Source of the DNA: Callorhinchus milii
Taxonomy: Eukaryota
DNA: 64,000 bases
Assembly: GCF_018977255.1 (NCBI RefSeq)
Contig: NW_024704742.1
Coordinates: 5,768,001-5,832,000 of the forward strand
Reading direction: 5' to 3'
The position numbers and the translations under genes were made by a program. Position 1 is the stretch's first letter; each line of letters opens with the position of its first letter. Positions 1-64,000 of this stretch are shown here, piece by piece. The notes below the pieces were generated by a model, which was given only the letters and a program-made list of their open reading frames with translations, searched no databases and was not told the origin of the DNA.

Positions 1-1
1 A

Positions 2-1679
2 GTGAAGCCCAGGTTGAAGCTCGTGCTGATGGGACTCAAAGGTGCCGGCAAATCTGTCCTGAGGCAGTGCCTGGTTGGCCAAACGCACGGTCTTCCTGTG
101 TCACACGGGAAAGGAATCGAAGTCACTCAGTGGGTTGCTGATGTTGAGAAGAATCTGACTTTTATCGTCTACGACTTAGCGGGAGATCAAAACTATGATC
201 TCATTCAGCCATTCTTCCTCTCGCCCGGTGCTTTTTACCTCTTGTTAGTCAATCTGAAAGCGTACGTTTCCGGTCGCTTTTATGATTTTGTTGGCTATTT
301 CCTACATCTTCTTGGCGCCAGGGTGCCTCATGGTGTTGTGTGTATGGTGGGGACCCACGTAGATCTCTGCAGTGAAAAAGAGATCGAAGAAAAATGCCTT
401 GGGATTCATCACCAGATTGCTCTCCAAGAGAAACGAGATGTTGAGTTCATGAACGCTGTAGCTCAAAAGGTAGACAAAGCCCTGAGCCAAGAGTTTGATC
501 TGCGAGCTACAAGTCCACACGCATCGTTCTACGGAGTGTCGGATAAAAACCTAAGGAGGAAGAAAGCACAGCTGCAGTACATGTTGAATAATCGCCTCCA
601 AATATTGTCTCCTGTCATCCCCGTGAGCTGCCAAGGCCAGTATCTGGGCATCCAACGTTTGAAGGAGAAACTGCTGTCAATTGCTGAACACAGGGAGATT
701 TTTCCAAATCTCCATAGAGTCTTGCCAAAATCATGGCAGAGGTTGGAAGAATTGCACTTTAAGCCACAGGAACTTTGGCTCTCCTGGTGGGACTCGGCCA
801 GGTTGGGATTGCAAGCCGGCCTCACAGAAGACCGACTTCAAAGTGCCCTGTCTTACTTGCACGAGAGTGGCAAGTTGCTGTATTTTGAAGATAGTCTGAC
901 TCTTAAAGAGTACGTATTTCATAACTTAACCAAACTCATTGACATTCTAAATATCTTCTTCCAACGTGACGCTTCGGTTCTTCTTCAGAAACTCTTGGCT
1001 GACGCCGATATTGATGAACTGAGAGCAACGCAACTGCATCACTACGTGGAAGGGTTCCTGCTTCACGGACTTCTTCCGGTGCACATCATTCGCCTTCTTT
1101 TGAAGCCACACATCAAGACCCAGCAGGATCTGAATCTAATTCTAGAATTGCTGGAGAAAATGGGTCTCTGTTATTGCCTCAATAAACCGAAAATCAAGCC
1201 ACTGAACGGCGCGGCAGTCTGGTTCAAGTTCCCCTGTTACGTGAAGAATGAGGTTCCACATGCAGAAGCCTGGATAAATGGCTCAAATCTCTCTGGACAA
1301 CCATTTGCCATCGAACAGCTTCAAGTTGAATATAGTTTTCCCTTTTTGTTGCCTCCAGGGCTTTTTGCCAGGTATAGTGTCCAGATCAACACACATGTTG
1401 TACATCGATCGGATGGCAAATATCAGATTTTTGCCCACAGGGGAAAGGTTCCTGTGGTGGTCAGTTACAGACCTTCCCGAAGCAGTCTGCGGGCAGACAC
1501 TTTATCTATTACCAGCCATGCTTCGTTGCCAAATATTTGGACAGCATGGCAAGCCATAATTCCTCTGGTGGAAGAACTGAATATGCTTCTCCAGGAATGG
1601 CCAGGATTGTACTTCACTGTGCATATCCTCTGTTCAAAGTGCCTTAAGAGAGGGTCCCCAAACCCGCACACCTTTCCAG
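2..1679 (+). CDS. MFHAS1: MFHAS1/MASL1 (ROCO family) large coding exon 1, 3' part (Roc GTPase + COR); 5' end lies outside the window
   Basis: Open frame with P-loop MGLKGAGKS, DLAG (G3), VGTHVD (G4) and COR-type WLSWWDSARLGLQAGLTEDRLQSALSYLHESGKLLYF. It ends at a phase-1 donor CCAG|gtaagg (GT at 1680-1681). Confidence 0.96.
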
Positions 1680-2289
1680 GTAAGGTCATATAAGTTTTTC
1701 CTTACCTACTGTCCTCAAGCTCAGAGCAACCCACTGAACCGGTCTAGTCAGTACATTGAATCATTACAGTGAAGCCTATTCCTGAATATTTCTTTATAAT
1801 AATTAAATACATCAATTATTAATTGAAAGGGATCGAAACTCAGACATTCTATATAAACCTGAAACAATTATCTGTATTCATAACTTTAAAAGTAAAACAT
1901 AAAGGAGGGATTGTTGGGCAAAGTTGAGCTCATTTATTTTGTATAACGCAACAGCGTCATTGTTTGGAAACGTGCTCTCCTGAGAGGTAGGTTGAATAAT
2001 TTAACTCTGGATATTGAAGGTTCAGTTGTGCTTTGGTTCCAGTTTGCTTTCTATCAGCAGGAGGTTGGATGATGAAATAATTCTGAAGTGTCCCAAGGGT
2101 CCTCAAAATAAGTCTCAAAGGTTGTTGTGTTATCAAATAGTTCAATGAGTTAAATTGAAACCTGCTCGCACTTTCTATTTATTCATTCATTATTGGATAT
2201 CTTAGGAATGCGGGTGGGTGTGGCACGTTGGTGTAAAAGCTGCCGGTACACAATGAATTTTTAAATAATTGGGTAAAAAGCTTGGGGCA

Positions 2290-2440
2290 ATAATAATCCT
2301 TGCATTTGATATAGCGCCTTATCACGTCTTCGAGACGTCTCAAAGCGCTTCACAGAATATAGTGAATTGATTGTATATTTTGTGGGCGAAACGCGGCAGC
2401 CAATTGCGCACAGCGGCGTCCCCACAAACAGTCGTGGATC
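2290..2440 (-). mobile_element. SINE 3' half. Further 3'-half copies at ~3820-3990(-), 15000-15160(+), 27020-27130(+), 30395-30560(+), 30970-31090(-), 31910-31990(-), 34850-35150(+), 52165-52300(-), 54765-54880(-), 55437-55530(-)
   Basis: Recurrent motif aatccttgcatttgatatagcgccttatcacgtcttcgagacgtctcaaagcgcttcacag on either strand. Confidence 0.85.
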
Positions 2441-3169
2441 CTTAAATGTGCATTTAGGAACATCAGCAGGTGGTCCCCTTTGCAGATAAGTGGTTTGCTC
2501 CACTCGGGGGTTGGGGAGGACGCAATCCTATTTCGTAAATATTATGCCCTATATTGGGGACCTCAGAAAAACAGTCAGGTAGCAAACAGACGAAGGGCTG
2601 AGTAGCATTTAATGCTGGAAAAGTCTGTGTCTGTCATATTATTGTTGTTAGAGACACATTCTGTGAAGTGGTTGTGAGATGTGTTGGAGTTGCCGCATCA
2701 AATGCACTGATTGATTATTAGAACCGAATGTTCCTTTTAAAATCTACTAATTGACTGCCCTGCGCACTACACGGCGAAGCACTGATTAAAGAATTAAAGA
2801 ACGTTAAGTTTGGTTCTCGAGACCCATCACACAGCTAAGCAGCTGAGTGCAAGCTGGGTTCTTCCCCTCACGGAGGAAGGAGAGAGAAAGTAAATTTCGC
2901 TCCCCCCAAAAGTCGGTAGATGCGAGAATTGATTTGAGATACGGTATTTAAAAGAAGAGCGGGAGATACTCGAGAGAAGGAGAGAGAAAGTAAATCATGC
3001 TGTCTCGTTCTTCTCACGGTAGCCGCTTAGGATAAATCCGGAACCCTTCGGGAGCACAGGAATAGACAGAGCCCATTCAGTACATCAAGTCTGTCCCATC
3101 ATTTTTTTAAGATCTTGGTGTCCCATTTCACTGTCTTCTCCATTACCTTACAATAGACATTTATATGGC

Positions 3170-3545
3170 ATACGTCGGGAGGACTTCTCAAAATGCTCAA
3201 ACATGCCAGATGGGCACCCGAGCAGAGGTCGAATGCCAAGGTGGGTGGGGAGGGGAAAAAGGATTGAAAGTGTCTTCATGGAGGTTTGTTTAGAGAAGAA
3301 CCATGAACAAGGTGAGGGAGGAAGGGAGTCGGAGTGACTCTGGGACAAGAGTTCCAGAAGCCAGTGGCAGGAAGGCCGAAAACTCACACGGTACGAGATG
3401 GTGGGTAGATGGGCCGGGAGACATGCCGCAGGTCAGTGCTCGTGAGCAAAGGGAATGGCTGGGGACGTGCGGTTGACGCAGGTCACGGAGGTAGGGTGTG
3501 GTGAATCCGTGGAGGGGTTTGAACACGAGAATGAGTCTACTGGGA
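3170..3545 (-). mobile_element. L2 LINE 3' fragment. Further fragments at ~7680-7900(-), 8060-8360(+), 11240-11580(-), 22720-22895(+), 25500-25800(+), 33340-33590(-), 35740-36085(+), 45010-45190(+), 62290-62580(+)
   Basis: Recurrent LWNSLP/FKSRLKTLLF-coding remnants and L2 tail, matching 53800-54160. Confidence 0.8.
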
Positions 3546-6439
3546 GATAGGGAGCCATCAGAGAGAGTAAGCATAGGCTTGTCGAGCCTAGTGCTGGAAA
3601 GGATTCTAGATAATCTGCATCTGCGTAGGGAACATCTGGGGAACATCCTTACTCTCAAGTATCTATCTCCTCTTTTAAATACTTTATCTCAAATTGATTC
3701 TCCCAACTTTCTGGAGAGTGAAATCCACATTCTCGCAGCCTTTTGCGTGAAGATACATTTCCTTTTCTTATTTCTAACCGTCTTAGCTCTTGTTTTCAGA
3801 ATGTCCCCCAGAATGATGAGTAATAATAACCCTCGCATTTGATAAAGCGCCTTATCGCACCTTTGTGACAAAGCGCCTCACAGATATATTGTAAAGTGTA
3901 GTGACTGTGTGTTTCGCGGGCGAAACACGGCAGCCAGTTGCACAGGGCAGTGTCCCACAAACAGTCGTAGATTGAGTGGCCGAATTATTTTATTACCTCC
4001 TTACCAGCTTAATATTGTCTCCTTATCAGCTTAATGTAATGTCCTCTCTTATTTCCAGCACTTCAGGTGAGTGCTGTTATTTGGTTTGAGGGGAACTGAA
4101 TTTGAAAGTGAAATGTACAGGTCGCTGAGTCTTGTATATGCTGCACAACCAGGTCAGAGCTCAGCAAATCCCTGTTACATATTTCTTTGAGGTTTGTGAT
4201 TACTGCTTATTCTGTGCCAAGCTTCCAAGTTTGTCTGTAGACCTGAGTATTAAACCACCACAACAGTCGTCGTTTGTAAAAAATTAGTTTTGAGTCTCTG
4301 GCAAGTTGTAATTTGAAGTAGCATTTATCCTATGTGGTTTAATTGATCTAATTGCACTGACCCACACCGTGAATTTGCGCTCTGGAGTTTTGCTCAGATA
4401 TAACAGTGCTCATTAGCTACTCTGACGTCATTGACAGAATCTTTGCCACGAGCAGAGGAGGAGGTGAGGGGCTGAAGTGGCTGCAAGTCTGTCCCAACTT
4501 GATGCTGTTAGATGATCATTGCCCAGAAGAGTGAAACGGATAAAGTTTTGGATGTTATTTAACATTATTATACTTCCTAACTTTAAAGATCCCATGGCAC
4601 TTTTTGAAAAGGGAAAGTAGTCCCTCCCGGTGTCCGGGCTAAAAATCCCCCAAATAAAATTGGCCGTTACCTCCATGGCTGTGGGCTAATGCCGTGCGCA
4701 AAATTGGCTGCTACGTTTGTCCAACAAAGCACTCCACTTCACAGTATATTCCGTGAAGCGCTTTGAGACGGTCTCGAAGCCGTGATAAGGCGCTATATCA
4801 AATGCGAGGATTATTATTATTATTGTTATTATTATTATTATTATTATCTCCCTCTGCATTGAGGCTCCCATTGCTTAGTCTGGAGGGCAGTGAGCTGGCT
4901 TGTTTCCATGAAGTAAAAACCTAGGCCTTAAATCATAATCCTTCCCATTCCACACATTACAATGCGCGAGTCAGTGTTCAGATACACCCGGGGGAATTGT
5001 GTAATAAAAAAAAGTCGTTAACGCTGAATGGAATAGCCTCTTAACAAGGCTCCCTCCACAACACGCCATTTGATTCGCGCCGCCAGACACGTTTTTCAAG
5101 TTAGCCCCTTAAATTAAGGATTATCACCACAGATAAAATGAGAAGAATGCTTTTACTCAGAGCAACGTTAGAATCTGGAATGTTTCAGACCAGAAGGCTG
5201 TTGGGAGCCCAGACTATAGCAGCGGTTAACAGGGAATTGGGGAAATAATATTTAACGGTCCGGGCAGGGGAATGAGATTGGAATCCTTAGCTTCGGTGAG
5301 GAGGAAGTGGTGCACCAACAGAGACCAGATTAACGGAACTGCCTCGTTTCTTGCTGTAAACTTTGTATAGATGTTGCGGTTATGTGTCAGGCGCTGAGCG
5401 AGTCACGCGCTCCAGTTCTCTTTTACCTCCAGTCTCGGCTGTTGCTTTGACCCATTGAATACTTACTGCATCGTCCGTACTTATTTTTGTCAGAATCGGA
5501 AACCTGGATTGTCACCGAGTCTAGCAGTTTTTTAGTGCAGAATGGGACGTCAAACAAGATCTGACGAGCAGTGTTCCTTCTAAAGGCTGAACGGGCTCAA
5601 GATAGCCCCGTCAAAACTCGCCGGATGGAAGCCGTACAATCCCAACAGGCTGTGAATGCGGTTTTCACATTGCATACACGGACAGAGTTTTAATTGGCTT
5701 ACTCCCTACGTGCTGGCTGATTCCTGCCATAGCAAAAATGGCCAACGTCTGGGTCATCAGGTCTCTGCCATGACTCTGGTGGCAATCTGAGTGCCCGGAG
5801 GTGACCGGTTTAGAGCGAGAGTTGCCGGGGCGCAGGAAGCGAGGTAGTTGGCCAGTTGTGCCCGTCTGTAATGAACGGGATCCACACTCGACACTGTGGC
5901 TAAATAAGCGCTGCAAAACAGTCTGTTACAGTGGGTTTGCATTGCGTGTGCAATCTTAAGGACAAGTAGAAATTTTCTAACGAGCTGAAATTCCGATCAG
6001 GAATTGACATTTTCATTTCCCTAAGCCAGGGCCTGCCCTTCCATGGGTAGGGAAGGCCCTTTAATCAGTCTGTGATTAGAAGTAGAGTGAATTTTGAAAC
6101 CTCATTTTAAATGTGATGTTCTGGTGGAACGTATCGGGTTCTAACCGCTTCTGCAATTGAGGCAAGAAGACAACACGTTGGTTCGCTGGGGGAAGGGAGG
6201 GTGTTTCTCCCGCTGGCCCACACGCCTCCAAATAAGATTGGTCATTCACTTACCTCGTGGCTGTTTTGCGGATCGTTGCCGTGAGCAAATTTGCTGCCAT
6301 TTTCTCGACAGAATCTAAGTCACTACACTTTACAGTGAATCCTGTGAACCACTTTGAGATGCCCTCCCAGGGTGAAAGGTGCTGTACCTAATGGTTGGAT
6401 TATTACAGCATTATTACCTGCGTTTAAGCATGATCAAGA

Positions 6440-7105
6440 ACTAGGGGAGCAAAGCGATCTGGGGTTTCAGATCCACGAATCTATAAAAGTAGCTACACAG
6501 GTAGATAAGGCCACAAAAAGGGGCAATGGGCTTTATATCCAATGGGGTCAGAGTATAAAAATGAGGAGGTGCTGTTGAATTTGTACAAAACCTTGTTTGA
6601 AGTATTGTGTCCAATTGCAGTCTCCAGAAGGATATAGCAGCGATAGTGATGGAGAGAGTACACGTGTAGAATGATACCAGGGCTGACAGGTTGCTGCTAG
6701 CAGGATAGACTGTATAGGTTGGGCCTTTTTTTTCGCTAGAGATGAGATATTTAAGAGAGGACCTAATAGAGATATTTAAAATTTTAAAAGGGTTCAATAA
6801 GGTTCGCATAAATACGCTGTTTTCACTTGCTAGGAAATCTGTGTAACCAGGGGATGCAAGGATAGGATAGCGACTAGTAGATCTAAGTGAGAATGTAGGA
6901 GGAACTACTTCACGTGGAGGGTAGCGCGATTTTGGAAATCCCTGCCTGAAGCAGTGGTTTGAAGGAAATAAAACAGATGCATTCAAGAAGAAGCTAGATA
7001 TGAACATGAGGGAGAAAGGAATAAAAGGGTATGCAAGGGAATAAGTGGACGGAGACTCGTGGCACAGACTAGCTGGACCAAATGGCCTGTTTCTGTGCTG
7101 CACAG
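6440..7105 (+). mobile_element. Decayed CR1 3' fragment
   Basis: Similar to the 58680-59380 CR1 end (gagtattgtgtccaatt, gacctaatagag, ggaccaaatggcctgtttctgtgctg). Confidence 0.8.
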
Positions 7106-8644
7106 TCTTTGTAAATCTACGTAAAATGCATGCTTTGAGAGTTTGTGGATTGGATTCCTGGGTAGGGTAGGAGTGATGCCTTTTAGCTGAAGGAAAAAGA
7201 AATTCTGTACCTAAAACAGCTTGCACTTAAGACTGCCCGTCTCTGTTTTGGGTGGAAATCAAACAGGATTTGTTGAGATGAAGGGAAGCATTTTAACTAT
7301 TCAATATTGGTGATATTGGAATGATAAGGTTTCTGGCTCTTGTTAACCTTTTGTGCTGCTCACATTCCTCTGCTATTTGTGTTTGAGACAAGCATTTAAC
7401 TGAATAAAAACTAGATTCCAGATTTCAAGGGTAGAGGTATTGAGGAAGGAAAACTCTTTTGATCGCTATCTAGTGACTTCCTTCTGAGGATGTATACACA
7501 CAGACAGCAAATAAAGCTGGATGAGACTCAACTATAATTCATTCCACTATCAAATACTCTGCCAATTCTCTAACTGAGTTCGCATCTAAAAAAATAGATA
7601 TGGAACAAGGTATAGAAGGGGTTCTGATGTCCCATGTTATTGTACATGCTGGGGAGTTACTTTCAACAACAAACTGACTATGCATAGCTTCACACCGGGA
7701 GGACGTCCCAAGGCATTGGAACGTAAAGGGTTTACGTGCGAGCTGGGGGTTGGAGTTAACTGGTGAAGGGCAAAGTGGGGGGATGCTCGAAGACAGGGTC
7801 AAAGAGGAAGGTCTTGAGACGGGCTTTGAAGAAGACGAAGCGGAGGGGCTCCGGGAAGACTTCCAGAGGGTGGGGGCAGAAAGGCCTGAGACTTTCAGGA
7901 AAGAAGAGGATGGGAGAAAGGTGAGGAATAAGTGTATTAGGGGCTTTGTAACAATACAAATCACAGAACGAATCATTTCAAGATCCTGTCACTCGTCTAC
8001 AAATCCCTTCATGCCTTGGCTACCAACCATTCTGACCTGCTTTCTCCCCACTCCACTACCCGCTGCCTCCACTCGGCTGGCTCTGGCTTCCTGCTTGTCC
8101 CTCGTCCCCTTCCTTCCACCATCAGCCACTGTGCTATCAGCCACTCCATCCCGAAGCGTGAGGACTCTCTCCCCCAATCCCTCTATTTTGCCGCCACCCC
8201 CTCCTCCTCTTTTAGATCACGACTAAAGACCTTCCTCTTCGACCGTACATGTGGTCACTTCCTCCCTCCCACGGTTCGGAGTCGGGTTTCGCCAGTGTTT
8301 CGCGCTCTGAGATGCTGCCCCTTGTGAAGACCCCTATATAAATGCAAGTTGTTGTTGTTTTCTGCATTGATGTTACTGCTCATGCTGCAGAGCTAGAAGG
8401 TAACCTATTGAGCTTCGGTCTCTTCCCTCAAGACTTCTTGCCTCTGAGAGGTTTCTTCACAGTCTCTCTGATTCTTTATCCAACAGCAACATCATCATCA
8501 TCTTCCTCTTCTGTAGGCCCCCTCTTTCCGTGTACCATTGGATCAATAACTCACTCGTTCTCCAAAGCGCCTTTGTATTTTTCTACCATTTCCTCTGCTT
8601 CTAATTGTTTATTTTCTTCTTTCTTCACACTTTGTATTCTTTTG

Positions 8645-8932
8645 GATTCCTGTAGCCCAGTGGGTAGAGCACTTGCCTCACAAGTTCGATTCCTGGCAGG
8701 GTGAAACTTTGAGCACGTTTCCTTACTCCGCACGCCTCATAATAATCCCTCAAGAAATAAAATCAAAATAAAATAATTTGGTCACTGAATCCACGACTGT
8801 TTGTGGAACACTGCTGTGTGCAATTGGCTGCCACATTTCGCCCACAAATATACACACAGTGTATTCTGTGAAGTGCTTTGAGGGGCCGAGAAGATGTGAA
8901 AAGTGCGATATCAAGGATTATTATTATTATTT
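8645..8932 (+). mobile_element. tRNA-derived SINE (diverged)
   Basis: tcctgtagcccagtgggtagagcac head through tatcaaggattattatt tail. Confidence 0.85.
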
Positions 8933-10081
8933 TCAGCAAGCAGTCCCAGATTAATTGTGTCCCGAAGTCCCAGCAGTCACTTTTTCCAATGTAAAATGGT
9001 ATTTTGTATGATTTCCTTTTACACTTTGTTTCTATTTCTATCCTTCCTAACCGTCTCAATTTCACCTTTGTCATATGTCAATAGTTTGTCTGTTCCGGTT
9101 TTCATCTCTCTCTCTCTGGTTCGCCCAAACTTATATACTCATCTCATGATATCACACTTGATCGTTCAATTTACATTGTATGCATTTTCCCCTTTTGTGT
9201 ACCAGAATGATACTTACAATACATACGGTAGAACAATACATTCTATCTCCTATGTCTTGCATTTCCACTTTTTCTATGAGATCTATTGCATCAATATTGT
9301 ATTAATAATAATTATTGCATTTGATAGTATCACCTTTTCATGTCAGCAAGATGTCTCAAAGCGCTTCACAGGATTTACTGTAAAGTGCTTTTTGACTGTT
9401 TATTTTGTGGACAAAGTGGTGAGGTTCGGAGTAAAAATGGAGTAGAGAAGCAGAGGGACCTTGGTATGCAGTCATTAAAGGTCATTAAACATGAGTCATT
9501 AAAGGTGGTAGTGCAGGTCCCAAGACCATAAAAAAGACAAATTGAATCTGTGGTTCTTTATCCCAAAGCAAAGAATGCAAAATCTTAAAGAAAGAAATGA
9601 TGAACTCTTCCAAGACCTTGGTTTATTTATACAGTAAAGCCAGTTAAGTGCATTAATTATCAACTTGCCCCATTATAGATAAAGAAACAGGGTGGATCAA
9701 AGGAACCAGCTTCCAAGTTGAGATGAATTTAATACAATTCTGTGCAATGTTCAATCTTAAGGCAAAGCACTTTTATGAACTAAGATGAATGAGGTGAGAT
9801 TCCAAAATGAGCTAAGGTCTTGAGCAAGTGGGATTAGATTAATGACTCGTGCGGAGAAAGACACAAATTCACGTATTCGTTATTCTGAATGACCTGTTTC
9901 TTTGTTGTGAGGTTCAAGGTTTCTTCTCTCTGTTGAAATAAGTCGACTGTCTCTACAAACAGTTCAAAATTGTGCGTTCACCTCATGGGTTGTGCAAATG
10001 GCTGCTGGGTTTGCCCCCCCACCCCCAGCAATTATGTGTGAAGGGTTTGAGACTGTTCAATGTTGTAAAAGGTACTTAAAA

Positions 10082-10352
10082 ATAATAATAATCCTTGCAT
10101 TTGATATAGCGCTTTTCACGTCGGGAGGACGTCCCGAAGCGCTTCACAGAACACACTGTAAAGTGAATTGACTGTATATTTGTGGGCGAACGCGGCAGCC
10201 AATTGCGCACAGCAATGTCCCACAAACAGTCGTGGATTGAAAATGACCAATTTATTATTGTTTTTGGTTTTGGAGGGATTATTATTAGGCTCTGTGTGGA
10301 GTAAGGAAACTTGCCCAAGGTTTCGTCCTGACCTGGAATTGAACTCAGGTCT
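10082..10352 (-). mobile_element. tRNA-derived SINE (young subfamily, 5'-truncated)
   Basis: Reverse complement of the 32218 copy from the B box to the tail. Confidence 0.9.
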
Positions 10353-12440
10353 CTGTTGAGAGATAAACATGCGCACAAGCTAACAGTGAAGGTTTTTTTT
10401 GTATTAAATTCCTTAATAGTATAACCGGAGCAGGATCGGGGTGGGGGGGGGTGAGAGGAGCTAGGATTCTCTTAATGTTCGTGCAGGGAATTTTTGACAT
10501 CGTTTCAAGTTCCAGCGATGGTTAAAAACACGAGTTGCGTTTCTTGTCGGATTCCAAATGATTCTCTCGGTTGCATGAATGCTTCAAGCTCCACCCTGAT
10601 GAGCAATTCCCTCTACGGTAAGAAGGACTGACTGAAGGATGACTAAATTTGGTCGCGTCGATGCCTACTTTCGGCTGCAGTCCGTGTTTGTTGCGGGTCA
10701 TACTGCAGCGATTTTCCGCACGTGGTCAAGGTGTAGAGCGAGGGAGAGAGAGCGAGCGTCACACGTTCACACAACAAGAGTGATGATTTAGGCAAGTTAC
10801 ACCAGGAGCTGAGATTTTAACCAAGTTTGGTAAGGTTTCTGTGGAAATCTGGCTCCTTTACAGGCACACAATGTACTAACTGCTGTAGTTATTGATGACT
10901 TTGAGTTTATGCAGCTTCCAAACTGCAGACGGAGTGCGATTAGCAGGCATTGAATATAACGTCAATGGTGATGCTTTGACTATTTTAGGCCAAGTGATCT
11001 AACTTGGTATTAAATAGAAAAATAATCTCCTCATCCTTGATCAGCATTTTAAAGATCGTACCGTCTACTAACTACGCTGTCTAAGGGCTCGGTAGGAAAA
11101 ATAAATCCTAAATGGATTATTCAAAAGTATGCGAATGATAAAATATCAATGGTTTGTACTTGGGCTTTATAATCTGTGCCAATTACAACAACACATTACA
11201 CTTGTATACCGCCCTTCAAGTCGGAAATTGGACAGTCAGGGGTTTTTGGACCCGAGCTGGGAATTGGGGTCAGGAGGGGTGGAGGGCAGAGGATTGGGGA
11301 TGGGAGAGGGGGGGGCCGAAGGCACGGTCGAAGAAGAAGGTCTTTAGACGGGACTTGAAGGAGGCAAGAGAGGTGGGTGTGGCGGAGTGACTGCGGGATA
11401 GAATTCCAGAGTGTGAGGGCAGCGATGCTGAATGCCCAACCACCAGTGGTGGGGCGGGAAGTGCGGGGGGCCTGAAGCAGGCCAGTATCCACCGAATGGA
11501 GGGAGCAGACAGGCTGATACGGGGTTAGGTGGTCGGAGAAGTACGGGGGAGTGAGACCATGGAGGGCTTTGGAAGTGATTCAACAATTCAAAAGCTGCCC
11601 ATGCATTTAGTTATATGCAATTTTCACTGTCAAAACCTCTTGCACATACAACAGGCTATCAGGATATTACTGAAGATCTAAACTAAGCGATGTCTCCATG
11701 AACTGAATGGGTCAAAGTTCTAAGCCGGGTGGGTCCACGGTACTCAAGGAAGTGCACTTGAAGATAGTGTCCTTTGTGAAAATTACTGTATTAAGAGAAA
11801 CGCAGTATATTCACAATATACCCTGTGAAGCGCTTTGAGACATCTCGACAATGTGGTAAAGCGTCATGTCAAATGCCAGGATTGTTATGATGAATAAAAA
11901 TCCTGAAAAACCCAACAAAAGGTTGAAAAAGAATAGGCTAGGCCTAAAACAGACTTTGCTGCTGTGATTTCTCATTGTTATTCAATGGAATTTGGTGTGG
12001 AAAACTGGGATTTCGGCGGGCTGTCATCTCTAGCACAATGAATTCCGGTTTGTGAATGTGGCCCTTAATCCAAGTATTTCTGGCTCCCTGCAGTCTTTGT
12101 TGCTCTCAGAATTTATGGTTCTCATGGGACGACGTTCCAGCTGTGGATAGTGTATATTTTATTATATTCTTAAACGTACATACTAAACCAAACAGAGCAA
12201 TTCTGAGAACTCTGGCGAGAGCAGCGATGGAGAACATGTGATTGTGAGGGTAGCCTGGGGCCTGCCCTCCGTATAACACTGGAAAAGGAATCCAGCAGGG
12301 CACCCACCCACACTCCATTTTACCAGTTGTAAATTACTGCTAAAGGCAAGATGTGATCCAAATACACGTATGCTATCCATATGCCTAACACTTGTGTTGT
12401 ATTTGGGCCAAGTCATTTCTCTATGGGCAAAATACTCCAC

Positions 12441-12616
12441 ATGCTGGAAATCTGAAATAAAACTAGAAGTCGCTGGGAACGCTCAGCAGGTCAGGCAGCA
12501 TCTATGGAGAGAGGAAAGCGAGTTGACGTTTCATCAGAGACGAAATATCATCGACCTGAAACGTTGACGCACTTTCCTCTCTCCATAGATGCTGCCTCAC
12601 CTGCTGAGTGTTCCCA
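12441..12616. mobile_element. Same hairpin element family. Single-arm or partial copies at 13830-13925, 33593-33712 and 62672-62762
   Basis: gctgggaacgctcagcaggtcaggcagcatctatggagagagg...atcgacctgaaacgttgac...cctctctccatagatgctgcc. Confidence 0.75.
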
Positions 12617-15587
12617 ATCTCTCTGTGGGGTCTGTTTGGGTTCAGACATCGCCCACTTCATTCCTGCCTTGTGAGTTGCTCTGCTGCTCTGTAATACACT
12701 GCCTGTAATCCTTTCCGTCAAATAAATGTTCCTTTTGTAGGTAGTTTTCCATTACACACATTCCTGACTGATGAAACATGGAGTCACAAGCAAAAGGACT
12801 GGAAAGAATTGTAAAAATCAATGTAATGCTTTTATGCTGCCTGTGTTTAGTACACCATCCAAGAATTAAAACAAATGGGGCACTTTATGGAGCATAAACA
12901 CCGGTATAGATAGACCAGTTGGATCGAATGGCCTCTTTCTGTGCTGTATGTTCAATGTGGAAAAAAAAGGGCTCTCTTCATATTATAGGATGATTGGCTG
13001 CAGATAAGATAAGTAGAACTGAGGGCATGAGGGACATGCAGAAGGGCGGAGGTTGAGGATTGGGCATTTTATAATTGCAAGTTTGACTAAGACTTCAGGC
13101 TTAGAGAACCAAGTGAAGTAGATCTTGTCCTGGGTTATAAATAAGTAGGTAAAGGCCTAAATGTTGTGTTTGATCTGTGGAAGGAATGGGTTTGATAGGT
13201 CGATGCCTTTTCCTCATTGAATCCTCGCTGACGTTCCTTAATGATCAATCGGTAACTTCGTAGAGCAGTAAGGCTTAACATTGACCTGCTGTTTTCCACC
13301 GGAGCTGTTTGTCAGTAGCTAGGATACTTCCCCGCCCGGTTTTATCTTTGAGGGTGGGAAAAGTTAGCAACAAGAGTGTTTTGTTTTCATACGATTTTCT
13401 GGAATTTCAAGCCGGGCTCTGCCAACCACGCAAGCCCAAAGCACATAAAAGCCTCTTTATTCAGGTCACTTAGCTTTCCTATTGCCACAGCATTGAAAAG
13501 ATGTCAGCAGATAATGTGCAAAGCTAATTGTTCCAATTTTCTCTCCTGATAATATTGTCTCGTGCTGGGGTGGGAATCCACATGTGTGGAGTCTGTTTGC
13601 CAATACCACATGACCTGTTTTTTTTTCTGTTTAAGCCCGAACCTGTGCGGGTTGGCAAGATTCCCAACTATAAACCCTGGGTCAGAGGTTTGTGGGTTCA
13701 AGCCCCAGATCACTCCAGATAAATTGGTCACTGACTTCCTGCTGTTTGCCGGCCGGACATTGCTGGCCGTCAAAACGATTGTCCTACATCGTAATGATGA
13801 ACTCAAAAGTCCCAACACGGGACTCGAACGGGTCGCTGACCTTTCAGCCCTGAAACGTTAACTCACTTTCGTCTCTCCATAGATGCTGCCTGACCTGCTG
13901 AGTGTTCCCAGCGACTTCCGTTTTAAATCATTGTTCTGATGGTGCGGTGTTTTGAGCGTTTGTGAAGGAAACCCTGCTGGTTCTCTCTGACAGAGTAAAC
14001 GTTCAGCTCCTTCTTTAGAGTTAATACAGTTGGCAGCAATTTGGGTCATGGGGGGGAAAGGAGGCTTTACAGACTTTTCTACTCTTTCTCCTTTCCTTCT
14101 CCGCTGGGTTAAAGAGTCTCAAGGTCACCAGCTTGAGGTAAACTCATGTGCAGAAAAATAATTTGCTTATTGATGTGTAAAAGATTAGAGAACTTACGTT
14201 AATAAGAACATAGCCAAAGTAAAGGATGAGTTCAAGCTGTTAGGTCATTGACGTTCATCGAGTGTTACCCTGTAAGACCTGAATGTCCCTGAAGCTTTTG
14301 CCTCACCAACAGTTAAATATTTATATAACAGAACTTTCCTACAGAGAACGCAACCGCAGGAACCTCCAATCCTTGGTCAGTTAGTTTCTCATCTGTCCCC
14401 GGGAGGGTTTCCCAGTTTCCAGTTATATAAATGTAAAATTGTTGGGGCAGTGGGGCGGGGATTGTTCCCACTCAGCTCCTGTTAACCCTGCAAGCCAAAG
14501 GCCTAACGGGTAGGGTTGTCGTAGCTGGACAAACAGCAGGAAAGCTTGGCAAACAGTGCTCTCAATGACAAGTCATGTAGTTTTAGACGGTTAGACACCA
14601 GCAATTACCCCCAACACACAGTCTGGGTTCGCCAAGCCTTGGCTCTTGCCAACCTGTGCCTGATACTTTCTGGAATTCGGGTTCCCTCCAGGGAGAGAGT
14701 GTGCATTCCACTACAGCATGGGTTTCTGCATGTGTCAGACACCCAGCTGACCCCCCAAAAAACATTTTTGGTTTGTGATTATAGCTTCTGGCTGTGATTT
14801 CCCGGTTATGATTTCAGGACGTGAGTGAAGTGATGAGTGATCATCAGTGTCCAGCTTTCAAATTAAATTAATGTAACAAATTCATACGGTCTTTAAGTCG
14901 TTTCGCAAGCCACTTTGTGAGTCTGTCTCCATTTGCTGCAGCCTCCATCAGATACCTTCTGTATTTCTCAATTGTGCAGGACTGATGGTAAAGGAGTGAC
15001 ATTTGTGGGACTCTGCTGTACGCAATTGGCTGCGACGTTTCGCCCACAAAGTATACAGTCATTTCACTTTGCAGTATATCCTGTGAAGCGCTTTGAGACT
15101 TCTCGAAGACGTGATAAGGCGCTATATCAAATGCAAGGATTAATATTATATTATTATTATCTACATTTCTAACCTTTGTGAATCACAAAATATCCTCCCT
15201 ATTCTCATTTTTCCTCAAGGGCCATCTAACACTGATGGTAGCACAGCACATTAACTGGGCAGCAGGTCAGTGTAACTCCTGGGACAATCTATTTGCCTGA
15301 GCCTTGGTGGTAGCTCCCACTGTCAGCATGGTGGGGAGCAGAGAGAGGAGAGCTTGTCATATCTCTGCATTTGCAGCAGAAGGTGAAATCATGGTTGATG
15401 GTTACACATTATTGTCCTGGTATAAGTTAAACCATGAATGTACATAACAAATAGCCATAATGTACAGCAGAATGACTGTTAGTGGCAATTGAAGTAGTAT
15501 TAATAGAACATTTCAAAAAAGAACTGGATACTCACCATAAAAATAAACACATTGAGAGGTATGTGGAAAGAGCTGGATTGTGGAATT

Positions 15588-15925
15588 AATAATAATAATC
15601 CTTGCATTTGATATAGCTCGCGCCTTATTAAGTTGTGGAGTAACTGTATTTTGTGGGCAAAACACGGCAGTCAGTTTGCACACAAAGGTGTCCCACAAAC
15701 AATCAGTGAGTGACCAATAATATTTGGGGGATTATTGGCTAAGGACACCAGGAGAAGCTCCCTTCTCTTTTCAAACAGTCCTAAGAGATCTTTATCATCT
15801 ACCTGAACAGACAGATGGGACCTTGGTTTAACGTCTCATCCAAATGACGGCACCTCCGACAATGCAACCAGATCAGAACCCACAACCCTTTGACTTCGAG
15901 GCGAGAGTGCTACCACTGCTCCAAA
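15588..15925 (-). mobile_element. Deu-domain-type SINE (older family, different tRNA head)
   Basis: Minus strand cagtggtagcactctcgcctc...gtcggaggtgccgtc..ggatgagacgttaaaccaaggtccc, then a Deu-like core and the same tail. Related pieces at ~4585-4847 (+), 54375-54560 (+) and 57345-57562 (+). Confidence 0.75.
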
Positions 15926-17375
15926 CTGACGTACAATAATAATAATAAAAATGAGTTGCAGTTCATAGTTGCTGAATGTCCTCCTTGGGTGTTGAAATTG
16001 TCCATGGGACTGCATGATCCAGCTTTGGTGAATAAACTGTAAGTGACACCTGTACGAGAGCAAATGAACATCAATATCCACAGACTAATATATGGACTAT
16101 CATATTGGGCTGCGAGGTCGGGAATGTATTTTAGCTGCGCTCAGTGTATCAGGGATTGCATTTTCAATCTTTAATTTTAGCATCATATGCAAGGATTATT
16201 ATTGTAAGTTATCTCTACAGAATAATAAAGGGTAAAGAGTCATTTATTAAGCCCTTCCATCTGCTACGTTGGTGGTAGGACCACCTGATCTGATTTGCTG
16301 CCTTACACTAATTGGTGGTGGTTGAAAATTGCCCTGGGAAAAACAGCTTGGAAATAAGATTCTCTTCCAGGGAAACCCATGTAAGTCGTGATGACTCACA
16401 GGATTTCAACTCTAACCTAACCTGAACCCAGTCCTCATCTGTCAGTGCGATGTACATGCAAGGAGCTTCCTGGAGGAAACTCACTTATTCCTCGATTTCC
16501 TCTTTTTCAGACTCTATTGACGCTGACATTTTCCTGGTAAATCCTGTTTCAACCTCTCGTTTGCGAGTAACCAACTGCAAGTTCACATTCAATAAGCAGA
16601 GTGACGGTTGCTGCTCGTTCATTCAGGCTGTCCTCGTGTAGTGACCGCACAGAGCCATCAGTTTGCCTGTGTGGTAGAATAGCACCTCAGTGCAAACTGC
16701 CCCACATCTCCAGTCTAATACCCGAGTCTAATTTCATGGCTGAAGTGTCCTGCTGTGGCTCAGTCAGGATGGTTATTAATCACTCCAGTTTTCTTTGTGA
16801 GTTCTGAAGCCCACTGAATTCCCAGGTGACATTAAGGCCTCGTAATTACTCCTGAGTATCTATTATTCATGTAATTCACTGCCAGATGTCAGGTTTCCTG
16901 TAATAATGTACTATTTTTAGATAGAATACCATGACCATGGCTAATAACGTTTCCATAAATGCGGGTCTCTCTTAACGATTGAGAGCCTACGTGGACTATG
17001 GACCTACTGGATGTATCACATGCAAATTGTTCAAACACTGATCTTTCACTATTTGTTCACAATTACCTGATAACTCTTCAAGGCAACGTGAAAGGCGCTA
17101 TTTCAAATACAACGATTATTATAAATTAGGATTTCCCTTCATTAAGAAGTAAGGAAACGCTTGTTTTATCCAGTGACCAGCATGTGATACACCATATAGC
17201 GTGAGTGCGTCCCAGGTTTATGATATTGCATATTGTCCTCTGTGCAATATTACAGAGCCCCACAGAGGGTGATCTGTGCAGTTACAGGATTAATTTTCTA
17301 CATTCCTTTCATATTTACATTGCTGGAGGGTGCTGTGGTTCCAGGTTGAAGGGCCTCAGGCCCTCATTTTGTTTT

Positions 17376-17582
17376 GAAATAAAAACGGAAATCGCTGGGA
17401 ACACTCAGCAATTCAGGCAGCACCGATAGGGAGAGAAAATTGAGTTAAAGTTTCAGGTCGATGACCTTTCGTCAGAAATGTTAACTAGCATTCCTCTCTC
17501 CGTAGATGCTGCCTGACCTGCTAAGAGTTCCCAGCGACTTCTGTTACATTTGAAATTTCCAGCATTTGCAGTGTTTTGCCTT
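17376..17582. mobile_element. Same hairpin element family; intact CUGACGA...GAAA core on the minus strand
   Basis: Inverted arms; minus strand reads ttCTGACGAaaggtcatcgacctGAAActttaact. Confidence 0.75.
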
Positions 17583-17847
17583 TCGTCATCTTGTTTTGAT
17601 GTGAGCTTGAGCTCACTCTCTGCCCACACTCTCCTTTGTGGCTCACTCAGAATATGGTCACAGTGGCAGCTGTAGCTCTCTGGTACCTTGGCAAACGTCC
17701 ATTATTTATGAGTGGATCTGGATGGTGGATGTTGGTGAGGTGTTTGACAGTGCAGCTGATCCCATCCTGATCCCCAGACACACCAGGCATTGCTGGATAA
17801 TGATCAGGAGTGGGATTGCCGGCTGCTCCTTGTTAAATCTTTCCCTT

Positions 17848-18410
17848 CAGCTGGAGTATTGTGTCCAATTCTGGGCACCACACTTTGGAAAGGATATCAA
17901 GGCCTTGGAGAGGTTGCACAAGAGGTTTATCAGAATGGTACCAGGGATGAGAGACTTTAGTTATGTGAAGAGACTAGAGATGCTGGAATTGTTCTCCTTA
18001 GAGCAGAGACGGTTAAGGGGAGATTTTAATAGAGGTGTTCAAAATTATGAAGGGTTTTGATAGAGCAGATGGGGAGAAGCTGTTTCCACTGGCAGGTGGG
18101 TGGGTAACCAGGGCACATAGATTTAAGATAATTGTCAAAAGAACTAGAGGGGAGACGAGGAGAATTTTTTTTTAACATAGAGAGTTGTTATGATTTGGAA
18201 TGGACAGCCTGAAAGGGTGGCGGAAACAGGTTCAATAACAACTTTCGAAAGGGAATTGGCTAAGTACTTAAAAAGGAAAACTTTGCAAGGATATGGGGAA
18301 AGAGCAGGGGAGCGGGACTGATTGGGTAGCTCTTCCAAAGAGCCAGCACAGGCACGATGGGCTGAATGGCCTCCGTCTCTGCTGTAATATTCTGTAATTC
18401 TATGATTCTG
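17848..18410 (+). mobile_element. CR1 3' fragment
   Basis: QLEYCVQFWAPHFGKDIKALER...LFSLEQRRLRGD; ends in an attctgtaattctatgattctgtga tail. Confidence 0.9.
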
Positions 18411-21400
18411 TGACTCAAGCCAGTTGGGATCAGGAATCTCTGTGGCCGTCAAGCCAGGGACCTTGCTGATGTCCGTGGTTTGAGCGTGTTTACTTTGTCA
18501 ATTGCCTAGACAGTGTTTAAAGAAGTGGTTTTATCTGTTCACAGAAAAAACAGAGACCCGCAATATCTCATTGGCTTACTCTTAAGACCACGTTCTAAAA
18601 ATTAAGATTGTTTAGAATTTTAGAAATATCTTCATTTGGTAGCAGTTTTTAAAAATAACTGACATGAATTTAAGCATTTATCAAACCACAATAATTCGTC
18701 TAAATTTAAATACGATGTCCTAATGGTAAGACTGTGAGATATTTCAAACCTTAAGAATCCAGAGAAGAAGAGCTGGTCTGTCTGAGAAACCCTAGAGAGT
18801 GCTATTAGTTTCTACACATTAAACATGTGCGGAGCTGTGAATACAAGCACTCTACATAGTGTCTGGTTGTACAGTGAGTTAGTTACAAGTGACATCTCGC
18901 TTTCTCCATGCAACTGCTGTTGATCTTGTCTGGGGAGTCAGACAAGGGGTGGACTACTCTACATGTCGTTGCTCTCATGTGTACTTATAATGGGATAAAA
19001 TTATATTTACAACCCCGGCAGGATCTCCAGTGCAGTCCTGGGAGGACATTGCATACTCAGAGGTGACATTTTTCTGGGTCAGGCGAACCTAGACAGTCTA
19101 TGTGTTTCAGGTGAGCATTAAAGATCTCATGAAATTATTGGAAAAGAGAAAGGAATTTCTCCTGGTGTTCTGATGACAGTGCTCCAGCTGATAAATTCCT
19201 GACCACGTGTGAGAACTTGCTATGCCAGATTGGCTGCCGAGTTTGCCTCCAAATATACATACATTAGAGATTTAATGGCTAATGGTTTTGTTGCTTTTTG
19301 GCTTACACAACAACAACAACAACAAATTACATTTGTATAGCGCCATTAATGTCAGAAGGACATCCCAAAGTGATGGACAGTCAGGGATCGGCACCCGAAC
19401 TGGCGGTTGGGATCAGTACAACATTTAAGTGTTAAAGAGGTGGCTTCACAGTGGGCATGTCTATTTGCTAAGGCCCCTCGGATGAGGACCTGGATGAAGC
19501 AGCTGGTGCTGAGTTCGACTTGGCTGGCATGTCACAAGCTGTCCTGTAAAGGTCCTCCCACTACACTGAAGGCAGATGCCCGCCAGATAGTTGATGAGGA
19601 AACTCTGAAGCTTGGGGCAACAGCTGCTGGAAGGTGTTACCTGGAGTGCAGGGTAATGAACATGTTCAGATATCGGGGGCTTGGTATCTAGAGGCAGCAG
19701 CTACTGCTCGAGCTCCGCAACTCCCAACTTGTGGAATTGCCACTCAGTGGGTGGGATGTAGTCAGGGATTGCAGCCTATTGAGTGTGGAAATCTGCTGTC
19801 TACCTAGTGACTGCTCAAACATGTGCATGTTGGATGTTAAATGAACTCCTTAGGTGAGCAGGTAAAACAGAGGCTCCTTGGAGGCAGCTGAGTTCCAAAG
19901 AGATCCGCTCACCCCTTCCATGTGTGTCAGAAATCCAACTTGAGTGGGCTACCAGAGGGTAACCAGCACCTGGGGAACCCACCCCAGTATTAGGTGGCAG
20001 GAAACCTGGAGCAGAGACATATGACGATGGAGAGAAAAAATAGAAAATGATTGGAAACATTCATTTTTTTAAAAATTATACACGAAGACGGTTGTGACTT
20101 GTGTGTGTTTGTAAAGGCCTCAAGTACCTGATGTCTGGCAGAGTCTGTTCGTACAGTCGCCACCCAATGAGGGAGAGGATTTGACAGGGTACCCCACAAC
20201 GAAAGTCCGGTCACTGAGCCCCAGCATATGGTGAAGCACAGACCATGATATTGTTGTACTCCTGACACCTCCTCGTATTTACTTTAAAAGTGGCCAACGT
20301 CTATTCTGGAAAATATTTGGTGCTATAAATATAGGAATGCAAAGATGACAGAATTTGATCTTGAAACAAGAAAGGAAAGCACTTCTCTGCTGCTCTTATC
20401 CCCAGCAAATAGGATGCCCCGACTGGAGAGTCTGAGCAAGATGTGACTATTTACTGTGCTCTAGATATGGCTGTAGTGAGAGGGAACCCAGATGCAGGGC
20501 TGCGGGTGCAGAATTCATAGCTCCAGAGAATTTACATATGACTGTTCTAACCTAACCCTTGTCTTGACAGACAGCCAGCGGCGGGCGGACTGGCTATACG
20601 GGAATTCAGGAAATTTCCCGAGGGTCCCTGTGATTTTACATTAGCAACCTGAGCCCTTTCGGGAAGCCAGTCCACCAGCTCACGCAGCCACACTAATCTT
20701 TTTGACGTGTGTTTGCATTTTAACTAAATAGCTCAAACTGAACCTCCGTTGTTATTAATGCTGTAGAATTTCGTACGCAACAGAATTCCTCCAGGAATGG
20801 TTTTACGTACGTTGCAGCTTGTCTCGAGGAGAAGGGGCGGGGTGGGGGGAGAATATAACGGCATATTGTAGCTGCAGAATGATTAACTTCTCCCTTAAAT
20901 ATTTTCTTCCTGTCGCGGCCAAGCAATGATCCTGGGATTTGTCAAGACGGTCTCAGGCTGGATGGAGCCTTGTGCTGTCCTGATCAAGGCTGAGTACAGG
21001 AAGCTCTGATAACAGCATTGCTGTCCTGTGGGATGATGATTTCTGCCAGGAAATATTTCAATTGAAGCTCATTTGCAAAATCATTACAATAAGTGGGCAG
21101 CTTATAATACCTGGCACCACTGCAGTTTAGAGATTTTGTACTCTTCTGTTAAGTGAGTACCTTTGAGTTCTCTACGATGTCTAAAATAAATATCCTACAG
21201 AAATATTGTTGTCTGCAAAACAGATGATCGCTCCACTTTACTACACTCGACACAAAATAAACGATCACTACACTTTACCACGACTCCTGGGAAGCACGTT
21301 GAGACGTCTTCTTGACGCGAAAGGCACTATGCCAATCGTAAGCAATATTATTATCCTCTGTGATCTTACAAACAACATTGTTTTTGTCCCGAGTTGTGCA

Positions 21401-21733
21401 GAGATCTTGTTTACCGTGTGCTGATTAAATGAGTGTGGGTGGATTGCACGTTTGTGTGTTGGGTCAGAAAGGAAGTTGAGATATAAGGAAGTTGTTTCAC
21501 TGTGCAGTAGAGAGAGGAAGAGATGGGAGACCTCTGAGAGCTTGGAATTGTGTGGCAGCCTTACTCAGTAGGACCAGTGGAAATAGCTTCTCTCTATTTA
21601 CCGTATCAAAATCCCTCATAAAGTTGTACACTCCTATAAGATCCTTCTTAACCCTCTCTGTTCCAGTGAAGATAGACCCATCTTCTCCAATCTGTGGAGA
21701 AGAAGAGTCTATGTGGAGAAGATGGGTCTAAGT

Positions 21734-22115
21734 GGAGTCCTGTAGCTCAGTGGTTAGAGCACTCGCCTCGCAAGCGAGAAGGCCTGGGTTCAGTTCCCGG
21801 CAGGGAGTAATGTTGGGCAAGTTTCCTTACTCCACACGCCTCTGTTTACCCAGCAGTAAATAGGAACCTGGTTGTTAAGCGTTTAGCAAATTACTTTTAT
21901 GGGGCTAATAAAAAAACTACCAATAATAATTTGGTCATTCAATCCACAACTGAATGTGGGACACTGCTGTGTGCAAATTGGCTGCCGCAGTTAGCTTACA
22001 AAATGCAGTCAATCCACTTTACAGTATATCCTGTGAAGCGGTTTAAGGTGTCCTCCTGAGGTGAAAGGTGCCATTATTGGAAAGTATAAGAATTATTATA
22101 TTGTTATTATATTAT
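21734..22115 (+). mobile_element. Full-length tRNA-derived SINE (long subfamily)
   Basis: Same head, plus an extra internal segment cctctgtttacccagcagtaaataggaacctggttgtt, core and tail. Confidence 0.88.
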
Positions 22116-23461
22116 CATTAACCCTTCATTCAGTCCCAGCCCATTTCCTGAATGACTCTGACTTTTTTTTGTCTTTTTCTCTATTAATCTTCCTTTTTCC
22201 CCCTCCCCACCCCCTCCTCTCCCCCAATGGGATAGGATTTGGCCCCTTTCACTTCTCGTGAGGTTCAACTCAATGAGCTCCTTAACCTTTCTTCTGCTGT
22301 GAGAGCCTTGATATTGAGTATTGGCCTATTATATTACCATGAGACCTTCATAGTGCATTCCTTCCCTCACTCAAAATCCATACAATTTTGAGGCACGGCT
22401 CAATGCCGTGAGGACTGACTTATCCGAGGCCAATTATAGCCAACTACAGCTCTGGCTGAGATTAACTAACTCAAGTTGCTATCTGTGTGGCTCCACGAGG
22501 TGGGAAGAGAAATGGGGTTTGATGAGAGATTTCATCAGTTGCCACACTATAGTATTTCTGTTTTCTGATCCTGAACTGTTTGTACGCCAGTAATAGCGTT
22601 TCACTTTGTATCTAATAATAATAATCCTTGCATTTTTGTATAGCACTCCTTATCACGTTGAAATGTCTCAAAGAACTTCATGGTGATTGCTATTAGGTAT
22701 AGTGATTTTTTTTTGCTCTCTCGCCTCCTCAAAGCACGTCTCAAGACCCTCCTCTTCAACCGCGCCTTTGGCCACCCTCCTGCCCTCCACCGTCACTGAT
22801 CCCCCCCCCCGCTCGGGTCCAAATCCCTGACTGTCCAGCACCTTGAGATGTCCTCCTGACGTGAAAGGCGCTGCACAAATGTCAGTTGTTGTTGTTTTAA
22901 GCCTCTGTATTGCAAACGTATAAAATAGATGGTCAATCCTTTAGTTGATGTCATTTCCTGCTTTGTGCGTGCGCAGCAAACAGGAAATGATGTTAATGAC
23001 AACCTGGTGTCCAGGGAGGGGCACATGTTCCCTTTAGTTCAGTAGCCAGTGTGTGCGTGGTGTGAACGGTGACTCCGCCCGCGCATGTGTCGTGACACTG
23101 GCCGTTGTGCCTACTTATCTCAACCATTGCATTATAACCAGACTCTGCTATGTCTTCCTTCTAATAATAATAATAATCACTGCCTTTGATATAGCTTTAC
23201 TGCTTTATAATAAAACGTGGTTTGATCTAACATTTTATCAAGTCAAACAACCTTCTGAGCCAGAGGTGAGAGACGTCCCATTCCTGACTGACGCGGATTA
23301 TCTGATGTAACTTAACGTGTTATATCCCCCAGAATGGAAATAGCACTGCTGCTCGTCTTCCTAACTCCAGTCAAAGTATGGGTCTCTGATTTAGAAACGC
23401 TTTGAACCGAATGCCCTGCCGTAGACCTAATGTCTGTCTCTCTCTCTCTCTCTCTGAACAG

Positions 23462-23592
23462 GGGAGCTGCTGAGCCAGGCCAGGCCTGAAGGGATCACTG
23501 AGATCATCTGTCCCAAGAACGGGAGCGAGCGTGTGAACGTGGCCCTGGTCTACCCGCCGACTCCCACTGTGATCAGCCCCTGCTGGCAGTGA
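23462..23592 (+). CDS. MFHAS1: MFHAS1 coding exon 2 (GELLSQARPEGITEIICPKNGSERVNVALVYPPTPTVISPCWQ*)
   Basis: (CT)n polypyrimidine tract and aacag acceptor ending at 23461. The phase matches exon 1, and the peptide matches the MFHAS1 C-terminus as I recall it. In-frame TGA at 23590-23592 overlaps a possible donor CA|gtgagc. Confidence 0.93.
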
Positions 23593-24269
23593 GCAGCCTC
23601 ACCAGAGTCTATGCTCTTTACAACTCTGGTCACATATTTGACAGGCATCAAAGACTTAGCGAGAATAAGGTAAGTGTTGCGCGGTTTAATACCAGTCCCG
23701 ACGGCTGCATGTGCTCTTCAAAATACAAACTCGCTGTTACTTGTGTGATGCTTCTTTCTCAGTCGAAGGGGGGCAGACGAATGACTAGTTTATGCTTTGT
23801 TCACACGTGATTTAGGGCCCATGGTTTGTTCAGTAAATATCCTTATCAACTGCAGACCTGGTGCAGTAACTGAGACCGTGTGTGCACGTGTGTTTGTAAC
23901 CGTAGAGACAGAGATTGATGCTGTTCTGCTAATAGTGCTTCTGGCATTCAGAGACTGACTGCTGTGCAGACAGGCATCAACATGGTGACTACAACAACAA
24001 CAGCTGGAGGCTGGTAATTGCAGCTCCAGTGACGTGCTCCTGCTCTGGTGTCTGTTTAATGGGGCTGTAGTTAACCAGAGCTCATTTGATATTTCGAACC
24101 TGTCGATCCGAAGCCCCACGACAGGACTGGACGTCAGTCTAGGCCGACATTGCACAGCGAGAAACACTGCTGCGTTGGAGCTGCTGTTTTGAGGTTGGGT
24201 TAAACTAAATGTCTTGTTCCTCAGGTGACGGTATAGCAGACAATCATATATACAGTACCTCCACCGTGT

Positions 24270-24990
24270 CCCCTCTCAGCTTCCTGAGCTCCAAAGAAAA
24301 GAGCCCCAATTTGTCAAGCCTTTCCCTAGAACTATATTTTTTCACTCCAGGCAACATGCTGTACCATCACATTACCAGTCCTCTGTGCCACTTCCACCTC
24401 CGCTTCTTTCCTATACTGAAGAGCCTAAAACTGCACACAGCATTCCAACTGCAGTCTGACTATTGTTTTGTACAGATTTCTCCTTGTATCCTAATCCTCT
24501 GGCTATAAGTCCCGTTGACTTTTTCAAAGGCCTTACCCACCTGGGTCACTGCCTTCAGTGCACTCCTGGATCCCTCTGTTCTTCTATCCCTTTTAAGCTG
24601 TAGTTTTTTTTTCTATGTTTATCCTCCTGAAATGATCTACCGTACACTTTTTTTCATTGAACTACATCTGCCACATGTCTGCCCCTTCAGCCTTCCTATC
24701 AGTATCAACCCGTGTTTTATTTTGATCCTCCTTAGTATTTACTAATTCCCCTACTTTTGTATCCTCTGCAAACTTTGAGATTGCTCCCTCTATTCCTAGA
24801 TCCAAATAATTTATATACAAGGTGAGACATAGTGGCCCCAGAACAGGTCCCTGAGAATCAATCACCACATCTATCCAATTGTAATAATTATCTTTAACCC
24901 TTACTCTTTGTTTTCTGCCACTTCTGTATCCATTCTGCTATTCTTCCCATTGACCCCATATGCCCTGACCTGAGCCATAAGTCTTTTCTG
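24270..24990 (-). mobile_element. Decayed CR1 RT fragment
   Basis: QGPVLGPL..YINYLDLGIEGAISKFAEDTKVG on the minus strand. Confidence 0.8.
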
Positions 24991-26096
24991 TTGTACTTGG
25001 CAGTAATTATTGTAAATGTGAAGCACTGTGTGACATTTCAACATTATAAACACTATCAAATACAAGCATTATTATCCACCGCACGCTGTAAACCTGTATG
25101 AAGAGGCTTTACTCAAGCTGAATGTTTTTCCCCCGACGGAATTCTACCGGAAGTTAATTTCAGTTTTTCTGGCTTGGATCCTTCCAGTAGGATCTAAACC
25201 AGTAAACCTGGAATTAACAGTAACAACTGCTGGCCAACGGTAAGCCATTGGATCCAATGCTTGGCAATTACTTTAATTGGTACGGAGAGTGGTGTATAGA
25301 GAGGTAAACAGCTACCGATGAAGCTCTGCACTTGTGGTGGTGGAACTAGTGGAACCATTGCTCAATGGGTGGGGATTTGGCTCTGAGCTATGAGCAGGAG
25401 GTGGCAATGCTGATACGCATTTCATGCTGTGCTCCCTGGGGACGTCCTCCCAACTTGAAAGGCGCTGTATAAGACTTCTTACCCCCCCACCCCTCAACAC
25501 ACTACCTGCTGCCTCCGTTCGACTGGCTCCATCCTTCTGCATGTCCCTTGTGCCCTCTGTTCCGCCATCGGTGGCCACGCTTTCAGCCACTGCGCCCCAA
25601 AACTCTGGAACACTCTTCCTCTATCCCTCCGCCTTGCCCCTTCCTTCCCCATCTTCAGATCGAGCCTGAAGACCTTCCTATTCGACCGCACCTACGGTCA
25701 CCTTCCCCTACCCCCAACTCGGCATTGTGCTGCTCCACTGACAATCGCCCTGGGACACTACCCTCCATGAGGGACACTATATAAATGCAAGCTGTTGCAT
25801 ACTCTAAAGTGGATTGACGGTGTATTTTGTGAGCAAAGTAGACAGGTGGAAGTTTATGGAATAAGACAGAGCAGCGGGATTGAAAGTGCAGCTTTCTCTG
25901 AGAGTCAAACATGTTCCTACGTTCATCCTCCCTTGGGAATAACAGGTTCCTCAACGACCGCTGATGGGGAACTCGCTGACTGGTGCCTGGCCACGATGTA
26001 GATAGTTTTGCCTTTTTTATAGGTCTGTGTACAACAGGTTTCACGAAGATGATGGTGGAACAGTGTCTGTAACAATGTAATGTCTTCTCTTTCTAG

Positions 26097-27335
26097 GTTG
26101 ATCTTTTGGACCGGGCCTCGTGTGAGAATCCATGGAATGTTCAACGTTGAAAGGAAGCTGCCGATCGAGAGACACTTAGTACCACTGGACTCTGAGAAGC
26201 TCCAGGCAGCGAGCCACCCTAGTGTCGCCCAGTGTAAGGATTATGGAATGGGTCTTTCAGCTTGTGCTGGAGCACAGAGAAAGGCTTATTTGCTCACTTC
26301 AAAACACTTGTGTTTCTTCTGAGACGCGAATGAGAGCTTCAGAACCAATCGACACGGCACACACCATCTTGTAAGTGGAAAAAAAGGTGGGCACGGAGAG
26401 CTTCCCTATTTGTTTTTGTAAGGAATGGCTTCTCAGGGAATTCCTTTTGCAATGGTTAACTAAGCCATACATTCATTCATTGTTGTCTACTTGTAAAGTG
26501 CAGTGGGAATAAATGCTTCTATGAATGTTACTTTCTTGTGCGACGGATGGGTAGCGAACCTGATGCTGTGTGCACTGAATTTTGTGTAATTACATCTTTT
26601 TTTTAAAAAAGTGCTAAAAAGTAAAAGATTTATTTAGTTTCCAGCTTCATTTTGAAAACATAACTGTGCAATATCGTGCATGATAAAATAATCCTAAATC
26701 TGAGTAAATATGTTTCTATGTGGTTTATGATTCGCTTGAATCAAAATTGTGGAAACTATGAAAACTTTTATCTGAGAGATCTTTATAGATCTACACTATA
26801 AAGACTATATTGAAGCTGCAGAAATTTCTTTTGTCTATTTCAGGAGCATTCATTAAACAGACATAGCAAAATCAGTTTAGTTTATTTTTTTATATAACAA
26901 CACACTTTCATATTTATTTATTCAGAACAACGGCCCATGTCCTTATTCAGCACTGTTATTGAGGGACCCAGTCTATTACTACAATCGTGCTTTCTGCCTT
27001 TAGTCAAGACAAAATTTCACCCACAAATATACTTTATGTTTAATTCACTTTACAGCATATTCTGTGAAGCACTTTGAGATGTCTTGAAGATGCGATAAGG
27101 TGTTATATCAAATGCAAGGATTATTATTAAGACAAGCTGCCAATCACTTTTTAAATTTTCTCTTAAATAAATGTCTCTTCAAATGAATACTTCTGAGATG
27201 AAGATTACAAATTAAGTCGTGCTTTTTTTTGCATTAGTTGCCAATAAGAAGTGAAATGCAGTACATTGGAACTGAAAGGTTTACACATACTTTGAATTAT
27301 TGGACACTTATTAAATGGATCAAAGAAAACTTGAC
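26097..27335 (+). other. MFHAS1: Probable terminal exon / 3' UTR of MFHAS1
   Basis: Acceptor tgtcttctctttctag ends at 26096 (alternative ccttttttatag ends at 26022). AT-rich sequence follows, with AATAAA at 27166 and ATTAAA at 27310 then a GU/U-rich tract. Boundaries are inferred. Confidence 0.45.
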
Positions 27336-27436
27336 CTGCTTTCATGTGTGGATTTTTTTGTTAATGTACTTTAACAGATGCTTGTTTTTTCTACTTTGAA
27401 CTGCAACAACTCTAGTTAATTTGTGAGTTTGCCTGT

Positions 27437-28205
27437 GTGATCACTCTATCCTCCTCCATGGCCTCTTCTCTCACCTCAACCTTCATGGTTCTGTTCTGGG
27501 ATGGTTCAGATCGTACCTCTCACCCCGCCTCCACTTCATCTCTACAAACAGCTTCTCCTCCAGCCCCCGTACCGTCTCGTGTGGCGTTCCTCAGGGCTCT
27601 GTCCTTGGTCCCCTCCTCTTCAACATCTATATGCTCCCTCTTGGTGACATGGGATCAACTTCCACCTGTATGTGAATGTCACCCAACTGTATCTCTCTGC
27701 CTCCACTCTTGACTCCAGGACCACTGCTGTCCTGACAGAATGTCTGTCAGACATCAAGTCCTGGATGAGAGATAACTTTCTTTAGTTGGAACATCAACAA
27801 GACCGAGGCCCTCCTGAGTGGCTCCCGTCAGTGCCTCCACACCTCAGGCGCTGACAGCATCACCACCCACGGATGCACACTCCACCTCACTGAGCAGGTC
27901 CAGAACTTTGGCATCTTGTTTAACCCTCAACTATCCTTTCTACTCCACATCCGTGCCATGTCTCGCTCTGCCTTCCCCACCTCCGCAACATCACCCGGCT
28001 CCGCCACTGTCTCACACCGCAGAAAGCCTGATACACGCTTTCATCCCATCCAGGCTCGACTACGCAAACTCCCTGCTTGTCGGCCTTCCCAACTCCTCCC
28101 TTCATAGGCTGCAGATCATCCAGAACTCTGCAGCCCGTGTTCTCTCCCGCACCAGGCTCCGTGACCCTATCATCCGCATCCTCGCCAGACTCCACTGGCT
28201 TCCCA
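27437..28205 (+). mobile_element. L2 LINE RT fragment
   Basis: Closely similar to 52950-53725 ([35 protein letters not shown]); ends just before the minisatellite. Confidence 0.9.
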
Positions 28206-28225
28206 TCATCACCTTCCTTTTTGAT

Positions 28226-28945
28226 TGTGAGACAGTGTGTGTGTGTGGTTCACTGTGAGACTGTGTGTGTGTGGCTCACTGACAGTGTGTGTGTGTGTGA
28301 CTCACTGTGAGACAGTGTGTGTGTGACTCACTGTGAGACAGTGTGTGTGTGACTCACTGAGACAGTGTGTGTGTGACTCACTGTGAGACAGTGTGTGTGT
28401 GACTCACTGTGAGACAGTGTGTGTGTGACTCACTGTGAGACTGTGTGTGTGTGACTCACTGTGAGACTGTGTGTGTGTGGCTCACTGTGAGACAGTGTGT
28501 GTGTGGTTCACTGTGAGACAGTGTGTGTGTGACTCACTGTGAGACTGTGTGTGTGTGTGACTCACTGAGACAGTGTGTGTGTGGTTCACTGAGAGTGTGT
28601 GTGGTTCACTGTGAGACAGTGTGTGTATGTGTGGTTCACTGTGAGACAATGTGTGTGTGTGGTTCACTGTGAGACAGTATGTGTGTGTGGTTCACTGTGA
28701 GACAATGTGTGTGTGTGGTTCACTGTGAGACAGTGTGTGTATGTGTGGTTCACTGTGAGACAATGTGTGTGTGTGGTTCACTGTGAGACAATGTGTGTGT
28801 GTGGTTCACTGTGAGACAGTGTGTGTATGTGTGGTTCACTGTGAGACAGTGTGTGTGTGTGGTTCAGTGTGAGACAATGTGTGTGTGTGGTTCACTGTGA
28901 GACAGTGTGTGTGTGTGTGGTTCACTGTGAGACAGTGTGTGTGGT
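28226..28945. repeat. Minisatellite CACTGTGAGACAG(TG)n(GTT/ACT), ~24-32-bp units
   Basis: About 25 tandem units with a variable (TG)n tract. Confidence 0.95.
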
Positions 28946-31900
28946 GTCAGTCTGTTCGACCTCCCTCCCAGCTGAAGGATGGCCTCTTCACTACCCTGCG
29001 CGACCAATCCGACATTCCTCACGGCGTATTCCCTTCCCAGTGAACGTCTGCAGATTATTCCAGCCATCAATCTAATTCTCGGGCGTTCCCAAATGACCTA
29101 CGGCGATGAATGCACGGAGAGAAAGTGCCAGGGTTTATTGCAATCGCCAGAGCAAACCTGATTGAGTACGGCCTGGATTATCTTCACTGAGCTGAGTGTT
29201 AGTTTTGTGGTGGGGTGAGTGGGGAAGGGATGTAGTGTTTGGCTAATATGTTTGGCAGTGCTGTGTTTGTCACGAGCTCCGCTGTAACTGATTGATCTGG
29301 AAGCTGCTGCCGGGGTAACGGTAACAAACTGGAGTAAAGGCTGGGGGTTCTCGGCTGCCCGTGGGCGGACTACCCTGACCGCGGCTCTCTCTGACTCCCG
29401 GTCACCCGGCTGGAACGGTGCCGCTCGCTGTTTGAACTGTTGGGAGGTTCCTGCGTTTCTGTTTAACCAGTTGGTGAGATGCCCATTTCCTCGGGGGCTG
29501 AAGGGCACATCGGTGTGGGCGTCGATACGTCGATCCAATGGTTCCCCGACGCCGGCGAGGCTGCCCACAGCTGCCCCAGGAGGAAGACCGGCTCCTACCT
29601 GGAGAGGTAAGTACGGCCCGGCTTCACGGGGGGGGTGGGGGTGGTGTCTCCCGCCACCTTGCACGCGATTCCTGGCCGACCTTTGACTGCAGCGTACTTT
29701 CACGCCGGTTACCTGCGTCAGCGATTTGGGGACACGCTTCGTGTCGTAATGGCTCCTGGCGTAGAAAGCGCCAGGAACCCTCGTGGGTTGTCAACGACGG
29801 AGAGCGGCAGAGAACCGCAGCAGGAAAATAACCGTATTTTGAAACGAGAGGGTCTGAGTACAGCAGTGACTGCCGTGGCCTTGTGTGTACGGGCCCTCCC
29901 CTTCCCCTGGGAATGCAGAAATTCGAGCTCTCCCGAATGACCTGCGGTGTAAAGGCACTCAGCGCTGGACTGGGAGACAACCGAACTCCCTCTGAATTAG
30001 GGGAGGGGAGAATCAACCAGGAACTGTCTATCCAGAGGTGACGCCACCATCCTTCTCTTCATCTTATTTTGTGAGCCTTGTCCCAGTTGTAATTGGATTT
30101 CTTTTTCACTCTTTTAAACCAGGCACATCTTGACCAACAACACTATCGTCTCTTGAGCGTCTGGTCCTAAGCTCGGATGCTCCCCTCCCCTCCCCCTAAA
30201 CACGTGAAACACAGATGTGTCTCTTTGAAACCAGGCACCTAAGCAATCTCTGTGTTATTGTGATGGGAAAGACGGGGACAGACCTGAGACAGTACAGAGG
30301 CGAACACAGTGACTTGTAGGAATCAGAGCAATTATGGAACAGAAGGCGGGAGGTTGACTCATCAAACCAAGCCATCAAGCCAAGCCATCCACTCAATCCA
30401 CCACTGTTTGTGGGGACGCTGCTGTGTGCAATTGGCTGCCTCATTTCGCCCACAACATATACAGTCAATTCACTTTGCAGTATATGCTGTGAAGCGCTTT
30501 GAGACGTCTTGAAAACGTGATGAGGCGCCGTATCAAATGCAAGGATTATTATTATTATGAAAGCTGAGCACAGTGATTGTCTATGCTCCCGCTATTTTTG
30601 CCCTTGCCCACCAGTGTCTATAGAACTAAATTAATGTATATATAACTACATACTTACGACAATCAGTATATACTGAGCTTTTCTATTACTAATGGACATC
30701 ACTGGATTAATAAATTGAGTGACCAACTTATTTATTATTATGTTCATTTATTATGTCTATTACTCAAAAGTCGGAAAAACGGAATAAAAAGAAGATTCAT
30801 GCCGATCAGCCAATTATTTCTCGTTGGGGCTTGTCGAAACCCGGTAGAATCTCATCGTGTATATCACAGGACAGAACCCAGGGGTTTTGATAGCCATGTA
30901 TCTGACATGGTTGGCCTGAGCTTGTCCTTTATAATAGGGACACGGCTGTCGGTGTGTCCTGCGATGATGATAATAATAATAATCCTTGCATTTGATATCA
31001 CAGCCTTATCACAGCTTCGAGACTTCTCCAAAGCGCTTCACAGGATATACTGTAAAGTGAATTGACTGTATGCTTTGTGGGCGAAACACAAAACAGTCGA
31101 CATAACAGGTGGCATTACTTAGCATAGAATTTAGGGTGGAACTGCCACTCCCGCCCTCCCCCCTTTATGGGCACCAATGCCTCTCCATCCATCTTATCCC
31201 TGTCTCCATAGTGGCTACGGCGCTCACTGCCCTGGGACACACATAACTGGTGAGAGGTTACAGCTTGGATGACCTCATTCACTACATAACAAGGTAGTTT
31301 GCCTTAACGTTGCATTTACCAACGTATCTCCATTTACTAACAAAGCAATATTTACTAATGCTTTATTGGTACAGTAGTGTTTACAGATGCCGTAGAGTTT
31401 ACCGCCCAGCAACAGGTTCTGAGCACCGGGTCTCGTATTACTTGTGGAGACCAGCTGCTGAAGTTCAGACTCGGGTTCTGATATTTCTGCAAAGGTTCGT
31501 CTGTTGGTTATTAAACATTTCTATCTACATCCAAACAGCTCGAATATATTACAGGACATACAACAACAACAATAACAAGAGAGCCTATCTCAGGATTGCT
31601 ATTTGTTGGATATCCCTTTAAGAGTAAATAGACAATTAACTAGTATAACTAGTATAAAAAGGGATTCCCGGAGAACAACTGGATGATATTCAATTTGGAG
31701 TGTCTGGGGAGCAGAGAATAAAAGATTTACTTAATACGCCAGTATTGTGGATAGAGAATCATTACATGGTTCTTTTTATACTTGCGTTGGTTCCCAGTTA
31801 ATTATCTATTTACTCTTAAAGAGTTAACCAACGACTGTGCTCTGAGTTTGTGTTTTATCTGGTGCTGAACTTGTACCCATCTCCAGACCCTGTACAGATA

Positions 31901-32217
31901 ATAATATTAATAATAATGCTTGCATTTGATATAGCGCCTTATCACATCGTTGAAACGTCTCAAAGCGCTTCACGGAACATACTGTAAACAAACTCCCGAG
32001 GGAGATGGTGGAAGCAGATAGTGTCAATTCATTCAAATGCAAATTAGATAATTTCTTTCAGAAAATAATATTTGGGGAATACAGTCTATGAGTCATTCAA
32101 GACATGGCAAGTGTCGTATGGCTTGAAAGAACTAGGAAATTTGGCATCTAAAGCTCCCAAAGCTTTCCACTGTGATGGTAGACCAATCCATACAGAATTA
32201 ATCGCTATCGATATGTG

Positions 32218-32543
32218 GAGTCCTGTAGCTCAGTGGTTAGAGCACTCGCTTTGCAAGCGAGAGACCTGAGTTCAATTCCAGGCAGAGGGCGAAACCTTGG
32301 GCAAGTTTCCTTACTCCACACAGAGCCTAATAATAATCCCTCCAAAAACCCAAAACAATAATAAATTGGTCATTTTCAATCTACGACTGTTTGTGGGACA
32401 TTGCTGTGTGCAATTGGCTGCCGCGTTCGCCCAGAAATATACAGTCAATTCACTTTACAGTGTGTTCTGTGAAGCGCTTTGGGACGTCCTCCCGACGTGA
32501 AAAGCGCTATATCAAATGCAAGGATTATTATTATTATTATTAT
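32218..32543 (+). mobile_element. Full-length tRNA-derived SINE with L2-type tail (young short subfamily)
   Basis: A box tagctcagtggttagagc, TTTGCAA anticodon-like loop, B box gagttcaattcc, core tgtttgtgggacattgctgtgtgcaattggctgccgcgtt, L2-like stem-loop tail and (TTA)n. Confidence 0.92.
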
Positions 32544-35500
32544 AATATCTCCATTATTATAGCATGCGACTATTAGGATGGTAGAAGATGGACGAGATGG
32601 ACCTTGGTCTGTTTTTTCATCCAGCAATTCCTACGTTACTCAAGTGAATTGACTCTATTTTGTGGGTGAAAGCGGCAGCTGATTGCGTAGAGCAGAGCAG
32701 AAAGACAAGAGGACAGGTTCAGTGTTGCAAATGACAATTTCAGGATCAATATCAGGAAGTTATTTCTTTACTCACAGTGGGGTCCCTGTGCTGGTATGGG
32801 TTGCAAGGAAGTGTCTTTGAAGCCAGGACTTTGAACTAATCTAAGAAACAACTTATAATGATATAAATGAATAAAGATATATATATATATGATTGAAGCA
32901 TCTTGAGATCTTGTGAGATGCTGCAGCTACAATTTCCTCACGGTAAAGCCCGACACCTTGTGGCTTAACTGAGCACTGTAAAAGCAACTTTAAAACATAT
33001 CCCAGTGTCGTCGCTTTTCACTGTTACAACACTGGAAAATAATTACGCCCTGGAAACCCAGGGAATGTGAGTTTTAATCCTCTTTCCCCCTCTTCCTCCC
33101 CGTGATGAACTATTAGCCACCGGACCTGTCAACAAACTAACCAATGCCTGAGGGCTGAGCTTTCTTCATTCCATTTAAAACCTGAGCCACAGTTGACCTC
33201 CGACACCAGGCTTTCCCAGTTTTATTACCTTCTTTATTGAGCTTGTGGAACGGTTTACCTATAGCTGTGAGCCTGCTGGACAGCTTGATACTGAGGGGGA
33301 TGCAATACGTTCTGTAACAGTACATCACATTTGTACCGGGCCTTTCATGTCAGGAGGACGTCCCAAGAGGCTGGACAGTCAGGTTTACGCACCCGAGCTG
33401 GTGGTTGGGATCAGGAGGGCTGGAGGGCGGGGAGGGGAGGGTAGGGGTAGGAGGTTGACCGAAGACACGGGCGAAGAGAAGGGTCTTGAGACGGATCTTG
33501 AAGGAGGAAGGGAGAGGGCGAGGTGGAGGGACTGTGGGATGGAGATCCAGAGGGCGGGGGCGGGGGTGGGGGGGGCAGAGTGGCTGAAGGTGAGAGAGAG
33601 AAAAGTGAGTTAACGTTTCGTCAGAAAGATCACCGACCTGAAACGTTAACTCACTCTCCTCTCTCCATAGATGCTGCCTGACCTGCTGAGTGTTCCCAGC
33701 GACTCCTGTGTTTACGTTACATAAATAATGGTTTAACGTGAAACCGTTTATTCCCCGAGACAAACATCAAAATGTATACAGGTTACTTGAGCACTGCCCT
33801 CTCAATCTGTGTTTTCCCATCAGGTATTTTGACACCCACCCGAATACGAGAAGGGAATGGATTGCTGACACCGAGGGGGTAAGTACAAAATATGTTCACA
33901 CTCAAAATACACACTCACTGCAAGGGTTCCCACTGCTTGTTGAGCTAAGACCACCCTGTTCGTTAGGGCTTTAGCTTGCAGGGTCACTCCCTGTCACTCC
34001 CTGCCCCGGTGACTGGTCTGCCCTTCCACGTTATCAACTGGGGAGGAGACGAGGGGGGAAGAGGGGTAGAAGTCTCCTCAACGCTGCAGTGTATAAAGAA
34101 AATCATTCTTCGCCACGACCTCAAGAGCTTGAGGTCTCTCATCCTTTCTGTGTAGGGAGAAAATTCAAGGAAAACGCTCTACAAACGCACGGTCACTGCA
34201 GTTCACAGCTATCCCGTGAATTATTTTGACGAATTGTTATGTCAAATGCAGGGATTGCTTTTGTCACCGTGGTTAAGGCACGTGGAGACATATTTAGCTG
34301 TGCGGGTGTCAGACGCCAGTGTTTTAGCTCCTGCCCTAGGTTTCCAGGCTGAGACGATCAATCTTTGTGCCCAAGTCCAAGGTGTGAGGCAGAGATACAC
34401 AATTCCCGTACATTCCATAGTCAGGAACAGAGAGGAAATCATTATTATTAACCCCCCAAATTGACAGTAGTCTATTCACCTCATTAAATTAGATCAACAT
34501 AAAGGTCTGTTGTTTCAAACAATGATGACTGACATGAAAATATCTGCGGTATCAGAGGATAACAGTGTATTCACAATGAAGGTACTATTGTTCAGGATTA
34601 ATCTAGTATTTTGAAATATACTGACAGTGTATTCTCTCTAATACACTGGTGTTACTCTAATATCTGTTATTCTCTCCAAATACCCAATGCCTTTGCTTCA
34701 CTGCCCCAAGTGTTTCCATTAAGTGCTTGAGTGGGAATTGATTTGATTCTGCCCTCCTTTGAAGGGAAGAAGCAAGTGAATAGTTAACCATAGATAAAAG
34801 GCCCGTCAATTTATTTTATTTTGCAATCCAGTCATTGCTACAGCAATCCTGGTTACCGGGAGGGGGAGGATGGGGGTTAGAAATCTCTTGAATGCTGCAC
34901 TGGTTGTTAGTCGATTGGCGGATCACTTTTCCAGGGGTAATAATTCCTTCAAAATAAAAATTAATAATAATAAATTGGTCACTTCAATCCACGACTGTTT
35001 GTGGGACACTGCTGTGCGTAATTGCCTCTGCGTTTCACCCACAAAATATACAATCAATTCACTTTACAGTACATTCTGTGAAGCGCTTTGAGACGTCTCG
35101 AAGACGTGATAAGGCGCTATACCAAATGCAAGCATTATTATTATTATTATTCCAAACAAAATGATTCTTCACAACAAGCAACAACCACGAGGCTCTTATC
35201 GTTTCTGTGTAGAGAGGAAATTCAGCAAAATGCTCAGCGGGAACCACAAGCACCACTGCACCAGCAACGGGGAATAAAACAAGCAACGAAGAAAAGATAA
35301 ACGAAGAAGCAAAATGTAAGTATTATAGGTGACTGTCTGTACTCAGACGGATCAGTCTCCCAACTGCCTGCAGCCTGAACTTGCAGCCTCTTTGATACAG
35401 AAACAGAATTATCAGATGTATTGAGTGCACTTCATGCACTCGATATATCGAGGCACTTAAACAACAACAACAACAACAAACCCTCTGTGGAGTCTCTAAT

Positions 35501-37131
35501 CCTTTCCTGAGGTGGGTGAGTCTGCAGTGCTTTTTGACTGCAGTGACAGGTTATATTGTATGTCTGTCTGCATCTATGTTAACAAATAATTGGTCTCTCA
35601 TTTTGTTTCACTCAGGTGAAAATTCCTATTATCTCCCTGTCCAGGACAAAACTGAACCAGGCGGTCAGGCAACAGTTGCAACCACAAGAAGCTTCGAAAA
35701 TGCATCTAAACGATCCTCGGTCTGTGCGGTTCTGTAGGGAAGTGGAATCTCACTCCACTTGGCGGGCTCCGGCCTCCCTAATTGTCCCTCGTGCCCTCCG
35801 TTCCATCATCGGTGGCCGTGCCTTCAGCCACTACGCCCCAAAATTCTGGAACTCTCCCTCAATCCCTCCGCCTTGCCCCCTCCCTCCCTTCCTCCCTCCC
35901 TCCCTCCCTTCCCCACCTCAAATCCCTCCTGAAGACCTTCCCTTTTTGATCGTGTTTACGGTCACCTCCCACCTCCCTCTCCCCCTTGGCTCGTTGTCAG
36001 ACTCCACCGCTGACAAGCTTTCTGGGACACTAGCCCACGTGAAGGGCGCTGCATAAACCCAAGTTCTTGTTGTTGTTGTTGTTGTTGAGCAGAGCAGAGC
36101 TTTTAAAGGGCTTCCATTCAAAGTGTTGCGGAGTCGACTGGAAGTATTTTCAATATAGGAAAGGGGCTTCGACTGTCAGAGATTGAAATCAGATTTTAAA
36201 TGGGTTGCTACTCCCGTCAGAAAATGGCACATTGCGAAAGCTCACGTCCTGAAATGACTCCACAGTGACCAGTATTAAATCGTACTACAGCATTTTACCG
36301 TTAGGGTATCAGCTGTGTTCAGTCCATTGCCATTAACACAATCGTACAACACAGATCAAACTGGACAATACAATATAAAGTACTTTACAAAATCGGGTCA
36401 ACCTCTGTGGTCAACTTTGGGTCTTTCAAGCACTGTGTTCCCAACATTACGTGGGGGGGGGGGGAAGGTAAGGGGGCTGTTAATGCACATGGTATATTGT
36501 TTATATAATACATTTTTAAGACTGTATTGTATGACGAACGTAGCCAGTCAAATGAAGTTAAGCATCACTGCACATTTATAATAACAATGCACCAATAGCT
36601 ATTGTGCATCTTTTGCCGTCATCGTGCCTCAAAGAACTTCACAGGCATTTAACCGTAAAGTGTAGCAGCTGTGCACGCAGGCTGTTCGGAATCAGCGCCT
36701 TGCCCCCCCCCCCCCCCCCCGCACATGGTCTTATTTTATTTTTCAATTTATTCTCCCGCATACTTGGCGCAGAAATCGTGTAAAAACAATATTAAGCGAA
36801 GAGGGGAAGGACGTGCGTCACAGCTGAGCCAAATTTTGTCACGTGCTGCACTTTCTGGAAAGGGGCACTGCGCCGAGGAGCAGGAACTCTGCCTGATTTC
36901 CCCCCTCCTTAACCCAGTGACACCGAGATCCTGAAGTACCCCAGAACTCACCCGGCCGAGAGCAACTTGCTCAGTACAATCCGAGGCAGAAATTCCTGGT
37001 CTCCAATCAGATTGGGGAATTCTCCCCCTATAGCACTTTCTCAGCGTCTGTGAATAAACAGAGGCAGGAAAATGTTGCCCCAGAGTTTACTCCATTGCGG
37101 TCCCACTGGAAATATCAGTGGGGCCCAGTCC

Positions 37132-37503
37132 AGGAATCCTGTAGCTCAATGGTTAGAGCACTCGCATCCGCAAGTGAGAGGACTTGGGTCCGATTCCCAG
37201 GAGGGTGATACATCAGGCAAGTTTCCTTACTCCACACACCTGTTTACCCAGCAGTAAGTAGGAACCTGGTTGTTAGTCGATTGGCGGATGGCTTTTCCAG
37301 GGGTAATAATTCCTTTTTAAAAAAAATTGGTCACTCAATCCTCAGCTGTTTGTGGGGACGCTGCTGTGCGCAATTGGCTGCCGCGTTTCACCCCCAAAGT
37401 ATAGTCAATTCACTTTGCAGTGTATCCTGTGAAGCGCTTTGAGACGTCTCGGAAGACGTGATAAGGCGCTATATCAAATGCAAGGATTATTATTATTAAT
37501 AAT
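37132..37503 (+). mobile_element. Full-length tRNA-derived SINE (long subfamily)
   Basis: A/B boxes, tttacccagcagtaagtaggaacctggttgttagtcgattggcggat segment, core, tail, (TTA)n. Confidence 0.9.
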
Positions 37504-39283
37504 GAAAACCTCGGTTGTGCTCCAGTGATTTCCTTTAATAGGCCACCTTCTTCATTAAGTAAGGTATCTCAGTGAACCTTGACTTGGTCATACTTCTGAG
37601 GTGATTCTAGGATCTCGTTCGCCCACCAGTTGGTAGATTGCAACGCAACAGTAAAGTGTACCCAGAATAGGAAACTGTTGAAATATTGCAGACTGGAGAC
37701 CGGAGGCAAAAACAAAACGTAACCTATTTGAATTTAAAAATCAGATTTTAATTAGCAAAACCAAACAAGAGGCACTGAGAATAATTTGCTTGAACATTTT
37801 CCTTTCTGCTCAAATGCTCACAAAGAGAACAAAGTCACCAGTACGAATACAATACACTCCTGATAACGCAACCCTGGCTTAACTTGTCACTACCACTTAA
37901 GTCATCAGGCTGTCAATATCCCGGCCCCATTTATTGGTGTATTTATACGTGCGGCTAATTCGCCACTCGTTATAACTCGCCACCGAAACCTTTTCTGGTT
38001 AATTCGACATGTTCATACAACTGCTCAATTACCTCTGTGGTCTCACTGAGGTGGATCGCTATTTGTGAGGTCTTAAGGGATACGGGGCAAGGGCAGGTAA
38101 TCGGACTTGAGGTACAGATCAGCCATGATCTCATAGAATGGCGGAACAGGCTCGAGGGGCTGAATGGCCTACTCCTGTTCCTGTGTGTCACGGGGAGCAT
38201 CAGCTTCCATTGCTTTTGTGCATCTGTTGGGGCAGGACAGCGTGACCTTGACATAAGAGGCTTGCTTGGTCGCTTGGTCATCCGACGGTATGTGGAAACT
38301 GAAGGAAGCTTAGAAAAATATTAAGATTATGGCTTTTAGGGGAGGACAAATGTTAACCGTATGAATAACCAAAAAATGAGCATCAATACGTCATCATGTA
38401 ATGTCCTGAAGCACACATGAAAAGTGTTAGCATTTTTATTCCGTAATTAAGTTTGCTTAATAAAATTGCAACATGCAATTATGCTGAAAGCGTGTTCAAT
38501 AATACCGGCTTCACTGTCTTTCCAGGTTAGAAAAGGAGAGAAGGCTTGGACCACATAAACAAAGTAACGTCAAAATAGTTAAGTGGCTGCGAGGCTAGTA
38601 GAGTAAGCTGTTCTGATTACATGCTGCGTGCCAAATATTTGTCACACTGAAGCTCTCCGCGCGCAGCATGAATTCATACAGACCCACAGAAAGTAAAGAC
38701 AATGCACACAGTGGATTCACATGAATAGCATTCTGACAACTTGCCACAGTTCGTCAAACTCTTTAACGTGCTGAAGTTCGATCATGCATTCAGAACTGAA
38801 GAACTCCCACATGACACGATAGACACTTCAGACTTTATGCTTTGTGTATCAGCTCCTGGAACTCTATCGAAAAAGGCCTGACACAAATTTTACACCTCGT
38901 AACCGCAGTGCCTGAGGGTTCAGGGGTTGTGAACCCATAAAGACGCGTCCTTTTCCTGCGTTAACGTTACGGAATAGTAATTTTCAGGTTTATTTTTCTT
39001 TCAAGTCAAATTTTCTAACTATTGCTATTGAGTTTCTACAGAGGACCGATGTCAATTGTCTTACCGTTTCATCCTCTGACCAGTATTTGTATCACGAAGA
39101 ACTAATAGTAGCGCACTGGTATGGAAATTGAAAAGTGAAACACACTACTGTAATCCTATGACTAAGAATCTATAAAATACCACAACAAAACAGAATGCTG
39201 CCGGGTCTCCAAAGCAACGTAGAGTCCTTTATAACATGTAAAAAGTGACCTGGGCTCAGAAGTGCCCAAGGATCGAGCCGCGA

Positions 39284-39526
39284 CTATTTTTTGTGCCATG
39301 GTGAGCGGGGAGGGGGCGCAGTTTCCAAAGGAGCAGTGCCTGGCACGCTCATGAGTTGCCCTGCATGCAGTGTTTCGTTCACTCGCAGTTCACAGCCATC
39401 CTGGAGCATCCGGATGGCAATTCGAGCGATATTTCGCGAATCATCCAGCCCCGAATGAGGTCGGCCTTCGTATTTCATTCCGAGCTTTTCAAGCATAGAA
39501 GTTAGTTTTGTCTGCATTCTGGAAAC
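39284..39526 (-). CDS. ERI1: ERI1 exon 7 (last coding exon of the DEDDh 3'-5' exoribonuclease)
   Basis: ctag|GTT TCC AGA ATG CAG...; VSRMQTKLTSMLEKLGMKYEGRPHSGLDDSRNIARIA...PWHKK*. All seven exons splice into 960 nt (319 aa plus stop). Confidence 0.95.
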   Translation of the reverse strand, partial: VSRMQTKLTSMLEKLGMKYEGRPHSGLDDSRNIARIAIRMLQDGCELRVNETLHAGQLMSVPGTAPLETAPPPRSPWHKK

Positions 39527-39799
39527 CTAGGAGAAGGTTAGAAAACCCACGTCAGATCATCAAGGTTTAGTAAAAAGCATCAAGACAATTGCAAGAGTAG
39601 AAAACGAAGCTTCGACCGATTTGTACGAAAATATTTGCCACACTGGTAGGAGGAAAAAGCACAAACTGCTAAACTACAAAGATCAAGTACAGTTTTGGAG
39701 AAAAGCAAACTGGAGAAACCCTCATGTCGCAGCAAATAGCACAAATACTACAGTACAATATACATTCAGTGGTTACTGTTCAACGGGCATTTCAGTGTA

Positions 39800-40067
39800 G
39801 AAATAATAATAATCGATGCATTTGATATAGCACCTTACATCTTTGAGACGTCTCAAGGGCTTTGCAGAATATACTGTAAAGTCACTTGACTGTACATTTT
39901 GTGGGCAAAACTGCACACAGCCAGGGATTGAGTGACTACATTTCTTAAAAGGAATTATTACCCCCGGAAAGCGATCCATCAATTGTCTAGCAACAGGGTT
40001 CCTACTTCTAGATAACAAAAGTGTGTGGAGTAAAGATACTTGACTAAGGTTTAGCCCCGCCTGGGAA
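39800..40067 (-). mobile_element. tRNA-derived SINE (long subfamily, diverged) in ERI1 intron 6
   Basis: Reverse-complement match to 37132-37503. Confidence 0.75.
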
Positions 40068-40230
40068 TCAAACAAATGCTAGAAACACTGATAAGAAAAG
40101 TTGCCTGCTTCCTGTGCACGCACACACGCGCACACAGACACAGCCCAGCACTGATCGTAGCCATTTTTGACAGTGTACACGATTATACTGTGGGTTATGA
40201 ATCCGTAAAAAGACAAAAAAAAGATCAAAC

Positions 40231-40345
40231 CTTATAGAAGTTGCCATAGCTCTTTCGGATGTTGATCCATTTCTTTGCAAATCGTGGATATTGGATGGAG
40301 CTCAGACGACACTGAACATTGAGGAATTTGCTCATGTCCCAGGAC
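40231..40345 (-). CDS. ERI1: ERI1 exon 6
   Basis: ttcag|G TCC TGG GAC ATG...TAT AAG|gtttg; 115 nt; SWDMSKFLNVQCRLSSIQYPRFAKKWINIRKSYGNFYK. Confidence 0.95.
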
Positions 40346-40442
40346 CTGAAAATCAAGAGGATTCACAATGAAACCAATATACGCCCCATAGTGTGACCGT
40401 GCAATATTCAGCCTGTCGAGCACGTTCCACCATTATTATAAA

Positions 40443-40680
40443 CAACAGAAGTCGCTGGGATCACTCAGCAGGTCAGGCAGCATCTATGGAGAGAGGAAAG
40501 TGAGGTAACATTTCAGGTCGCTGACCTTTCGACAGAACTGGGGGACCCGTGTCGTGCTCTTCCAACAGCTCCCAGTTCTGCCGGAAGGTCATTGCCCTGA
40601 AACGTTAACTCACTTTCCTCTCTCCATAGATGCTGCCTGACCTGCTGCGTGTTCAGATTTCCAGCATCTGCAGTATTTAG
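40443..40680. mobile_element. Inverted-repeat (hairpin) element, Penelope-like pLTR remnant with degenerate hammerhead cores
   Basis: Arms of ~85 bp, cagcaggtcaggcagcatctatggagagaggaaagtgag...gaactggg / cccagttc...ctcactttcctctctccatagatgctgcctgacctgctg, around a ~30-nt spacer. Confidence 0.75.
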
Positions 40681-41284
40681 TCTTTTTCCCCCCCACCATT
40701 TATTAGACATTAAATATTAGATATTATTATTAGATATTTCCCTTTTTCAATATCCCATCATAACCTTATTGCCCCAACTTTCTCAATCAGCAATACGTTC
40801 CACATTTTTGCAACCCTCTGCGTGTGAAGAAATCTTTCCTGATTCCCACTTTCTTTTAGAGGCCCGTGTCAGCATTCATTATCTCTTTTCAAAAATGCTG
40901 GTGAATGCCGGTCCCGGCAATGTAATCGTTTGAATCCTGTGAGCAGATGGGATTCAAACAAGTCCAAGCAGATATCCCAGGTCGCTGATGGCTGGCAAGC
41001 ACTGTGAGGAGAGGTGGGCCGACGGGGGTCTAATTATCTTTTTTTTTACATATTTATGTTTCGGCCCAGTCCAGATAAGCCCGAGTTCCAGATCCCCAGA
41101 GTTCAGTAAGTCAGGGGTTTACCGTACTCCAAATGAAGTCTGACCACCACTTCCTCGCGTCTACTACGCTGAATTACGTTCACTCAAGATTTCTGATGTA
41201 TGTAACCTTCAATCGCATTCTTAAGTAAACACCCTTCCACCTCTTTGCTTTTATTTCTTCACTTTTTTTCACACTGGTACATAC

Positions 41285-41394
41285 CCGTCAGTCAGCACTG
41301 CATATTTATGCGTGGTTCCCAGTTCCTTCTCTCTCATCCAGTCAACGACTCGTTGAAACACATCTGGGAAGCTCCCTGCCTTATCAACCATTTC
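41285..41394 (-). CDS. ERI1: ERI1 exon 5
   Basis: ccag|GAA...GAC GG|gtatgt; 110 nt; EMVDKAGSFPDVFQRVVDWMREKELGTTHKYAVLTDG. Confidence 0.95.
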
Positions 41395-42915
41395 CTGGAA
41401 CACAATACTTAAAAAGGTGACTGCTCCCGTTTAGACAATTTAGTCGTCTTATCAGTTTACAGAGTATTGAGCAAATACAGCAGGACCCCATTATAAGGGG
41501 CTAAATTAAGATGGGAAAGATGCTTATCGCGTGGTTGAGGGTGTGGACCCTGATATTTATTTACCCCCAAAAATCGCAAACGAGAGTGATCACCTTCACT
41601 CGTCCTTCAGATCGCCGGATGGTGATCAAAAATCCAGAATGGTCACAATTCTGCGTCGTCAGGTCAAAGTCAACTTCACTTTCTGCGCACTGTGTGACAC
41701 TGACAGGGATCTGATCACCTGGACGTCAATTATTTTGCCTTCTCAGATTGCCGGCCAGTGTTTTGAAACACCAATGAAGCCAGCTGTCCTATTTGCACGC
41801 CTGCACAGTGAATGCGGAAGCACTGACACCTGCCCCCTGATACAGCTCTGCTTAGTAGTTGTGGGACACTCACCGACAGGGCTCTACAGAGCTTCACTAC
41901 ACTATGTACCATTGTTTGTCTTAGTCCATTTCTACTCCATTTGTTGCTTATGTAAAGGAATTAAAGGAAATCCCTGTGTGCAAACAGCAACATTGTCAAA
42001 GACATGATTCTCATTGACTGATTACTAATGTTGGGTTTATATTACAGCAATTTCACACATGCCCACAGGTGGATTTTTGGGGTAAAGCAAAAGGAAGCAT
42101 TGATAATTTTGTACAGAAGAAGGCAGGGGGTGGCCAGAGGAACAGATAGAATAGACCTAGAGGTAGAATGCTAGCGAGACAGGCAAGAGAAAACACAGGA
42201 GCCAGCCCTCAAAAGCAGTTGCGATTCCTGTACAATATCCAATAGAAACGATCCGTTACAGCTTTACTATTGACTATTACACAGAAATCCCAACTCCCAT
42301 TTGAAAGTAGCCTCAAATGTATTTGGGACATTAAGACAGGAGTTTGTTGTTCAGACTCCCTGTTGCTGAAGACGGGAGCCACTGTTGCAATGCGCTGCTG
42401 CTCAAGCAGGAGAGCGATGGGAGCGGGAGGCTTGGTTTATATTTCCTGCTTCAAATTACTTTCACCAGGTGGGATGAGAAGAGATTTATCAATATCCTCA
42501 GAACTTCGCTTAAGCAATGCAAGTTTTTCAATGGTATTAAAGAGGCAATCACTTGAGGTGCAGAATTACTCAGTGAATCACGTCACCGGCTGTATTTATA
42601 CTACAAACTGCTGTAATCCCTCAGAAGGATGTCTTGGCAGCCAGGCTCCAGGGTAAATCGCGTTGTCATTTTTTTTTTTACTCAGTCTCAATCTACACTG
42701 TAGTTTTTTTCCCTACAGTGAACTGCCACAAAATGTGCAATGTAAACTAGACGTGAAGGTCCTGAACCAGTTATTGCATTTGGAATTGAAGCACAATCTA
42801 TCCGAGAATATGCACAGAACACATACACGTAGATTTCTACCATGTTAAAATCTCCCATTACCTATCAAGTCATAATAAATTGAACGTCTACACGCTGGTG
42901 GTTGAGTCAGGTTAC

Positions 42916-42999
42916 CTGTGTGATGCCTGTGAGCTTGGTGCAGAACTCAGTAAGCTCAGGTTTTAATTCAGGCTTGACATATTCCTGGAACGTATCCTC
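42916..42999 (-). CDS. ERI1: ERI1 exon 4
   Basis: cag|GAG...CAG|gtaac; 84 nt; EDTFQEYVKPELKPELTEFCTKLTGITQ. Confidence 0.95.
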
Positions 43000-43149
43000 C
43001 TGGGGAAGAACAAATAAGATTTTCTGTTAGCAAAAAAACCCAGACTACTATTAGCTTTATTCACAGCCCCTTTCACTTACCCTGCCTTTTATGCAAGTGC
43101 TCTGAGAGACTATCCTGCGGCGTGGAGGGCGCTATATACGTGCAAGTTG

Positions 43150-43880
43150 CTGTTGTATATACCTGCATTCCCAAGTTCCTTTGCTTCCCTTCTCTTTGCA
43201 AGATGCTGCCGTTCAATATTTGCTCCATTCCCTCATTTCTTCTACCAAAACGAATCACTTCATATTTCGCTGCATTAGACATCATCTGCCACTGATCTGC
43301 CCATAACGCTAATCTATTTAAATCCACCGGCAGTCCACTTGCCATCCTCCTCACTATACCTCTTAACTTGATATCATCCACAAACTTCAATACCGTACTC
43401 CCTAAATCTATTCATCAATTAAATATCAATAGTGACCTTGACTTAGATATAAGGAGGTGTTCTGGCCAATAATCCAATTAAAATCAGTCTCTCACTTCAA
43501 GACTCTGTGCGACACTGTTGAGCATAAATTGGCTGCTGCATTTTGCCTACAAAATACGCACAGCGCAGTATGTCCTGAGAAGTGCTTCGAGACGTCTCGA
43601 CGACGTGATGCGGAGCTAAATCAAAATCAAGGATTTTTATTATAATGAATGGAAAACCGGGGCCCCGGTATAGACCCCTGCGGGATGCCACTAATTAACT
43701 AGAAAAACATTGTTTTAGCCCTACTCTCTCCTTCAGGCACCTTTCTATCCAAGCCACCGCATTTCCTCCTGCTTCCCCCCCCATACCGTGAGCTCTCAAC
43801 CAGTTCTCCACGTGGAACCTTATCAAACACCTTCTGGAAATTCAAATACATAAGATAACATTGCCATAACATTGCCTTTA
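43150..43880 (-). mobile_element. Decayed CR1 RT fragments interrupted by a SINE piece
   Basis: KFVDDIKL..WADQWQM and YLNFQKVFDKVP on the minus strand; SINE tail at ~43500-43645. Confidence 0.75.
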
Positions 43881-44307
43881 TCTGCACGAACTGTACCAAG
43901 TTGCGCTTTTGCTTCAGCAGTTAACGCTCCCATGACAACACCGTAATGCACTATCATTCCTTTTTCACGCTAGCTCTGGCAAGTGGTGATACAAACACCT
44001 CGCCCAGCGAAGAAACACTATTTCTCCTGAATGCTATTTGTTGACCCGGATAACAAGAAATAGCACCATTTACAGAAGCATTGCGACTCTGGGCGAATAA
44101 CAATATTACATTTGTGTTGCGCCTTTCAGGTCGGGAGGACGTCCCAAGGCGCTGGGGTTTAATAATAATTTAAAAGTGGGGTCAGCGCGTGGAAACGTGA
44201 TGCCTCGAGAAGAAACCCCCAAGAGCAATCATCAGCATTACAGCATACAGCTTCAGGTCCCTTCCCCTAATCTCAATACCAGGTGCAGTAAACACATAAC
44301 TACTCAC

Positions 44308-44527
44308 AATCTCCAGGGTGCGAGTATTCACGAGGGCAATAGGGAATTCAATGATCTCATGCAGGTATTCGGGCGGGTTATTCTCTTCACACGTTGCTTC
44401 AAAGTCAATGACGCAGAGGTAATCGTAGTACGTGTCCGACTGGTCGAGGTCTGTCCGCAGACTCTGAGTCATCTTCTGTTTCTTGTAGTAATTCTTCAGC
44501 CGTTTCCTCAGCACATCATTGACTCCT
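44308..44527 (-). CDS. ERI1: ERI1 exon 3 (end of SAP domain, ExoI motif)
   Basis: ttcag|A GGA GTC...GAG ATT|gtgagt; 220 nt; GVNDVLRKRLKNYYKKQK...YDYLCVIDFEATCEE...HEIIEFPIALVNTRTLEI. Confidence 0.95.
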
Positions 44528-45407
44528 CTGAAGTGCATCAGCGGGGAAGAGATTAGACAAAAAAATGGATATCATGCAGAAGATATCACATTCATCATTA
44601 TTATTGTTATTATTGTTATGATCTACTACGAGCTCCTCAACTTTCAGTGAACGTGAAGGGTGTAGAGGCTATTTTGTCCGCGGGCTTCGGTTTCTATTCA
44701 TTTCGAATCTAGTGACGGTTTTCAGACAAGTCACCGCAATCGTCATTCGCAGGAAGTTCCAGAGGTTAGGGGGGGTAGTGGCCTGAAGGCACGGCCACAA
44801 TTGCGGCCTGGAGGGGATGGGGGCCGGTGCCAGCTGAACAGAAGGGGGGGGGGGGGGGCAGAGGTGTGCGGTGAACGCTTGGCGGGAGGTGAACTTCGCT
44901 TCTGATATAATGCGGGTGCAGAGTAAACCCGTACGCGCTTACGTGAATTTCAACCGGAGCGCGTTCTAACGGGGCTGTCCCGTAAAGGCTTATACCTTAG
45001 AAGATATACGTCCCCCCCCGTCCCACCGTTGGCGGGAGAGCCTTCAGCCACTCTGCGCCCAACCTCTGGAATTACATCTCCCCTCTGCCTCGTCCCCCTC
45101 CTTATCCTCCTTCAAGTCCCGCCTCAAGACCCTCCTCTTCGACCACGCCATCGGTCACCTTCCCCTCCCCTCCCCGCCCCCCCGACCCCATAAATTGCAT
45201 AACTGAAGGTATTGTATGCCATTCATTGCAATTTTTAGATACTATTCATGTCTTTTTTTCCCCCAAAGACAGTCCGAGCAGCTCGAGTCTTATTAACATG
45301 GAAAGGCCACCTGACCCCAGCGTAACAGACCGGTTAATATTATCGACTATAAGGACATTCTCTTCCTTTTCGGCTTCTAATCAAACATTTTCCGGAACAA
45401 TTCTCAC

Positions 45408-45586
45408 CTAGTTTCCAGATAGAAATCTGCCAGCTTTGCTCGGAGCTCCTCGCGAGTCATCCTGTTGATATGACCATTTGTAACAGCAATTTCTTTGAAC
45501 AGTGGGTCACTGAAATCTTTGACAGTGGCACCGGGGCTAGTTTTTACCCTCTCCTCCTGTCCATCAATTCTGCAGGGTTGTTTGGC
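45408..45586 (-). CDS. ERI1: ERI1 exon 2 (start of SAP domain)
   Basis: ttcag|GCC...ACT AG|gtgag; 179 nt; AKQPCRIDGQEERVKTSPGATVKDFSDPLFKEIAVTNGHINRMTREELRAKLADFYLETR. Confidence 0.93.
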
Positions 45587-45719
45587 CTGAAATCACAGGA
45601 AACTATTACTTCAGATAAAACTCTCAGGTGGAATTATGCAGTGTGACAGCTGGAACATTACTTTCAAATGTAATGAAGGAGATTATTAGAAAATGCCAGC
45701 ATTTCAACTTGCATTGATA

Positions 45720-48700
45720 TAGGGTGTATTTATAATGGTATATGATGATATAGGGTGTGTTTATGATGGTATAGGGGTGTATACGATGGTATAGGGGTGT
45801 ATATGATGGTTTAGGGGTATACATGATGGTTTAGGGGTGTATATGATGGTGTAGGTGATGGTGTAGTGGTGGAGGTGATGGTTTGGGGGTTTTGGTGATG
45901 GTATAGGGGGTGGAGGTGATGGTGTAGAGGTGTTGGTGATGGTGTAGTGGTGGAGGCGATGGTGTAGTGGTGTTGGTGATGGTGTAGTGGTGTAGGTGAT
46001 GGTATAGGGGGTGTAGGTGATGGTGTAGTGGTGGAGGTGATGGTGTAGTGGTGGAGGTGATGGTGTAGTGGTGTAGGTGATGGTGTAGAGGTGTTGGTGA
46101 CGGTGTAGTGGTGGAGGTGATGGTGTAGTGGTGGAGGTGATGGTGTAGGTGATGGTGTAGAGGTGTTGGTGACGGTGTAGAGGTGATGGTGTAGAGGTGG
46201 AGGTGATGGTGTAGTGGTGGAGGTGTAGTGCTGTTTGTGATGGTGTAGTGGTGGAGGTGTAGAGGTGTTTGTGATGGTGTAGTGCTGTTGGTGATGGTGT
46301 AGTGGTGGAGGTGATGGTGTAGAGGTGTTGGTGATGGTGTAGAGGTGGAGGTGATGGTGTAGTGGTGGAGGTGATGGTGTAGTGGTGGAGGTGATGGTAT
46401 AGTGGTGGAGGTGATGGTGTAGTGGTGGAGGTGATGGTGCAGTGGTGGAGGTGTAGAGGTGTTTGTGATGGTGTAGTGGTGTTGATGATGGTGTAATGGT
46501 GGAAGTGATGGTGTAGAGGTGTTTGTGATGGTGTAGTGGTGTTGGTGATGGTGTAGTGGTGGAGGTGATGGTGTAGTGGTGGAGGTGATGGTGTAGTGGT
46601 GTTGGTGATGGTGTAGAGGTGTTTGTGATGGTGTAGTGGTGTTGGTGATGGTGTAGTGGTGTTGGTGATGGTGTAGTGGTGGAGGTGATGGTGTAGTGGT
46701 GTTGATGATGGTGTAGTGGTGTTGGTGATGGTGTAGTGGTGTTGGTGATGGTGTAGTGGTGTTGGTGATGGTGTAGTGGTGGAGGTGATGGTGTAGTGGT
46801 GTTGGTGATGGTGTAGTGGTGATGGTATAGAGGTGGAGGTGATGGTGTAGTGGTGGAGGTGATGGTGTAGTGGAGTTGGTGATGGTGTAGTGGTGGAGGT
46901 GATGGTGTAGAGGTGTTGGTGATGGTGTAGTGGTGGAGGTGATGGTGTAGTGGTGGAGGTGATGGTGTAGTGTAGTTGGTGATGGTGTAGTGGTGGAGGT
47001 GATGGTGTAGAGGTGTTGGTGATGGTGTAGTGGTGGAGGTGATGGTGTAGTGGTGTTGGTGATGGTGTAGAGGTGTTGGTGATGGTTTAGTGGTGTAGGT
47101 GATGGTATAGGGGGTGTAGGTGATGGTGTAGTGGTGGAGGTGATGGTGTAGTGGTGTAGGTGATGGTGTAGAGGTGTTGGTGACTGTGTAGTGGTGTAAG
47201 TGATGGTGTAGTGGTGGAGGTGATGGTGCAGTGGTGTTGGTGATGGTGTAGTGGTGGAGGTGATGGTGTAGAGGTGTTGGTGATGGTGTAGAGGTGGAGG
47301 TGATGGTGTAGAGGTGGAGGTGATGGTGTAGAGGTGTTTGTGATGGTGTAGTGTTGGAGGTGTAGAGGTGTTTGTGATGGTGTAGTGGTGGAGGTGTAGA
47401 GGTGTTTGTGATGGTGTAGTGGTGTTGGTGATGGTGTAGTGGTGGAGGTGATGGTGTAGAGGTGTTGGTGATGGTGTAGTGGTGGAGGTGATGGTGTAGT
47501 GGTGTTGGTGATGGTGTAGAGGTGTTGGTGATGGTGTAGTGGTGTAGGTGATGGTATAGGGGGTGTAGGTGATGGTGTAGAGGTGTTGGTGACGGTGTAG
47601 TGGTGTAAGTGATGGTGTAGTGGTGGAGGTGATGGTGCAGTGGTGTTGGTGATGGTGTAGTGGTGGAGGTGGTGGTGTAGAGGTGTTGGTGATGGTGTAG
47701 AGGTGGAGGTGATGGTGTAGAGGTGGAGGTGATGGAGTAGAGGTGGAGGTGATGGTGTAGTGGTGGAGGTGTAGAGGTGTTTGTGATGGTGTAGTGGTGG
47801 AGGTGTAGAGGTGTTTGTGATGGTGTAGTGGTGTTGGTGATGGTGTAGTGGTGGAGGTGATGGTGTAGTGGTGGAGGTGATGGTATAGTGGTGGAGGTGA
47901 TGGTGTAGTGGTGGAGGTGATGGTGTAGTGGTGTTGGTGATGGTGTAGAGGTGTTGGTGATGGTGTAGTGGTGTTGGTGATGGTGTAGTGGTGTTAGTGT
48001 AGAGGTGATGGTGTAGTGGTGGAGGTGATGGTGTAGTGGTGGAGGTGATGGTGTAGAGGTGATGGTGTAGAGGTGGAGGTGATGGTGTAGTGGTGGAGGT
48101 GTAGAGGTGTTTGTGATGGTGTAGTGGTGGAGGTGTAGAGGTGTTTGTGATGGTGTAGTGCTGTTGGTGATGGTGTAGTGGTGGAGGTGATGGTGTAGAG
48201 GTGTTGGTGATGGTGTAGAGGTGGAGGTGATGGTGTAGTGGTGGAGGTGATGGTGTAGTGGTGGAGGTGATGGTATAGTGGTGGAGGTGATGGTGTAGTG
48301 GTGGAGGTGATGGTGTAGTGGTGGAGGTGTAGAGGTGTTTGTGATGGTGTAGTGGTGTTGATGATGGTGTAATGGTGGAAGTGATGGTGTAGAGGTGTTT
48401 GTGATGGTGTAGTGGTGTTGGTGATGGTGTAGTGGTGGAGGTGATGGTGTAGTGGTGGAGGTGATGGTGTAGTGGTGTTGGTGATGGTGTAGAGGTGTTT
48501 GTGATGGTGTAGTGGTGTTGGTGATGGTGTAGTGGTGTTGGTGATGGTGTAGTGGTGGAGGTGATGGTGTAGTGGTGTTGATGATGGTGTAGTGGTGTTG
48601 GTGATGGTGTAGTGGTGTTGGTGATGGTGTAGTGGTGTTGGTGATGGTGTAGTGGTGGAGGTGATGGTGTAGTGGTGATGGTATAGAGGTGGAGGTGATG

Positions 48701-51700
48701 GTGTAGTGGTGGAGGTGATGGTGTAGTGGAGTTGGTGATGGTGTAGTGGTGGAGGTGATGGTGTAGAGGTGTTGGTGATGGTGTAGTGGTGGAGGTGATG
48801 GTGTAGTGGTGGAGGTGATGGTGCAGTGTAGTTGGTGATGGTGTAGTGGTGGAGGTGATGGTGTAGAGGTGTTGGTGATGGTGTAGTGGAGTTGGTGATG
48901 GTGTAGTGGTGGAGGTGATGGTGTAGAGGTGTTGGTGATGGTGTAGTGGTGGAGGTGATGGTGTAGTGGTGGAGGTGATGGTGCAGTGTAGTTGGTGATG
49001 GTGTAGTGGTGGAGGTGATGGTGTAGAGGTGTTGGTGATGGTGTAGTGGTGGAGGTGATGGTGTAGTGGTGTTGGTGATGGTGTAGTGGTGTAGGTGATG
49101 GTATAGGGGGTGTAGGTGATGGTGTAGTGGTGGAGGTGATGGTGTAGTGGTGTAGGTGATGGTGTAGAGGTGTTGGTGACGGTGTAGTGGTGTAAGTGAT
49201 GGTGTAGTGGTGGAGGTGATGGTGCAGTGGTGTTGGTGATGGTGTAGTGGTGGAGGTGATGGTGTAGAGGTGTTGGTGATGGTGTAGAGGTGGAGGTGAT
49301 TGAGTAGAGGTGGAGGTGAGGGTGTAGTGGTGGAGGTGTAGAGGTGTTTGTGATGGTGTAGTGGTGTTGGTGATGGTGTAGTGGTGGATGTGATGGTATA
49401 GTGGTGGAGGTGATGGTGTAGTGGTGGAGGTGATGGTGTAGTGGTGGAGGTGATGGTGTAGTGGTGTTGGTGATGGTGTAGAGGTGTTGGTGATGGTGTA
49501 GTGGTGTTGGTCATGGTGTAGTGTTGTTAGTGTAGAGGTGATGGTGTAGTGGTGATGGTGTAGTGGTGTTGGTGATGGTGTAGAGGTGTTGGTGATGGTG
49601 TAGTGGTGTTGGTGACGGTGTAGTGGTGATGGTGTAGTGGTGTTGGTGTAGTGGTGTTGTTGTAGTGGTGATGGTGTAGTGGTGTAGTGGTGTTGGTGAT
49701 GGTGTAGTGGTGTTGGTGATGGTGTAGAGGTGATGGTGTAGTGGTGTTGGTGATGGTGTAGAGGTGTTGGTGATGGTGTAGAGGTGTTGGTGATGGTGTA
49801 GAGGTGTTGGTGATGGTGTAGAGGTGATGGTGTAGTGGTGTAGTAGTGATGGTGTAGTGGTGTAGTGGTGATGGTGTAGTGGTGTTGGTGATGGTGTAGA
49901 GGTGATGGTGTAGAGGTGGAGGTGATGGTGTAGTGGTGATGGTGTAGTGGTGATGGTGTAGTGGTGTAGTGGTGATGGTGTAGTGGTGTTGGTGATGGTG
50001 TAGAGGTGATGGTGTAGAGGTGGAGGTGATGGTGTAGTGGTGATGGTGTAGTGGTGTTGGTGATGGTGTAGTGGTGATGGTGTAGTGGTGTAGTAGTGAT
50101 GGTGTAGTGGTGTAGTGGTGATGGTGTAGTGGTGTAGTGGTGATGGTGTAGTGGTGTAGTGGTGTTGGTGATGGTGTAGTGGTGATGGTGTAGTGGTGTA
50201 GTGGTGTAGTGGTGTTGGTGATGGTGTAGTGGTGTTGGTGATGGTGTAGTGGTGTAGTGGTGATGGTGTAGTGGTGTTGGTGATGGTGTAGTGGTGTTGG
50301 TGATGGTGTAGTGGTGTAGTGGTGATGGTGTAGTGGTGTTGGTGATGGTGTAGTGGTGTAGAGGTGTTGGTGATGGTGTAGAGGTGTAGTGGTGTAGTGG
50401 AGTTGGTGTAGTGGTGATGGTGTAGTGGTGTTGGTGTAGTGGTGATGGTGTAGTGGTGTAGTGGTGATGGTGTAGTGGTGTAGTGGAGTTGGTGTAGTGG
50501 TGATGGTGTAGTGGTGTAGTGGAGTTGGTGTAGTGGTGTAGTGGAGTTGGTGTAGTGGTGATGGTGTAGTGGTGTAGTGGTGTTGGTGTAGTGGTGTAGT
50601 GGTGATGGTGTAGAGGTGTTGGTGATGGTGTAGTGGTGTAGTGGAGTTGGTGTAGTGGTGTAGTGGTGTTGGTGTAGTGGAGTTGGTGTAGTGGTGTAGT
50701 GGTGTTGGTGTAGTGGTGTAGTGGTGTTGGTATAGTGGAGTTGGTGTAGTGGAGTTGGTGTAGTGGTGTAGTGGTGTTGGTGTAGTGGAGTTGGTGTAGT
50801 GGAGTTGGTGTAGTGGAGTTGGTGTAGTGGAGTTGGTGTAGTGGAGTTGGTGTAGTGGTGTAGTGGAGTTGGTGTAGTGGTGTTGGTGTAGTGGTGTAGT
50901 GGTGTAGTGGAGTTGGTGTAGTGGAGTTGGTGTAGTGGTGTAGTGGAGTTGGTGTAGTGGTGTAGTGGAGTTGGTGTAGTGGTGTAGTGGTGTTGGTGTA
51001 GTGGTGTTGGTGTAGTGGTGTAGTGGAGTTGGTGTAGTGGTGTAGTGGTGTTGGTGTAGTGGAGTTGGTGTAGTGGTGTAGTGGAGTTGGTGTAGTGGTG
51101 TAGTGGAGTTGGTGTAGTGGAGTTGGTGTAGTGGAGTTGGTGTAGTGGTGTTGGTGTAGTGGAGTTGGTGTAGTGGTGTAGTGGAGTTGGTGTAGTGGAG
51201 TTGGTGTAGTGCAGTTGGTGTAGTGGTGTAGTGGAGTTGGTGTAGTGATGTAGTGGAGTTGGTGTAGTGGAGTTGGTGTAGTGGTGTAGTGGAGTTGGTG
51301 TAGTGGAGTTGGTGTAGTGGAGTTGGTGTAGTGGTGATGGTGTAGTGGTGTAGTGGTGTTGGTGTAGTGGTTGTGGTGTAGTGGAGTTGGTGTAGTGGTG
51401 TAGTGGAGTTGGTGTAGTGGAGTTGGTGTAGTGGTGTAGTGGAGTTGGTGTAGTGGAGTTGGTGTAGTGGAGTTGGTGTAGTGGTGATGGTGTAGTGGTG
51501 TTGGTGTAGTGGTTGTGGTGTAGTGGAGTTGGTGTAGAGGTGTAGTGGTTATGGTGTAGTGGTGATGGTGTAGTGGAGTTGGTGTAGTGGTGTAGTGGTG
51601 ATGGTGTAGTGGTTGTGGTGTAGTGGAGTTGGTGTAGAGGTGTAGTGGTGATGGTGTAGTGGAGTAGTGGAGTTGGTGTAGTGGTGTAGTGGTTATGGTG

Positions 51701-51735
51701 TAGAGGTGTAGAGGTGTAGTGATGATTTGGGGGTT
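45720..51735. repeat. ~5.9-kb G/T-rich tandem satellite filling ERI1 intron 1
   Basis: 20-mer GGTGATGGTGTAG(T/A)GGTG(GA/TT) grading into a 14-mer GGTGTAGTGGAGTT and an 8-mer GGTGTAGT; almost no C on the + strand. Confidence 0.97.
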
Positions 51736-51770
51736 TTGACAATGGTGTAAATTGTTTCAATGCCACTCAC

Positions 51771-51779
51771 GGATTTCAT
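51771..51779 (-). CDS. ERI1: ERI1 coding exon 1 (Met-Lys-Ser only)
   Basis: Minus strand gacATG AAA TCC|gtgagt. This is the first ATG downstream of the CpG-rich promoter, and phase 0 matches exon 2. Confidence 0.7.
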
Positions 51780-52175
51780 GTCTGTCTCGAGCGGCGGCTT
51801 CCGGGCCGTCTCCGGAAGTGCGTCCGCTCGCTTCCGGCTCGGTTCCCCCCCCCCCCCGGCGCCGCGCTGCCAGCGAGGCGCGTGCGCGGGGCTCCGCCGT
51901 GACGTGTGAGTCCTCGGGCGGACGTGAGGGAAGGGTGGGTGGGAGGGGCGGCCGGTGCCAGGCCCCAGTCACGTGGCCAGGGCCAGCCCTCCCCCGCAGT
52001 CACGTGGCCAGGGCCAGCCCTCCCCAGGAGTCACGTGGCCAGGGCCAGCCCGCCCCAGGAGTCACGTGGCCAGGGCCAGCCCGCCCCAGGAGTCACGTGG
52101 CCAGGACCAGCCTCCGCCCTCCCTGCTGACCTTCGACCCCCCCCCACACCCCCCACCCCCACCGATCACGTGGTC
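51780..52175 (-). promoter_or_regulatory. CpG-rich ERI1 promoter / 5' UTR
   Basis: ETS/GABP-type CCGGAAG motifs at 51798, 51812 and 51831. NRF1-like GCGCGTGCGC at 51878, CRE half-site GTGACGT at 51899, GC boxes and an E-box array. High CpG density directly upstream of the ATG. Confidence 0.75.
51960..52120. repeat. 31-bp tandem repeat x5 carrying GTCACGTGGC
   Basis: Motif starts at 51968, 51999, 52030, 52061 and 52092. Confidence 0.95.
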
Positions 52176-52393
52176 GAGACGTCCCAAAGCGCTTCTCAGG
52201 ATACGCCGTGAAGCGAATTGACTGTGTGTATCTGTGGGCGAAACGCGGCAGCCGATGGCGCACAGCGCCGTCCCGTCCCCCCCCCACACACACACAGTCG
52301 GGGGTGGGGTGACCGCCTACTTTTCAGATCGGGGGTTAGTTACCCCCAGAAAAGCCGTCCGTCCCCATCTCTCACCTCCCACTCCTCTCCTCC

Positions 52394-52696
52394 GAGTCCT
52401 GTGGCTCAGTGGTTAGAGCACTCGCTTTGCAACCGAGAGACCTGAGTTCAATTCCGGGCAGAGGGCGAAACCTTGGGCAAGTTTCCTTACTCCACACAGA
52501 GCCTAATAATAATCCCTCCAAAACAAAACAATAATAAATTGGTCATTTTCAATCCACGACTGTTTGTGGGACATTGCTGTGCGCAATTGGCTGCCGCGTT
52601 CGCCCACAAATATACAGTCAATTCACTTTACAGTGTGTTCTGTGAAGCGCTTTGGGACGTCCGCCCGACGTGAAAAGCGCTATATCAAATGCAAGG

Positions 52697-52732
<36 letters not shown>
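52394..52732 (+). mobile_element. Full-length tRNA-derived SINE (same young subfamily)
   Basis: Nearly identical to 32218-32543, with a (TTA)~12 tail. Confidence 0.92.
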
Positions 52733-54160
52733 GAGGTCCTGGTACGAGTCGTCGCGTCCCAGCTCCGCTCCTTTCTCTCTCGCCATTCCCTCTTTGAACC
52801 CCTCCAATCCGGGTTCCGCACTGCCCACAGCACAGAAACAGCCCTGGGGGTCACAGTCACTAATGACATTCTGAACATCTGTGATCAGGGCTCCCTCTGC
52901 CTCCTTGTCCTCCTCCACCTCTTTGCCGCCTTCGACACTGTCAAACACTCCATCCTCCTACACCGCCTCTCCGTTTTACTCAATCATCACGGACCTGCCC
53001 TTGCCTGGTTCAATTCCTATCTCTCTCACCGTCTCCACTTCGTTTCCTCTAACGGTTTCTCCTCCAGTCCCCACACGGTCACATCTGGCGTTCCCCAGGG
53101 CTCTGTCCTTGACCCTCTCCGCTTTAATATCTAAATGCTCCCCCTTGGTGACATCATCCGCAGACATGGGACAATTTCCACATGTATGCAGATGACACCC
53201 AACTCTATCTTTCGGCCTCCACCCTCAACTCCGGGACCACTGCTGTCCTGACAGACTGCCTGTCGGACATCAAGCCCTGGATGAGGGCAAATTTCCTACA
53301 GTTGAATGTGAACAAGACTGAGGGTCTCCTGATTGGCTCACGCCAGCGCCTCTACACCTCAGGCTCTGGCAACATCACCCTCCATGGTTGCACACTACAC
53401 AACTCACCAGCCAGTCAGGAACCTCGGTGTCTTGTTCGACCCTCAACTGTCTTTTCTCCCCCACATTCAAGCCATGACCCGCTTTGCCTTTCCTCACCTC
53501 CATAACATCACCCGACTCCTCCACTACCTCACCCCTCAGGCGCTGAAACTCTTGTTCATGCCTTCATCACCTCCAGGATCGACTATGCAAACTCCCCGCT
53601 TGTCAGCCTTCCCAACCACTCCCTCCACAGGCTGCAGATAATCCAGAACTCTGCAGCCCGTGTCCTCTCCCGCACCAAACTCCGTGACCCCATCTCCCCC
53701 ACTCTCGCCCGACTCCATTGGCTCCCTATCCTTCAGAGGATCCAGTTCAAGATCCTGGTCCTCACATACAAAGCCCTCCATGGCCTCGCACCACCCTACC
53801 TCTGCGACCGCCTAACCCCCTACCAACCCGCCCGCTCTCTCCGCTCAGCCGGCTCTGGCCTGCTCCACGTCCCCCAACCCACCCGCCCCGCCATTGGTGG
53901 GAGAGCCTTCAGCCACTCTGCCCCCAACCTCTGGAATTCCATCCCCCAATCACTCCACTTCGTCCCCTCCTTATCCTCCTTCAAATCTCGCCTCAAGACC
54001 CTCCTCTTCGACTATGCCATCGGCCACCTCCCTTCCCCTCCCTTCCCCCCCTCCCCCACCAATCCCAGTTTGGGTCTGAAGTGCTGTACTCTGTCCAGCG
54101 CCTTGGGACGTCCTCCTGACGTGAAAGGCGTGATACAAATGTAATCTGGTCGTTGTTGTT
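52733..54160 (+). mobile_element. L2-clade LINE, 5'-truncated and decayed (RT to 3' tail)
   Basis: [40 protein letters not shown] and FSHSAPNLWNS motifs with stops and frameshifts. 3' tail agcgccttgggacgtcctcctgacgtgaaaggcg followed by (GTT)n. Confidence 0.93.
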
Positions 54161-55002
54161 GAGTCTTGCCTTTCCCTGTCTATTTGTATTTGGAATCTAA
54201 TTATGATCAATGTTCCCAAAATGTATTCCCCACCTCCAGATTAGGTACTTGTCCCACTTCATTCCCCCAAACTAAATCGAGCACTGCCTCCTCTCTTGAG
54301 GTAACCCAGTGAATAGGTTAACGAATGGTAGGTTAATTTTAAAGTTGTACTTAATTCAAGGTACTGTAATGTATCCTTCGGATGAGACGTTAAACCAAGG
54401 TCCTGTCTGCCTGTTCAGGTGGAAGTTCCCATGGCACTAAGCGAAAAGAGAAGGGAGTTTCTCTCTGTCCTGACCAACAATTCCCCCAAATACAACTGGT
54501 CAGTCACTTCATGGCAGTTTGTGGGGCATTGCTAAGTGGGTAAATTGATTCCCTATTTACCTGCAAATCGCACAAAGGTTAAGAAGCACTTTAAGATGTT
54601 ATAGATGTTGTCGCAAATGCAAGTACCTATTATTTAAGAAAATGGCAATGGGGAGGGGAAAATAGAAATCCACCCTCTCAGTCACCATTTTCAATGCAAA
54701 CTGGTTGCAAAAATTGCACACGTTAAGCACTAAGCATCTGCAGTCTGACTGATCCAGTTTGCCAGGTAATAATAATAATAATCCTTGCATTTGATGTAGC
54801 GCTTTTCACGTCTTCTCGACGTCTCAAAGCGCTTCACAGAATATACTGTAAAGTGAATTGACTGTATATTTGTGGGGGTAGCACATGACACAGGCTTGGC
54901 ATTAGAACCAATTCAAATGCTTCATTCCCTTTGAACACCGATCAGAGCTCTACTTCTGGGTGAAAGACCAATAAATAGAAAACATTTCAGTAAAAGGCTG
55001 TT

Positions 55003-55008
55003 TTTATT
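55003..55008 (-). terminator. Candidate poly(A) signal of PPP1R3B
   Basis: AATAAA on the minus strand ~830 nt after the stop codon, followed by a U-rich tract. Confidence 0.45.
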
Positions 55009-55838
55009 GCACGTAGTGATTCGATGAATTGGGGAAGGAGGTGGGGAGCAAGAGGGAACTGAAAGAAAAAAACAGCAATTTCATTCCAAGTTCATTGAAG
55101 TTCCTTACAGTAAAAGAAAAACTGTTCTCACACTTTCCGAAAGGTCAAAATTGAATATCTTCCTTTTTGGTCTGTGGTCATAAAACAATTGTGAGGCACA
55201 GGTTTAAATTAAACGTTGGTGCTGCATGATGATCCCACCAGCAAGATTTTCACTCAGACACAAAACAATTTATTCAGTTCCATTTAGTCACAAAGAGACA
55301 AAGTTCCATTTCGAGTACGACTAAAAACTGGGATGATTGAAACGATACAACATATCTGGATTGATTGAAGATACCTTGAATAAAGAGGCTGCTTCCGGAA
55401 AAAAAAATCTGCAAAGTTCACTAGAGAGCTGAAACAGTAATAATAATAATCCTTGCACGTAACACAGCGCCTTATCACGACTTTGAGACGTCTCAAGCTG
55501 CTTCACAGAAACTGTATTTTGTGGGCGAATCATGTAATCACGAAGACACAGCATGGCCTCTTGCTTAAAGAGGCAATAACTGGCATTTAAATCCTCAGAA
55601 GGCACCGTTCGTTCCATATATATATTTTTTAAAAATAGAATTTACAACAAGTGGCAACGAGCAAGAGAAACCCTGGCTTTAAATATGAACATTTAAAACG
55701 TTTGAATATTCTGATCATTATTGTCAGCAGAACTTCCCTTCCGTATCCCATGTTCGCGACTGAAGCACGTAGAGCAGCAGAGGCAGGGCATACTCTAATC
55801 TCGACGAACACAAAGGTGACAGACTCAATTAATCCTGG

Positions 55839-56704
55839 TTAATAATAGGGTCCCTTATTTTCATAGTCTGTGTAGCTGGGCCATTCAGGGAACACACCGT
55901 AGGAGCACCTTAGACCACCATACTGATCAAACTCCATCCCATACCCAGGCAGATGGTGGGCTTCAGCTAATATAGCATCCAGTGGCTGGGTGGGTTTGGT
56001 TGTCTCCGTAGCACATTTCAGCTCCGATCTTATTATTCTGTAATTTTGCCCCAAGTTGCTGTCCCACCAAGTTTTCCCCTCACTTTCATAACGAATTGCA
56101 AATTCCACCCTTTCATGCGGGGCAATGTATTCTGGCAAATGAATTCAAAGGCAAAAGTGTCTCGATCTGACCCGCCGTACGGGTCAAGGACATAGCGGCA
56201 GTCATGCTCTCGGAAACTCTTCCAAGTGTCAAACGTTATCCTCACTTTCAAAGATTTTTCGAACGCCAGGTTTTTCACCTTGACCGTTCCCACAATGAGC
56301 TTGTCCTCTAACATACAGTTTTCGAGGCAGACGGTGTCAGATTCCAGACGTTTCTCAAAGTCCACGTAATCTGCTGTCGGTTGGTCAAAGTCCAACAACA
56401 GACTGTCTTTGTCTACAGTCTTGAGGCTTAACAAATTACTGATCAGTTCATTTATACGAAAGGAAATATCAAACTCATTCAGGTCGAACAACTTCACTGA
56501 AGTCAGTGGCAGGCCTTTGCTGTCGGCAAAGGAAACCCTTTTGTGCTCCTTGGTTCTGTGATTAGTTTCTGGTGAATCCTCGTTGATGTGAAGGTGGATA
56601 CAGGGCCGCAGAGGCTTGTTTACATACATCGATCTCTTGGTTCTGTAACTTACTCTTTGAATTGGAGCGTGCATATATAGCTGCATGGCTACATCAACTG
56701 GCAT
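55839..56704 (-). CDS. PPP1R3B: PPP1R3B (glycogen-targeting PP1 subunit GL), single coding exon with an apparent 1-nt frameshift at ~56139
   Basis: RVxF motif KRVSFAD and CBM21 motifs GTVKVKNLAFEK and WDSNLGQNY. The C-terminus CSYGVFPEWPSYTDYENKGPYY is PPP1R3B-like rather than PPP1R3C-like. The gene neighbours ERI1 and MFHAS1. Acceptor ccctcag| at 56733/56732. The coding sequence is split over two overlapping ORFs. Confidence 0.9.
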
Positions 56705-57562
56705 AGTGGATCAAGCGAACACTTCAAGCCCACTGAGGGGAAAAGAAGAAAAAAAAGGGTTAATTATTTCAAGCTGATGAGCGAAAGCACCAAATGTAAT
56801 GAGTTTCAGGACGTGGGAGATAAAATTAGTACAAGCCTTTATTTTGGGGGGTCATTTTGGCCCCTTCTTGAAAGCATGGACCCCAAGAATCGGGTGCTTC
56901 CCTCCTCTCTTTGAAGGTTCGCATCACCGTACCTCTTTGCCCACGCTTTCAGTCATCTCTCCTCTCCTCCCCTCTCTCTCTCTCTCTCTCTCTCTCAGCT
57001 CCAGTGCCCAGCCAGAACTGTCAAGCGCTTTGGGATGTTCTCCCAACGTGAAAGGCGTACAAGTATAAATTGTATCCTAAGATACAAATCGCTAAAATCA
57101 TTAGTGAGACACTACTTGTGAGTACGGTGTCATATAAATGCAAGCTGTAAAATAATAATAATAATACAGTGGATTGCCTGTATTTTGTGAGCGAAACTCG
57201 GCATCCAGTTTGCGCACAGCAATGTCCCACAAACAGACGTGAAGTGAATGATCAATTTTATTTGATCATTCACGCTATACAAATGTAATCTTGTTGTTGT
57301 TGCATATGTTAAGACACCCGGCTAACAAAAAAAATCATATGTATTCTGAAGTCTCATCTGCTTGATCAGGTGGATTTTAAAGATCCAATGGCACTTCAAA
57401 AAGACAAGAGAGTTTTCCTGGTGTCCTGATCAGTAATTCCCCAGATTAAAAAAAACGGTTGATCACTCCCAAGGCTGTTTCTGGGACATTGCTGTGTGCA
57501 AATTGGCTGTTGCATCTTCTTACAATATTCAGAAAACTCTTTGGGACATTTTAGTATGATAA

Positions 57563-59408
57563 AACAGTACTTTTAGAAGCACATAAAGGAAAAAAAGGTT
57601 AGTTAAAGGTAGGGTGGGGCCAATCAAAGACAATGACGGCCATCTTGTTGTGGAGGCAGAGGACATGCCTGATGTACTGAACGAGTACTTTTCACCTGTC
57701 TTCACAACGGAAACAGATGCCCCAGATGCCATAGTATTGGATGACAGGGTAGAGGACATAGATCAGATTACTATAGACAGAGAGAAAGTTCTGAAAAGAT
57801 TGACTGGGCTCAAAATTGATAAGTCACCAGGACCAGATGGGTTTGACCCAAGGTTGCTGTGGGAGATATGGGTTCAAATAGCGGAGGCTTTGGCCATTAT
57901 ATTTCGATCGTCATTGGACACAGGAGTGGTGCCAAGAGACTGGAGAGTGGCTAATGTTACCCCACTCTACAAAAAGGGGCATAAAGAAAAGCTCGGAAAT
58001 TACAGGCCAGTCAGCCTAACTTCGGTAATAGGAAAGCTACTGGAGACCGTAATCCGGGACAGAATAAATCTCTACTTAGAGGAACACGAGGTAATTAGAG
58101 ACCCCCAACATGGATTTGTTAAAGGCAAATCTTGCCTAACAAATCTAATAGAATTTTTTGAAGAGGTGACTGTGAGGGTTGATGAGGGAAATGCGGTGGA
58201 CATTATTTACATGGATTTTAAAAAGGCTTTTGACACAGTACCGCATAAGAGGTTAATAAAAAAACTGGAGGCCCACGGTATTAAGGGGACAGTAGCCGTT
58301 TGGATTAGGAACTGGCTGAGTGACAGAATGCAGAGGGTGGTGGTTAATGGGTGTTTCTCGCAATGGAAGGAGGTGTGCAGCGGTGTCCCCCAGGGATCGG
58401 TATTGGGACCACTGCTCTTTCTAATATATATTAATGATCTGGACTTGGGCATAGAGAGCACTATTTCCAAGTTTGCAGATGATACCAAGTTAGGTAGGGT
58501 AGTAAATAGTGAAGAAGATTGTGACGGACTGCAGGCAGACATACACAGAATGGTGGAATGGGCTGACATGTGGCAGATGGATTTCAATGTAGATAAGTGT
58601 GAGGTGATACACTTAGGTAGGAAAAATGATAGGAGGCAATATAGACTTGGTAGCTCAATCTTAAGGGGGGTGAACGTACAGAGAGATCTGGGCGTTCAAG
58701 TAAGCGATTCATTGAAGGTGGCAGAGCAGGTAGATAGGGCAGTAAAAAGGGCATTTGGTGTACTGAGCTTCATTAGTAGGGGCATAGAGTATAAGAGTAG
58801 GGGTTATGCTTAATCTGTACAAAACACTGGTTAGGCCTCAGCTGGAGTACTGCGTCCAGTTCTGGGCACCTTACCTCAGGAAGGATATTAAGGCACTGGA
58901 AAGGGTGCAGAGGAGATTCACGAGAATGATACCAGGAATGGGGAACCTTAGCTATGAGGACAGGCTGGAGAAGTTAGGACTTTTCCCATTAGAGCAGAGA
59001 AGGTTACGCGGGGACCTGATAGAGGTCTTCAAGATCATGAAAGGTTTCGACAGGCGAGATAGGGAAAAGCTGTTTCCACTGGTAGGTGTGTCTGTGACTC
59101 GTGGTCACAGTCTTAAGATATCTACCAAAAGAAGCAGAGGGGAGGTTAGAAGGAATGTTTTCACTCAGCGAGTTGTTAGAATTTGGAATGATCCGCCCGA
59201 AAGGGCAGTGAAGTCCAATTCGATAACAGCTTTTAAGAGAGAACTGGATAGGTATCTGGAGAAGACAGGTTTGCAGAGTTATGGGGAGAAAGTTGGTGAG
59301 TGGGGTTAATAAAAGTCAGTTGCTCTGTCAAAGAGCCGCACAGACTCGATGGGCCGAATGGCCTCCTTCTGTGCCGTAACATTCTATGATACTATGATTC
59401 TATGATAA
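57563..59408 (+). mobile_element. CR1 LINE, 5'-truncated (ORF2 reverse transcriptase + 3' UTR), relatively young
   Basis: [43 protein letters not shown] and LEYCVQFWAP motifs. One frameshift at ~58803, an (ATTCTATG)-type tail, and flanking TATGATAA duplication. Confidence 0.95.
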
Positions 59409-59411
59409 GGC

Positions 59412-59720
59412 ACTATATCAAATGTAAGAATTCTTCTTATTATTATCGAATGTAAGAATTATCATTAATATCAAATGTAAGAAATATTATTACCCAGTGT
59501 AAGAATTATTATTATTATCGAATGTAAGAATTATCATTAATATCAAATGTAAGAAATATTATTACCCAATGTAAGAATTATTATTATCGAATGTAAGAAT
59601 TGTTATTATCAAATGTAAGAATTATTATTATCAAATGTAAGAATTGTTATTATCAAATGTAAGAATTATTATTATCAAATGTAAGAATTATTATTATCGA
59701 ATGTAAGAATTATTATTATT
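59412..59720. repeat. AT-rich minisatellite ATCAAATGTAAGAATTATTATT (~13 units of 22-25 bp)
   Basis: Tandem copies of a SINE terminal motif. Confidence 0.92.
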
Positions 59721-60400
59721 TATCTGGAAGCCTTAGCATTTCCCTACAGCGAGAACAGTATCCTGCTGCCTACAAATGAAAGTAAAATAATCAATATACA
59801 ATATATACTCACATAGCTCCCACCTTAACAGATTGCCACATCCACACCAGAGACACAAATTGCCCAGAGCCTGATTCTCTACCAATCCACAAAACATAGC
59901 AACGCCAAAACATCAAGTGAGTTTCGTTTTTTTCCTCCCCTGTAGGTAGAACTCTTCCCCCATATCGTGGGGAAAATGACACGGGGAAAGGTTCTTCGCA
60001 CAGGGGGAAGGGGGGAAAAAATGTGCACAATGGCTTTTTTTTAATAAAAAAAAATCGGTGCAAAATGGCAATTCCTGGATCAGAAATGATGAGGTTGGGG
60101 TGAGATCAAAAAAAAAAGACAACTCAACTCAATTCAGTGTTTTAGGGCAAAATGTTTTAGGGTTAGGGTTAGGATTGCTGTCTCGGGTCTTTATAATAAT
60201 AATAATAATTTGTTTCCTTGTTTCCTTGTTGCGAGCGATCTGCTGGGTCTGCTTCAGGATAGAGTTATCCATTTTCCCTGTAAATAGTTAGGTCACTACA
60301 TAGAACATTCGAATAGGGAAATCTCAGATGCCAAGCTCTCACCCGGTCATTCATTCATTAATAATAACAATAATAACACCACTGGTGACTATTCACTTAC

Positions 60401-60645
60401 ATGTTTGGGAAATATATGTGTGTACGTTGTTGTTGGTCAATGGAGGAAGGAGATGGGAGGTGTAAAGCCAAGTTACAAACGCCGGCAAAACTACGATCAG
60501 AAATGTCGGTCTGTGTGTGGAAGTCAGAACACTAACATAGTCAGAAGCCACTTCCTCCTCCTCGAAGGTTTTTAGTAACCACTCGCACAGAAAACAGTCA
60601 AACAGGAAACTGCAGCGGGAGTGCAACCAGCTGTCCTCAGCTTTA
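60401..60645 (-). other. PPP1R3B: Candidate non-coding first exon of PPP1R3B
   Basis: Strong donor CAT|gtaagt at 60401/60400 in unique sequence upstream of the coding-exon acceptor. The 5' boundary is a guess. Confidence 0.4.
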
Positions 60646-61185
60646 CTTACACACTTTACACACTTACACAGGGCAATCCATAGCTTCACTTGCACACTTA
60701 CACAGGGCAATCCATAGCTTCACTTGCACTCTTACACAGGGCAATCCATAGCTTCTCTTACACACTTACACAGGGCAATCCATAGCTGCTCTTACACACT
60801 TACACAGGGCAATCCATAGCTTCACTTGCACTCTTACACAGGGCAATCCATAGCTTCACTTGCACACTTACACAGGGCAATCCATAGCTGCTCTTACACA
60901 CTTACACAGGGCAATCCATAGCTGCTCTTACACACTTACACAGGGCAATCCATAGCTTCTCTTACACTTTTACACAGGGCAATCCATAGCTTCTCTTACA
61001 CTCTTACACAGGGCAATCCATAGCTGCTCTTACACACTTACACAGGGCAATCCATAGCTTCTCTTACACACTTACACAGGGCAATCCATAACTTCTCTTG
61101 CACACTTACACAGGGCAATCCATAGCCTTACTTACGCGGGGAAATACACAATGCATAGCTTTACTTACAAGGGTGCAATTCATGG
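60645..61185. repeat. 34-bp minisatellite CACACTTACACAGGGCAATCCATAGCTTCACTTG x14, plus degenerate flanks
   Basis: GGGCAATCC recurs every 34 bp from 60671 to 61113. Confidence 0.96.
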
Positions 61186-61999
61186 CTGTGTGCAGCAGAG
61201 CTCAGGGGGTGGGGGAGGCCAGTTGGCTCCCAGCCTCTCACTCAGTCACTCTCCCTCCCACCAGTGATTGACAGGCCACTGTAGCCACTGTAGCCACTGG
61301 CCTCCTCATCCAATCAGAGACTGTGCCAAGTGCCAAGTCTGGTTCCTTGTCAGGGAGGCTCACTGAGCCTCACTCTGCTTTTTGGTCAGACCCCAGCAGA
61401 AGCCCATCACTGTGCATAAAGAGTATCCGAACCAAGCTGAGAATTCCCTGCGTCCCGCCTACACATGGAAATCCCAGAGACAGATTATTGGAATGGATGC
61501 GCGCTCTCTCCCTGGAGGGATGCATCCTGTTTACCTAATTCCAGAAAGTACTTTGCGCAGGTTGGCGAGACACAAGGCTTGGGGACCCCAGGGTGTGCAT
61601 TGGGGTAACTGCTGGAGTCTAACCAGCTAAGACCCCATAACTTGCCATTGAAAGCACTAGCTGGCAAACTTTCCCTCTGCTTGTCCAGCTAGGACCAGCT
61701 TACCCATTAGGGCTGTGCCTTGCAGAGTTAACAGAAGGTGCCATCAATTCTGGCATTCCATTGCCAAATATGTCACCTTGGAGCCAGTTCAGTTGGCGGA
61801 TGTCTTACTTCAGTGAGGTGAGAGGACCTTTGTAGTACAGCTTGTGACGTGCCAGCCACCTTGATGTTCTTCAGGTCCAGGACCGATTACACTGCACAGT
61901 GACATCCTGGAGACTTCCGCACACACAAGTTAACTGTGTCGGCCAGCAAGGGGCAAAGCACTAATTAGATGGGTGGATGGCCAGTGTGCGGAAGTCTCC

Positions 62000-62270
62000 T
62001 AAACCATTTAGAAGTGAAATCAGGAGGCATTCTTTCACCCAAAGGGTAGTGGTAAATCTGAAACTCTCTCCCCCAAAAGGCTGTGGATGCTGGATCCATT
62101 CACATCTTCAAGACTGAGGTGGACAGATATTTGTTAGGTCAGGGTATCAAGGGATATGGGGCAAGGGCGGGTAATTGGACTTGAGGTACAGATCAGCCAT
62201 GATCTTATAGAATGGTCGAACAGGCTCAAGAGGCTGAATAGTCTACTCCTGTTCCTATGTTTCTATGTTC
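62000..62270 (+). mobile_element. CR1 3' end fragment
   Basis: ttcacccaaagggtagtgg...gatcagccatgatcttatagaatgg...ctactcctgttcctatgtttctatgttcct; a related piece lies at ~38070-38185. Confidence 0.8.
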
Positions 62271-63687
62271 CTTTGACTCCTCTCCACTACCCGCTCCCTT
62301 CGCTCAGCTGTCTCCGGCTTCCTGCATGTCCCTCGTCTCTTCCACTCCACCATCGGGCAACCATGCTTTCAGCCGCTGTACCCTGAGACTCTGGAACTCT
62401 CTGCCTCAATCCCTCAGCCTTGCCCCCTCCTTGTCCATCTTCAGATCACACCTGAAAACCTTTCTCTTTGACCGTCTCTGCAATCATGTTTCCCCTTTCT
62501 CTGGCCTTGGTGTCAAGCTCTGCCACAGTTAAGCGCTTAAGATGCTACCCTGTCTGATGGGGGTTAGATAGATGCAAGTTTTTATTGGTGATGCTTTGAG
62601 TCATTCTGACAGATAAAAGCATTATAAAAAGATTAATTTGGAGTTGAAGAAGGACATCTTCTTCAATATAAACACAGAAGTCGCTGGCAACACGCAGCAG
62701 GTCAGGCAGCATCCATGGAGAGAGGAAACTGAGTTAACAGTTTCAGTTCAATGACCTTTCGCGAGGACATTTGTTTAGTCAAGTGTTTTGTTTAGCTCTA
62801 TTTATAAATGCCTCACAAAGTATTGACATGGTAGGTGATAAGTTATAAGTTAACTCAACTAGCACCCCTTGTCTCTTTCAGCTTTCCCCTCTTGGCAGAT
62901 TTATCCCATCCAGCGAGTACTTTTATTTTCTATTTTTTTTACTTCTTATATGCAGTTTCCATTTATTTGTGTTAAACTTAAATTGTCATTCACTATCTGA
63001 CGTGTATATCCTATCAAGCTGTCATTGCAAAACCTTTTCGAATTCCACAGTTCCTTCCAACTTGGTGTGATATTTCCCCTAATTTGGAATAATCTTTCCA
63101 GCATCGATCACAAAAGATTGCAATCAATGTGAATTATGTCCTAGGGGAGGGGTGGGGGATAAAACAATTGTAGTGATCTTACTGTGAGCCTGGCTGAGCT
63201 TAGCTAACATTTAACAGCACATACATAGGTACCCAAGCAAAGACTTTCCTGCTCTCGGATCCAGTTCTATCCTGGGAGATGCAATTGGGTCACTGAGAAG
63301 CAAACATTTACTAATTGTGTCAGTGTTTGTCTAAGTGTCTACCTTTGTGTGTCTCAGTGGCACCACAAAATAAAGTCAACAAATTGAGAAGGAACTGAAC
63401 TATATGTGCTCTTACTACTCAAGGTTGGTAGCGAGGCCACTTTTCAACATTTATTAACTGCAATATAAATAAAATATCACCAAAAAGGCAGGTAGCCACA
63501 AAACTTAAATTCAGTCCATGAAACGTTGTTAAAGCAAAGTTTCTGGAGCTGTACCTTATAATTGAAGGGTGATTGCATGTTAAGAATATTGGTTGCATTT
63601 GATACAGTCCATAATGTTGAAAGTCCTTCATGGGCAATTGCTGACAAATATACTTACTGTATTTGTAGGCAGACACATTTTAATATA

Positions 63688-64000
63688 TAATAATCCTTGC
63701 ATTTGATACAGCGTCTTATCATGCTTCGAGATGTCTCAAAGTGCTTCACAGAATATACTATAAAGTGAATTGACTGTATATTTTGTGGGTAAAACGCAAT
63801 TGCACACAGCAGCGTCCCACAAACAGTTGTGGATTGACTGACCAAATTATTGTTATTTATTCATAACGTGAAGTCACATTGTGCTACAAAAGCTTCATAT
63901 TCAAGCTTATAACTGAAGCTTATTACAGGTATGAGATTTTTGGGGGGGAACTGATTATTACCATCGGAAAAGCGATCCGCCAAGCGACTAAAACCGGATT
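63688..64000 (-). mobile_element. SINE (long subfamily), interrupted and running off the window end
   Basis: taatccttgcatttgatacagcg...cccacaaacagttgtggattg tail and core; aaagcgatccgccaagcgactaa segment at the end. Confidence 0.75.

Follow-up and report, generated by a model that had tools for sequence, protein, structure and literature searches.

Endonuclease-bearing Penelope-like elements (PLEs) of vertebrates, such as Neptune and Penelope/Poseidon, are described (Arkhipova 2006; Craig et al. 2021, PMC8557442) as having a single ORF in which a reverse transcriptase (RT) is followed by a C-terminal GIY-YIG endonuclease. For the elements of fishes and other vertebrates, strong truncation at the 5' end, a truncated copy lying inverted beside the main one, a tail of 30–40 bp at one end only and a hammerhead motif close to the 3' end are also reported (PMC8557442). 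According to PMC8557442 and PMC11167929, two RT start sites define the tail, and both strands of the target are cleaved and extended. Carrying a small hammerhead motif is a known, ordinary feature of PLEs. The published minimal hammerheads of PLEs cleaved poorly in vitro (PMC4209133), and in a lizard PLE cleavage required protein while insertion did not require cleavage (PMC11167929). The ORF structure, the truncation, the inverted copies, the one-sided tail and the position of the motif all recur in the repeat family described here.

Repeat copies and hairpin structure

The analysed window is a stretch of 64,000 nucleotides of the Callorhinchus milii genome, in which the initial annotation had noticed a hairpin element in six copies, at 12441, 13830, 17376, 33593, 40443 and 62672. 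When one copy was compared with the window by blastn, only these six loci matched (12446–12616, 13831–13924, 17341–17560, 33593–33714, 40438–40654 and 62668–62761). An 18-nt family anchor had nine window matches with at most three mismatches against 0.03 expected, the maximum in 100 shuffles being one match. The six loci are one repeat family. The head-to-head inverted arms, also noticed earlier, were found at four loci: 40443 (40459–40542 / 40571–40654; 84 nt, 89% complementary), 12441 (12474–12533 / 12557–12616; 60 nt, 90%), 17376 (17384–17454 / 17475–17545; 71 nt, 75%) and 33593 (33594–33619 / 33640–33665; 26 nt, 92%). The inverted part of the 13830 copy was a stub of 14–16 nt only, and the 62672 copy was a single arm. 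Head-to-tail tandem units were found at none of the six loci.

The copies were 5'-truncated at differing points and had two 3' end sites, 38 nt apart. The distance from the motif to the first end site (...CUUCUGUUUUUAU) was about 70 nt, and an optional 38-nt tail reached the second (...UUUUGCC). Two of the eight single genome arms had the tail and six were short, and both end classes were abundant among contig loose ends. Hairpins carried the tail on exactly one arm in all 11 genome cases and in three of the four window cases. The short ends abutted A/T-rich flanks. Target duplications of 12–14 bp were supported at 17376, 40443 and 12441, where the scores were reached by 4, 25 and 40 per 1000 shuffles, respectively.

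The hairpin insertion at 12428–12616 (minus strand) includes a tail-bearing minus arm (12428–~12533) and a shorter inverted plus arm (12539–12616). Its hammerhead regions are broken in both arms: in the minus arm CTGATGA runs straight into AACGT, stem II being absent, and C3/U4 are missing from the plus arm. The candidate target duplication of this copy (12415–12427 / 12617–12629) matches at 11 of 13 bases. The copy at 13831–13924 (plus strand) is a single arm with the short 3' end site, an inverted stem II stub at its 5' edge (13831–13846), no CUGANGA box and no convincing target duplication (score reached by 868 of 1000 shuffles).

In the hairpin insertion at 17378–17585 (plus strand), an inverted arm of minus sense with a short end (17378–17480) is joined to a direct plus-sense arm (17475–17585), which begins within GAAA and bears the 38-nt tail. 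The target duplication TCATYTTGTTTTGA (17364–17377 / 17586–17599) matches at 13 of 14 bases. The hammerhead region of the inverted arm (17442–17475, minus strand; genome position G000:C1:5785442-5785475) reads CUGACGA-A-AGGUC-AUC-GACCU-GAAA, and this is the sole one of the ten window arms with both boxes at the correct spacing. Its 5-bp stem II is intact, its helix III is the non-palindromic ACUU, and the other arm takes the place of the 5' strand of helix I.

The hairpin at 33594–33728 (plus strand) consists of a 26-nt inverted arm (33594–33619) and a direct arm that starts at ~33624, ends at the short site and lacks the sense CUGANGA box; the target duplication is weak, with 106 of 1000 shuffles scoring at least as high. 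The insertion at 40439–40692 (plus strand) has an inverted minus-sense arm with a short end (40439–40545), a centre of ~28 nt and a direct arm (40559–40654), followed after an internal deletion by a tail fragment (40652–40686). Cores are mutated in both arms (CUGUCGA, CUGCCGG), and no other window copy has AGUU immediately 5' of the box; its target duplication lies at 40427–40438 / 40693–40705. The single arm at 62664–62763 (minus strand) is 5'-truncated within the first box (CUCGCGA) and extends to the short site, with one additional base in helix III; its candidate target duplication is weak (62651–62663 / 62764–62775; 135 of 1000 shuffles score at least as high). The host-gene context includes an ERI1 exon at 44182–44571 and a PPP1R3-type CBM21 exon at 56033–56710, both on the minus strand.

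Hammerhead motif

The composite AGUU-CUGACGA-A-AGGUC-AUC-GACCU-GAA-ACGU-U-AACU, which the initial annotation had assembled from the copies, proved to be a true family consensus genome-wide, although it is intact in no window copy. A strict minimal-hammerhead descriptor gave no matches on either strand of the 64 kb. None of the ten window arms was intact, and in a set of 59 arms seven were fully intact. In the genome, TTCTGANGAAAGGTCNNNGACCTGAAACGTTAAC occurred 128 times and its G-C variant 396 times, representing perfect copies of two subfamilies, and both boxes at the correct spacing followed by TTRACTC occurred 2,738 times. Reversed-pattern controls gave 0 for each of these counts, and when a 1.14-kb element copy was shuffled 20,000 times the same hammerhead descriptor found no match.

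The motif consists of helix I (AGUU/AACU), the CUGACGA box, a single unpaired A, stem II of 5 bp, GAA, a palindromic ACGU with helix III not closed, and a GUU cleavage triplet. Both boxes were present in the 59-arm consensus, and 87.2% of its pair cells were paired versus at most 45.4% with the partners slid. The unpaired A was found in 56 of the 59 arms, at least four of the five stem II pairs in 55, and ACGU in 28, its CpG-decay forms being present in 22 more. The closing pair of stem II was AU in 41 arms, GC in 10 and GU in 3. The two subfamilies have a compensatory difference in this stem, subfamily B having G-C in place of A-U, and the covariation is essentially this one inherited change, the other departures being one-sided decay. 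CUGANGA, GAAA and the stem II pairing were all kept in the genome-wide consensus, which supports the earlier reading of a minimal type-I hammerhead motif in which a palindromic ACGU stands where helix III would be.

The Rfam hammerhead covariance models, with which a search had been proposed, did not recognise the motif, intact genome copies included: no match was found in the window at the gathering score, nor at E ≤ 10 for positions 12300–17700 or for five intact-motif loci. In the minimum-free-energy fold part of the core pairs with the ACGU region, the hammerhead fold being 2.6–2.7 kcal/mol less stable. Judged from their sequences, the motifs of the window copies have decayed, mainly via CpG loss, and are almost certainly inactive.

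Linkage to a reverse transcriptase and GIY-YIG element

Longer copies joined the family to an RT and GIY-YIG ORF, a linkage that the initial annotation had proposed to look for, and not to DNA-transposon TIRs. In these genome copies an arm of ~100–150 nt was situated ~240–300 nt downstream of an ORF with RT and GIY-YIG endonuclease motifs. The upstream sequence was conserved among single-arm genome copies, and all 30 loci retrieved with it included the arm, with varying 5' ends. Four longer copies had ~1.15 kb in common and encoded ...FTC..NLVYCIRCSRCGLLYVGETKHRLGD..AEHL, the GIY-YIG motif, with C-x4-C-x2-C before it; the GIY-YIG motif lay about 300–450 nt upstream of the hammerhead motif.

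The locus L068 included a 470-aa open frame with YIDD and a GIY-YIG endonuclease, an arm ~240 nt downstream and an inverted arm upstream. This frame had 189 relatives at E ≤ 1e-5, the best with 62% identity (E 1.1e-171). Several of these were PF00078 + PF01541 proteins (RVT_1 + GIY-YIG), for example P0020 with 47% identity over 89% of the query, and the nearest protein atlas clusters had the same domain set (score 0.97). The Pfam search of the 470-aa frame itself gave no match, and with one decayed frame the Pfam GIY-YIG model reached 17.5 bits (E 0.0053), below the 22.6-bit cut-off.

Of the non-coding sequence, only the arm could be aligned between the subfamilies (82% identity); the remainder of the 3' UTR could not. 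The hairpin arms were collinear with the 3' end of the ORF-bearing copies, with 84–93% identity. In the one near-full-length copy examined (n = 1) the arm was at the 3' end only, and so '3'-terminal region' is a safer term than 'pLTR'. The central reading of the initial annotation, that the repeats derive from a Penelope-like element, is upheld.

Origin of the copies and alternative explanations

The six loci are very probably fossil insertion products of an autonomous, endonuclease-bearing PLE, each comprising its last ~100–150 nt with the minimal hammerhead motif. The anatomy, together with the biochemistry of the lizard PLE, suggests that the PLE protein would nick the target DNA and that reverse transcription may begin at either of two internal sites, giving the two end classes, and would mostly stop early, giving the 5' truncation. 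Priming would often take place from both strands of the target, and the two short cDNAs would become linked in head-to-head orientation, with a tail on only one of the arms and a 12–14-bp target duplication. Without a closed helix III, the ribozyme of the master copies should cleave only if two copies pair via ACGU or if protein assists, and the cleavage would trim multimeric element transcripts. The window fragments, intronic or intergenic, are presumably neutral debris.

The initial annotation had instead proposed a separate non-autonomous ribozyme-bearing family, in which case the hairpin units (retrozyme-like or SINE-like) would be propagated in hairpin form by the Penelope machinery rather than arising afresh at each insertion. 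Many genome matches do span both arms of the 40443 hairpin with 75–84% identity, but this sample was chosen by its likeness to one hairpin and overstates their uniformity. Junctions and centres differed in every hairpin examined (11 in the genome, 4–5 in the window), the two arms of any hairpin were always of one subfamily, and both the collinearity of the arms with the ORF-bearing copies and the absence of tandem units at the six loci speak against such a family, which is improbable. The window fragments look like dead truncated insertions, 5'-truncated and dead on arrival, of the autonomous element rather than a self-propagating family. Even less probable are MITEs or foldback DNA transposons with terminal inverted repeats only resembling a hammerhead: the loci are palindromic with short centres, but the arms are asymmetric with the 38-nt tail on one only, single arms are common and extend upstream into the RT/GIY-YIG ORF, 5' ends are variable, and the 12–14-bp target duplications have no fixed short length. 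Sub-threshold Rfam miRNA-hairpin matches (e.g. MIR1507, 36.5 bits versus a gathering score of 73), which would fit the same idea, result from the palindromic shape. Such matches (e.g. MIR7724 at L011, 66.6 bits versus 100) and the long near-perfect hairpins could also suggest that the host has taken over the intronic hairpins as small-RNA precursors, yet all the miRNA matches are far under the gathering scores and scattered across unrelated families, and the copies decay neutrally, leaving this idea hardly any probability.

A more serious alternative concerns the master copies, in which the hammerhead-shaped segment may be kept as a protein-binding or RT signal, or as a self-complementary site for joining cDNAs, without self-cleavage in vivo. 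The conserved non-coding part between the subfamilies is the whole arm and not the motif alone, and the window hairpin junctions lie about -25 to +22 nt from the first box, with several falling on the stem II palindrome. The poor cleavage of the published motifs (PMC4209133), the lizard insertions that did not need cleavage and gave zero reads ending at the cleavage site (PMC11167929), and the lack of hammerheads in some very successful PLE clades (PMC8557442) point in the same direction. However, the catalytic boxes are retained exactly, as are the GUU triplet and the compensatory change in stem II, and other PLE hammerheads cleave as dimers or with protein (PMC11167929; Lünse et al. 2017 as cited in PMC6765202). 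A non-cleaving role is possible but appears the less likely one. It leaves the origin of the window copies as insertion products of an autonomous PLE unaltered.

Comparison with known systems

LINE-1 twin priming produces truncated insertions with an inverted 5' segment and a single flanking target duplication. The copies described here are likewise truncated, with an inverted segment and one flanking target duplication, but LINE-1 has an AP endonuclease in place of GIY-YIG and its segments are adjacent, whereas the two arms here span one and the same 3'-terminal stretch and thereby make up a hairpin. Non-LTR retrozymes (Cervera and de la Peña 2020, PMC7229834; Li et al. 2026 preprint) share the type-I hammerhead, its helix III short and palindromic, and the derivation from PLE terminal regions. 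They differ in forming head-to-tail tandems that yield circular RNAs, none of the six loci being tandem.

The motif agrees with the minimal hammerheads of PLEs (Cervera and de la Peña 2014, PMC4209133) in its type-I topology with CUGANGA and GAAA boxes, in one extra unpaired nucleotide between A9 and 10.1, in a short helix I of 4 bp, and in a helix III that is not closed and has a palindromic 15.2–16.2 (ACGU), implying dimer action. Also the thousands of dispersed, mostly single copies and the opposite-strand motif pairs 100–700 bp apart are common to both. Stem II has 7–8 bp in the Schistosoma families versus 5 bp here, the highly conserved G-C of the published motifs is replaced by A10.1-U11.1 in the commoner, window-type subfamily, and the Rfam models fail to match the family motif.

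In PAc, a Poseidon PLE from Anolis carolinensis examined in vitro (Frangieh et al. 2024, PMC11167929), two adjacent internal RT starts define an optional tail, insertion sites are AT-rich, and each strand of the target undergoes cutting and extension. The present family resembles PAc in these points, the use of both strands being consistent with its head-to-head arms, of which only one bears the tail. The PAc hammerhead overlaps the ORF start in a tandem pLTR-ORF junction, whereas the one described here lies ~240–300 nt past the ORF stop in the copies seen. Unlike the endonuclease-bearing PLEs, the one near-full-length copy did not show a direct pLTR pair. The C-x4-C-x2-C linker before the endonuclease resembles that of Neptune-type elements (PMC8557442). 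Two ends, a tail on one arm, 5' truncation and target duplications are the published anatomy of endonuclease-bearing PLEs, and the kind of element represented by the six loci is already known.

Window loci and genomic copies

The six loci starting at positions 12441, 13830, 17376, 33593, 40443 and 62672 were found to represent one repeat family, as the initial annotation had proposed: an arm copy (the repeat unit of ca. 100–150 nt) blasted against the window matched these six only. An 18-nt anchor of the family had nine matches in the window, with 0.03 expected. Head-to-head inverted pairs with short centres (I1, I2, I4 and I9) were present at four of the six loci; locus 13830 included an inverted stub of 14–16 nt only, and locus 62672 a single arm. 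The motif-bearing strand of the arm reads ...CCCAGTT-CTGACGA-A-AGGTC-ATC-GACCT-GAA-ACGT-T-AACTCACTTTCCTCTCTCCATAGATGCTGCCTGACCTGCTGAGTGTTCCCAGCGACTTCTGTTTTTAT, and some arms are extended by a further 38 nt ending in ...GCAGTATTTTGCC.

The family has thousands of copies in the genome of 991.5 Mb. The first search yielded 2,676 arm candidates, 40 of which were scored, and a 31-mer adjoining the cleavage site had 361 exact genome copies. Contigs of one run, guessed to be RNA, gave 8,278 records matching an arm. Single arms were ca. 100 nt long and 90–95% identical to the query, several of them running upstream into common sequence. When this upstream sequence was used as the query, all 30 loci recovered bore the arm, their 5' starts varying from 0 to ca. 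740 nt further upstream, which indicates frequent 5' truncation. Four longer copies had ca. 1.15 kb in common.

Hammerhead motif

The alignment of 59 arms included 57 of the 68 anchored arms and two window arms added by hand; 11 arms in which the motif region was truncated or unalignable were left out. Its consensus was identical to the composite hammerhead of the initial annotation, with both boxes (CUGANGA and GAAA) correctly ordered and spaced on either side of stem II. Among the 59 arms, 87.2% of the pair cells were paired, as against at most 45.4% with slid partners. Position 17 was U, giving an NUH triplet, in 58 arms, an unpaired A was present between A9 and 10.1 in 56, and stem II had at least four of its five pairs in 55. 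Helix I (AGUU/AACU, with GACU in subfamily B) was fully paired in 34 arms. The ACGU sequence, palindromic at 15.2–16.2 and forming no closed helix III, as in a dimer design, was found in 28 arms, and its CpG-decay forms (ATGT, ACAT, ATAT) in 22. Both boxes were present in 27 of the 59 and the whole motif was intact in seven, the first box having decayed to CTGACAA in eight arms and to CTGATGA in five. This pattern of decay in the boxes and in ACGU indicates that the ancestral copies were intact and that the present ones are decaying neutrally.

Two subfamilies were distinguished. Subfamily A, to which every window copy belongs, has AGGUC-AUC-GACCU as stem II and its loop and AACU after the cleavage site; in subfamily B these are GGGUC-GUG-GACCC and GACU. 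The subfamilies differ by a compensatory change from A-U to G-C in the pair that closes stem II. Of the non-coding sequence, the arm alone can be aligned between them. The 10.1–11.1 pair was AU in 41 arms, GC in ten, GU in three and something else in five, subfamily A lacking the G10.1–C11.1 pair usual in PLE minimal hammerheads and subfamily B having G-C. The change in stem II reflects a single inherited event rather than several separate ones, and no convincing independent compensatory events beyond it were found in the 59 arms. By eye, restored pairs were noted in ca. three of the 100 matches listed; these were not counted as evidence.

Genome-wide, 128 perfect motifs of subfamily A and 396 of subfamily B were found with none in the reversed controls, and 2,738 two-box motifs likewise with none in the reversed control. 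No such motif arose in 20,000 shuffles of a 1.14-kb element copy.

The composite motif thus stands as a family consensus but is intact in no window arm. A strict hammerhead descriptor gave no matches on either strand of the 64-kb window, nor did the exact pattern CTGANGA...GAAACGTTAAC match anywhere in it, because all the window copies are mutated. Only one of the ten window arms, at 17442–17475 on the minus strand, has kept both boxes together with stem II; its helix III reads ACUU and the 5' strand of its helix I is lost.

Some observations speak against the hammerhead reading, the missing G10.1–C11.1 pair of subfamily A being one. In addition, the Rfam hammerhead covariance models, which expect a closed helix III, did not match the window at the gathering score, the region 12300–17700 at E ≤ 10, or five genome loci with intact motifs. 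The predicted minimum-free-energy fold of the monomer kept stem II and helix I and paired part of the core with ACGU, and the homodimer was predicted as a plain extended duplex rather than a hammerhead dimer; the predicted folding energies did not favour the active fold. Folding is, nevertheless, uninformative for this motif because it depends on tertiary contacts. In a small sample, the 5' ends were scattered relative to the cleavage site.

Association with an RT and GIY-YIG open reading frame

The Penelope-like (PLE) origin suggested by the initial annotation was borne out by longer genome copies, in which an open frame for reverse transcriptase (RT) and GIY-YIG endonuclease is linked to the arm. 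In four of these copies, the sequence ca. 300–450 nt upstream of the hammerhead motif encodes a C-x4-C-x2-C resembling a zinc knuckle and, after it, a GIY-YIG motif. Genome locus L068 has an open frame of 470 aa with the RT motif YIDD, C-x4-C-x2-C and the GIY-YIG motif, with an arm ca. 240 nt downstream of the frame and an inverted arm upstream of it. The frames of L061, L068 and L075 include C-QRRR-C-NT-C, a candidate for the linker motif CX2-5CxxC that precedes the endonuclease in the Neptune clade.

Pfam gave no match with the 470-aa frame, and GIY-YIG scored 17.5 bits on one decayed frame, below the cut-off of 22.6 bits; as Pfam support was weak or absent, the frame was identified by homologue and protein atlas searches. 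Its database relatives at E ≤ 1e-5 numbered 189. Those nearest to it were from sharks and rays, with 56–63% identity, and several longer relatives, such as P0020 (E 1.5e-114), carry RVT_1 (PF00078) and GIY-YIG (PF01541) together. The atlas search agreed with the RT and GIY-YIG assignment. Endonuclease-bearing PLEs are defined by this architecture, an RT followed by a GIY-YIG endonuclease at the C-terminus (PMC4209133, PMC8557442).

A direct pLTR was sought in a single near-full-length copy (C2:42554449–42556961): an arm lay on the downstream side (L078), and the 1.1 kb searched on the upstream side (L077) contained none. This copy lies within a short tandem repeat with units like AACTATGTACAATATGTGTGGATG (L077 600–700, L078 510–600), a setting that may reflect the known bias of PLEs for microsatellite or AT-rich targets. 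At L062, ca. 3474–3560 on the plus strand, ORF-internal sequence from ca. 1 kb upstream is joined straight to the hammerhead region. The copy has suffered an internal deletion, for which template switching may be responsible. Within the window no ORF fragment of the PLE was found, only arms.

Insertion anatomy

The 3' ends of the arms fell at two sites 38 nt apart. Six of eight single genome arms ended at the short site and two at the extension, and both end classes were abundant among the loose ends of the contigs. Each of the 11 genome hairpins bore the 38-nt tail on one arm and not on the other, as did three of the four window hairpins. An inverted truncated copy lay beside the main copy at L068, in the four window hairpins and in the 11 genome hairpins. 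Target duplications of 12–14 bp were well supported at 17376, 40443 and 12441, where 4, 25 and 40 of 1000 shuffles, respectively, reached the observed score; they were weak at 33593 and 62672, and none was found at 13830. Because the positions of the hairpin junctions vary between copies, each hairpin seems to have arisen in an event of its own rather than by copying of a single master hairpin.

These features also bear on other classes of element. A non-LTR retrozyme needs head-to-tail tandem units, whereas the six window loci consist of single arms or of pairs arranged head to head. A MITE or foldback DNA transposon was rejected because the arms are asymmetric, with the tail on one, the duplications, at 12–14 bp, are of no fixed length, and in longer copies the arm runs on into the RT/EN ORF. 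The hairpins fit what is reported for a lizard PLE. In vitro, reverse transcription of the Anolis element is reported to start at either of two adjacent internal sites, which define its tail, and both target strands are cleaved and extended (PMC11167929). By analogy, two start sites combined with priming on both target strands would give head-to-head arms with one tail, and we infer that a mechanism of the Anolis type could explain the C. milii hairpins.

Function of the motif

If the hammerheads of the master elements behave like those in the literature, the motif design implies that they would cleave solely as dimers or when assisted by a protein, and would thereby process multimeric transcripts. 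Since PLE minimal hammerheads have low activity in vitro (PMC4209133) and insertion did not require cleavage in the only system examined (PMC11167929), retention of the segment in master elements for a non-catalytic role deserves some weight, even if it seems the less likely reading.

A further and much more doubtful idea is that the stem II hairpin and the ACGU/AACGUU palindrome act in the cDNA too, seeding head-to-head junctions at the ribozyme region. Two cDNAs of the same polarity, one per target strand, could anneal only via such palindromes. In a small sample, the hairpin junction was inside the motif in four of the five hairpin-type window copies and ca. 25 nt upstream of it in the fifth; short cDNAs alone could account for the clustering of junctions at the motif. 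Were the palindromes to act in this way, the motif would have a structural role in integration apart from catalysis, and the hairpin junctions and 5' ends would form a genomic fossil record of events at the ribozyme.

Other features of the window

An ERI1 exon (44182–44571, minus strand) matched solved structures of the ERI1 3'-5' exoribonuclease (E 3.2e-31), and a PPP1R3-type exon (56033–56710, minus strand) encoded a glycogen-targeting domain of the CBM_21 type (E 1.2e-18), which PPP1R3 subunits also have. The window arms are best read as dead fragments without function, in or near ERI1 and the PPP1R3-type gene. The six loci should be masked as PLE fragments in this region, and not taken for genes, regulatory hairpins or microRNA precursors; microRNA-like Rfam matches were all sub-threshold and reflect the hairpin shape.

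Four tRNA-like Rfam matches were present on the plus strand (21739–21804, 32223–32285, 52399–52461 and 37135–37208, with 51.3, 43.5, 35.3 and 33.5 bits, respectively). Three of them are nearly alike in sequence, which makes it probable that they are heads of a tRNA-derived SINE family rather than tRNA genes. A LINE-type reverse transcriptase frame (57587–59309, plus strand; 408 + 173 aa, RVT_1 E 6.9e-35) is unrelated to the PLE family, and other decayed LINE-like frames were found at 52646–54144, 27769–28258 and 7678–8327. The minus strand of ca. 45761–51766 (ca. 6 kb) includes very long repetitive open frames of up to 1,981 aa with units like HHYTITNTSTPSP, and appears to be a tandem array or minisatellite rather than a gene. 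A second abundant repeat, with motifs like ...GGGACACTGCTGTGCGCAATTGGCTGCC... and ...TGTGAAGCACTTTGTGACATCTAGAAGACGTG..., is represented by the window inverted pairs I3 and I7 (52166–52673; also 10076–10471) and adjoins several of the fetched genome loci, including the flanks of L018 and L068.

Relation to known elements

PLEs have been reported from every vertebrate lineage, and the survey's only chondrichthyan has them too (PMC4350176). A 2026 preprint reports Neptune and Poseidon PLEs together with hammerhead retrozymes in one chondrichthyan. The literature searched included no paper naming the hammerhead of the C. milii family, and supplement file 2 of PMC4209133 lists neither sharks nor chimaeras. 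Judged from this literature, the family is at most an additional case of a well-known kind of element, with little significance beyond annotation. With its two subfamilies, which differ by a compensatory stem II change, the family provides intact minimal hammerheads by the hundred that could be used in assays of dimer or protein-assisted cleavage.

The traits listed for PLE minimal hammerheads are an extra nucleotide after A9, palindromic 15.2–16.2, a short helix I, no closed helix III and motifs paired on opposite strands (PMC4209133), and the C. milii motif has all of them. Published PLE anatomy comprises high 5' truncation, an inverted truncated copy adjoining the main copy, and a tail of 30–40 bp often at one end only (PMC8557442); the C. 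milii family agrees with it point by point in truncation, inverted copy and tail. The two-start-site tail and the rule of one tail per hairpin are seen very cleanly across the thousands of copies of this family, which provide an independent fit to the in vitro model proposed for the lizard element.
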